Below, one piece after another: positions 1-30,557 of a DNA stretch of 30,557 nt. Position numbers and translations under genes: made by a program. The notes under the pieces were generated by a model. The model was given only the letters and a program-made list of their open reading frames with translations. It searched no databases and was not told where the DNA came from. The DNA is from Alphaproteobacteria bacterium (GTDB lineage: Bacteria > Pseudomonadota > Alphaproteobacteria > Rs-D84 > SZUA-605): contig JAVBPW010000008.1 in NCBI GenBank assembly GCA_031549385.1, positions 1 through 30,557 of the forward strand. The letters are read 5' to 3'. How positions within the stretch are numbered: position 1 is the first letter of the stretch; every line of letters begins with the position of its first letter.

Positions 1-95
1 AGAATGGGTCAACAGTGGGAGTAGGCTTTGAAATGGATATCAGAGAGAACTATGAATCACAAGAAATCCGAGTAGACTTAGGCTATAGATTCTAA
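1..95 (+). CDS. 3' end of an outer-membrane beta-barrel protein (partial, start lies outside the window)
   Basis: Open from the window edge to TAA at 93-95. Translation NGSTVGVGFEMDIRENYESQEIRVDLGYRF ends in an amphipathic strand with a terminal Phe, the usual C-terminal signature of BAM-inserted barrels (porins, autotransporter translocators). A hairpin terminator follows. Confidence 0.45.
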   Translation, partial: NGSTVGVGFEMDIRENYESQEIRVDLGYRF

Positions 96-113
96 ACCTG
101 AGTGATATAAAAG

Positions 114-139
114 AAAAGCTCCCAAATAGGAGCTTTTTT
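114..139. terminator. Bidirectional rho-independent terminator between convergent genes
   Basis: Stem AGCTCC (117-122) / GGAGCT (129-134), loop CAAATA, flanked by an A-run upstream and a T-run downstream. Confidence 0.7.
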
Positions 140-734
140 ATTTTGTTTTTTGTAAGATTATGTTTAACCATTTTCCATCTCGGTTTTGTTTTAATCTTAC
201 ATCATTTGTTACCCACATTTTTATTAAATCAAAATCAGAATTAAATTTTATTAAATTGAGAAATTTTTCTTCAGTGAAATCATTAAAGAAACGTCCATTT
301 CTTATTCCTTCATATTTTCCGTATTTGAAAGATATGAAAAAGATTCCTTTATCTGTTAATGCAGTTGCTACTTTTTTGAATATATTTGGTAAATCAGATG
401 TTGAAACATGTAAAATAGAGGCAAATGCCCACACTAAATTATAATTATCTTTTTCATTTAATTCTTCAAATGTTTCTTGTCTTACATTTTTGCATGAATT
501 AGATGCTATTTCACACATTTTTGTAGAACCGTCAGTTGACGTTACATCAAAGCCTAGAGATGTAAAATATATATTATCTCTTCCTGTGCCACATCCATAG
601 TCTAAGATTTTATCTCCTGGTTTTAAAAAGGCTAAGACTTCTTTATAAAAAGGGGTAGTTTCATCCAGAGTTGATGTTCTGTCAGCAAATGCTTGGTGAT
701 TATCATCATAATACTTTATTGTTGAATCTTTCAT
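138..734 (-). CDS. Class I SAM-dependent methyltransferase
   Basis: 198-aa ORF with the canonical motif I ILDYGCGTGRD and an acidic residue after beta-2 (FDVTSTDGS). SD AAGGGAG lies upstream of the ATG. Confidence 0.85.
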   Translation of the reverse strand: MKDSTIKYYDDNHQAFADRTSTLDETTPFYKEVLAFLKPGDKILDYGCGTGRDNIYFTSLGFDVTSTDGSTKMCEIASNSCKNVRQETFEELNEKDNYNLVWAFASILHVSTSDLPNIFKKVATALTDKGIFFISFKYGKYEGIRNGRFFNDFTEEKFLNLIKFNSDFDLIKMWVTNDVRLKQNRDGKWLNIILQKTK

Positions 735-938
735 AAACTCCCTTTTATTATCTATTTTATTATAGTTTTGTGCTTTTTTAAGTCAATAATATAGAAGCTT
801 GAAAAAGTTTTTTGTTTTTACTATATTAAAACTAGCAGATTTATATATAAAATTCATTAATGAAACCTTAGAAAACCTTATGTTTTTATGTTTTTTTTTA
901 AAATGTATATTTTTTTTCAAAAAAAGTGTAAAAAGGGC

Positions 939-967
939 TTGACTTTATTTTTCATATATTATATAAC
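939..967 (+). promoter_or_regulatory. Candidate rrn promoter with A/T-rich UP-like region
   Basis: TTGACT (939-944), 17-nt spacer, TATAAC (962-967). Preceded by long A/T tracts (890-930) and located about 310 nt upstream of the 16S. Confidence 0.5.
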
Positions 968-1082
968 TGTTTCCACGCTGAAGTTGAAGGGATGGATCTC
1001 AACCTCTCAGAAGAGAAAAAATAACAGTTTTGTTAGAATGTTTGATGATATATAACCCTAAGAAATCATCGGAATGCTTTTT

Positions 1083-1096
1083 ATTTTGTGAATAAG
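1083..1096 (+). promoter_or_regulatory. boxA-like antitermination element in the 16S leader (copy 1)
   Basis: ATTTTGTGAATAAG, preceded by TGCTTTTT, recurs exactly at 3278-3291 in the spacer before the 23S. E. coli rrn operons place boxA in the same two positions. Confidence 0.35.
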
Positions 1097-1103
1097 AAAT
1101 AGG

Positions 1104-1130
1104 AAGAGATGTGTTGGCGGACATAGAAAG
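1104..1130 (+). other. 5' arm of the 16S precursor processing stem (RNase III-type)
   Basis: AAGAGATGTGTTGGCGGACATAGAAAG is complementary, apart from a few mismatches or wobbles, to 2814-2840 (CTTTCTGTGTCCCCCAATACATCTCTT) just downstream of the 16S. Confidence 0.75.
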
Positions 1131-1278
1131 AAATTTCGAAAAGATGTACCGACTACACATTTTGACAGTACAAGGTTTTATTAAAATAGTAGAACCTGTC
1201 AATTATATACGATATAACCATTTGGTTATAAAGATTTAAGTAAATGCGTAGTTCAGGAACAAACTTAATTAAATTTTT

Positions 1279-2781
<1,503 letters not shown>

Positions 2782-2813
2782 CAAAGAAACGATTTTGTCT
2801 TCGGATAAAATCA

Positions 2814-2840
2814 CTTTCTGTGTCCCCCAATACATCTCTT
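2814..2840 (+). other. 3' arm of the 16S precursor processing stem
   Basis: Reverse complement matches 1104-1130 over about 27 nt. Confidence 0.75.
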
Positions 2841-2864
2841 TTTAAAAATTTTAGACCTAAATAA

Positions 2865-2941
<77 letters not shown>

Positions 2942-2958
2942 TATCTAAGCTTATTTTT

Positions 2959-3035
2959 GGGGCTATAGCTCAGCTGGTTAGAGCACCTGCTTTGCAAGCA
3001 GGGGGTCAAGAGTTCGAATCTCTTTAGCTCCACCA
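2959..3035 (+). tRNA. tRNA-Ala (anticodon UGC), CCA encoded
   Basis: Acceptor GGGGCTA/TAGCTCC with the G3:U70 Ala identity pair, anticodon loop TTTGCAA, T arm AGAGTTCGAATCTCT, 3' CCA. Confidence 0.97.
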
Positions 3036-3277
3036 CTTAAAAAAGAAACTTTTTTAAGTAGCGAATCAAAAGACATTCGAAAGAATCTCTTTTTGCTCGC
3101 GCAAGATGGCGCTGTGCGCTTGACGTACGAATAAAATTCTACGTCTCGTGAACTCCACCATTAATAGCATTTATAGTATGGAGGGAAATAATAAGGTCTT
3201 AAAAGTTTTTAAAAAATAAAAGTTTTGAAAGATTGTTTTTAATAGAAATTTAAAAATAATCTTTTGATGTTTTAACT

Positions 3278-3291
3278 ATTTTGTGAATAAG
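3278..3291 (+). promoter_or_regulatory. boxA-like element, spacer copy (copy 2)
   Basis: Exact 14-nt repeat of 1083-1096 (ATTTTGTGAATAAG). Confidence 0.35.
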
Positions 3292-3450
3292 TTATAATAT
3301 AGATTTGAGAGTTTTTAATCCGAAAAACTAAAATTTTATGTTTGTAAAATAATAATAAATTTTAAACTACGTCTAATCCGTTTAATCTTTACTTATTAGG
3401 TAATTTTATTATCCACTCATACGGTTTTGTTTTTCCGCAAATTAAAAGTT

Positions 3451-3491
3451 TGTGAAAAAAGAAAAGCTTAAAAATCGCGATTTTTCTTTGC
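3451..3491 (+). other. 5' arm of the 23S precursor processing stem
   Basis: TGTGAAAAAAGAAAAGCTTAAAAATCGCGATTTTTCTTTGC is the near-perfect reverse complement of 6401-6441. The core AAGCTTAAAAATCGCGATTTT is exact. Confidence 0.8.
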
Positions 3492-3621
3492 ATCTCATCA
3501 TAACGAAAGTTGTGATGAAATAACAAGATTGTTATAATCCTCAACAGATTATAACAAACAAAATTCTTCAAGCGTCACAATTAAATTTGTGATAAAGAGA
3601 ACTGTTTTTGATTATTAAAAT

Positions 3622-6377
<2,756 letters not shown>

Positions 6378-6400
6378 GTTTTAATAAACAAAAGCAAAAT

Positions 6401-6441
6401 ATTCAAAGCAAAATAAAATCGCGATTTTTAAGCTTTTTTAC
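6401..6441 (+). other. 3' arm of the 23S precursor processing stem
   Basis: GCAAAATAAAATCGCGATTTTTAAGCTTTTTTACA pairs with 3451-3491. Confidence 0.8.
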
Positions 6442-6461
6442 AAAATCTGTATTGTTTAATC

Positions 6462-6578
6462 TGCTGGTGATTACTGCGGAGTTGACACACGCTATTCCAT
6501 CCCGAACTAGGCCGTGAAACACTCCAGCGCCGATGGTACTTTGCCCTAAGGCACGGGAGAGTAGGTCGTTGCCAGCAT
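6462..6578 (+). rRNA. rrf: 5S ribosomal RNA
   Basis: TGCTGGTGA...CCCGAACT...GTGAAAC...GCGCCGATGGTAC...GAGAGTAGGTCGTTGCCAGCAT. The terminal helix TGCTGG/CCAGCA is present. Confidence 0.93.
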
Positions 6579-6622
6579 ATTAAACAATATGATAAAATTA
6601 TGTTATAACTTATATTTTGAAT

Positions 6623-6650
6623 GGGCCCCTTTGAGGGCACTTTTTATTTT
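6623..6650 (+). terminator. Weak terminator at the end of the rrn operon
   Basis: Short GC hairpin GCCC..GGGC followed by TTTTTATTTT. Confidence 0.4.
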
Positions 6651-6683
6651 AAAAATTATTGAAAATATTTATAAGATCCTTTA

Positions 6684-6750
6684 TTGAGAAATTCAAAATT
6701 TATTCCTATATGTTTTTTGGAAGAAAATAAGGATTAAATTTTAAAAAATC
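6684..6750 (+). promoter_or_regulatory. Orphan promoter plus cassette-type leader with no convincing ORF behind it
   Basis: TTGAGA (6684-6689), 17-nt spacer, TATATG (6707-6712), then AAATTTTAAAAAATC (6736-6750). This is the DHFR-type leader variant plus one A. Only very short ORFs follow before the terminator at 6847. Confidence 0.4.
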
Positions 6751-6846
6751 TAACTACATTATTACTAATAAAAAATAGGCAATTTTAAACAACTGTAGAG
6801 TATGCTTAAGAGAAATTATGGGAGTTGTTTTGATTGTTTGTTTTTG

Positions 6847-6876
6847 TCGCCCCTAGCTTTTAGGGGCGAATTTTTT
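6847..6876 (+). terminator. Strong rho-independent terminator (plus strand)
   Basis: Stem TCGCCCCT (6847-6854) / AGGGGCGA (6862-6869), then the T-run 6871-6876. Confidence 0.75.
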
Positions 6877-6881
6877 GAAAT

Positions 6882-6905
6882 AAAAAAAGGTGAAAATTCA
6901 CCTTT
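6882..6905 (-). terminator. Rho-independent terminator of the minus-strand gene 6904-7350
   Basis: Stem AAAGGTG (6886-6892) / CACCTTT (6899-6905). On the minus strand it is followed by a 7-nt U-run (complement of the A-run 6882-6888). It overlaps the stop codon. Confidence 0.7.
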
Positions 6906-7350
6906 AATTTGTTTGACTGAGAGTAAAACATCTTTTAATTCTCAACATTACCATTGATATATTTCCAGGTAATTCTTTTGTGTTGAGTAGATATTGGAAG
7001 GCTCTCCAAACCATTTCTTCACGAAAACTTTGATTGCTTGTACCAGTATCATCCCAATCTAATTTTTCTAAGATTGGGGTCATGTTATCCCACAGATCTT
7101 CATGAAGAGTTTGAAGACCTTGTTCAAAGTCCAATAAAAGATGTACTTTTAATGTGCTCTCGGCAATACCGAGGTTACAATAATCTTCAACAGACATACC
7201 TTCTTCTTTATTTATAAAGGTGAAACTTTCTTCCTTTAACCACATTATTATTGCAAAAAATGCAAATTTTTTTGAGTAGGTTGAATCTTTCCTTAAAAGA
7301 AATCTGTTCAGCTCTTTTTGGAGGATTTCTCCCATTTCCTTTGTATTCAT
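6904..7350 (-). CDS. Hypothetical protein, 148 aa (leader-tagged cassette gene A)
   Basis: Long ORF in stop-rich AT-rich DNA, with its own TTGACT/TAAATT promoter, the AAACTTAAAAA leader 10 nt before the ATG, and its own terminator. No recognisable motif. Confidence 0.75.
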   Translation of the reverse strand: MNTKEMGEILQKELNRFLLRKDSTYSKKFAFFAIIMWLKEESFTFINKEEGMSVEDYCNLGIAESTLKVHLLLDFEQGLQTLHEDLWDNMTPILEKLDWDDTGTSNQSFREEMVWRAFQYLLNTKELPGNISMVMLRIKRCFTLSQTN

Positions 7351-7360
7351 ACTAATTTAT

Positions 7361-7371
7361 TTTTTAAGTTT
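7361..7371 (-). promoter_or_regulatory. Conserved leader motif AAACTTAAAAA (copy for gene A)
   Basis: The minus strand reads AAACTTAAAAA, then ATAAATTAGT, then ATG. No SD. Confidence 0.7.
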
Positions 7372-7377
7372 GATGTT

Positions 7378-7406
7378 AATTTAAGTGATTATTTATCCTA
7401 AGTCAA
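7378..7406 (-). promoter_or_regulatory. Sigma70-type promoter of gene A
   Basis: The minus strand reads TTGACT (7406-7401), 17-nt spacer, TAAATT (7383-7378). The leader motif starts 6 nt downstream. Confidence 0.6.
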
Positions 7407-7412
7407 GGCTAT

Positions 7413-7463
7413 TTGACAAAATTGTAATATTTTATAGACAAATTAGTAATTTAATTGTATTGT
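7413..7463 (+). promoter_or_regulatory. Promoter region of the DHFR gene, back to back with the gene A promoter
   Basis: TTGACAAA at 7413-7420, plus a second module TTATAGACAA (7431-7441) with a 17-nt spacer and TATTGT (7458-7463). The TTATAGACAA module recurs at 8030-8040. Confidence 0.5.
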
Positions 7464-7468
7464 TTTAT

Positions 7469-7482
7469 AAATTTTAAAAATC
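7469..7482 (+). promoter_or_regulatory. Leader motif variant AAATTTTAAAAATC (DHFR copy)
   Basis: Ends 6 nt before ATG 7489. No SD. Compare AAACTTAAAAATC at 23705-23717. Confidence 0.55.
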
Positions 7483-7488
7483 AAATAT

Positions 7489-8007
7489 ATGAGTAAAATA
7501 AATATTATTGCTGCAGTTGCTAAAAACTGGGGCATTGGTTATCAAGGAGGAATTCCTTGGAAATTGTCAGCAGACATGAAACAATTCAAAAAGCTTACTA
7601 TGGGTGAAAATCCCAATGTAATGAATACTGTGGTTATGGGGCGGAAAACTTTTCAAAGTCTTCCCAAAGGACCATTGCCGGGTAGAGTGAATGTTGTCCT
7701 GACTCGGGATGTTGATTTTAGCTATCCCGATGTTGTTGTGTTACATTCTTTTGAAGATGTTTTGAAAATGTCTGATGGTGCAACCGGTGAAATCTTTATT
7801 ATCGGTGGAGAGCAGGTTTATAAAGATGCTTTACCGTATGCAGATAGGATGTATTTAACATTGGTTTCTGCAAACCCACAATGCGATGCGTTTTTTCCTA
7901 AGTTTGATGCTTGGGATTGGGATCTTGTGTTGGATGAAATGTATTCGTGGGACGAAAAAAACGAATACTCTTACCGGTATTATTATTTAGAAAGAGGAGA
8001 AAATTAG
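7489..8007 (+). CDS. folA: Dihydrofolate reductase
   Basis: 172 aa with DHFR hallmarks: IAAVAKNWGIGYQGGIPW, VVMGRKTFQSLP, PLPGRVNVVLTR, IFIIGGEQVY. Confidence 0.9.
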   Translation: MSKINIIAAVAKNWGIGYQGGIPWKLSADMKQFKKLTMGENPNVMNTVVMGRKTFQSLPKGPLPGRVNVVLTRDVDFSYPDVVVLHSFEDVLKMSDGATGEIFIIGGEQVYKDALPYADRMYLTLVSANPQCDAFFPKFDAWDWDLVLDEMYSWDEKNEYSYRYYYLERGEN

Positions 8008-8029
8008 GAGCTTTATGCTCCTTTTTTTA
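8006..8029 (+). terminator. Rho-independent terminator of the DHFR gene
   Basis: AGGAGC (8006-8011) / GCTCCT (8017-8022), then a T-run. It overlaps the TAG stop. Confidence 0.75.
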
Positions 8030-8033
8030 TTTA

Positions 8034-8062
8034 TAGACAATTTTGAATTTAGAATATAAGAT
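8034..8062 (+). promoter_or_regulatory. Promoter of cassette gene C
   Basis: TAGACA (8034-8039) inside the repeated TTATAGACAA module. TATAAG or TAAGAT lies 15-17 nt downstream. Confidence 0.45.
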
Positions 8063-8080
8063 TGTTTTAAATTCAAAATC

Positions 8081-8091
8081 AAACTTAAAAA
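8081..8091 (+). promoter_or_regulatory. Conserved leader motif AAACTTAAAAA (gene C)
   Basis: Exact 11-mer, 8 nt before ATG 8100. No SD. Confidence 0.7.
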
Positions 8092-8099
8092 TTTTATCT

Positions 8100-8561
8100 A
8101 TGTTTAAATTAATTTTTTCAGAAACCCCCCAAAAGAATTTTAAAGGTTTATCAGATGCATTTTTGCATATTCTTTCAAAAAAGCAATTTAGTGTTGATGA
8201 ATTAAATGGTGTTGTTAGATTGACTTTGTTTAATTCTGGTGTTGTTGATGGTATTTATTGGGATCCGGAGCCTGCAGACCTTGCTGCACGTATTCAAATG
8301 GATAAATTTGGAAATAAATATTTCTTATTTGGAAAATATGTTCCAGGGGAAGTTTTCTTTGCTGGTAGTAAGTATTGTAAATGGTCGCCTGTTTCAATTC
8401 CAAAAGATGCTTTTGTTATTACTGATAATGGAAATGTTAGAAATAAGGCACTGAGATGTGTATTGACTCATTGTGGTAATATCTTTCAACTTCATGAGCC
8501 TAATGAAGTTAGGGCTTTTGAAAGTGAAAATGAATTTACTGCTTGGACTTTTGATTTTTGA
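8100..8561 (+). CDS. Hypothetical protein, 153 aa (cassette gene C, paralog of gene D)
   Basis: The ORF track starts at TTG 8043, but that would place the promoter and leader inside the gene. ATG 8100 sits right after the leader motif. The C-terminal half is collinear with 8659-9102. Confidence 0.75.
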   Translation: MFKLIFSETPQKNFKGLSDAFLHILSKKQFSVDELNGVVRLTLFNSGVVDGIYWDPEPADLAARIQMDKFGNKYFLFGKYVPGEVFFAGSKYCKWSPVSIPKDAFVITDNGNVRNKALRCVLTHCGNIFQLHEPNEVRAFESENEFTAWTFDF

Positions 8562-8581
8562 CCCCGAAAAGGGGTCTTTTT
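8560..8581 (+). terminator. Rho-independent terminator of gene C
   Basis: GACCCC-GAAAA-GGGGTC hairpin followed by TTTTTATTT. Confidence 0.8.
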
Positions 8582-8590
8582 ATTTAAATA

Positions 8591-8618
8591 TTGACAAATA
8601 ATATAATAAGTTTAGGAT
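8591..8618 (+). promoter_or_regulatory. Promoter of cassette gene D
   Basis: TTGACAAA (8591-8598), 16-nt spacer, TAGGAT (8613-8618). Confidence 0.5.
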
Positions 8619-8638
8619 TAATAGCATATTAAATTTTC

Positions 8639-8649
8639 AAACTTAAAAA
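8639..8649 (+). promoter_or_regulatory. Conserved leader motif AAACTTAAAAA (gene D)
   Basis: Exact 11-mer, 9 nt before ATG 8659. No SD. Confidence 0.7.
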
Positions 8650-8658
8650 AATCTATAT

Positions 8659-9102
8659 ATGAAAGAAATAAAAGAAGAAGCTCAACAGGAAATTATCCAG
8701 TTGATGTTTGATCCTTTGATTGATTTGGAAATTCATAAGCAATACCTTATTGAGTTTTCAAAAAATTTAGCTCCTACTGGATTGTTTTCTCCAGAAAATA
8801 AATCTGTGATATTTAATTCTAAAGCTTTTGGCTTTGAGAAAGATGGAACAGTTTACCTTTTTGGTAAAAAGTTATGGACTTTGGATGTTATTTATACATA
8901 CAGTGGTAAAATTTCTCCAAATTCTCCTAACCAAGCCGCTCCGGATACTTTTTATTCTAGGATTGGTTTGAATGATGACAAAAGTTTCCAACGGGTGCTT
9001 GGTCATTGTAGGCTTTTGAATGGGGCTATTGCTTCATTTTATAACGATGTCAAATTCGTTATCTTTGAAACTGAACAAGAATTTTTGAATTATGAATTTT
9101 AA
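8659..9102 (+). CDS. Hypothetical protein, 147 aa (cassette gene D, paralog of gene C)
   Basis: Shares ordered motifs with gene C: Y(F)LFGK, then VL(T/G)HC 46-47 residues later, then the C-terminal FE(S/T)E.EF. Confidence 0.75.
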   Translation: MKEIKEEAQQEIIQLMFDPLIDLEIHKQYLIEFSKNLAPTGLFSPENKSVIFNSKAFGFEKDGTVYLFGKKLWTLDVIYTYSGKISPNSPNQAAPDTFYSRIGLNDDKSFQRVLGHCRLLNGAIASFYNDVKFVIFETEQEFLNYEF

Positions 9103-9153
9103 GTAGAAAAATTTTTTGTTTAGATGTAAAATTATATTAATATTTTAAAAAAT

Positions 9154-9164
9154 AAACTTAAAAA
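9154..9164 (+). promoter_or_regulatory. Conserved leader motif AAACTTAAAAA (mini-ORF pair)
   Basis: Exact 11-mer, 2 nt before ATG 9167. A possible weak promoter precedes it: TTGTTT (9116-9121), 17-nt spacer, AATATT. Confidence 0.6.
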
Positions 9165-9166
9165 AT

Positions 9167-9319
9167 ATGAAAACAAAAATTAAAAATCTTTGGGACGATA
9201 TTCTTTGGTCCAACACCTTTACTTTTGTGGTGGTGTTATGTGCGTTTTATGGAGTGTATTTTGCATTTTATTTTCCAACAAAGTGGTTGGTTGAAATAAT
9301 CAAAACATCATTATTATGA
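9167..9319 (+). CDS. Small single-pass membrane peptide, 50 aa (not in the ORF track)
   Basis: Hand translation: MKTKIKNLWDDILWSNTFTFVVVLCAFYGVYFAFYFPTKWLVEIIKTSLL. Basic N-terminus plus one hydrophobic helix. Sits directly behind the leader motif. Confidence 0.45.
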   Translation: MKTKIKNLWDDILWSNTFTFVVVLCAFYGVYFAFYFPTKWLVEIIKTSLL

Positions 9320-9456
9320 AAAGGAATTTTTTGATTTGGAAAACACTTTGGTGGGAATGCAGAGATTTTACAATATTGAAAGTTATATTGTTTCTTGTTG
9401 TGGCCATAGATCTTATACCGCTTGCGGTAGTACATCTTATTAGATGTGTGTTTTAA
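9316..9456 (+). CDS. Small single-pass membrane peptide, 46 aa (not in the ORF track)
   Basis: ATGA start/stop overlap with the previous mini-ORF. Hand translation: MKRNFLIWKTLWWECRDFTILKVILFLVVAIDLIPLAVVHLIRCVF. Same architecture as the upstream peptide. A terminator follows immediately. Confidence 0.4.
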   Translation: MKRNFLIWKTLWWECRDFTILKVILFLVVAIDLIPLAVVHLIRCVF

Positions 9457-9486
9457 AAAGGGGCTTTTTACAGCCCCTTTGTTTTT
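9457..9486. terminator. Bidirectional terminator between the mini-ORFs and PFOR
   Basis: AAAGGGGCT (9457-9465) / AGCCCCTTT (9472-9480), with an A-run before and a T-run after. Confidence 0.8.
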
Positions 9487-12400
9487 TATACTTCGTTTTT
9501 GAATTTAGAAATGCTTGAGTAAATAGTATTTCTGTATTTGATGTTTCTTTTTGCACTTCTTATTAATCTGTTATAGTGCTTTTCATCTAATCGTTTTACT
9601 ATTCCATAGCGGTTTTCTTTTTCTACATATGATGCAAGTTCACCATCACCTAATTGGCTGTCCAATTGTAATGGAGAAACTCCCTTTCTTACATAGAGTT
9701 TTGGATCATAACGATATAATGGCCAGTGACCTGTCTTTACTGCTTCTTTTTGTTGGTTCAATTGGAACTTCATGTCTATTCCATGTAGAACACAAGGAGC
9801 GTAAGCTATAATCAATGATGGACCATTGTGTGCTTCGGCTTCTCTTATCGCTTTTACTGCTTGAGCTTCATTTGCACCTAATGCTATTCTTGCTACATAA
9901 ACGTTTCCTGATGCCATTGCAAGAAGACCTAAATCCTTCTTTGGTAGAACTTTACCAGTTGATGCAAACTTTGCTGCTGCACCTATTGGAGTTGATTTAG
10001 ATTGTTGCCCACCTGTGTTTGAATATACTTCAGTATCCAATACAAATATATTTACATTTTTGTCTGAATATAAAATATGGTCAAGACCACCATAGCCTAT
10101 GTCATAAGCCCAACCATCACCACCCATAATCCATAATGATTTCTTTATTAAAGATTGAGTTAATTCTGATAGTTCTTTTGCTTTTTCACTTTTGATGTTT
10201 TTCAATTTAGCATTAAGTTCTTTTACTAATGCTCTTTGTTCTTTTATTTCAACATCATTTGATTGTTTGTTATTTATTATTTGATTGATGAAATCTAAAC
10301 CTAGTTCATCTTTTAAATCTTTTAATAATATAACTGCAGTTTCTGTGTTTTTATCTAGTGCTAAACGCATTCCAAATCCATATTCTGCATTGTCTTCAAA
10401 TAATGAATTTGACCACGCTGGGCCACGTCCGTCTGAATTCTTTGTGTATGGAGTTGTTGGTAAGTTTCCACCGTAAATAGATGAACATCCTGTTGCGTTT
10501 GATATTAACATTCTGTCACCAAAGAGTTGTGTTAATAATTTAACATATGGAGTTTGTCCACATCCTGCACATGACCCTGAAAATTCAAATAATGGAGTTA
10601 CTAATTGATTATGTTTTGTTATGTTCATATTCAATAGCGATTTGTCTATATCAGGTAATGATGCACAATATTCAAATGCTCTTTCTTTTTGTTCGAGATT
10701 GTTTTGAATATCTTCCATTACTAATGCAGGAATTTCTTTTGTTTTCATTGGACAGTTTTCTACACATAATCCACAGCCTGTACAGTCGTGTGGGGATATT
10801 GTGATAGCGTAATTATATCCTTGTCCCAATTCTGGAGTTTTATAATCTGCACTTTTGAAATTATCTGGTGCATTTTCTAATTGTTCTTTTGTTAGCACTT
10901 TTGATCTGATGGATGCATGAGGACATACTAATGAACATTTTCCACATTGAATACAACTTTCTAAATTCCAACAAGGTACTTGAGATGCTATTGATCTTTT
11001 TTCGTATTTTGTTGTACCTGATGGAAATTGACCGTTTGTATCTGAGAATGCTGATACAGGAAGATCATCTCCTTTCCCTTTTATCATTTGACTTATTACA
11101 TTCTTTACAAAGTCTGGGGCTGATAATGGAACATTGTCTGACATTAATGGAGCTTTCTTACTTACAGCTTTTGGATGATCAAAACGATATAGATTTTCTA
11201 CTGCTTTATCTATAGCTGCTATATTCATTTCAATAATTTTTTCACCTTTTTTACCATATGTCTTTTTTACTGACCTTTTAATATAGTCAGAAATTTTTTC
11301 AAAATCAGCTAGCTTTGATAAATAGAAGAAACATGTTTGCATAATTGTGTTTGTTCTAAAACCTAATCCTAAATCACGAGCAAGACGACCTGCATCTATT
11401 ATGTAAATAGTTAAATTTTTATCAAGAATTTGCTTTTGAACTTCTTGTGGTATTTGATCCCAAAGAGTATCTGCTTCGTAAGGAGAATTGATTAATAATA
11501 TTCCACCTTCTTTTGCATTAGCTAATACATCTTGTTTAAAGAACATTGGAAAATGAGATACTGATGTGAAGTCTGCATTTTCTACTAGGTATGGACTTTT
11601 TATTTGTGTGTCTTTTATACGCAAGTGAGAACATGTAAATCCACCTGATTTTTTAGAATCATATACACTGTAATTTTGTACGTACTTTCCAGTATTGATA
11701 TTTATTATGTCAGCTGAATTTTTTGATGCTCCAACTGTTCCGTCTGAACCTAATCCAAAGAACATTGCTTTATAAGCATCATCTTTGAAGTCATATTTTA
11801 AATCATCAAGTGATAATTTTGTTACATCATCATTTATTCCTACTACAAATTCTTTTTTAGGATTTGGTTTTGATAGTTCTTCAAATATTTGTTTTACATG
11901 GTATGGTGTGAATTCTTTTGAACCTAGTCCATATCTTCCACCTATTACTTCTATACCTTCAAGTTTGTTTCTTTTTAATGCTGCTACTACATCCAAGAAT
12001 AATGGTTCACCAACTGAACCAGGTTCTTTTGTTCTGTCGAGTACTGCTATTTTTTTTACGTTTGATGGAAGTAGTTTTGAAAACTTTGCAACTGGAAAAG
12101 GGCGGTATAGGCGAATCTTTATTAAACCTAACTTTGCACCTTTTTTGTTTTCTTGGTCTATTGTTTCTTCTATAATATCACAAGATGATCCCATTGATAC
12201 TATAATGTTTTCTGCATCTTTGTTTCCATAGTATTCTACTGTGTCATAGTATCTTCCTGTTTTGTTTCCAAATTCGTTTAATACATCTTCTACTATTGAA
12301 ATTACATTATTATAAGTTGGGTTTTGAGCTTCACGACCTTGGAAGAATACGTCTGGGTTTTGAGCTGTTCCTCTTATACATGGTTTTTCTGGTGTTAAAC

Positions 12401-13019
12401 CATTATCTCTTTTTTCTTTAATTAATTTTTTATCTAATAATGATAAAATAGTTTCATCTGAAATTTGTTCTATTGATGTTATTTCATGTGATGTTCTGAA
12501 ACCATCAAAATAGTGTAAGAATGGAACTTTTGCTTTTAATGTTGATAAATGAGCAACCAATGCCATGTCATGTGATTCTTGGACATTGTTTGAACCTAAT
12601 ATTGCGAATCCTGTTTCTCTTACTGTCATGATGTCACTGTGGTCGCCAAAGATTGATAGAGCATGAGTTGCTACTGCTCTGGCTGCTACATGCATTACAA
12701 ATTGATGGCCTTCGCCGGCTATTTTATACATGTTTGGTATCATTAATAATAAACCTTGAGAAGCTGTGAATGTTGATACCTGAGCTCCAATTTGAAGAGC
12801 ACCATGTACTGCTCCTATAGCTCCTGCTTCTGATTGCATGATTGTAACGTTTGCTGTGTTACCGAAAATGTTTTTTCTTTGTTTTGATGAGAAAGTTTCA
12901 AAAATTTCTGCCATAGTTGATGAGGGGGTTATCGGATAGATAACAGCCAAATCAGATAAACGGTAGGCTATATCTGCTGCTGCTTCATTGCCATCGCAGA
13001 CGTAACTATTTTTAAACAT
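9486..13019 (-). CDS. nifJ: Pyruvate:ferredoxin (flavodoxin) oxidoreductase, single-chain
   Basis: 1177 aa. Two 4Fe-4S ferredoxin motifs (CIQCGKCSLVCP, CTGCGLCVENCP), the TPP-binding GGDGWAYDIGYGG, and the typical PFOR N-terminus DGNEAAA..AY. SD AAGGA. Confidence 0.95.
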   Translation of the reverse strand: MFKNSYVCDGNEAAADIAYRLSDLAVIYPITPSSTMAEIFETFSSKQRKNIFGNTANVTIMQSEAGAIGAVHGALQIGAQVSTFTASQGLLLMIPNMYKIAGEGHQFVMHVAARAVATHALSIFGDHSDIMTVRETGFAILGSNNVQESHDMALVAHLSTLKAKVPFLHYFDGFRTSHEITSIEQISDETILSLLDKKLIKEKRDNGLTPEKPCIRGTAQNPDVFFQGREAQNPTYNNVISIVEDVLNEFGNKTGRYYDTVEYYGNKDAENIIVSMGSSCDIIEETIDQENKKGAKLGLIKIRLYRPFPVAKFSKLLPSNVKKIAVLDRTKEPGSVGEPLFLDVVAALKRNKLEGIEVIGGRYGLGSKEFTPYHVKQIFEELSKPNPKKEFVVGINDDVTKLSLDDLKYDFKDDAYKAMFFGLGSDGTVGASKNSADIININTGKYVQNYSVYDSKKSGGFTCSHLRIKDTQIKSPYLVENADFTSVSHFPMFFKQDVLANAKEGGILLINSPYEADTLWDQIPQEVQKQILDKNLTIYIIDAGRLARDLGLGFRTNTIMQTCFFYLSKLADFEKISDYIKRSVKKTYGKKGEKIIEMNIAAIDKAVENLYRFDHPKAVSKKAPLMSDNVPLSAPDFVKNVISQMIKGKGDDLPVSAFSDTNGQFPSGTTKYEKRSIASQVPCWNLESCIQCGKCSLVCPHASIRSKVLTKEQLENAPDNFKSADYKTPELGQGYNYAITISPHDCTGCGLCVENCPMKTKEIPALVMEDIQNNLEQKERAFEYCASLPDIDKSLLNMNITKHNQLVTPLFEFSGSCAGCGQTPYVKLLTQLFGDRMLISNATGCSSIYGGNLPTTPYTKNSDGRGPAWSNSLFEDNAEYGFGMRLALDKNTETAVILLKDLKDELGLDFINQIINNKQSNDVEIKEQRALVKELNAKLKNIKSEKAKELSELTQSLIKKSLWIMGGDGWAYDIGYGGLDHILYSDKNVNIFVLDTEVYSNTGGQQSKSTPIGAAAKFASTGKVLPKKDLGLLAMASGNVYVARIALGANEAQAVKAIREAEAHNGPSLIIAYAPCVLHGIDMKFQLNQQKEAVKTGHWPLYRYDPKLYVRKGVSPLQLDSQLGDGELASYVEKENRYGIVKRLDEKHYNRLIRSAKRNIKYRNTIYSSISKFKNEV

Positions 13020-13052
13020 TTAGTTTTCCTTTTTTTTAGTTAATAGGGTCTA

Positions 13053-13081
13053 ATTATAGAAAATTTTGTCATATATTGCAA
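13053..13081 (-). promoter_or_regulatory. Candidate promoter of PFOR
   Basis: The minus strand reads TTGCAA (13081-13076), 17-nt spacer, TATAAT (13058-13053). Confidence 0.55.
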
Positions 13082-13172
13082 TTTTTTAATTTATTAGTCT
13101 TTTTTAGACAAAATATTTTGTTTACTTTTGAAAAATTAACTTTATCATTAAAAGAAAAATGGAGGTTATGTT

Positions 13173-13844
13173 ATGGTTTTATATGTTATTTTTTGTATTA
13201 TTGCAGGTTATTTAATTGGAAGCATTCCTTTTGGATATGTGTTTTCTAAAACTATCTTAAATAAGGATGTTAGAAAAGTTGGAAGTGGTGCTACTGGAGC
13301 TACTAACGTTATGCGTATTAGTAAATGGGTTGCTGTTCTTACTTTCCTTTGCGATTTTGCTAAAGTTTGGTTGGCAGTGTTTATTACTCAAAGAATGATA
13401 TTCTTCTTCCCACTTACACCTCTTAGTTTTACTTTATATTTATTTGGATATTATATAATGCTTACTGGAATCTTTTGTATAATTGGACATAATTTCCCAG
13501 TTTGGTTAGGATTTAAAGGTGGAAAAGGATTTGCTGCTACACTTGCTTTAGTTTCTATATTCTCACCACTTGTATTTATCATGTTAGTATTATTATGGTT
13601 AGTTGTGTTTGCAGTGTTTGGTTTCTCATCACTTGCTTCTTTAACTGTACTTGTAATAATGCCATTTATATTCTTGTTCTTAGGAATGCCTGTGTATTTA
13701 GTATTATGCTTAGCTTTTGTTTCTATGCTTGGTATTTATATGCATAAAGCAAATATTGCAAGATTGCTTAAGAAAGAAGAATTCAGATTCTATTTGTTTG
13801 GTAAAAAAGAAGTTGTTTCTTCTAAGAAATCAAAAAAGAAGTAA
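13173..13844 (+). CDS. plsY: Glycerol-3-phosphate acyltransferase PlsY
   Basis: Polytopic membrane protein with GSIPFG and GSGATGATNVMR motifs. SD GGAGG. Lys-rich C-terminal tail. Confidence 0.88.
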   Translation: MVLYVIFCIIAGYLIGSIPFGYVFSKTILNKDVRKVGSGATGATNVMRISKWVAVLTFLCDFAKVWLAVFITQRMIFFFPLTPLSFTLYLFGYYIMLTGIFCIIGHNFPVWLGFKGGKGFAATLALVSIFSPLVFIMLVLLWLVVFAVFGFSSLASLTVLVIMPFIFLFLGMPVYLVLCLAFVSMLGIYMHKANIARLLKKEEFRFYLFGKKEVVSSKKSKKK

Positions 13845-14974
13845 TGTTTTTATCAAAAGAAGAAAAGATTGCAAGACTTAGACTTATTAGAACACCATTA
13901 ATTGGACCTGTTCGTTATCGAAAACTTGTGAATGTTTATGGAGGGGCACAAAATGCCCTTTTCCATTTGCCTAAAGTTCTTGAATTAAATAAGAAATTCA
14001 AAATATCTGAAGTTTATCCAGAAAAAGAAGCTTTGATTGAACTTGAATTAGCTGAAAAAAAAGATATCAATATTGTTTTTTATGGGGATGAATTTTACCC
14101 AGAAGCTTTTAATCCTGTTTCATCTGCTAGTCCTTTATTGTTTGTTAAATCAAAAAATTTATCTGCTTTGAAGAAAATAAATGGAGTTGGAATTGTTGGA
14201 ACTCGCAATTCTTCTATTGTTGCTGAAAAGTTCTGTTATCAATTATCAGCTGATATAGCAAAGAGTGGAAATTGTGTTGTTTCAGGCATGGCACAGGGAA
14301 TCGATGCTTTTGCTCATAGTGGGGCTTTATCAGTGAATTCAGATTTTCCAACTGTTGCAGTTCTTGCTGGTGGTGTTGATGTTATTTATCCACTTAAAAA
14401 TAGATTTTTATATGAAGAGATAATTGAAAAAAATGGAGCTATTGTCTCAGAAAGACCTATTGGTAGTCAACCATCTGCTAATTTTTTTCCTGTGAGAAAT
14501 AGAATTATCGTTGGGTTGTGCAAAGGAGTTATAGTAATTGAAGCCAAGGCAAAAAGTGGCTCTTTGATTACTGCTGAATATGCTAAGGAAATGAATAGAG
14601 TTGCTATGGCAGTTCCAGGATTTCCAACTGATGAAAGAGCAGGTGGACCTAATTATCTTTTAAAATATGGAGCAAAATTAATTGAAAATATTGATGATGT
14701 TAAAGCTGCTCTTATTAATATTGGAGAAGAAAATAAAGAAGATCTTTATCAAAATATTTTTAGTGTAAATGAAATTAAGTTTGTTGCTTCAAATGATAAT
14801 ATAGATGATTTGAAGGAACTTGTTTTGTCTAAATTGAGCAAGACGCCTATTGATATAGAAGAACTTATTAGTAATTTGAATGTTACTACTCCACTTGTGC
14901 TTAGAGCTTTATTGGAATTAGAACTGGCAGAAAAGATTGTTTGTAGTTCAACAAATACTGTTTCAAAAATTTAG
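13844..14974 (+). CDS. dprA: DNA-processing protein DprA (Smf)
   Basis: GIVGTRNSS...VSGMAQGIDAFAHSGAL Rossmann-like DprA core. ATG overlaps the plsY stop (TAATG). Confidence 0.88.
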   Translation: MFLSKEEKIARLRLIRTPLIGPVRYRKLVNVYGGAQNALFHLPKVLELNKKFKISEVYPEKEALIELELAEKKDINIVFYGDEFYPEAFNPVSSASPLLFVKSKNLSALKKINGVGIVGTRNSSIVAEKFCYQLSADIAKSGNCVVSGMAQGIDAFAHSGALSVNSDFPTVAVLAGGVDVIYPLKNRFLYEEIIEKNGAIVSERPIGSQPSANFFPVRNRIIVGLCKGVIVIEAKAKSGSLITAEYAKEMNRVAMAVPGFPTDERAGGPNYLLKYGAKLIENIDDVKAALINIGEENKEDLYQNIFSVNEIKFVASNDNIDDLKELVLSKLSKTPIDIEELISNLNVTTPLVLRALLELELAEKIVCSSTNTVSKI

Positions 14975-16458
14975 TTTGTATGTGCAACTTTTCTTTTAAA
15001 TAAAATTGATCCGCAATATATTAAATATCCTATTCCAAAGAATGCTGCCATTGCTATTTTTACAAATGGGATAAATTCTGTTTTTGATATAAATGAAAAT
15101 AATACGCCAAGTATTGCATTTGCAAATAATACGAGGAAAATCTTTCTCCAAACTCCTCTTTTTAAATGTGTGTAGTTTCTTTTTATTATTAAAACTATGT
15201 AAATTAAAAATGGTACTAATGAAGAGAAGAAACTTGCATATGGGATTGCTAGCATTCCTATTTTCTTTGTTAATGTAAATAGTAAAATTAAGTTTGTTAC
15301 AAATGAGAAGAATGCTATGATTGCTGGTATTTTTGTGTTGTTTCTTGCAAAAAACATGCTTCCAAATACTCGGTTGAATAAAATGATTAATACATTTAAT
15401 CCTAAGATTTTTAACATTGCTGCTGTTTGTAAAGTGTCGTTTAAATTAAATGATCCGTATTGGAATAATAGTCCAACTATATCAACTGATAATAAACACA
15501 TTGCAAGAGCGCATGGTAAACCTAGAAAAATATTTAATAGGAATGAATTGTTCTGAAGAAAATGTTTTTCTTTTAAGTTAGTTGTTTGTAAGTTTGATGA
15601 TAAATGTGGAAGCAATACTGTTGAAATTGCTGCTCCTATGATTCCTATTGGAAGAAGGTAAATTCTTTGTGCAAAATAAAACCATGATACAGCACCATCA
15701 AATAAAGATGCAAAGATTGAGCCTACTAAAATATTTAGGTAATAAATTCCAGCTCCACATATTGCTGGTACAAATTTTAATAAGAATTCTTTTGTTTCAG
15801 GTGTTAGTTTTGGAAGTTTTATGCGAACTGATATACCTTGCTTTCTTACAAAGTAATACATGAATATTAATTGAACTATTCCAGAAATAAATACCCCATA
15901 AGATAATGCTACTGCTACGTTTGGTGTAATATCTTTAAATGCAAAAATTGATGCTATTAAAACTATGTTATAAATTATGGGTGTTAATGCTGGAATTAAA
16001 AATTTTTTTAAGTTTTGCATTACGGAAATGAAAAATGTTGTTAGTGATATGAACATTAAAAATGGGAACATTATTTTCGCTAAATGAACAGTTGTTTTGA
16101 ATTTTTCACCTGTGAAGCCTGGAGCAAAGACTGTTATTACTTGTGGCATGAAAATTATAAAGACTACTGTTAATAAGGAAAGTGTTATGAATAAAAATGA
16201 AAAACTGTCATTTAAAAAATTTTGTTGCTTTTCTTTATCATGACTTACTTTTGCAAGAGTTGGTATAAATGATGATGAAAAAGCACCTTCAGCAAATAAC
16301 TCACGAAATGTATTTGGGATACGTAGAGCAATTAAAAAAGCTTGAGACAGATATGACGAGCCTAAGAAAAAGGCTATAAATTGATCACGTACAAAGCCTA
16401 ATACTCGGCTTACCATAGTAAGTAAACTCACTGAAAAAATTGATTTAAAAAATCCCAT
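14971..16458 (-). CDS. murJ: Lipid II flippase MurJ (MviN)
   Basis: 495-aa polytopic protein. The N-terminus ...MVSRVLGFVRDQFIAFFLG is typical of MurJ. Its stop overlaps the dprA stop by 4 nt (convergent). Confidence 0.88.
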   Translation of the reverse strand: MGFFKSIFSVSLLTMVSRVLGFVRDQFIAFFLGSSYLSQAFLIALRIPNTFRELFAEGAFSSSFIPTLAKVSHDKEKQQNFLNDSFSFLFITLSLLTVVFIIFMPQVITVFAPGFTGEKFKTTVHLAKIMFPFLMFISLTTFFISVMQNLKKFLIPALTPIIYNIVLIASIFAFKDITPNVAVALSYGVFISGIVQLIFMYYFVRKQGISVRIKLPKLTPETKEFLLKFVPAICGAGIYYLNILVGSIFASLFDGAVSWFYFAQRIYLLPIGIIGAAISTVLLPHLSSNLQTTNLKEKHFLQNNSFLLNIFLGLPCALAMCLLSVDIVGLLFQYGSFNLNDTLQTAAMLKILGLNVLIILFNRVFGSMFFARNNTKIPAIIAFFSFVTNLILLFTLTKKIGMLAIPYASFFSSLVPFLIYIVLIIKRNYTHLKRGVWRKIFLVLFANAILGVLFSFISKTEFIPFVKIAMAAFFGIGYLIYCGSILFKRKVAHTN

Positions 16459-16523
16459 ATTTATTACTTTCTTTTTTAATTTTAATATATTATATTATAT
16501 ACATTATAAGGAAAAAATAAACA

Positions 16524-17288
16524 ATGTCTTTTTTGAAAAAGTTTTTAACCATTTTGGTTTGTGGGTTTTTATTTGCTTGTTCTTCTACTGATAAATATGT
16601 AGAACGATCAGATACTGAAATTTATGATAAGGGTATGAAGTATATGAGGGAAACTGCATGGGTTGCAGCAGCTGACGAATTCTTGGAAATTGAGCGACAA
16701 CACCCTTATTCAGAACTTGCTCCAAAAGGATTGTATTTAGCTGGGTTTGCTTATTATAGCGAAAAAGATTATTTACAAGCTGTTATAGTTTTAGATAGAT
16801 TCTTGAAACTTTACCCAGGACATGACCAAGTTCCTTATGTGCTATATTTAAAGTCTGAATGTTACTTTGCTCAAGTTTCTGATATTAAGAGAGAACAAAA
16901 GTATACTGCTGATGCTATTAAGACTATGGAAGAACTTGTTAGACGTTATCCAGATACTCCTTATGCTAAAGCTGTTAAGAACAGAATTATTGTGTTGAAG
17001 AATTTCTTGATTGCTAAGGAAATGGAAAAAGCTAAAGAATTGACTAAACAACAAAACTTTGTGGCAGCGCTTAGACGTTATCAAGGAATTATTGGCTCTT
17101 ATCCAGAAAGCTATATGACACCTGAAGCTTTGTTTAGAAAAATTGAAATATATTTGACTATTGGTATGGATAAACAAGCTTTGGAAGTTGGGTCTATACT
17201 TGGAGCTAATTATCCTTCATCAAAATGGTATAAAAAAGCTTACAAGTTGTTAAAGAATAATACTAACTATTTCAAAAACAAAAAATAA
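16524..17288 (+). CDS. bamD: Outer membrane protein assembly factor BamD (lipoprotein, TPR)
   Basis: Lipobox LFAC-SS, and TPR-like repeats with the BamD/YfiO pattern (EIYDKG..., YLAGFAYYSEKDY, LKSECYF). Confidence 0.85.
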   Translation: MSFLKKFLTILVCGFLFACSSTDKYVERSDTEIYDKGMKYMRETAWVAAADEFLEIERQHPYSELAPKGLYLAGFAYYSEKDYLQAVIVLDRFLKLYPGHDQVPYVLYLKSECYFAQVSDIKREQKYTADAIKTMEELVRRYPDTPYAKAVKNRIIVLKNFLIAKEMEKAKELTKQQNFVAALRRYQGIIGSYPESYMTPEALFRKIEIYLTIGMDKQALEVGSILGANYPSSKWYKKAYKLLKNNTNYFKNKK

Positions 17289-17292
17289 TCCA

Positions 17293-17320
17293 TTGACTTT
17301 TATTTTAAATCAATTAAATT
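17293..17320 (+). promoter_or_regulatory. Orphan promoter in the bamD-lptB intergenic region
   Basis: TTGACT (17293-17298), 16-nt spacer, TAAATT (17315-17320). No ORF follows. Confidence 0.45.
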
Positions 17321-17329
17321 GGTGTTTAA

Positions 17330-17506
17330 TAAGTTAAATAAACATACAAAAATGAAATTTTAAATCGATTTTGAAGAAGCCTGAGCCGATGTGGGTTTCA
17401 AAAATAGGCATAATGTAGAGTTTCAAAAGGTTCAGGTGAACCACCATCTCTTACCCCCATAAGGATGTTCAAAATCTTAAGCCTCCACGTGTTGGAGGCT
17501 TTTTTA
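17330..17506 (+). ncRNA. Candidate small RNA of about 175 nt, unknown family
   Basis: Bounded by the promoter above and the strong terminator at 17479-17506. GC-richer than its surroundings. Internal stem ATGTGGGT/ACCCCCAT. Three GTT(T)CAAAA repeats. No ORF longer than 10 codons. Confidence 0.4.
17479..17506. terminator. Rho-independent terminator, usable from both strands (candidate sRNA and lptB)
   Basis: AAGCCTCCA-CGTG-TTGGAGGCTT followed by TTTTTATTTT. Confidence 0.8.
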
Positions 17507-17525
17507 TTTTATGATTTCTTATTTT

Positions 17526-18266
17526 TTAAAAGTCTGATTTGAAGTCTTCGCCAAGGTATACTTTTTTTACATCTTTATTGGCTACTAATTCTTTTGGTTT
17601 ACCATGAGCTAACATATAACCATCGTGTAAAATGTATGCACGGTTTGTTATTTTTAGAGTTTCTGCTACGTTATGGTCTGTGATTAATACTCCTAAACCT
17701 CTTTCTTTTAAATGAGATACTAGGGTTCTTATGTCATTTACAGCAATTGGGTCAACTCCTGCAAATGGTTCGTCAAGCAATATGAATTTTGGATTTGTTG
17801 CTAAAGCTCTTGCAATTTCAGTTCTTCTTCTTTCACCACCTGATAGTGAAATGGCTAATGCATCTCTTAAATGTTCTATTGAGAATTCTGCCATCAACTC
17901 TTCACATTTCTTTTCACGTTTTGATTTTGATGGTTCTACTACTTCTAAGATTGCCATAATATTATTATAAACTGTTAGGTTTCTGAATACTGAGTTTTCT
18001 TGTGGAAGGTAGCCTATACCCATTTGTGCACGTTTGTAAAATGGAAGAGATGTTATATCATAGTCGTCTAAATATATTTTTCCACCATTTGGTAATATCA
18101 ATCCTGTTACACAATAAAAACATGTTGTTTTTCCAGCTCCATTTGGGCCTAATAATCCTACTACTTCACCTTGTGTTAAATCTAATGAAATGTTTTTTAG
18201 AATAGGGCGACGGCCATAACTTTTTTTAATTCTTTCTAACCTTAATGTTGATGGAGTGTTCTTCAT
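17526..18266 (-). CDS. lptB: LPS export ABC transporter ATP-binding protein LptB
   Basis: Walker [10 protein letters not shown], signature LSGGERRR, Walker [12 protein letters not shown], and the LptB-typical [12 protein letters not shown]. Confidence 0.92.
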
Positions 18267-19063
18267 TATAGTTTGTCCTTTTCTATTGCGCCTTCTATCA
18301 TTGGTGTTGCTTTATCCGTTGTATTGAATGTACCATGGATTTGTGTTTCACCTTTTTTAGGATGCAATCTTGTTATTCCTGTTTTCATATTGTATTCAAG
18401 AAGACCACCGTCTAATGTTGCTTGATTTCCTCTTTTGATTGATACAGAGTTTGTGATTTTTGCAAAACCTGATTTTGCATCATAGATTGCGTTGTCACCT
18501 GTTAATTCTTCTGTTTCAGTTGTGAGTTTTACGCCGCCTGTTGCTTCTGCTTTTGATAGTCCAAATTTACCGTCTATTTTTTCAAAGTAAGCAGTCATTG
18601 TTTTTGAACTTAGAATTCTTTTACCTTGTTTGATTTGTCCGTCTGTTGCAACTGCGATACCTTTTATGTGATTGTATTTTATTGTGTTTGGTGATGATAA
18701 AACTATGTCATCATAATAAAGACGAGTTGTTGGAGAACCTGTTAATTCCATTTGTCCTGTTTCAAGATTATATGTAACTTTTTTTGTTTCGATTCTTTCT
18801 TTTGCTGATGTTATTTGAACGTCACCTATTGCTTCTACTTTATAAATTTGTGGTTGTTTTTTTGCATCTTCTTTGTAATAAGCTATAATTTTGTCTGCTG
18901 TTAGTGTCATGTCACCACGTTCTATTTTTGCATTTTTAATAGCTGATAGAGTTTTTTTTGATTGATTTAATTCCAAACCATTTTCTGCTGTCAAATTTAC
19001 TGTTTGACCAAAAGATAAATGGCTTATGAATAAAACTGATAAAAATAGTAAGAGTTTTTTCAT
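18266..19063 (-). CDS. lptA: LPS transport periplasmic protein LptA (OstA-like), long form
   Basis: Signal peptide plus repetitive beta-jellyroll-like sequence. Sits between lptC and lptB with overlapping start and stop codons. At 265 aa it is about 80 aa longer than E. coli LptA. Confidence 0.7.
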
Positions 19064-19668
19064 GGAAGATCGATGTCCTTTAACATAGTGTCTGAAATTG
19101 TTGCTTTGATGTTTCCTTTTAATATTATATCACCATTTAAGGTAAAATCCAACCCATCAGCTTCAATTGTGTTTAATCCATTTTGAATTACTACACGAAC
19201 ATCTGATTTTGCTGTCATATTTTTTGTGTCTATGTTTAGACTTGTTGTGTCTAATTTATATCCATCCTCTGTTAGTAATGTTATGTTTTCATAAAGATTG
19301 ATAATTTTAGTTTCTTTGTTGTATCTTCCTTTTGAGGCAGAAAATCCAGCCCATCTTGAATCAGAAATTGTTATTTCACCTTCTATGTTTTGAAGGACCA
19401 CATTGTTGTCTTCTGAATTTTGTTCGATTGCTTTTTTAATTTCTAATGATAATGGTCTGTCATTTTGGTCTGTACCAAAAAATCTTGCATTCGTTAGTGT
19501 GAATACACTTGGATTTTTTACATTTACTTTTGGAATCTTTAATTTTAAATCATCTGTTTGAATACCAGAATAAGGAAGAAGTAAAAGAGAAAATACTACG
19601 CCAGCAAGAACTAGCATTAGTATTTTCATCTTTTTTACAAACTTAAAATAACCTTTTGGTTCTGACAT
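19060..19668 (-). CDS. lptC: LPS export system protein LptC
   Basis: 202 aa with an N-terminal membrane anchor followed by a beta-rich periplasmic domain. Conserved position between kdsD and lptA. 4-nt overlap with lptA. Confidence 0.65.
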   Translation of the reverse strand: MSEPKGYFKFVKKMKILMLVLAGVVFSLLLLPYSGIQTDDLKLKIPKVNVKNPSVFTLTNARFFGTDQNDRPLSLEIKKAIEQNSEDNNVVLQNIEGEITISDSRWAGFSASKGRYNKETKIINLYENITLLTEDGYKLDTTSLNIDTKNMTAKSDVRVVIQNGLNTIEADGLDFTLNGDIILKGNIKATISDTMLKDIDLP

Positions 19669-20645
19669 TATTGTCCTTGTTTGAGGATTGATTTTGAATT
19701 AGTTATTCCTACTAAACGATTTTTTGAATCAATTACAAAACAAAAGTCTGTTGCAGAATCTGATAAAGCAGTATGTGCTTCATATGCTGGAGCTTCTTCT
19801 GAAATTGTTGGAATTTTTGTAATTATTTCAGAAACTTTGTTTACTTTTTTAATTAATAGGTCTTGATTTGTTACTGTACCTATTACTTCTTTTTTATCGT
19901 TTTCTATTACAATTACTCCTGGAGTTTTTTGATATGTTTTAAGCAAGTTTTCTAATGTTTCATTTTCTTTTATTTTAATTAATTTAACATTTTTGTCTGT
20001 TAGAGATTTTGCTTTGATTAATGATGAGCCTAGTTTTCCACCTGGGTGCCATTGTTTGTATGCTTCTGGGTTTAATCCCCAACGTTCTGCCATTACGATT
20101 GCTATTGCATCACCTAATGCCAATGTCATTGTAGTTGATACTGTTGGTGCTTTTCCAATTGGACATGCTTCTGGTACATTTACCATAATTAATGGAACAT
20201 CTGCTTTTTTTGCTAATGTAGAATTTGCTACACGGCATACTCCAATTAATGGAATTTTATTTTTGTTACAATAATTTAAAAGGTCAAATAACTCTTTTGA
20301 TTCACCTGAGTTTGATAATGCCATAACTACATCATTTTTTGTTATCATTCCAAGATCACCATGTGATGCTTCTGATGGATGAACAAAGAAAGATGGTGTT
20401 CCCATTGATGCAAATGTTGCTGCCATTTTTTTGCCTACATGACCTGATTTACCAACGCCTGTTACAATTAATTTTCCTTTTTTTTGAACTTCTTCTAATA
20501 AGTGTAGAGTTTTGATAAAGTTCTTAGAAAATTCCTTCTCATTTAATTGATCAGCCATTAATTTGATTGCATGTGATTCTTGGAATAATACTGCTTGAGC
20601 TGATTTGATTCTGTTAAGTGAGTGGTTTAATTGTTTTTCTAACAT
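19668..20645 (-). CDS. kdsD: Arabinose-5-phosphate isomerase KdsD (SIS + tandem CBS)
   Basis: SIS motif GVGKSGHVGKKMAATFASMGTPSFFVHPSEASHGDLGM plus a C-terminal CBS pair. SD AAGGA. Confidence 0.9.
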   Translation of the reverse strand: MLEKQLNHSLNRIKSAQAVLFQESHAIKLMADQLNEKEFSKNFIKTLHLLEEVQKKGKLIVTGVGKSGHVGKKMAATFASMGTPSFFVHPSEASHGDLGMITKNDVVMALSNSGESKELFDLLNYCNKNKIPLIGVCRVANSTLAKKADVPLIMVNVPEACPIGKAPTVSTTMTLALGDAIAIVMAERWGLNPEAYKQWHPGGKLGSSLIKAKSLTDKNVKLIKIKENETLENLLKTYQKTPGVIVIENDKKEVIGTVTNQDLLIKKVNKVSEIITKIPTISEEAPAYEAHTALSDSATDFCFVIDSKNRLVGITNSKSILKQGQ

Positions 20646-20674
20646 TTATTATCCTTATTTTGAGTTATGGTCAG

Positions 20675-20704
20675 ATTATAGCAAAAAATGCCTTAGTAAT
20701 TCAA
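20675..20704 (-). promoter_or_regulatory. Promoter of the kdsD-lptCAB operon
   Basis: The minus strand reads TTGAAT (20704-20699), 18-nt spacer, TATAAT (20680-20675). Confidence 0.6.
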
Positions 20705-20707
20705 GCT

Positions 20708-21799
20708 TTATTTTAGAATCCTTGGTAGTAAATAGTTTAATATTTTTTGCTGTGAGGCTGTCAGTTTGATTGAATTATTTCTTATTTTTATATTGTTTTT
20801 TTCAAGTTCTTTTAAATCGAAAATATTTTCAAATTTTAATCCTGTTTTTTTAACTAACAAATCTTGTTTGAATGGTTTGTTTATTCTTAGGTGCATTAGA
20901 ATTATTTCTGTTGTTCTATCAATATTAGAAATTCTTTTAGGAGTTGTTTGTTTTTCTTCCCATTTATTTATATCAGCTGGATTTTCAAGTTTATACCAAA
21001 TACCGTTTTTTTGAAATCTGGCATGAGCTGAGGGACCTATTGCAAAATAGTTATCACCTTGCCAATAAATTAAGTTATGTTTACATTCAAATCCTTTTTT
21101 ACAATAATTTGATGTTTCATATTTTTTATAACCATTATATTTTAAAATTCTGTTTGTTAGATTATATAATTTTTCATCATTTTTATTTGTTATTCCTGGA
21201 GCATAGATTTTTCCAAACGGAGTAGATTTTTCTATTGTTAATTGATAGATAGATAAATGAGGAAGATTTAGTTTTGCTATTTCTTCAATTTCTTTTTGCC
21301 AGTTATCAATTTTTTGATTTGGAAGGGCATACATAAAGTCACATGAAATATTATCAAATAATGATTTAGTTTCGTTTATTATTTGGATGTTGTCTTTTGT
21401 GTTGTTGATGCGACCTAAGAAGTTTAGGTTTTCATCATTCATGCTTTGACAGCCTATTGAAATTCGGTTTATACCTAAGTTTTTTAAGAATTTTAGTTTA
21501 TCAAAGTTGATTGTTTTTGGATTTACTTCTATTGATATTTCTGCATTTTTATCAATAGTGAAAACTTTTTTTATTTCTTTGAAAAGGTTTAAAAGTAAGT
21601 TTTCTGACATTAATGAGGGTGTGCCACCGCCTATAAATATAGAAGTTAGTTTTTTGTTTTCTACGTCTTTATAGATTTGTAAATCTCTTATATAACCTTT
21701 GAGTAGTTTTTCATCGTCTGCTTTTTCACAAATTGAGTAAAAGTCACAATAAGGACATTTGCGAATGCAATGAGGAAAATGAATGTATAACCCTTGCAT
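20708..21799 (-). CDS. hemW: Radical SAM heme chaperone HemW (HemN-like, oxygen-independent coproporphyrinogen oxidase family)
   Basis: LYIHFPHCIRKCPYCDF CxxxCxxC radical-SAM cluster motif. The preferred start is ATG 21799 (MQGLYIHFP) rather than the GTG 21811 used by the track. Confidence 0.88.
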   Translation of the reverse strand: MQGLYIHFPHCIRKCPYCDFYSICEKADDEKLLKGYIRDLQIYKDVENKKLTSIFIGGGTPSLMSENLLLNLFKEIKKVFTIDKNAEISIEVNPKTINFDKLKFLKNLGINRISIGCQSMNDENLNFLGRINNTKDNIQIINETKSLFDNISCDFMYALPNQKIDNWQKEIEEIAKLNLPHLSIYQLTIEKSTPFGKIYAPGITNKNDEKLYNLTNRILKYNGYKKYETSNYCKKGFECKHNLIYWQGDNYFAIGPSAHARFQKNGIWYKLENPADINKWEEKQTTPKRISNIDRTTEIILMHLRINKPFKQDLLVKKTGLKFENIFDLKELEKNNIKIRNNSIKLTASQQKILNYLLPRILK

Positions 21800-21945
21800 T
21801 AGAAACTCCACATAATGGGCTGCGATTTTGCAAATTTGAAAATTTTAACTTGGTCAACGTAACCGCATGTATGCCTCCCGCGTGAAAATTTTTGTTTTAC
21901 AATTCTCGCTCCATTCTTTGAAGTTTCTGACTTTTCTATTTTCAT
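21799..21945 (-). CDS. Small basic hypothetical protein, 48 aa, translationally coupled on both sides (not in the ORF track)
   Basis: Hand translation: MKIEKSETSKNGARIVKQKFSRGRHTCGYVDQVKIFKFAKSQPIMWSF. Its ATG overlaps the queH TGA (ATGA) and its TAA overlaps the hemW ATG (TAATG). Locally higher GC. Confidence 0.4.
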   Translation of the reverse strand: MKIEKSETSKNGARIVKQKFSRGRHTCGYVDQVKIFKFAKSQPIMWSF

Positions 21946-22514
21946 TTATTTCCTTTGTTTCGAATACTGAATTCACAACCACAATAGTTTTGATTGTAGA
22001 TATCATATTTGGTTATTAAATCTTTCTTTCTTTGTGGATTTGAAATTTCTTTCCAATTATAATCAAAATATGGGAGGTTGTTTTTTATCTCAGATGCAGC
22101 TTTATTTACTTGATTTATGTCTTTGAAACGAGAAATACCTAATGTAGATGAAATTATATCAAAGTTGTTTTCTTTTGCATATTGGAAAGCTTTTTTTAAT
22201 CTCATAGCAAAACACTTTTCACAACGTTTTCCTTGCTCTGGTTCAGATTCTAATCCATTTATTTCTTTTAAATAATCTTGATGATTTGGTTTTATTTCTG
22301 AAAAACTAACGTCTAATTCTTTACAAAGTCTTTTATTTGTATCTAATCTTTTTTGATATTCGGTTTCGGGAAATATGTTTGGATTGTAAAAAAGAACTTC
22401 AAAATTTATATCGTTGTTTTTTAATAAAGTTATTATTTCTATACTGCATGGAGCACAGCAAGATAGAAGCAATAATTTTTTGTTTTTCAAAGTTGCAATT
22501 GACATTTGGTTCAT
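21942..22514 (-). CDS. queH: Epoxyqueuosine reductase QueH (DUF208)
   Basis: CCAPCS, YNPNI.P..EY, CEKCF..RL and YCGCEFS motifs in the QueH order. The start is uncertain: ATG 22514 or 22505 is preferred over the TTG 22550 used by the track. Confidence 0.8.
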   Translation of the reverse strand: MNQMSIATLKNKKLLLLSCCAPCSIEIITLLKNNDINFEVLFYNPNIFPETEYQKRLDTNKRLCKELDVSFSEIKPNHQDYLKEINGLESEPEQGKRCEKCFAMRLKKAFQYAKENNFDIISSTLGISRFKDINQVNKAASEIKNNLPYFDYNWKEISNPQRKKDLITKYDIYNQNYCGCEFSIRNKGNK

Positions 22515-22560
22515 AGAACTTAAAATAGAGGAACATATCAGGATTTTCAAGGAGATAAGT

Positions 22561-23661
22561 TTGAAGAAGTTTTTATTAGTTTTTGGCAGTTTAGTTTTAT
22601 TATCAAGTTTTGCATCTGCGGCTTCTCCTTGGGCTTATAAATTTAATGGGTATCTTAATAACATTGTGGCTTATGGCGACTTAGAAAGATACAGTACAAC
22701 TGATAATAAATTTAAGTATTCTTTAGATGCTCGAGTTTTAGGGGAACTTTCTTATAAGAGTAGGGATTTTACTATTGGACTTAGAGCAGAAGCAGAATCA
22801 GATTATATCTTTAAAGAAGGTTATGTTTTTTTACAATTTCCTTTTATCAGATTTGAAGCAGGACGAGCTTTAAATTTGGCAGAAAAACTTCATGTTGCAG
22901 TGCCAGAAGCTTCTTTTTCTCGTTTTAATAATGATAGCTATATTTATGATCTGGTGAATAATACTCAGGTTGCTCATTTGACTACTACTGCTCTTAATTC
23001 TGATGATAAATCTCAAAAATTGTCTATTATTTCTTCTAAATGGAAAGGGTTTCAAATAGGGGCTTCTTATGCTCCAGGGCAAGCTTCAGGTTATAATAAA
23101 AAATATGAATTTTATGATGACGAAAATGATGGGCATTTTGAAAATTCCTATTCTGCTGGAATTAGATTTATGCAAGATTGGGGATATTATAAATTGGCTG
23201 TTTCTGGTGGTTTTTTAGAAACTAATAAAGCTAATGATATAAGGATTGATCTTAGTGGAGTTAAAGATAGTTTTGAAAAAAGAACTGAATATTCTTCTGG
23301 TATTAATCTTACTCTTGGAAATGTTGTTATTGGGGCAGCTGGACGTATTATAAATGAAGTAGCTCCTTATAACCCTTCTGGGAATTCATATGAAGGATAT
23401 GTGGCAGCTGGTGGAATTTCTTATACTTTCTTACAATATGCAGTTTCCTTCGATTACCAAAGGTCTGTTATGGCTGGACAGTATAATATTGAGGGAGATG
23501 ACATAGTTAACCTTTATCAAGTGTCTTTTAAGTATAATCCTAAGAAAAAGTGGCATTTATGGCTTTCTGTAGGGTATATTGATATGTATGATGAGACTGA
23601 GTTGGAGGAAAATGAGACTAAGGGAGTGGTTGGTTTGTTAGGATTAACATACGTTTTCTAA
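22561..23661 (+). CDS. Outer-membrane porin-like beta-barrel protein
   Basis: A TTG start at 22561, 6 nt after SD AAGGAG, gives the signal peptide MKKFLLVFGSLVLLSSFASAA. Alternating beta-strand pattern. C-terminus GLLGLTYVF with terminal Phe. The N-terminal extension in the track overlaps queH and is rejected. Confidence 0.75.
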   Translation: MKKFLLVFGSLVLLSSFASAASPWAYKFNGYLNNIVAYGDLERYSTTDNKFKYSLDARVLGELSYKSRDFTIGLRAEAESDYIFKEGYVFLQFPFIRFEAGRALNLAEKLHVAVPEASFSRFNNDSYIYDLVNNTQVAHLTTTALNSDDKSQKLSIISSKWKGFQIGASYAPGQASGYNKKYEFYDDENDGHFENSYSAGIRFMQDWGYYKLAVSGGFLETNKANDIRIDLSGVKDSFEKRTEYSSGINLTLGNVVIGAAGRIINEVAPYNPSGNSYEGYVAAGGISYTFLQYAVSFDYQRSVMAGQYNIEGDDIVNLYQVSFKYNPKKKWHLWLSVGYIDMYDETELEENETKGVVGLLGLTYVF

Positions 23662-23667
23662 AAATAC

Positions 23668-23696
23668 TTGACAAATATTAAGTTTTATGCTATATT
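23668..23696 (+). promoter_or_regulatory. Promoter of cassette gene F
   Basis: TTGACAAA (23668-23675), 17-nt spacer, TATATT (23691-23696). Confidence 0.6.
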
Positions 23697-23704
23697 ATTA
23701 GTAT

Positions 23705-23715
23705 AAACTTAAAAA
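23705..23715 (+). promoter_or_regulatory. Conserved leader motif AAACTTAAAAA (gene F)
   Basis: Exact 11-mer, 8 nt after the -10 and 10 nt before ATG 23726. No SD. Confidence 0.7.
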
Positions 23716-23725
23716 TCAAAAAAAC

Positions 23726-24172
23726 ATGAATATAACTGAGAAAGTCCGGGAGAACCTGGAAAAATATAAGCCGCTGGGTGTGACAGAAAAGGAATTGTTT
23801 GCTTTTCCTACCCAATTAGGTAGGGATCTTTGGCAGCTTGAAAGCAAATTTGTGGAGATTGTCCGCAGAAGAAATGCTACCTATCTTAGGTATTGGATAT
23901 TCGATAAAGGGCGGTTGCCCAAGCAAAAATACCGGAAGTTGCCGGTAAGCCAAATACAAGGGGAAGACATTGTTAAAGTTTTTTTCCTGAAAGATTGGAA
24001 TCTTTTGCTTGAGCAATACTTGATAACTGAGGGGCATTTGCCAGATCCGTTTGTTCATCTTGCTTTTTTATCAGGACATTTCAAAAGATTTTGTACTGAT
24101 AGGCGGTTTGAACTGCTTGATCATCAGAAAAAGCAATACGCTTATTATAGCAATTTAATGAAGGGGGAGTAA
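23726..24172 (+). CDS. Hypothetical protein, 148 aa (cassette gene F)
   Basis: Long ORF with its own promoter, leader and terminator. Its first 60 nt are 26/60 G+C by hand count, against 14/60 for the first 60 nt of lptA. Confidence 0.75.
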   Translation: MNITEKVRENLEKYKPLGVTEKELFAFPTQLGRDLWQLESKFVEIVRRRNATYLRYWIFDKGRLPKQKYRKLPVSQIQGEDIVKVFFLKDWNLLLEQYLITEGHLPDPFVHLAFLSGHFKRFCTDRRFELLDHQKKQYAYYSNLMKGE

Positions 24173-24190
24173 TCTCCCTTTCTTTTTTAT
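24161..24190 (+). terminator. Rho-independent terminator of gene F
   Basis: GGGAG (24165-24169) / CTCCC (24174-24178) with the stop codon in the loop, then TTTCTTTTTT. Confidence 0.6.
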
Positions 24191-24194
24191 CTGA

Positions 24195-24223
24195 TTGACA
24201 AAATTTAACGTAGTTGTTATGGT
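24195..24223 (+). promoter_or_regulatory. Promoter of cassette gene G
   Basis: TTGACAAA (24195-24202), 17-nt spacer, TATGGT (24218-24223). Confidence 0.55.
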
Positions 24224-24243
24224 TGTTTCATCTGATAATCTTT

Positions 24244-24254
24244 AAACTTAAAAA
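24244..24254 (+). promoter_or_regulatory. Conserved leader motif AAACTTAAAAA (gene G)
   Basis: Exact 11-mer, 4 nt before ATG 24259. No SD. Confidence 0.7.
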
Positions 24255-24258
24255 TAAT

Positions 24259-24744
24259 ATGAATAAAAAATTTGAAGCGTCTTGGGTTGCCACTACGGTG
24301 GAGGCTAATTATCTTTCATTTCCGAAGTATTTGAAGGATATGATTGATTTTGATCAAAATTGGTTTACAGTCATTAATTTCTGGATGATGTGTGATTATG
24401 ATAAATCACGCTTTTCCGATTTTAGCAAAGGTGAGTATTTCTTTGCTTACTTACCTGAAAATGCTCGCGATGAATGTAAAAAATATTTACCGTTTGATGA
24501 AGAAAATGAATTAAGTTTCATTAAGTCGGTATATTTGCGTTGTGAAGACAAAGGATTTGAGTTTTTGAAAACATATTTGCTTTTCAAAAAAGCAATTCTG
24601 GATTTGGTTTTGGATTTTGCTATTTTGACTGGAAATTATGATGTGGTTGATTTTTGTAGCGCTTTTAAGCTTAGTGAAATTCAACAAAAGAAAATTGATT
24701 TCTATGACAAAATTTTGGAAAGAGATTTAGATTTAATTTCTTAA
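24259..24744 (+). CDS. Hypothetical protein, 161 aa (cassette gene G)
   Basis: The track start TTG 24214 lies inside the promoter. ATG 24259 follows the leader motif. The 3' end overlaps the convergent rpe stop by 12 nt. Confidence 0.72.
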   Translation: MNKKFEASWVATTVEANYLSFPKYLKDMIDFDQNWFTVINFWMMCDYDKSRFSDFSKGEYFFAYLPENARDECKKYLPFDEENELSFIKSVYLRCEDKGFEFLKTYLLFKKAILDLVLDFAILTGNYDVVDFCSAFKLSEIQQKKIDFYDKILERDLDLIS

Positions 24745-25359
24745 ATCCGAAATTATTTTTTTGTAATCATTTGATTTGAAAATTGCGCTGCCTACGTCTA
24801 ATAAGTGGGCAGTTTTTTTACATAATTTTGCTGTTTGGATTGTTATACCACCATCCATATGAATTGGAAGTTTTGGATAAAGTTTTTTTATTTCTTTTGC
24901 TTTCTGTAAACCATATTCATCAAATTTTTGTCCACCTGCACCTGCTTTTACTGTCATTACTAAAACAAAGTCCAAATCTTTTAAGAATGGTTTTATTTTT
25001 TCAAGGGGTGTTGGAAGGTCTATTGTTAATCCTGCTTGAATTTTATTTTCTTTTATCAATTTTAATAAAGGTATAGGATTTTTTGTTGTTTCAATATGAA
25101 AACATAACCCCTGAGGTTTTGCTTTGATATATTTTTTTACTTCCTTTTCATTATCTTGAACCATTAATTGAATGTTAATAGGTAAATCAGATATTTTTTT
25201 TACTTTATTTAAAAGCTTTATTCCACCAAATTTATTTGGTACAAATTTTCCATCCATTACGTCATAATGAAGTCCGTCTGCTTTTGCTTTTTTTAAAGCG
25301 TCTAATTCTTCTTTTAATTTTTCTTTATTTATTGATAAAAGAGAAGGGTAGATTAACAT
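24733..25359 (-). CDS. rpe: Ribulose-phosphate 3-epimerase
   Basis: PSLLS...GLHYDVMDGKFVPN...MTV.AGAGGQKF...DGGI motifs. The preferred start is ATG 25359 (SD AAGGAG 8 nt upstream), which overlaps the ftsA stop as TAATG. Confidence 0.9.
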   Translation of the reverse strand: MLIYPSLLSINKEKLKEELDALKKAKADGLHYDVMDGKFVPNKFGGIKLLNKVKKISDLPINIQLMVQDNEKEVKKYIKAKPQGLCFHIETTKNPIPLLKLIKENKIQAGLTIDLPTPLEKIKPFLKDLDFVLVMTVKAGAGGQKFDEYGLQKAKEIKKLYPKLPIHMDGGITIQTAKLCKKTAHLLDVGSAIFKSNDYKKIISDLRN

Positions 25360-26567
25360 TATAGTTTCTCCTTTATCCAATTTTTTAATTGTTCGTAAAA
25401 GCCTTGTTCTGGAGGAGCAATGTCTACAAGTTTGTGATGTTGAGCGTATAATAATGCGCCTATTAAACTTGCTGATTCTGGTCCTGGGTTTTCAAAACCT
25501 TGGATTGACATTGGACGGCCTATTTTACATTCTGATTTAAGATAAGATTCTGCAAGGTAATCTATATTTCTTATGTTTGCTCCACCACCAGTTATAATTA
25601 CATGTTGAAGATTTGTTTTGAAATTCTTTTTTTCTAAGAAATCATTTATGTCTGCAAAATAGCTTGATAAATATTCTGATATGATTGATAGAATTTCATC
25701 CAAGTTATAACTTTTTTCTATTGTCTGTCCGTTTGGTTGAATTTGTCTTAAATTGATACTTCTTAAATGTGCATCATTTGGCTTTATGCAGCTGTTATCT
25801 TTTATTAATTGTAGAGCGTCTTTTTCACTTATATGAAAACGATATATTAATTTTTGAATTATTTGAGCTATACCTTTGTTGAAGATTTCTATTCCAATTA
25901 ATATTCCTTTTGAGAAAAAGACTAGGTTTGTAAAGTGTGAACCTATTTCAATTATCAATGCTTTTTCTGATTGTTTGATATTGTCTGAAAAAGATAATGA
26001 AGATGCATAAGGTGAACATATTATCTTGTTTAAATTAATATGGCAGTTTTGTATCATGTTTTCTATTGTTTTATATTCTTCTTGTGGAAGAGTTATAAAC
26101 AATGTTTGCATTGTTAGGTAACACGCATATGAGCCTATTGGATTCATTGAATATTTTTGGTTGTCCAAAATATAACGTAGGGCAAATGAATGAATTATCT
26201 TTTTATTTATATATTTTTGAGAAGTTAGAGTTTGTGTTAAATTGTCTAAATCTTCTTGTGAAATTGGTTTTGTTAGTGTTAGATTTTTTGTTATTCCTTG
26301 TAGGGAAGTTTCTATATTAAATGAATTTATACAAACGTAGGCGTCTTTAAATTTAAAGTTTGGAATTTCTTTTTCTATTTCATCCATTAAAGTTGCTATC
26401 ATTTTACCAAGTTGACTTGGGGAATTTAATGATATGTATTGTAATTGTGAAAGATTTATTTGTTTTATTGTTATTACTCGTAATGGCTCACGAAGCGCAA
26501 CCAAAATTGTAATCTTGGATGAGCCTATATCAATTATGTTGATGTAGTCTTTTATTTTTTTTGCCAT
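25359..26567 (-). CDS. ftsA: Cell division protein FtsA (actin-like ATPase)
   Basis: IIDIGSSKI phosphate-1 motif, IEIGSHFT, VIITGGGANI adenosine motif, and a C-terminal amphipathic helix FYEQLKNWIKEKL that resembles the FtsA membrane-targeting sequence. Confidence 0.75.
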   Translation of the reverse strand: MAKKIKDYINIIDIGSSKITILVALREPLRVITIKQINLSQLQYISLNSPSQLGKMIATLMDEIEKEIPNFKFKDAYVCINSFNIETSLQGITKNLTLTKPISQEDLDNLTQTLTSQKYINKKIIHSFALRYILDNQKYSMNPIGSYACYLTMQTLFITLPQEEYKTIENMIQNCHINLNKIICSPYASSLSFSDNIKQSEKALIIEIGSHFTNLVFFSKGILIGIEIFNKGIAQIIQKLIYRFHISEKDALQLIKDNSCIKPNDAHLRSINLRQIQPNGQTIEKSYNLDEILSIISEYLSSYFADINDFLEKKNFKTNLQHVIITGGGANIRNIDYLAESYLKSECKIGRPMSIQGFENPGPESASLIGALLYAQHHKLVDIAPPEQGFYEQLKNWIKEKL

Positions 26568-26597
26568 GTTGCTTATAGTATATAATTTTTTTTTACT

Positions 26598-27512
26598 TTA
26601 TTCTAGTACTATATCGGCAGGAAATTTATTTCCTTTCAAAAATTCAGCTGTTTTTAAAGGAGATTTACCTTCTGCTTGAATTTCATTTATTTGTAAGGCT
26701 GTCGAATCGTTACATGATATTAAAAGCGAATCGTTTAATGTTGTTCCATTTTCTTTTATACTGTCTTTATATGATGGAGTTGATGAGATTACTTTATATC
26801 TTTTTCCATTATACATAAAATACATATTTAAATCTGGATAGTATGCTCTTACTTTTCGGTCTATTGCAAATGCATCTTCATTCCAATTAATCTTCAAATC
26901 TTCTTTTGAAATTTTTTGGGTATAAGTAGCGTCTTCATTATCTTGTGGGGTTGGTGTTATTTGGTCTATATGATTTATAACTTCATTTACTAGATATGCT
27001 CCTAAATTAGATAATTCTTCGCATAGTGAATCATAAGTTGTTTCATCGGTGATGCTTACTTTTTCAATTGCTAACATATCGCCTGTGTCCATACCTGCGT
27101 CCATTTGCATAATTGTTACACCTGTTTCTTCATCATTGTTTATTATTGATGAACGAATAGGATTTGGGCCTCGGTATTTTGGCAATATTGATGGGTGAAT
27201 ATTTATACATCCATATTTTGGTGATTGTAAAATTGATGATGGAAGAATTAATCCGTATGCGTAAACGACTGCAATGTCTGCGTCTAAGTCTTTGAACTGT
27301 TTTACTGTTTGTTCATCTTTAAAATTTGATGGAGTAAATACTGGAATTTTTAATTCTTCTGCTTTTATATGTATTGGAGTTTTTTGTAATTCCATTCCAC
27401 GTTTTGCTGGACGAGGTTGTTGAGTATAAACTGCAACAATTTGATGGTTATCAAATAATGTTTGCAATGTTGGAATTGCAAAATCAGGGGTCGCCATAAA
27501 AATTATTTTCAT
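26598..27512 (-). CDS. fmt: Methionyl-tRNA formyltransferase
   Basis: MKIIFMATPDFA..., NIHPSILPKYRGPNPI (formyltransferase HxSLLPxxRG motif) and a C-terminal tRNA-binding domain. SD AAGGA. Confidence 0.92.
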   Translation of the reverse strand: MKIIFMATPDFAIPTLQTLFDNHQIVAVYTQQPRPAKRGMELQKTPIHIKAEELKIPVFTPSNFKDEQTVKQFKDLDADIAVVYAYGLILPSSILQSPKYGCINIHPSILPKYRGPNPIRSSIINNDEETGVTIMQMDAGMDTGDMLAIEKVSITDETTYDSLCEELSNLGAYLVNEVINHIDQITPTPQDNEDATYTQKISKEDLKINWNEDAFAIDRKVRAYYPDLNMYFMYNGKRYKVISSTPSYKDSIKENGTTLNDSLLISCNDSTALQINEIQAEGKSPLKTAEFLKGNKFPADIVLE

Positions 27513-27616
27513 ATAAATTTCCTTTGTTTTTTAGTAGTATAGTTGTTGAATCTAATTAAATCAAGTTTATGAATCTAAAAAATTGAAAAACGACTCTTTT
27601 TTTTTGTAAATATATG

Positions 27617-27625
27617 TGTTATAAT
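27617..27625 (+). promoter_or_regulatory. Extended -10 promoter of the giant surface-protein gene
   Basis: TGtTATAAT (TG 27617-27618, TATAAT 27620-27625), 25 nt upstream of the ATG. SD AAGGAG at 27637-27642. Confidence 0.5.
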
Positions 27626-27650
27626 AAAACTAAGAGAAGGAGAAATTTAC

Positions 27651-30557
27651 ATGAATTTCAAGAAAATTTTATTACCACTAATTGGAATTATAGGATTGTT
27701 TTCAACAAATGTTATAGCGCAAAGTGCAACATGGACAGGTGCTGATGCTCCAATTCCTAATCCTGCATATTATTCTTGTGGTGGAAGTATAGATGGTGGA
27801 AATAACGATTGTATTACTATACTTAGTTGGTCTAACTCTTCAAATATATCAGTAACAGGTGTTGGTAGTGAAGATAATTATGCAAACTTTATTGCAAATC
27901 TTAACATTAGTAGTTCTTATTCAGCATTATTGGATATAAGATCTGGAGTTAATTATTTAAACATTTATAATGATGTTGGTAATTCTATGACTGCAGATAC
28001 TTCTATTATAAGAGTATTAAGTAATGCAGAATATCATGGGAATATTGTTAATTTAGGTACTATGAGAAATACTAATACTGGTACAAGTTATACAATGCAA
28101 TTTATCAGTAAATTATACGGTAATATTTATAATGGTTGGAATGGAATAACAGGGGCAGAATCAGTTACAAATGATAATGCAAGAATTACAGCAACTGCAA
28201 CATCTGTAGTTCAAAGACAGATTATTATTTTCAATGATGGTATGACTGGAATTATAGATAATTCAGGTCTTATTGGGACATATAATCCCAAAACTGGTAC
28301 TGTATACATAGATGATGCAATAAGATTTACTACGGGAGATTATGGATTAACAGGGGATACAGGTATAAGATTCATAAACAGAGAAACAGGTATTATAGGA
28401 GGAGAATATGGGGGGTTATCTATTGAAACTGGTGCAACAGTTTATGGAGATATTATAAATTTAGGGTTAATGACTAGTCAATCAATAGCATCAGGATCAG
28501 GGATTTCTAATCTTACTAGTACTGGCGTTATAAATGGTAATATTTATAATGGTTGGGATGGTAATGGTAGTACATCAATAAATACCTCAGCTAAAGTTAC
28601 TGGATACACAGGAATGTCATTATCAAACTTTTCTGGAGGTTTATATAACTATGGTATAATAGGAGATACTTACTTAACAAGAAATGGAACTACAGCTAAC
28701 GCTGTACAAGGTCTTAATCTTATAATGATGGGTGTAGCAAAAGAGGTAATAAATTACAAAGGAGCTAAAATTATAGGTTCAACATATGGTATGTATGTTG
28801 GTGGAACTTTTACAAATGGAGTAACAAACTTAGGATTAATACAAGGTGGAACATCTTTAACAACCCATTATGGGTTATGGTTTGGCATGACTGGTAATCT
28901 AATAAATGGAAGTATAACAAATACAGTAGAAGAAAATTTACAAGCAATTATTTCTGGATATTCAGGCATTAAATTAAATGGAGGTACAGGTAACATAGAA
29001 AATTATGGTGTTATACAAGGAACGGCATTTGGTATTGATATCCCAATAGGAGCATATGCTCTAAATGGAAAAGTTATAAATTACGAAGGTGGGGTAATTC
29101 AAGGTGGTAGTTATGCTCTTTACAATCCAGCAATAGGTATTTTTTTAAATTATCAAGGTAATGGAACATTAGTTGGAGGGATTTATACAGCAGGTTCAAG
29201 TGATGGTGGGTATATATTTTCTAATATGAACAGAACACCTATTAATAAAACAAATAGCATATCAGGAGGTACAGCAAATAATATAAATTATTATGGTGGA
29301 ATTGTTAATAGCATTGATTATGGAACAACTATTTTAAAATTACAATACTCTCAATCAGATATTAATTTAAATTGGACACAACCTGCTCAAATAACAGGCG
29401 TTCCTGGATACTTAACTCTTAATGGTATAATAAATAATATAACAATTGATGGTAATTCAATAACAAGTACAGGAAAATTTTTAATTGCTCAAACAACAAA
29501 TCAAGCAATAACATATTCAAATTTATCAACAATCACAGCAACAGATAATAACACACATGCTAATGGATATGGTTTTGATTTAACTAATAAATCATTAATA
29601 TATTCTTATGACTATTCAGTAACTTCTCAAAATAATAAGAGATTGTGGTTATTCTATGCACTTAATTGGTGGACAGAAGGTGATGCTTCTCATTTAGAAG
29701 CAAAATGGTTTAGTGTTTCTGGTACATATGCTTCAACAAGGATAAATTCATCAGATATACAAATAAGAAACATTGGAACATCTTCAGACTTTAAAACTTT
29801 AAATATAAATAACTCTATAACTTCTGTTAACAACGATGCTGCTATAAAAATTATTGATGGTGAAAATTATTTAAATATATTTGTATATCAACCAATAACA
29901 GGAAAAGCTGGAGAAAAAGCAATAAGTTTTGAAGGTGGAAATTTCTATGGTTATATAAGTAATAATTCTAATCTAATAGGAATAAATGGAACTGCAACAG
30001 GTTATGCTATATATAATGCTGGTTTAAATCAGGTAAATTATAGAGGTTCAGGTATATTAACAGGTAAGTTATATTCAGGTGGAGGTTTTATTTTCTCTGA
30101 AATGATAAGTGCACCAATTGCAAATACAATAGAAGGTAATGGAAAAATTTCATACTATAGTGGAACAATAAATAGTATTGATTATGGTTATACACAATTA
30201 AATCTAGCATACACTGCAGGCAATATGACTGTTGCAAAAGTAACAACACCAGGAGCATTGGAATTCAACGGAGTAATATTAAATTATACTGGAACAATTG
30301 GAACAGGAAGATACTTAGTTGGAACATCAACAAATGGTACGGTATCACAATTAAATCTATCTACAAGAATTAATGGTAGTTCCACTATTCCTACAAATTA
30401 TGAAGTGACATATTATACAGCAAATTCAAACAAAGAATTGTGGATGGCATACACACTTGCATATTGGACACAAGGTGATAATTCACACTTAGATATAGCA
30501 AGAAGCTTTACATGCACAGGTAATGACTGTACATCAACAGTTGCATCAACTGATATC
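27651..30557 (+). CDS. Large secreted repetitive surface protein, autotransporter-passenger or beta-helix-like (partial, over 969 aa, runs off the window)
   Basis: Absent from the ORF track because no stop is reached. Hand translation is open for 969 codons from ATG 27651. Signal peptide MNFKKILLPLIGIIGLFSTNVIAQSA. Gly/Asn/Thr/Ile-rich with recurring G.I.N.G..G short repeats and long internal duplications. Confidence 0.85.
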   Translation, partial: MNFKKILLPLIGIIGLFSTNVIAQSATWTGADAPIPNPAYYSCGGSIDGGNNDCITILSWSNSSNISVTGVGSEDNYANFIANLNISSSYSALLDIRSGVNYLNIYNDVGNSMTADTSIIRVLSNAEYHGNIVNLGTMRNTNTGTSYTMQFISKLYGNIYNGWNGITGAESVTNDNARITATATSVVQRQIIIFNDGMTGIIDNSGLIGTYNPKTGTVYIDDAIRFTTGDYGLTGDTGIRFINRETGIIGGEYGGLSIETGATVYGDIINLGLMTSQSIASGSGISNLTSTGVINGNIYNGWDGNGSTSINTSAKVTGYTGMSLSNFSGGLYNYGIIGDTYLTRNGTTANAVQGLNLIMMGVAKEVINYKGAKIIGSTYGMYVGGTFTNGVTNLGLIQGGTSLTTHYGLWFGMTGNLINGSITNTVEENLQAIISGYSGIKLNGGTGNIENYGVIQGTAFGIDIPIGAYALNGKVINYEGGVIQGGSYALYNPAIGIFLNYQGNGTLVGGIYTAGSSDGGYIFSNMNRTPINKTNSISGGTANNINYYGGIVNSIDYGTTILKLQYSQSDINLNWTQPAQITGVPGYLTLNGIINNITIDGNSITSTGKFLIAQTTNQAITYSNLSTITATDNNTHANGYGFDLTNKSLIYSYDYSVTSQNNKRLWLFYALNWWTEGDASHLEAKWFSVSGTYASTRINSSDIQIRNIGTSSDFKTLNINNSITSVNNDAAIKIIDGENYLNIFVYQPITGKAGEKAISFEGGNFYGYISNNSNLIGINGTATGYAIYNAGLNQVNYRGSGILTGKLYSGGGFIFSEMISAPIANTIEGNGKISYYSGTINSIDYGYTQLNLAYTAGNMTVAKVTTPGALEFNGVILNYTGTIGTGRYLVGTSTNGTVSQLNLSTRINGSSTIPTNYEVTYYTANSNKELWMAYTLAYWTQGDNSHLDIARSFTCTGNDCTSTVASTDI
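28119..28556 (+). repeat. Intragenic repeat with a 417-nt (139-aa) period
   Basis: The identical 21-mer GGTAATATTTATAATGGTTGG (GNIYNGW) occurs at 28119-28139 and 28536-28556, with similar flanking context (LG.M...GNIYNGW.G). Confidence 0.8.
29287..30557 (+). repeat. Intragenic module duplication of about 265-290 aa
   Basis: YYGGIVNSIDYG...LWLFYALNWWTEGDASHL (from 29287) is collinear with YYSGTINSIDYG...LWMAYTLAYWTQGDNSHL (from 30153). The W-T-x-G-D module openers lie at 27733, 29669 and 30465. Confidence 0.8.

Follow-up and report, generated by a model that had tools for sequence, protein, structure and literature searches.

What distinguishes the start regions of a group of small genes that lack a Shine-Dalgarno (SD) sequence and carry, directly upstream of the start codon, an identical 11-nt leader, AAACTTAAAAA, and what might this leader do? 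All motif counts given here refer to the window, that is the whole stretch of DNA analysed, which is one contig of 30,557 bp. The source genome is uncultured, low in GC and alphaproteobacterium-like. Counted on both strands of the window, the exact 11-mer has seven matches against an expectation of 0.47 ± 0.66, and none of 100 dinucleotide shuffles reached seven copies. Six of the seven lie in sense orientation 2–10 nt before the ATG of a downstream small gene (Table 1), and the coordinates, orientation and spacings given for these six by the initial annotation were all reproduced. By our own estimate, slots (position and strand) 2–10 nt before an annotated start make up only ~0.4% of the window, so that, on this estimate, chance placement of six of the seven copies is excluded. 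The further statement that the 11-mer occurs nowhere else in the window proved incorrect, as a seventh exact copy is located within murJ. Since one stray copy fits the expectation of ~0.5, the murJ copy is most likely a chance occurrence outside the system.

The six leader copies are identical at 66 of 66 motif positions. Position −1 is a pyrimidine in all six (C, C, C, T, T, T), and every leader copy has A or T at position +12; beyond the motif and its flanking positions, no further conservation was found in the upstream regions of the six genes. Promoter spacers, the remaining untranslated region and the proteins have all diverged around the invariant motif. The leader motif is a genuine expression signal, not a product of chance, and the gene class that carries it looks foreign.

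Table 1. Positions of the motif copies, genes and predicted transcription signals in the window.
Feature	Position	Strand	Remarks
Motif copy 1, cAAACTTAAAAAa	7361..7371	-	10 nt before gene A ATG
Motif copy 2, cAAACTTAAAAAt	8081..8091	+	8 nt before gene B ATG
Motif copy 3, cAAACTTAAAAAa	8639..8649	+	9 nt before gene C ATG
Motif copy 4, tAAACTTAAAAAa	9154..9164	+	2 nt before gene D ATG
Motif copy 5, tAAACTTAAAAAt	23705..23715	+	10 nt before gene E ATG
Motif copy 6, tAAACTTAAAAAt	24244..24254	+	4 nt before gene F ATG
Seventh exact copy	16005..16015	-	within murJ CDS, coding strand, no ATG downstream
Variant leader, AAATTTTAAAAATC	7469..7482	+	14-mer, 6 nt before DHFR ATG
Orphan variant, AAATTTTAAAAAATC	6736..6750	+	no ATG within 50 nt
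Gene A	6904..7350	-	148 aa, no family match, no phage match, GC3 0.28
DHFR (dihydrofolate reductase)	7489..8007	+	172 aa, PF00186 E=1e-52, GC3 0.32, no SD
Gene B	8100..8561	+	153 aa, ORFan, GC3 0.17
Gene C	8659..9102	+	147 aa, ORFan, GC3 0.25
Gene D	9167..9319	+	50 aa, hydrophobic, GC3 0.31
D2	9316..9456	+	46-aa hydrophobic ORF; ATG overlaps D TGA stop (ATGA); terminator directly 3'
Gene E	23726..24172	+	148 aa, ORFan, no homologue, GC3 0.42 (window maximum)
Gene F	24259..24744	+	161 aa, no family match, no phage match, GC3 0.28
Promoter-like site of A	7378..7406	-	TTGACT-17-TAAATT; motif begins 6 nt past -10
Promoter-like site of DHFR	7435..7463	+	TAGACA-17-TATTGT; variant motif begins 5 nt past -10
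Promoter-like site of B	8034..8062	+	TAGACA-17-TAAGAT; motif begins 18 nt past -10
Promoter-like site of C	8591..8618	+	TTGACA-16-TAGGAT; motif begins 20 nt past -10
Promoter-like site of E	23668..23696	+	TTGACA-17-TATATT, 11/12, with TG; motif begins 8 nt past -10
Promoter-like site of F	24195..24223	+	TTGACA-17-TATGGT, with TG; motif begins 20 nt past -10
Terminator-like hairpin, bidirectional	6886..6905	-	3' end of A
Terminator-like hairpin and T-run	8006..8022	+	3' of DHFR
Terminator-like hairpin and T-run	8560..8576	+	3' of B
Terminator-like hairpin and T-run	9457..9480	+	3' of C-D-D2
Terminator-like hairpin and T-run	24160..24182	+	3' of E

No homologues of B, C or E were found among billions of proteins (the search with C, covering 5.8 billion, returned only C itself), and A and F had no match in family libraries and none among phages. 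B and C are distant paralogues with 26% identity, the remaining proteins being unrelated. GC3 of the motif genes, including DHFR, is 0.29 compared with 0.18 for the core genes (p=0.002), and with one exception it exceeds that of every core gene. Judged by composition, the motif genes seem to have been acquired separately, as a class of their own.

A 12-mer variant of the motif, AAATTTTAAAAA, is found at two sites (7469–7480 and 6736–6747), corresponding to the DHFR leader and orphan copy already described in the initial annotation; two copies are only marginally unusual, as 6 of 100 shuffles reach this number. The absence of an SD and the atypical GC3 of the DHFR gene indicate that its leader is probably a diverged member of the motif set. 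The orphan variant lies on the 5' side of a candidate small RNA (6720–6878) that is structured and ends in a terminator, and the pairing of this RNA with the motif leaders was no better than with core leaders. No RNA complementary to the motif is encoded within the window.

That the motif genes lack an SD which the core genes possess was borne out when the best duplex of the −20 to −1 region with the 16S 3' tail, GAUCACCUCCUUUC, was calculated: the mean is −0.14 kcal/mol for the seven motif or variant genes and −6.0 for 14 core genes (Mann-Whitney p=0.001). The 16S 3' end carries a normal anti-SD, as had been claimed (...GGATCACCTCCTTTC), and the core genes of the window have AAGGA/GGAG in the slot that the motif occupies in the motif genes. 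The proposal that the motif 'replaces' the SD therefore holds for position, but not for mechanism: no complementary site with two or fewer mismatches exists in the 16S, 23S or 5S rRNA, and the best motif-16S duplex, at −4.3 kcal/mol, has the same energy as shuffled motifs give on average. Lacking rRNA complementarity, the motif stands for the SD in position only and cannot act like one. It resembles the SD in being a short conserved 5'-UTR element within ~10 nt of the start codon, and differs from it, in addition, in being an invariant 11 nt rather than a degenerate purine run, in its spacing of 2–10 nt and in being confined to one gene class. In most of the motif genes, the leader and the region of the start codon are free of structure (z-scores −0.8 to +1.5), and unstructured leaders permit SD-independent binding of the 30S subunit.

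All six leader copies are situated downstream of the best predicted σ70-like −10 hexamer, from which it follows that the motif is probably transcribed; these promoter calls are consensus matches in AT-rich DNA, of which 18 were found and 15 expected in one region. Copy 5 begins approximately at the predicted transcription start. The distance from the motif to the ATG (2–10 nt) is tighter than that to the best −10 (5–22 nt), in agreement with the initial annotation, and this speaks for a role after initiation or at the RNA level, or for the binding of a regulator, more than for a classical promoter element. The same annotation described the genes as individually transcribed, which is sustained for most of them, these having a predicted σ70-like promoter and a terminator of their own, but probably not for gene D, as no terminator was found between C and D, the promoter of D is weak and a 46-aa ORF overlaps its end. 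Copy 4 is thus probably intercistronic, inside a C-D-D2 transcript. A signal for translation accounts better than a promoter or operator would for a copy that directly precedes what seems to be an internal cistron.

Our tentatively preferred explanation is that the motif is a transcribed 5'-UTR element within the ribosome footprint, through which a sequence-specific trans-factor gates SD-independent initiation. Under this model, YAAACTTAAAAAW would belong to a distinct class of small accessory genes of foreign composition, which are driven by ordinary σ70-type promoters; most of them are ORFans, and DHFR is probably a further member. It would lie at −3 to −21 from the AUG, within the 30S footprint, and initiation on the unstructured A/U-rich leaders would be SD-independent. 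The invariant 11-mer would serve as the recognition site of a trans-acting factor, an RNA-binding protein or small RNA whose gene would lie elsewhere in the genome. This factor may gate ribosome access as either activator or repressor, and would thereby place the motif genes in one post-transcriptional regulon. We infer from the sequence that the motif is transcribed, that it acts as RNA and that such a factor exists, the promoters being predictions. The 66/66 identity amid diverged surroundings points to base-by-base selection by a sequence-specific reader, although this identity could partly reflect common origin instead of selection. A spacing of 2–10 nt to the ATG is less strict than that of a genuine signal for positioning the ribosome.

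Several regulons are built around a comparable 5'-UTR motif that is read by a single trans-factor, namely GcvB targets with C/A-rich enhancers, CsrA with its GGA sites and Crc/Hfq with A-rich CA motifs, and in the GcvB case the target element doubles as an enhancer. In common with these, the present motif would be a short, single-stranded sequence near the start codon of unlinked mRNAs. However, it corresponds to none of their motifs, containing neither GGA nor ARN repeats, its sites are far more strictly identical, no complementary small RNA is encoded in the window and the analysis found no candidate for the factor. The leaders also resemble S1-dependent A/U-rich enhancers in being A/U-rich, unstructured and upstream of the AUG, but generic enhancers of this type vary in sequence whilst the motif is invariant. 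The motif shares the pentamer AACUU with the phage T7 gene 10 'epsilon' element, UUAACUUUA, for which pairing with 16S helix 17 has been proposed; the motif has no complementary site in the 16S rRNA of the window.

An alternative, which we regard as unlikely, is that the double-stranded 11-mer, lying between the −10 and the start codon, is an operator for a transcription factor, by which an accessory regulon would be repressed (through a roadblock or blocked promoter clearance) or activated. The motif is common to unlinked genes at two loci and falls between about +1 and +26 relative to the predicted promoters, a common location for repressor sites. In addition, C and E possess perfect 7–8 nt inverse copies (TAAGTTT, TTAAGTTT) in the promoter spacer, such that the two arms bracket the −10. 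Against this, such inverse copies are not enriched over shuffled upstream regions (P=0.31), the inter-arm spacing varies (19 nt in E, 25 nt in C) and the inverse copy in B is weaker and 8 nt from the motif. The motif itself lacks both symmetry and a significant partner half-site, which is atypical of dimeric DNA-binding regulators, and its strict sense orientation and 11/11 identity everywhere are unusual for bacterial operators. An operator would also sit poorly with a position that varies more relative to the −10 (6–21 nt for the six copies) than to the ATG and with the probably intercistronic copy before D.

Quite unlikely, in our judgement, is a cassette scar. The promoter-ORF-terminator modules would then have been acquired or shuffled, the candidates being mobile regulatory cassettes of the moron or PeSL type or a system akin to integrons, and the 11-mer would mark a junction or be what remains of that process, kept unchanged by shared ancestry or the action of a recombinase and without a role in expression. 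The motif genes are small, those searched are ORFans, their GC3 is atypical and they are wedged among housekeeping genes at two loci. DHFR genes, moreover, are frequent in phages (1374 matching phage records). The order of a stem-loop terminator, an A/T-rich stretch, a strong σ70-like promoter and a leader directly 5' of the ORF is also that of the PeSL cassettes of T4-type phages, which favour sites upstream of ORFans in variable regions and bring about modular shuffling (PMC2839356). However, PeSLs end in a normal SD, whereas the units described here occupy a bacterial chromosome, between housekeeping genes, and have only the 11-mer in common, standing in the SD place. Homologous recombination would need more than the 11–13 nt that are shared, and outside this stretch the modules are unrelated; no GTTRRRY/RYYYAAC core pairs are present at the cassette ends, and no integrase, recombinase or transposase is encoded within the window. 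Nor do A and F have phage or plasmid matches, and strict placement next to the ATG is unexpected for a junction.

It is very doubtful that the motif is itself a proximal promoter, with TAAAAA(T) as the −10 element and AAACT as its upstream extension. Such a second or alternative-sigma promoter would start transcription at or just before the ATG and so yield leaderless or near-leaderless mRNAs that need no SD. The porin promoter of the window, TTGACA-16-TAAAAT, contains the 9-mer core AACTTAAAA as the end of its spacer plus its −10, and the distance from the T ending the A-run to the ATG is 8, 7, 6 and 9 nt for A, B, C and E, near the usual −10-to-start distance. A conserved A/T-rich promoter box that replaces the ribosome-binding site a few nucleotides before the ATG is a known signature of leaderless genes, and reportedly marks them in the 'group C' genomes of GeneMarkS-2. 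Nevertheless, the same distance is 0 nt for D and 3 nt for F, by which the start would fall inside the ORF, and the motif-ATG distance is altogether not fixed. None of the six copies has a −35-like hexamer 16–18 nt 5' of TAAAAA, much better TTGACA-17-TAnnnT promoters lie upstream and a −10 element leaves the invariant AAACTT half unexplained.

Every RfaH operon has a nearly invariant, asymmetric 12-nt element (ops) in the transcribed leader of horizontally acquired genes; these leaders have no SD, and the 30S subunit is brought in through S10 (PMC5995543). An ops-like elongation signal, by which a NusG paralogue would protect foreign SD-less transcripts from Rho and recruit the ribosome via S10, or the related version of a σ70-dependent promoter-proximal pause at the −10-like TAAAAA(T), is highly unlikely: the formal match to RfaH ops/JUMPstart, an invariant asymmetric 11-mer in predicted SD-less leaders of genes with foreign-looking GC3, is outweighed by the absence of the ops sequence GGCGGTAGnnTG, by a G-less motif of unrelated sequence that is unable to form an ops-type hairpin, by the lack of a NusG paralogue encoded in the window, by targets that are ~450-nt monocistronic genes with their own terminators and not the few long operons served by known NusG paralogues, and by an abutment on the ATG that this mechanism does not require.

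Conservation of the motif in related genomes, raised in the initial annotation, has no comparative support, given that the motif was not seen beside PFOR in the nearest relatives (60% identity) and that scans of GTDB, JGI and IMG/VR found no motif arrays. Within this genome, the finding that the motif precedes compositionally distinct ORFans changes the view of the system: the motif now reads as an expression signal for a gene class that appears to have been acquired, not as a mark of core genes under common control.

The invariant 11-mer AAACTTAAAAA is present seven times in the window against an expectation of 0.47, a count that no shuffled sequence reached, and the observation of a leader motif shared by six genes (A to F) is real and statistically solid. 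The coordinates and ATG spacings that the initial annotation gave for these six copies are right, and all of them lie in the sense orientation relative to the downstream gene. Its statement that the 11-mer occurs nowhere else overlooked the seventh exact copy, which is located inside the murJ coding sequence, has no start codon after it and is within what chance expectation permits. Across the six copies, 66 of 66 motif positions are identical. The flanks are restricted to Y at -1 and W at +12, and beyond these bases the upstream regions of the motif genes hold nothing else in common. Relative to the ATG, the motif spans -3 to -21, which is within the region covered by the 30S subunit. The diverged leader before the DHFR gene and a second, orphan variant were also correctly described, and by themselves are merely marginally unusual; DHFR is counted as a diverged member because of its atypical third-position GC content (GC3) and its lack of a Shine-Dalgarno sequence (SD).

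Coordinates of the motif genes and other features of the window, with motif-to-ATG spacing and GC3
Feature	Position	Strand	Motif to ATG (nt)	GC3
Gene A	6904-7350	-	10	0.28
DHFR gene (variant leader)	7489-8007	+		0.32
Gene B	8100-8561	+	8	0.17
Gene C	8659-9102	+	9	0.25
Gene D	9167-9319	+	2	0.31
D2 (46-aa ORF)	9316-9456	+		
Terminator after D2	9457-9480			
Gene E	23726-24172	+	10	0.42
Gene F	24259-24744	+	4	0.28
Seventh exact motif copy (murJ)	16005-16015	-		
Orphan variant leader	6736-6750			
One-mismatch copy AAGCTTAAAAA	3464-3474	+		
Complement of one-mismatch copy	6425-6435			
23S processing stem, both sides	3440-3500 and 6400-6462			
Inverse motif copy of C / motif	8607-8613 / 8639-8645			
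Inverse motif copy of E / motif	23678-23685 / 23705-23712			
Candidate small RNA	6720-6878	+		
ATG of 12-aa ORF in candidate small RNA	6819			
Terminator of candidate small RNA	6847-6869			
T7 epsilon match (plsY leader)	13136-13144	+		
Porin promoter and start region	22499-22563			
Motif 9-mer core in porin promoter	22517-22525			
Porin start, ORF list (TTG)	22414			
Porin start, true (TTG)	22561			
Giant ORF	27651-30557	+		0.12
Near-repeats in giant ORF (example)	28114-28144 and 28531-28561			

Two one-mismatch copies were rejected as members, since they correspond to the two arms of the 23S processing stem, in which AAAAGCTTAAAAATCGCGATTTTT upstream of the 23S gene pairs with its complement downstream (-40 kcal/mol). 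The possibility that the motif is the end of an upstream ORF was likewise discarded: in our reading, D, E and F already have a TAA as the codon in frame before ACT-TAA, and no upstream AUG for such an ORF precedes the motif. A literature search with the motif sequence yielded primers only.

The motif genes are devoid of an SD, as had been claimed. Scored as a duplex with the 16S 3' tail GAUCACCUCCUUUC, which carries the anti-SD CCUCC, their leaders average -0.14 kcal/mol versus -6.0 kcal/mol for the core (housekeeping) genes (p=0.001), in whose leaders AAGGA, GGAG or GGAGG is seen, again in agreement with the initial annotation. The further proposal that the motif replaces the SD holds for position but not for mechanism, as the motif does not pair with the 16S tail. 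An SD would lie about 5-10 nt ahead of the start codon in the mRNA; the motif, if transcribed as predicted, lies 2-10 nt ahead of it. No site complementary to it with up to two mismatches exists in the 16S, 23S or 5S rRNA, and its best duplex with 16S (-4.3 kcal/mol) equals the average over 200 shuffles of the motif (-4.2 +/- 1.1 kcal/mol). The complementarity search, the shuffled-motif duplexes and the anti-SD scores together rule out rRNA pairing as the function of the motif, which is thus neither an alternative SD nor a pairing enhancer of the epsilon type. The leaders of the motif genes do not contain the T7 gene 10 'epsilon' enhancer TTAACTTTA; plsY has an exact match in its leader, ahead of a strong GGAGG SD, and this is probably a coincidence. 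No RNA structure was found around the motif.

A sigma70-like promoter (TTGACA/TAGACA-16/17-TAnnnT) is predicted upstream of each of A, DHFR, B, C, E and F. The sequence TTGACAAA forms the -35 element of C, E and F and is also present upstream of DHFR. DHFR, B and E are each followed by a GC-rich hairpin and T-run, located 5-12 nt ahead of the -35 of the next gene (B, C and F, respectively), and gene A has a bidirectional hairpin. The initial annotation had described the genes as individually transcribed, which is consistent with the predicted promoters of A, B, C, E and F but probably does not apply to D. No terminator follows C, and D is preceded by just a weak promoter match. The start of D2, a hydrophobic ORF absent from the ORF list, overlaps the D stop codon (ATGA), and a terminator then closes the region, so that C, D and D2 are probably carried on one transcript; D and D2 have the appearance of small membrane peptides whose translation is coupled. 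Between the -10 and the motif lie 5-8 nt in the case of DHFR, A and E, where the motif begins approximately at the predicted +1, and 18-21 nt for B, C, D and F. The motif is always downstream of the predicted -10 and near the ATG; on these predicted promoters, it would be transcribed.

Genes A, B, C, E and F code for proteins of 147-161 aa that lack signal peptides; the products of D and D2 are short and hydrophobic. None of these proteins has a match in Pfam, NCBIfam, PHROGs or PADLOC, and no match to phages exists for A or F. C retrieves only itself among 5.8 billion proteins, a homologue search with E found nothing, and a profile of B and C recovers only B and C from 1.84 billion cluster representatives. 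A single-sequence AlphaFold model of C was unusable (pLDDT 41). The tandem genes B and C are distant paralogues (26% identity) with a common C-terminal VLxHC...G.I...FExExEF pattern; the similarity between E and F is marginal at best. That proteins either unrelated or diverged to the limit of detection should be preceded by a motif unchanged at all positions argues for selection on every base, rather than for mere recent duplication. Motif and variant genes also have a higher GC3 (mean 0.29) than 17 core genes (0.12-0.235, mean 0.176; Mann-Whitney p=0.002), with B the sole core-like motif gene. They are inserted between housekeeping genes at two points, from 5S to PFOR and from porin to rpe. 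On this evidence, the motif marks a class of genes set apart by composition and probably acquired horizontally.

The window is an entire contig (30,557 bases) of an NCBI metagenome-assembled genome; Logan also assembled this region from run SRR23967709. It has a GC content of ~30% and contains an rRNA operon (16S-tRNAIle-tRNAAla-23S-5S) whose 16S carries, in our reading, alphaproteobacterial signatures. It also encodes a methyltransferase, PFOR, PlsY, DprA, MurJ, BamD, LptB, LptA, LptC, KdsD, a radical-SAM protein, QueH, a porin, Rpe, an FtsA-like protein and Fmt. The giant ORF, with a signal peptide, very few charged residues, internal near-repeats and no Pfam domain, represents the beginning of a very large secreted protein of at least 969 aa that runs off the contig; its GC3 is the minimum of the window. 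The lineage is poorly sampled, as the closest PFOR among 5.8 billion proteins is only 60% identical; several of the near matches are labelled Alphaproteobacteria or Rickettsiales MAGs. The loci of the closest PFOR homologues show neither synteny nor the motif. A scan with the pattern TTGACAAA-N28-58-AAACTTAAAAA-N2-10-ATGAA, to which C, E and F of the window conform, returned 82 matches in GTDB species representatives, at least 120 in metagenome contigs and 14 in IMG/VR. These were single per locus and chance-like (for metagenome contigs, among the matches listed), and no fetched locus contained a motif array. Evidently, the genome of the window is outside the GTDB representatives, and the array is unique to this contig within the collections scanned (for metagenome contigs, among the matches listed). 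Four of the 82 GTDB matches derive from gut 'uncultured Alphaproteobacteria' MAGs: L145, L147 (CALXVV010000015.1), L153 (CALXVW010000007.1) and L162 (CALXWC010000006.1). Each has one motif copy, and they are candidate relatives only. In L162 (33% GC), the arrangement TTGACAAA-17-TATATT ... TAAACTTAAAAAT ... ATGAAA is as in the window and precedes a small membrane protein.

The reading that best accommodates these data, and which is put forward tentatively, is that the motif is a transcribed 5'-UTR element within the ribosome-binding window, where it would be recognised by a sequence-specific trans-factor controlling SD-independent initiation on the motif genes. This fit follows from the sense orientation, the location downstream of the promoter and a coupling to the ATG that is tighter than that to the -10; from the copy before D, a probable internal cistron, and the absence of an SD; and from the asymmetry, base-perfect conservation and unstructured A/U-rich context of the motif. 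The region between the 5S rRNA and gene A encodes a candidate structured small RNA (long hairpin and terminator; MFE -37.8, z=-3.3) or the 12-aa ORF MGVVLIVCFCRP. It has no Rfam match, and its 5' part, which is single-stranded, includes the orphan variant leader. As a reader of the motif this candidate was rejected, its pairing not being preferential for motif leaders. A search of the intergenic DNA of the window for an RNA partner identified no complement to the motif of 8 nt or more except the 23S processing stem.

Among the alternatives, a DNA operator is unlikely, as it provides a worse fit to the asymmetry, orientation and spacing of the motif. Perfect inverse copies of 8 nt for E and 7 nt for C lie in the promoter spacers of these genes, where the arms bracket the -10, and a further inverse copy is found in the promoter spacer of B. 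However, a dimeric operator is disfavoured because the motif is not palindromic, the spacing is variable and inverse copies of at least 7 nt are as frequent in shuffled upstream sequence (P=0.31). Since porin and E are not separated by a terminator, a read-through transcript could sequester the E leader. By eye, the CtrA, FNR/FixK, IHF, alphaproteobacterial LexA, sigma32 -35 and ECF -35 boxes do not fit the motif.

That the motif is a cassette scar is rather improbable: this would suit the ORFan status and GC3 of the genes, but accords poorly with the shortness of the common sequence and its position adjacent to the ATG. The PeSL cassettes of T4-type phages, composed of a stem-loop, an A/T-rich stretch, a sigma70 promoter, a leader and an ORFan (PMC2839356), resemble the window units in that a stem-loop and sigma70-like promoter lie directly upstream of B, C and F, and B, C and E are ORFans. 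In contrast to PeSLs, 11-13 nt alone are common to the window units, which thus lack the extended similarity needed for recombination; the SD is replaced, and the surroundings consist of an rRNA operon and housekeeping genes rather than a phage genome. Integron cassettes (attC) were rejected, as each gene ends in nothing more than a GC-rich hairpin and a T-run; the unit boundaries have no paired core sites (RYYYAAC ... GTTRRRY) and the window no integrase.

Slightly more improbable still is a proximal -10 giving rise to leaderless mRNAs. The porin promoter, TTGACA-16-TAAAAT, does use AACTTAAAAT as spacer and -10, and the ATG spacing suits four genes. Such a box would be expected as a -10-like TAnnnT fixed 6-8 nt from the ATG, itself the transcription start, and the T ending the A-run lies 8, 7, 6, 0, 9 and 3 nt from it in A to F, so the spacing fails for D and F; in addition, the -35 is missing. 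The same porin promoter includes the 9-mer core of the motif, AACTTAAAA, and the true porin start is a TTG with AAGGAG 6 nt upstream, not the TTG of the ORF list.

The least probable alternative is an ops-like signal for a NusG paralogue. Four formal features are held in common with RfaH/ops, namely an invariant asymmetric element of ~12 nt, location in the leader, SD-less targets and foreign genes (PMC5995543). Nevertheless, sequence and gene architecture differ: the ops consensus GGCGGTAGnnTG, searched as GGCGGTAG with up to one mismatch, is absent from every leader, and no NusG paralogue is encoded in the 30.5-kb window.

The initial interpretation was partly right, and a regulon defined by the motif is plausible. 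The motif is a lineage-specific leader of a probably acquired orphan-gene class, and shared cis-regulatory leaders that define gene sets are already known. With modest probability it reflects a less ordinary arrangement, in which accessory genes have an SD-independent expression code of their own. A bolder form of this proposal, for which the prospects are doubtful, would have the motif act as a dedicated initiation signal, free of both SD and rRNA pairing, through which a factor specific to the lineage, be it an RNA-binding protein, a small RNA or a coupling factor of the NusG type, licenses the acquired ORFans, providing a private code for the accessory genome beside the SD-led core. As no more than an operator or a cassette scar, the motif would represent an ordinary lineage-specific regulatory element. 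The motif provides a marker of start codons and gene class when annotating such MAGs, and could serve as bait for the factor that reads it. Should the 11-mer be a functional leader, it would mark accessory genes under separate control in a bacterial lineage that has hardly been sampled, SD-led and SD-less initiation would coexist in one genome, divided by gene class, and the expression or silencing of SD-less foreign and orphan genes would become directly testable.

Follow-up and report, generated by a model that had tools for sequence, protein, structure and literature searches.

Five or six promoter-gene-terminator units lie in positions 6578-9486 of the window (the whole 30,557-nt stretch of DNA analyzed), between the end of the 5S rRNA (6577) and the stop codon of PFOR (9486). 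They comprise an orphan unit, gene A, a dihydrofolate reductase (DHFR) gene, gene C, and gene D with two mini-ORFs. Our preferred explanation, which we give about an even chance of being correct, is that the genes of this row are accessory, either acquired laterally or specific to the lineage, and that each is maintained as an insulated expression unit that would not depend on a Shine-Dalgarno sequence.

The location between the rrn operon and PFOR and the promoter-gene-terminator architecture, supported by a terminator scan and by fold energies, agree with the original prediction. So does the organization of the remainder of the window into tight overlapping operons (plsY-dprA, kdsD-lptC-lptA-lptB and ftsA-rpe). 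That prediction had described one island, and in this respect it was only partly right: the row of units at rrn-PFOR stands, but an identical leader and the same cassette type recur at 23.7-24.7 kb, which argues for a dispersed gene class within a sample of 24 genes on one 30-kb contig.

Terminators, promoters and the orphan unit

Table 1. Features of the rrn-PFOR row and of the second cassette site (positions in the window; fold energies in kcal/mol)
Feature	Position	Strand	Details
Presumed rrn terminator, left border	6623-6650	+	Weak hairpin and T-run; -9.1, z -0.75
Orphan unit	6684-6876	+	Weak promoter-like TTGAGA-N17-TATATG; degenerate leader AAATTTTAAAAAATC (6736-6752); 22-bp imperfect hairpin (6771-6845; -19.2, z -3.5); strong terminator (6847-6876; -16.6, z -3.8)
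Terminator of A	6886-6905	-	-9.4, z -3.8; stem overlaps A stop; T-run to ~6878
Gene A	6904-7350	-	148 aa, predicted helical cytoplasmic; GC3 0.28, z +3.1 to +3.7
Promoter and leader of A	7361-7406	-	TTGACT (7406-7401), 17 nt, TAAATT (7383-7378); exact AAACTTAAAAA (7371-7361), 10 nt 5' of ATG
Promoter and leader of DHFR	7413-7488	+	TTGACA (7413); TAGACA (7435)-N17-TATTGT (7458-7463); degenerate leader AAATTTTAAAAATC (7470-7483)
DHFR, FolA type	7489-8007	+	172 aa; Pfam DHFR_1 1.1e-52; GC 0.38, GC3 0.32
Terminator of DHFR	8006-8029	+	-12.2, z -3.6; -35 of C 5 nt on
Promoter and leader of C	8034-8099	+	TAGACA-N17-TAAGAT (8034-8062); exact AAACTTAAAAA (8081-8091), 8 nt to ATG
Gene C	8100-8561	+	153-aa orphan, weak paralog of D; start ATG 8100 as in protein collection
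Terminator of C	8560-8581	+	-12.3, z -3.0; -35 of D 10 nt on
Promoter and leader of D	8591-8658	+	TTGACA-N16-TAGGAT (8591-8618); exact AAACTTAAAAA (8639-8649), 9 nt to ATG
Gene D	8659-9102	+	147-aa orphan, paralog of C; GC3 0.25; without own terminator
Possible internal promoter and leader	9104-9166	+	TAGAAA-N17-TAAAAT (9104-9132); exact AAACTTAAAAA (9154-9164), 2 nt to m1
Mini-ORFs m1 and m2	9167-9456	+	m1 9167-9319, 50 aa; m2 9316-9456, 46 aa; ATGA overlap
Bidirectional terminator, right border	9457-9486	+/-	Common to D/m1/m2 unit (+; -14.6, z -4.2) and PFOR (-; -15.5, z -4.7)
Cassette hyp1	23668-24190	+	TTGACA-N17-TATATT (23668-23696); exact leader (23705-23715); ORF 23726-24172, 148-aa orphan, GC3 0.42, z +6.5 to +7.1; terminator (24160-24190)
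Cassette hyp2	24195-24744	+	TTGACA-N17-TATGGT (24195-24223); exact leader (24244-24254); ORF 24259-24744, 161-aa orphan, GC3 0.28

Terminator-like sites are concentrated in this region, with nine in 6400-9700 compared with 1.6 ± 1.4 in shuffled sequences. All five predicted hairpin terminators were recovered as strong intrinsic terminators, with folds of -9.4 to -16.6 kcal/mol (z -3.0 to -4.7); the other 20 kb contain only two intergenic terminators of comparable strength, one of them that of hyp1. The distance from a terminator T-run to the next -35 is often 5-10 nt.

The promoters, originally described as near-consensus, were confirmed in part. Hexamers resembling a -35 element (TTGACA, TAGACA and TTGACT) are present at the expected spot 5' of each unit, but generic sigma-70-like matches were not enriched over shuffles (18 versus 16.3 ± 4.0), so the evidence for the promoters comes from their placement and from a stricter pattern, TTGACA-N16/17-TAnnnT (four matches, about 1.2 expected). 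Promoters of the sigma-70 type are also found at native genes, namely rrn, a methyltransferase gene, kdsD and the gene for a large secreted protein.

No credible ORF was found in the orphan unit, where only a 51-aa frame crossing two terminators and a 12-codon frame occur, and the unit matched no Rfam family. It is a candidate small structured RNA, or else a decayed or empty cassette that would have lost its gene.

The shared leader and the Shine-Dalgarno sequence

The shared leader that had been predicted proved to be highly non-random. Seven exact copies of the 11-mer AAACTTAAAAA occur in the window, where 0.36 were expected and the maximum in 500 simulations was four; with up to one mismatch the count is 17, compared with 8.2 ± 2.6. 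Six of the seven exact copies are located 2-10 nt 5' of the ATG of ORFs of 50-161 aa, these being A, C, D, m1 and the two orphan cassettes at 23.7-24.7 kb. Since the flanks are not conserved, the 11-mer itself is under selection. Its spacing to the ATG (2-10 nt) is less variable than its spacing to the -10 (6-21 nt), which fits a translation signal.

Predicted pairing with the anti-Shine-Dalgarno sequence is -1.3 kcal/mol or weaker for all eight cassette ORFs, compared with -4.9 to -10.5 kcal/mol in about 10 of the 14 core genes with secure starts. The 16S tail is a normal CCUCC. Pairing between the leader and the 16S nowhere extends beyond 6 nt, which counts against our preferred explanation. 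Judged by these pairing energies, the cassette ORFs are without a Shine-Dalgarno sequence and the leader takes its place. The original prediction had overlooked both this substitution for the core genes' Shine-Dalgarno and the presence of the identical 11-nt leader in hyp1 and hyp2, beyond the region it covered.

Within the window the leader is found only 5' of genes that are orphans or codon-atypical, and the gene at 27651, which is native, monocistronic and equipped with a promoter of its own, uses an AAGGAG Shine-Dalgarno sequence and lacks the leader. Both observations argue against the strongest alternative, namely that the lineage is poorly sampled and the units are genes native and ancestral to it, individually and strongly expressed. 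The leader would then be what this organism ordinarily uses to mark monocistronic genes that lack a Shine-Dalgarno, and the GC3 shift would reflect expression or strand. We consider this alternative unlikely, while giving it real weight; that the cassette promoters are of the same type as native ones is in its favor.

Composition and the encoded proteins

Bulk composition also favors native genes. The predicted higher-GC island was not found in sliding windows: the G+C content of 6684-9486 is 0.3043, compared with 0.3047 in the rest of the non-rRNA window, and 500-nt windows of the region range from 0.28 to 0.32 except inside DHFR (0.39), the only GC-richer gene. The hand counts of 29/60 and 14/60 given with the prediction were both right, yet represent local extremes. 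The foreign signature proposed on compositional grounds was thus missing from bulk GC but present in GC3 and rare codons. GC3 was raised in A, DHFR, D, m1, m2, hyp1 and hyp2 (z +2.9 to +7.1 versus plus-strand core windows), to values that no core window reached. Relative to a core set of 17 genes from both strands, in which CGG and CCG are nearly absent, the cassettes use both frequently (CGG, 8/38 arginine codons versus 0/181, p 4e-7; CCG, 10/35 versus 2/219, p 4e-8) and use TTA less often (p 8e-9).

These codon frequencies speak against native genes, as does the ordinary GC3 of PFOR and porin, which are likely to be highly expressed. Plus-strand core genes are also G3-richer, and a strand effect accounts for part of the cassettes' G3/T3 excess, in line with a native origin. 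Ribosomal-protein genes are absent from the window, so a codon bias linked to expression may also contribute. GC3 of gene C is not raised (0.17) and its codon usage is native. Together with the background-like bulk GC and the absence of mobility genes from the window, this counts against the foreign origin that we infer for the cassettes.

The DHFR assignment was upheld by the Pfam match. Full-length alignment with E. coli FolA gives 37% identity, the top PDB match has an E value of 7e-34, and the PW, MGRxT, LPGR and IGG motifs are kept, as is the Asp corresponding to E. coli Asp27; the protein is apparently intact. Its closest database homologs are 44-49% identical, and the named organisms among its top matches are not Alphaproteobacteria, whereas the 16S and best PFOR matches do point there. 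The gene also lacks a thyA neighbor such as adjoins its best homolog; this and the taxonomy of its matches speak for our preferred explanation. DHFR is a housekeeping function and fmt in the window implies folate use, both of which suit native genes.

Every island protein is a singleton in the protein collection, from which the m1 and m2 sequences are absent. Gene A had no homologs among 5.8e9 protein clusters, no match in Pfam, NCBIfam, PHROG or PADLOC, and comparison with PDB sequences gave no significant match; its AF2 model was unusable (pLDDT 42), and that of C had a pLDDT of 33. The predicted paralogy of C and D is real though weak (BLASTP, 28% over 83 aa, E 4e-4), and a C/D profile searched against 1.84e9 representatives retrieved only C and D themselves. 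No family match, PHROG and PADLOC included, was obtained for hyp1 and hyp2. The nearest PFOR relatives retrieved are 54-57% identical; the whole organism is without a close relative in the collections searched, so orphan status would be expected even of native genes and does not discriminate between origins. For m1 and m2, each with one hydrophobic segment (19-aa hydropathy maxima 2.0 and 2.7), support for coding is moderate and comes from the leader and context, as DNA of this kind contains many chance ORFs of 45 aa or longer (3.3 ± 1.8 per 2.9 kb).

Other origins and a model for expression

A second alternative, which we regard as improbable, sees in the region what is left of a prophage or other mobile element, the units being true morons or PeSL-type cassettes after decay and the promoter, leader and terminator the element's early-gene signals. 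DHFR is a common phage gene, the protein encoded here matches phrog_316 (3e-48), and the cassettes' codon usage deviates. The architecture fits the moron definition (PMC3594210) and the composite terminator/promoter PeSLs beside T4-type ORFans (PMC2839356, PMC4122927). However, the link to phage morons proposed in the original prediction did not hold. Phage genes for structure, replication, integrase or repressor are absent from the window, none of the orphan proteins matches a PHROG family, and the seven ORFs A, C, D, m1, m2, hyp1 and hyp2 are unmatched in 50,697 phage records (tblastn), 72,556 plasmids and IMG/VR. The best phage DHFR (45% identical) is no closer than the bacterial ones (49%), and the cassettes occupy two separate sites between core genes. 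Their junctions are only ~44% identical among themselves, which would leave little substrate for PeSL-type homologous exchange. Gene and repeat searches of the window revealed no integrase, transposase or flanking repeat, as had been noted before, and no att-like repeat or tRNA target.

It is very improbable that the ORFs apart from DHFR are spurious and the region a non-coding spacer with terminators. The lack of homologs and of confident structure models and the chance-like size of m1 and m2 would fit, but 2.9 kb contain four ATG-ORFs of 140 aa or longer and 300 composition-matched simulations gave none (longest 136 aa), so that A, C and D (147-153 codons) exceed every simulated ORF; as in coding sequence, their G+C falls from the first to the third codon position (GC1 > GC2 > GC3), each ORF exactly fills the space from promoter-leader to terminator, and C and D are detectably paralogous.

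Finally, dfr genes are classic integron cassettes. An integron-like or other site-specific cassette array, suggested by a same-strand array of ~150-aa orphan ORFs that includes DHFR and has an inverted repeat after each, is effectively refuted: with their GC stems of 17-24 nt and their T-runs, the repeats are intrinsic terminators and not attC sites of 57-141 nt, direct reading found no GTTRRRY/RYYYAAC cores at the cassette borders, IntI or any tyrosine recombinase is absent from the window, each cassette has its own promoter, which integron cassettes usually lack, and DHFR scores 118 bits against 300, far below every trimethoprim-resistance Dfr cut-off.

If the units are acquired or lineage-specific accessory genes, as we prefer, a housekeeping sigma-70-type polymerase would transcribe each from its own T[T/A]GACA -35 and TAnnnT -10. 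The transcripts would carry a short A/U-rich 5' leader without a Shine-Dalgarno, with the conserved AAACUUAAAAA 2-10 nt before the AUG. This element may act as an A/U-rich enhancer free of structure and so drive initiation that needs no Shine-Dalgarno; equally, it may be the site by which a single post-transcriptional regulator recognizes all the units. A GC-rich hairpin and U-run would end each transcript, often 5-10 nt before the following -35, and would thereby shield each unit from its neighbors as well as from rrn read-through and the convergent PFOR. DHFR would be a working FolA-type enzyme recruited into the cassette format, and A, the paralogs C and D and the two membrane mini-peptides would be lineage-restricted accessory proteins.

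Phage morons are defined by their own promoter and terminator and by deviant composition (PMC3594210); the cassettes are alike in architecture but are not in a phage. In T4-type phages, composite terminator/promoter PeSLs flank ORFans (PMC2839356, PMC4122927), and the cassettes likewise join a terminator T-run to the next -35 within 5-10 nt.

Units between the rrn operon and PFOR

The region 6578-9486 fills exactly the interval from the 5S rRNA gene to the stop codon of the PFOR gene. Within it, predicted -35/-10-like sites and strong intrinsic terminators bracket gene A, the DHFR gene, gene C, and the block made up of gene D and the two coupled mini-ORFs m1 and m2. We refer to such a predicted promoter-leader-gene-terminator unit as a cassette, the leader being an 11-mer that precedes the ATG. 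All five terminators claimed in the original prediction were found, with unchanged coordinates. Their folds range from -9.4 to -16.6 kcal/mol (z-scores -3.0 to -4.7), and a scan of 3.3 kb counted 9 terminator-like sites, where shuffled sequence gave 1.6 +/- 1.4. The terminator at 9457-9486 is bidirectional and serves PFOR too. Only two comparably strong intergenic terminators occur in the other 20 kb, one in the bamD/lptB gap and the other after a gene of the same cassette type. At 8029/8034, 8581/8591 and 24190/24195 the distance from the terminator T-run to the next -35 is 5 to 10 nt, so that terminator and promoter form a composite junction.

Positions of the cassette units and their landmark genes in the window
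Feature	Position	Strand	Details
16S rRNA gene	1277-2781		rrn operon, one copy; followed by tRNA-Ile and tRNA-Ala
23S rRNA gene	3626-6375		rrn operon
5S rRNA gene	6463-6577		rrn operon
Orphan unit	6684-6876		
Orphan-unit hairpin	6771-6845		22-bp imperfect hairpin; -19.2 kcal/mol, z -3.5; directly before terminator
Gene A	6904-7350	-	
DHFR gene	7489-8007		
Gene C	8100-8561		
Gene D	8659-9102		
m1/m2	9167-9456		coupled mini-ORFs
PFOR gene	9486-13019	-	
hyp1	23726-24172	+	TTGACAAA -35, exact AAACTTAAAAA leader, strong terminator 24160-24190
hyp2	24259-24744	+	TTGACAAA -35, exact AAACTTAAAAA leader

The near-consensus -35 elements of the original prediction were confirmed as sequences, with TTGACA, TAGACA or TTGACT followed 16-17 nt on by TAnnnT in every intergenic gap. 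Generic promoter-like matches are not enriched (18 versus 16.3 +/- 4.0 expected), and the promoters are therefore positional predictions. For the strict pattern TTGACA-N16/17-TAnnnT the window has four matches where about 1.2 are expected, and three of the four lie before cassette genes. The core genes are indeed arranged in overlapping operons, the contrast to the cassettes that had been drawn at the outset. Gene A and DHFR diverge from a 138-nt region (7351-7488) with three -35-like hexamers, TTGACT on the minus strand, TTGACA and TAGACA, and common regulation of the two genes from this region is possible.

Four ATG-initiated ORFs of at least 140 aa are present in the stop-rich DNA of the island, as the region between the rrn operon and PFOR is called here. 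None arose in 300 matched simulations, where the longest ORF had 136 aa, and we conclude that A, DHFR, C and D are real genes. The mini-ORFs m1 and m2 encode 50 and 46 aa, overlap at an ATGA and contain one hydrophobic segment apiece. Their size is in the range of chance, and as genes they are putative, on the grounds of context only.

The orphan unit contains no credible ORF, and Rfam searches, permissive mode included, placed no family in it or elsewhere in the island. A 12-codon ORF at 6819-6857 (MGVVLIVCFCRP) lies in the 3' arm of its hairpin (region 6771-6876). The unit is most simply viewed as a candidate small RNA of about 150 nt or as a cassette that has lost its gene.

The 11-nt leader and translation initiation

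Seven exact copies of the 11-mer AAACTTAAAAA are present in the window, where 0.36 would be expected and none of 500 simulations gave more than four. Six of these copies lie 2-10 nt before the ATG of an ORF, namely A, C, D and m1 in the island and, outside it, the orphan genes hyp1 and hyp2. The latter form a second group of the same cassette type (23660-24745), flanked by the porin gene and rpe. A degenerate form, AAATTTTAAAAA(A)TC, precedes DHFR and is also found in the orphan unit. The flanks of the 11-mer are not conserved, indicating that the 11-mer itself is maintained and was not freshly copied within a longer repeat. The seventh exact copy is located inside murJ (16005-16015, minus strand) with no ORF start following it. 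A one-mismatch copy at 16473-16483 is found 14 nt before the murJ start codon.

None of the eight cassette ORFs has a purine-rich Shine-Dalgarno complement in the 4-12 nt before its start codon (anti-Shine-Dalgarno duplexes of -1.3 kcal/mol or weaker), whereas approximately 10 of the 14 core genes with secure starts do (-4.9 to -10.5 kcal/mol). The 16S rRNA tail is normal (CCUCC). The gene at 27651-30557 (plus strand) is native in style and monocistronic, and runs off the contig end; its product, of 969 aa or more, has a signal peptide and no Pfam match. This gene has its own extended -10 promoter together with an AAGGAG Shine-Dalgarno, which argues that the leader is not a mere consequence of the monocistronic state.

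The spacing of the leader is tighter to the ATG (2-10 nt) than to the -10 (6-21 nt), which favours a role in translation initiation or at the mRNA level over a role as operator. Three specific assignments were rejected. Pairing with 16S rRNA fails because the longest complement is 6 nt and falls inside a universally conserved segment; the spacing does not match a CtrA box (TTAA-N7-TTAA); and the distance to the ATG, at 2-10 nt, is too variable for the -10 of a leaderless mRNA. Literature searches with the 11-mer returned only unrelated primer and sequence matches. In IMG/VR, the promoter-plus-leader pattern gave single matches per contig, unclustered, as by chance.

Codon usage, protein relatives and lineage

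The description of the island as higher in GC did not hold. Its bulk G+C (6684-9486) is 0.3043, the remainder of the window without rRNA genes has 0.3047, and sliding-window values within it stay at 0.28-0.32 except in the interior of DHFR. The two hand counts behind that description, 29/60 and 14/60, are both right, and the 60-nt stretches in question are local extremes.

The deviation is found instead in codon usage. GC3 and rare-codon usage are strongly deviant in five of the six island ORFs. GC3 is 0.28 for A, 0.32 for DHFR, 0.25 for D, 0.31 for m1 and 0.30 for m2, and no 150-codon window of the core genes is as high. Gene C is ordinary at 0.17; hyp1, with a GC3 of 0.42, deviates further than any other gene of the window. 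Strand has an effect of its own, since third positions of plus-strand core genes carry more G; with these genes alone as reference, the high-GC3 z-scores were still +2.9 to +4.6. The third codon positions of the core genes have a strong strand-dependent bias in general: minus-strand genes favour codons ending in A (GTA provides 138 of 205 Val codons) and plus-strand genes those ending in T or G (GTT 86 and GTG 19 of 133). Cumulative GC skew rises along the entire contig.

Rare codons are the clearest compositional signal. With hyp1 and hyp2 included, 8 of the 38 Arg codons of the cassette genes are CGG, compared with 0 of 181 in 17 core genes; for CCG the figures are 10 of 35 Pro codons and 2 of 219. 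These comparisons cover 24 genes of one contig, a window that lacks the ribosomal-protein genes for calibrating expression-linked codon bias. The codon record indicates that most cassette genes have probably spent less time under the AT pressure of the genome than the core genes, and this speaks for their lateral transfer from a source of somewhat higher GC.

Proteins A, C and D had no relatives in a word-indexed search of 5.8e9 clusters, where they matched nothing but themselves, and scanning 1.84e9 representatives exhaustively with an HMM profile of C/D had the same outcome. C and D are weak paralogues of each other (28% identity over 83 aa, E 4e-4). Searches of Pfam, NCBIfam, PHROGs and PADLOC found nothing for A, C, D, hyp1 or hyp2, DHFR being the sole match of these libraries, and PDB sequence searches with the same five proteins gave nothing significant. 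No match was obtained with the concatenated orphan proteins (A, C, D, m1, m2, hyp1 and hyp2) using tblastn against phages and plasmids, or in IMG/VR scans for A, C/D, hyp1 and hyp2. AF2 models were unusable (pLDDT 33 for C and 42 for A).

DHFR is a full-length FolA-type enzyme (Pfam DHFR_1, PF00186, 1.1e-52, 178 bits versus a cut-off of 25; best PDB match E 7e-34). Alignment with E. coli FolA gives 37% identity, and the Asp aligned with Asp27 is conserved, as are the PW, MGRxT, LPGR and IGG motifs. Its best homologues are 44-49% identical, the named ones coming from mixed phyla, none of them alphaproteobacterial; the best phage DHFR is 45% identical. Among the NCBIfam exception models for trimethoprim-resistant Dfr, the best score was 118 bits against a cut-off of 300 (DfrD/G/K), with the others also far below. 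Like chromosomal FolA-type DHFRs, the island enzyme has a full-length DHFR_1 match with catalytic and cofactor motifs kept. It differs from them in its predicted promoter and terminator of its own, its atypical codon usage (GC3 0.32) and the absence of a Shine-Dalgarno. The best homologue is encoded in a thyA-folA operon, whereas the island gene is solitary, without thyA.

Three traits coincide in the window: a leader without a Shine-Dalgarno, atypical codon usage and the absence of homologues. The exceptions are gene C for codon usage and DHFR for homology. Given the second site at hyp1 and hyp2, the phenomenon is a dispersed gene class rather than a single island.

The window is the complete contig (30,557 bp, approximately 30% G+C) of an AT-rich diderm bacterium. 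Its core genes are PFOR, plsY, dprA, murJ, bamD, lptB/A/C, kdsD, a radical-SAM gene, queH, a porin gene, rpe, ftsA and fmt, and the tRNAs of the rrn spacer are the only ones in the window. The 23S rRNA match of about 2750 nt, against a 2925-position model, is somewhat short for a bacterial 23S. Compared with the rRNA operons of a plasmid collection, the 16S is nearest to Alphaproteobacteria at about 83%, and the best two PFOR matches, among the matches listed, are labelled uncultured Alphaproteobacteria. PFOR is usually a well-conserved enzyme. Here its relatives in GTDB representative genomes and JGI metagenomes are 54-57% identical at best among the matches listed, and PFOR and every island protein are singletons at 90% identity among approximately 15 billion proteins. 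The lineage seems to be essentially without sampled relatives, and the source of the contig very poorly sampled. DHFR, A, C, D, plsY and dprA were found beside PFOR in none of the 160 distant PFOR loci listed, and none of these loci has a PFOR neighbour in common with the window.

On a rival view, the units are native genes, each expressed on its own, the leader is the general signal of the lineage, and the want of homologues reflects how little of that lineage has been sampled. The Shine-Dalgarno of the native-style gene at 27651 and the codon usage of the cassettes fit this explanation less well, and we consider it rather unlikely, though still a serious contender. Should the leader prove to be a general signal, the finding would shrink to an ordinary islet of lineage-specific genes beside the rrn operon.

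Interpretation and comparison with known systems

In the mechanism that we propose, each unit would have a promoter of its own, read by the housekeeping polymerase. Translation would proceed without a Shine-Dalgarno by way of the A/U-rich leader element, and the transcript would end at an intrinsic terminator, in many cases placed right before the next -35. A more far-reaching reading is that the units represent a hitherto undescribed portable expression cassette of a deep-branching AT-rich bacterium, in which a sigma-70 promoter and the Shine-Dalgarno-free 11-nt leader AAACUUAAAAA, strictly conserved, stand before a payload that is followed by a terminator. Several chromosomal sites would have received foreign orphan genes, and even a housekeeping-type DHFR, in this format. 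As a dedicated translation control, acting through one factor or through specialised initiation, the leader would place the imports under common control, and the ORF-less unit would be an empty or RNA-only form. This more far-reaching reading is a speculative one to which we give a low probability.

If the reading of the units as imported genes is right, then foreign codon usage, orphan status and a Shine-Dalgarno-free translation signal coincide in one gene class, and the window would offer a clean natural example of the expression and insulation of imported genes in a reduced, AT-rich genome. The leader element is the part of the finding worth following. Its 11 nt may be a new element of initiation or regulation that needs no Shine-Dalgarno, and this can be put to a direct test.

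Known elements were used to place these features. A classical genomic island is not supported, since no integrase or transposase, no tRNA or att target and no flanking direct repeats were found in the window, which agrees with the absence of integrase, transposase and flanking repeats reported initially.

Integron cassettes, dfr cassettes among them, form same-strand arrays of small, mostly orphan ORFs with an inverted repeat after each. The island resembles them in its same-strand small orphan ORFs and DHFR with an inverted repeat behind each. An attC site measures 57-141 nt and carries R''/L''-L'/R' cores, and an integron further comprises the IntI tyrosine recombinase, attI and Pc. The cassette borders have only GC stems of 17-24 nt with T-runs and no GTTRRRY cores; a recombinase domain is absent from every ORF of the 30.5-kb contig, and the upstream neighbour is the rrn operon. 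The repeats of the island are intrinsic terminators, its cassettes have their own predicted promoters and its DHFR is no known resistance Dfr. With no attC, no IntI and no attI, and with promoters of their own, the units are excluded as an integron array.

For A/U-rich leaders, known parallels are, for example, the Shine-Dalgarno-independent enhancers that depend on protein S1, and the 'epsilon' element of T7 gene 10, UUAACUUUA. Epsilon works alongside a Shine-Dalgarno and was proposed to pair with 16S rRNA. Like these enhancers, the cassette leader is predicted to be short, unstructured and A/U-rich, a few nucleotides before the AUG and with no Shine-Dalgarno, and its core, AACUU(U)AA, appears to resemble the epsilon sequence. 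It differs from epsilon in being without a Shine-Dalgarno and in having a 16S complement no longer than 6 nt.

Morons, as defined for HK97 and HK022, are transcribed independently, each between a promoter and a terminator of its own, and are unlike the genes around them in composition, implying horizontal transfer; many of their products are small proteins to which no function has been assigned, and by definition morons are inserted in phage or prophage genomes (PMC3594210). The island units are similar in having predicted promoters and terminators of their own. In composition the picture is divided: GC3 and rare codons deviate, and bulk GC is equal (0.304 and 0.305). The neighbours of the units are the rrn operon and PFOR, and for hyp1 and hyp2 the porin gene and rpe; no phage genes were found in the window using Pfam and PHROGs. 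The suggestion that the units are morons or accessory genes has partial support from their architecture and composition (GC3 and rare codons, not bulk GC), and none as to a phage origin. The observation behind it is largely borne out apart from the higher-GC label.

The closest parallel is with the promoter-early stem-loop elements (PeSLs) of T4-type phages, in which a strong sigma-70-like promoter comes directly after a terminator stem-loop and the composite element is repeated among small ORFans that cluster in plastic regions amid conserved gene blocks (PMC2839356, PMC4122927). PeSLs include a Shine-Dalgarno and are alike enough to recombine, giving mini-circles (PMC2839356, PMC4122927). 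The cassettes share with them a stem-loop terminator abutting a sigma-70-like promoter, repeated between ORFans, and on this comparison their architecture appears to resemble a PeSL more closely than a moron. In contrast to PeSLs, the cassettes are located on a bacterial chromosome, and their sole strictly conserved piece is the 11-nt leader without a Shine-Dalgarno. Nor do their junctions match those of recombining PeSLs, being just approximately 44% identical (mean column identity of the alignment), with the -35 and the 11-mer as the only common parts. With neither a phage context nor a phage homologue found, the units belong to neither the moron nor the PeSL class. They are best seen as orphan cassettes on a chromosome, similar to morons or PeSLs and joined by a conserved leader without a Shine-Dalgarno and, if they are indeed imported, they would be a chromosomal counterpart to phage morons and PeSLs.

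Follow-up and report, generated by a model that had tools for sequence, protein, structure and literature searches.

How might a bacterium switch on acquired genes together? This question is raised by a short locus flanked by a porin gene and rpe, in which two small genes, F and G, each follow a predicted promoter and the same 11-base leader word, AAACTTAAAAA. At a distance of 14 kb, four or more further orphan genes carry the word too, and this suggests an undescribed means of switching on acquired genes together. The host is a divergent, AT-rich alphaproteobacterium: its genome is ~30% GC, its 16S rRNA is closest to alphaproteobacterial sequences at ~83% identity, and the nearest relative carries the label 'Rickettsiales bacterium'. 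All positions refer to the window, the whole stretch of 30,557 nt that was analysed, and the features discussed are collected in Table 1.

Table 1. Features of the porin-F-G-rpe locus (island 2) and of the tagged genes of island 1.
Feature	Position	Strand	Description
Porin gene	22561..23661	+	Context; Pfam Porin_4, E = 1.4e-13
F promoter	23668..23696	+	TTGACA-17-TATATT; 11/12 matches, TG preceding -10; predicted sigma-70-type
Leader motif AAACTTAAAAA at F	23705..23715	+	8 nt past -10 hexamer, 10 nt ahead of F ATG
Gene F	23726..24172	+	148 aa, pI 9.5, ORFan, no SD
F intrinsic terminator	24160..24181	+	9-bp stem and T tract, -12.5 kcal/mol; overlaps F stop
G promoter	24195..24223	+	TTGACA-17-TATGGT; 10/12 matches, TG preceding -10; predicted sigma-70-type
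Leader motif AAACTTAAAAA at G	24244..24254	+	20 nt past -10 hexamer, 4 nt ahead of G ATG
Gene G	24259..24744	+	161 aa, pI 4.7, ORFan, no SD; final 12 nt overlap rpe
AT hairpin	24730..24747		7 bp, GATTTAA-TTTC-TTAAATC; covers G and rpe stop codons; weak signal
rpe	24733..25359	-	Context, core gene, GGAG SD; Pfam Ribul_P_3_epim, E = 4e-50
Gene A	6904..7371	-	148 aa ORFan; motif 7371-7361, 10 nt ahead of ATG; promoter TTGACT-17-TAAATT
DHFR unit	7435..8022	+	Gene 7489-8007; Pfam DHFR_1, E = 1e-52
Gene C	8034..8576	+	Gene 8100-8561; 153 aa ORFan; motif 8081-8091; own promoter and terminator
Gene D	8591..9102	+	Gene 8659-9102; 147 aa; motif 8639-8649; promoter TTGACA-16-TAGGAT
E1/E2 unit	9154..9480	+	Motif 9154-9164; E1 9167-9319 and E2 9316-9456, overlapping small ORFs
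E1/E2 terminator	9457-9480	+	Follows E2

The sequence-only reading had described two leader-tagged genes at this place, and its account of the layout held: both genes, both promoters and both exact copies of the leader word lie as listed in Table 1, F has its own terminator with a T tract, and neither gene has a Shine-Dalgarno sequence (SD). The porin gene has a TTG start codon with an AGGAG SD and, by the promoter scan, a promoter of its own (TTGACA-16-TAAAAT at 22499-22526). The F promoter starts 7 nt downstream of the porin stop, and the promoter and terminator scan showed no terminator in between; the F terminator probably also stops read-through transcripts from the porin gene. Gene G is without a proper terminator. 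As the earlier reading had noted, it ends inside the convergent rpe gene at a weak AT hairpin (-5.5 kcal/mol on the minus strand), with the G stop codon at 24742-24744 and the rpe stop at 24735-24733. We propose that F and G are two independent single-gene transcription units in a variable spot; this belongs to a best reading, set out below, which as a whole we hold tentatively, at slightly less than an even chance. A type II toxin-antitoxin pair, with F basic and G acidic, was rejected: between the two genes lie a terminator and the promoter of G, and no toxin or antitoxin family matches were obtained.

Both open reading frames are unlikely to be spurious, since their lengths were equalled in only 1/5000 (F) and 0/5000 (G) shuffles and their codon-position periodicity is significant (p = 6e-4 and 6e-5, respectively). 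F has no gene call in the source annotation or the public collection, an exhaustive phmmer search of it against 1.84 billion representative proteins gave 0 matches, and a word-indexed search of 5.8 billion proteins returned no match for F and, for G, only G itself. Comparison of both proteins with Pfam, PHROGs, NCBIfam, PADLOC and PDB sequences produced no meaningful match and no sequence homologue, which bears out the earlier expectation that F and G lack housekeeping homologues, none having appeared in any library searched. Single-sequence AlphaFold2 models reached pLDDT values of just 47.5 (F) and 44.5 (G), and because of this the Foldseek matches, every one with E > 1, were discarded as meaningless. 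We take F and G to encode small soluble orphan proteins, and the called island proteins are all singleton clusters in the public collection; that F and G are small accessory proteins of a host-interaction or immunity type is a guess only. Prophage cargo was also rejected: the flanks are the porin gene and rpe, the best PHROG match of F or G is not significant (E 0.089), and F and G, like A and D, have no relatives among the viral contigs.

In translation signals and composition, the island genes stand apart from the core genes. GGAG or AGGA precedes most of the contig's core genes, and the CCUCC anti-SD is retained in the 16S rRNA. Among core genes, 13/17 form anti-SD duplexes of -3.4 kcal/mol or stronger, to -10.5, whereas the island genes range from +1.6 to -1.3 kcal/mol (Mann-Whitney p = 5e-4); with best duplexes of -1.3 and -0.8 kcal/mol, respectively, F and G do not belong to the canonical SD-led class. 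Since a codon-fit comparison is confounded by strong strand bias, GC3 was adopted as the measure of composition. It is higher in the island group than in core genes (p = 1.3e-4), with 7/8 island ORFs exceeding every core gene (0.12-0.235). F is the only clear compositional outlier of the F/G pair, with a GC3 of 0.416, 39.4% GC overall and, in agreement with the earlier count, 26 G+C in its first 60 nt, above neighbouring core genes; G is modestly raised (GC3 = 0.284). By composition, and by the missing matches and singleton clusters described above, the tagged genes look foreign or accessory. RNA folding showed the leaders of both F and G to be unstructured.

The leader word is the commonest 11-mer in the window, with 7 exact copies where about 0.3 would be expected (0.2-0.34 under Markov models). 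Unrelated, mostly AT-rich control loci contain 1 copy in 884 kb, which makes the contig enrichment >100-fold, and with one mismatch allowed the observed count was reached in 0/100 shuffles. On the sense strand, 2-10 nt 5' of the ATG of orphan ORFs, lie 6/7 copies. The tag can be written as a fuller word, (Y)AAACTTAAAAA, and the likeness between copies is limited to YAAACTTAAAAA: information content reaches background right outside the 11-mer, no longer repeat enclosing the copies was found, and the copies are unrelated in their flanks, promoters, spacers, ORFs and terminators. This agrees with the earlier proposal of a dispersed module as opposed to a local tandem duplication. Spacing from tag to ATG is tight, down to 2 nt at E1 and 4 nt at G, whereas spacing from promoter to tag is variable. 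The -10 hexamer precedes the tag by 5-8 nt in A, F and DHFR and by 18-22 nt in C, D, E1, G and the gene of the relative L081 described below, so the position of the tag is constant relative to the ATG and not to the promoter. The 'TTGACAAA promoter' of the sequence-only reading is a sigma-70 -35 hexamer plus AA, nothing more; it forms the -35 of the F and G promoters at 23668 and 24195, and with 4 seen against 3.8 expected it is not enriched and is informative by position only.

The tag may be less exclusive than its exact copies suggest. PFOR and Fmt, two core genes with an SD, have looser ACT(T)AAAA strings in their leaders, while AAAATTAAAAA stands 14 nt ahead of murJ; the 11-mer may therefore be the extreme of a general A-rich leader habit and not a dedicated tag. 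No complement of the tag was found in the organism's 16S rRNA, and a simple rRNA-pairing enhancer is thus not supported. The very short spacing to the ATG at E1 and G counts against the best reading given below. A CtrA/IHF-type site was dismissed by inspection, and a literature search gave nothing relevant on the 11-mer.

Judged from these sequence features, the tagged set is at least six genes on the contig, or seven with a DHFR variant. Members have a common build, with a sigma-70-type promoter of their own (9-11 of 12 matches), a short unstructured tagged leader, an SD-less ATG and usually a terminator of their own. Motif copies lie one cassette apart (558, 515 and 539 nt). D is a distant paralogue of C, although the paralogy is weak, and the other tagged ORFs are unrelated to one another. 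E1 and E2, absent from the public collection, have long hydrophobic stretches and are likely membrane proteins. The DHFR is an ordinary bacterial-type enzyme of normal metabolism, and its leader carries the variant AAATTTTAAAAA 8 nt ahead of the ATG, behind a TAGACA-17-TATTGT promoter and with its own terminator; because of it, the tagged set is not purely one of orphan genes.

The only true relative found is a 4.4-kb 'Rickettsiales bacterium' contig, L081, whose rpe and FtsA are 64% and 76% identical to those of this contig. Downstream of its rpe lie a convergent Fic/HTH gene and a tRNA-Ser, not F and G, and the contig ends 540 nt beyond the Fic gene. It contains TTGACA-18-TATGAT, followed after 22 nt by AAACTAAAAAA and after a further 8 nt by the ATG of an unrelated small DUF6896 gene, a family on which the literature search likewise gave nothing relevant. 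The predicted promoter-plus-tag layout is thus conserved in the lineage, judging from one site in one 4.4-kb contig. Neither the porin query nor an FtsA alignment found a relative in genome_contigs, the matches to rpe in metagenome_contigs were all at most 42% identical and without shared synteny, and P0005 and P0006, considered as relatives, both came from unrelated organisms. In viral contigs, the promoter-plus-tag pattern gave only single, chance-level matches; L122, with 3 copies, has 2 of them within coding sequence. The earlier claim that F and G were inserted beside a core gene is borne out in part: they are absent downstream of rpe in L081 and their arrival by insertion is plausible, but a porin gene adjacent to rpe was not seen in any relative, and no insertion scar or flanking repeat was found.

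In our best reading, to which we give a little under an even chance taken jointly, the 11-mer would be a lineage-specific cis element under selection, a 5'-leader element that stands in for the SD and puts acquired accessory genes under joint control, with the initiation of translation as the most likely step. It would occupy the SD position of accessory genes with foreign composition and act on their mRNA as a common operator or enhancer that a putative sequence-specific trans factor, either a protein or a small RNA, reads. With one factor reading the common tag, the acquired genes would be translated as one post-transcriptional regulon, apart from the SD-led core genes.

Several other explanations have to be weighed against this reading, of which an artefact is the easiest to set aside. 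The genome is AT-rich, A-rich strings are common 5' of start codons and the source annotation does not call F, so the tag might be a low-complexity coincidence beside spurious ORFs; this is rejected for practical purposes by the copy number, shuffle and control-locus figures and by the length and periodicity of F and G. The tag might instead be a non-functional relic, in which case its copies would mark only their shared descent from a single promoter-leader module, multiplied by duplication or gene conversion or left as the scar of cassette recombination. Identical copies, cassette-length spacing and small genes alike in size are what such a history would leave, but the similarity stops exactly at the tag edges, the cassette ends are without the attC-like RYYYAAC...GTTRRRY structure, and a variant tag stands before an unrelated gene in L081, where core proteins are just 64-76% identical and long-term retention is therefore implied. 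We regard a relic as very improbable.

Two further alternatives grant the tag a function but place it in transcription. If the 11-mer is an operator in the DNA, a transcription factor, either repressor or activator, would bind it at the transcription start or just past it, and the tagged genes would be a transcriptional regulon. Exact conservation at 11/11 positions suits sequence-specific protein binding, and in A, F and DHFR the tag starts at about the predicted +1, the classic repressor position; against this, it lies well downstream of the best -10 in the remaining tagged genes with measured spacing (C, D, E1, G and L081), is neither palindromic nor repeated, and is on the sense strand, which makes an operator improbable. 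The other alternative, to which we likewise assign a small probability, is a co-transcriptional signal like ops, the 12-nt leader element of the enterobacterial RfaH system. RNA polymerase would then pause at the 11-mer, read from the non-template DNA strand, and a specialised NusG paralogue recruited there would shield the foreign genes, which have no SD, from Rho and deliver the ribosome to them. Both elements are short (~12 nt), strand-specific, exactly conserved, located in the 5' leader of acquired genes and variable in their distance from the promoter. Moreover, RfaH-controlled genes are described as lacking an SD and rich in rare codons, and a reporter without an SD can be driven by the ops-RfaH module (PMC7819879); the tagged genes here likewise lack an SD and have atypical codon usage. 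The tag sequence, however, is unrelated to ops GGCGGTAGnnTG and without G-rich consensus pause features, and no NusG paralogue can be seen in the 30 kb analysed. A search for GGCGGTAGnnTG with 2 mismatches gave 5 matches against 5.6 expected, all in the rRNA operon and none near F, G or island 1. Known ops sites, in addition, head long operons, far upstream and once each, whereas here every short single gene is tagged 2-10 nt before its ATG.

Other known systems share some features with the tagged genes. Like phage morons, F is a self-contained promoter-gene-terminator unit with a GC content unlike that of its neighbours, but morons have no common leader word. Integron cassette arrays are similar in having small unrelated ORFs of similar size, short conserved sequences near their starts and a DHFR member; however, integron cassettes are promoterless and expressed from a common Pc with intI/attI adjacent, whereas here the genes come with promoters and intrinsic terminators of their own. 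The attC pattern occurs only once, within the coding sequence of the DHFR, the cassette ends are short GC-rich stems with T tracts, and no integrase was seen among the identified contig genes and ORFs >= 100 aa, the Pfam scan having covered part of the contig ORFs; integron cassettes were accordingly rejected. The targets of phage T4 RegA and CsrA-type regulons have a short sequence at or near the start codon of many unrelated mRNAs, read by one trans factor, and in this they are like the tagged genes. Degenerate sites, usually found together with an SD or overlapping it, are the rule for RegA and CsrA, whereas here an exact 11-mer would replace the SD. Finally, Bacteroidia use SD-independent, A-rich 'Kozak-like' initiation regions (PMC6847099), and an A-rich, unstructured, SD-less leader directly 5' of the ATG is common to both cases. 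In Bacteroidia the SD is absent genome-wide and the adenines are position-specific; here, an exact word is found on an accessory subset only, most core genes have GGAG or AGGA and the 16S rRNA is alphaproteobacterial-like, and translation of the Bacteroidia type was rejected.

A bolder extension of the preferred reading, which we consider unlikely, is that this uncultured Rickettsiales-like lineage expresses acquired orphan genes via a separate channel, with YAAACTTAAAAA as a dedicated tag at the SD position. The channel might consist of a translation factor that binds the tag, or of a factor that, like RfaH, recruits the ribosome, and would set foreign accessory or effector genes apart as a regulon shielded from the SD-dependent translation of housekeeping genes. 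Should the tag prove to be a genuine recognition element, one bacterium would have two classes of initiation region, with an SD on core genes and an exact 11-mer on acquired orphans. The tag would also help to spot unannotated accessory or effector candidates by sequence, such as F, missed by the source annotation, and would offer a handle on the common control of newly acquired genes in reduced, host-associated alphaproteobacteria.

The commonest 11-mer of the contig, AAACTTAAAAA, occurs seven times against 0.2-0.34 expected, and only once in 884 kb of unrelated, mostly low-GC loci. Six of the seven copies lie on the sense strand, 2-10 nt before the ATG of a small gene, and the seventh is inside murJ. 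The tagged genes form two islands 14 kb apart, one around a DHFR gene and the other consisting of genes F and G between the porin gene and rpe. In an alignment of the sites centred on the motif, information content drops to background right outside it, except for a pyrimidine at -1; no longer repeat surrounds the copies in the window, and the proteins behind the tagged genes are unrelated apart from weak paralogy between C and D. Since similarity is confined to the motif and the proteins are unrelated, the 11-mer itself is conserved and did not come down as a relic of module duplication, which bears out the claim that the module is dispersed.

Coordinates of the island genes and of other features on the window and on the related metagenome contig L081
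Feature	Contig	Position	Strand	Description
Palindrome AAATCGCGATTT	window	3472-3483, 6416-6427		either side of the 23S rRNA gene
A	window	6904-7350	-	small gene, exact AAACTTAAAAA before ATG
DHFR	window	7489-8007		variant leader AAATTTTAAAAA instead of the exact tag
C	window	8100-8561		small gene, exact AAACTTAAAAA before ATG
D	window	8659-9102		small gene, exact AAACTTAAAAA before ATG
E1	window	9167-9319		small gene, exact AAACTTAAAAA before ATG
E2	window	9316-9456		small ORF overlapping E1
PFOR	window	9486-13019		single chain, 1177 aa
Porin stop to F promoter	window	23659-23675		-35 hexamer begins 7 nt past the porin stop
F promoter	window	23668		TTGACAAA
F leader	window	23705		exact AAACTTAAAAA
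F	window	23726-24172		small gene, exact AAACTTAAAAA before ATG
F terminator	window	24160-24181		9-bp GC stem, then T tract; -12.5 kcal/mol
G promoter	window	24195		TTGACAAA
G leader	window	24244		exact AAACTTAAAAA
G	window	24259-24744		small gene, exact AAACTTAAAAA before ATG
fmt-ftsA-rpe	window	25359-27512		ftsA outside a dcw cluster
Secreted protein	window	27651-30557		signal peptide; truncated by contig end
78-nt element	L081	452-529, 2038-2115		flanking ftsA; copies 86% identical
ftsA-rpe	L081	703-2767		adjacency kept
Fic-domain/winged-HTH gene	L081	2797-3831		convergent, downstream of rpe
tRNA-Ser(gga)	L081	4059-4150		

The tag that the sequence-only reading had described before F and G is well founded, with strong statistical support, and a form of it is also seen on L081, a metagenome contig of 4.4 kb. 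There an unrelated DUF6896 gene has the same architecture (TTGACA-18-TATGAT, 22 nt, AAACTAAAAAA, 8 nt, ATG), the element differing from the window tag by a one-base deletion. To judge from this one site, the lineage seems to have kept the leader element. The leaders of PFOR and fmt, two genes with a Shine-Dalgarno (SD) sequence, contain looser ACT(T)AAAA strings, with AACTAAAAAAAA directly before the SD of PFOR; AAAATTAAAAA is located before murJ. The tag may be an extreme case of a wider tendency among leaders. One-mismatch versions of it also overlap the palindrome AAATCGCGATTT, which is most simply a 23S processing stem unrelated to the tag.

The layout read for F and G holds in its gene boundaries, promoters, leaders and F terminator. 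TTGACAAA supplies the -35 element of both promoters, which are the best sigma-70-type matches in the intergenic regions there (F, TTGACA-17-TATATT, 11/12; G, TTGACA-17-TATGGT, 10/12), each with TG before the -10. As this word is not overrepresented (4 copies in the window, 3.8 expected), its position alone is informative. The porin gene lacks a terminator of its own and the F promoter follows closely on its stop, so transcription from the porin gene probably continues through F as far as the F terminator. The 12-nt overlap of G with rpe was likewise found as claimed, together with the AT hairpin, whose 7 bp span the stop codons of both genes; the rpe C-terminus carries no extension from the overlap.

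Both F and G look like coding sequences, judged by frame length and periodicity. Of 5000 shuffles for each, one gave a stop-free stretch as long as F and none gave one as long as G; codon-position periodicity is significant for both (p = 6e-4 and 6e-5, respectively). A public protein collection holds called proteins for G, A, C, D, DHFR and the porin and none for F, E1 and E2, which are probably unannotated genes. The clear housekeeping homologues that would have spoken against the reading were not found for F and G: neither matched anything in Pfam, PHROGs, NCBIfam, PADLOC or PDB sequence searches, in a search of 5.8 billion proteins or among viral contigs, and an exhaustive phmmer search of F against 1.84 billion representatives gave no match. 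Single-sequence structure models were unreliable (pLDDT 47.5 for F, 44.5 for G), and their fold matches were dismissed as noise for that reason. F is a basic protein (pI 9.5) and G an acidic one (pI 4.7); both are moderately hydrophilic (GRAVY -0.57 and -0.23), with a largely helical structure predicted for each.

C and D of island 1 are distantly related paralogues: they align over 83 aa at 28% identity (E = 0.003 in a 7-sequence database) and have in common a G..Y.FGK segment and a C-terminus that is acidic/aromatic. The segment bears a loose likeness to 'GIKYIFHGRG' of the L081 DUF6896 protein, with no Pfam match. E1 and E2 are hydrophobic, likely membrane ORFs whose ATGA overlap suggests translational coupling. 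The DHFR is an ordinary bacterial enzyme, sharing about 40% identity with plasmid and chromosomal counterparts (best PDB matches the 162-aa DHFR chains 3ia4 and 2zza); its GC is raised to 38%, and its leader has the tag in variant form only.

The island genes differ as a class from the core genes, the housekeeping-type genes of the window. The lack of an SD noted for F and G extends to the islands generally, which have almost no potential to pair with the anti-SD (+1.6 to -1.3 kcal/mol), against duplexes of -3.4 to -10.5 kcal/mol in 13 of 17 core genes (Mann-Whitney p = 5e-4); the 16S rRNA retains CCUCC. Third positions follow the strand, being T3/G3-rich in plus-strand and A3/C3-rich in minus-strand genes, and because this strong asymmetry confounds codon fit, G+C at third positions (GC3) was used instead. 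It exceeds that of every core gene in seven of eight island ORFs (p = 1.3e-4), with F the extreme (0.416; core range 0.12-0.235); the count of 26 G+C in the first 60 nt of F also stands. Every island gene has its own promoter-like site and most have their own terminator.

The window, a whole contig of 30,557 bp with about 30% GC, contains a full rRNA operon, Gram-negative envelope genes (LptA/B/C, KdsD, BamD, MurJ and a Porin_4 porin), rpe, ftsA and fmt. Its 16S rRNA is closest to Alphaproteobacteria (~83% identity, among rRNA-bearing replicons in PLSDB), and NCBI labels the L081 rpe product 'MAG: Rickettsiales bacterium'. Queries with porin, rpe and FtsA in genome and metagenome collections found no relative besides L081 (rpe 64%, FtsA 76% identical), so the lineage is poorly sampled. 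GC skew is positive throughout, with most core genes (PFOR, murJ, lptABC, kdsD, hemW-like, queH, rpe, ftsA, fmt) on the apparent lagging strand, and the ftsA stop overlaps the rpe start region. The presence of pyruvate:ferredoxin oxidoreductase (PFOR) on a contig from a Rickettsiales-like alphaproteobacterium hints at life under anaerobic or microaerophilic conditions. The large secreted protein, rich in Gly, Asn, Thr and Ile with internal repeats of ~400 nt, is probably an autotransporter or adhesin-like surface protein.

Were F and G inserted, as had been proposed? This is plausible and only partly supported. The atypical composition of F and the orphan status of both genes speak for it, as does L081, where the position convergent to rpe is taken up by another accessory gene (Fic/HTH) beside tRNA-Ser; the site downstream of rpe thus differs between relatives. 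On the other side, no flanking repeats or scars were found around F and G in the window, and porin-rpe adjacency was observed in no relative, L081 being the one found. General rearrangement could also explain the difference at rpe, given that window and L081 proteins are only 64-76% identical. The L081 tRNA-Ser(gga) region is likely an integration hotspot. Short GGGGTGTTTTTT-type repeats occur within and upstream of its Fic gene, and the 78-nt element that flanks ftsA in L081, internally palindromic, ending ...TTCGGAATGACA and absent from the window, resembles a MITE or Rickettsia-palindromic-element-type repeat. Integron cassettes, phage morons and a toxin-antitoxin pair were rejected as explanations after a check of the traits that define each.

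How might the tag work? Its distance to the ATG is tight (2-10 nt); measured from the best -10 hexamer, it lies at either 5-8 nt (A, F, DHFR) or 18-22 nt (C, D, E1, G, L081). Together with its strand specificity, its location at the SD position and the unstructured leaders, this argues for a role on the mRNA: the 11-mer would act at translation initiation and not as a promoter-anchored DNA operator. Nothing in the 16S rRNA of the window is complementary to the motif, and the exact 11/11 conservation of the 11-mer exceeds what generic A/U-rich ribosome binding needs, which together point to a sequence-specific trans factor, a protein or small RNA that would recognize the 11-mer. A translational operator or enhancer is accordingly our best-supported guess from sequence, held tentatively at somewhat under even odds. 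An element like that of the ops/RfaH system of Enterobacteria is an attractive rival: RfaH targets, too, are foreign genes that lack an SD, use many rare codons and carry a 12-nt element in the leader (PMC7819879). The tag, however, differs from ops in sequence, and known ops sites are not fixed beside the ATG as the tag is; the ops/RfaH-like reading is the less likely one. Under the translational reading, recognition of the 11-mer may define a post-transcriptional regulon of acquired genes, and a shared leader element of this regulon-defining kind is what we propose here.
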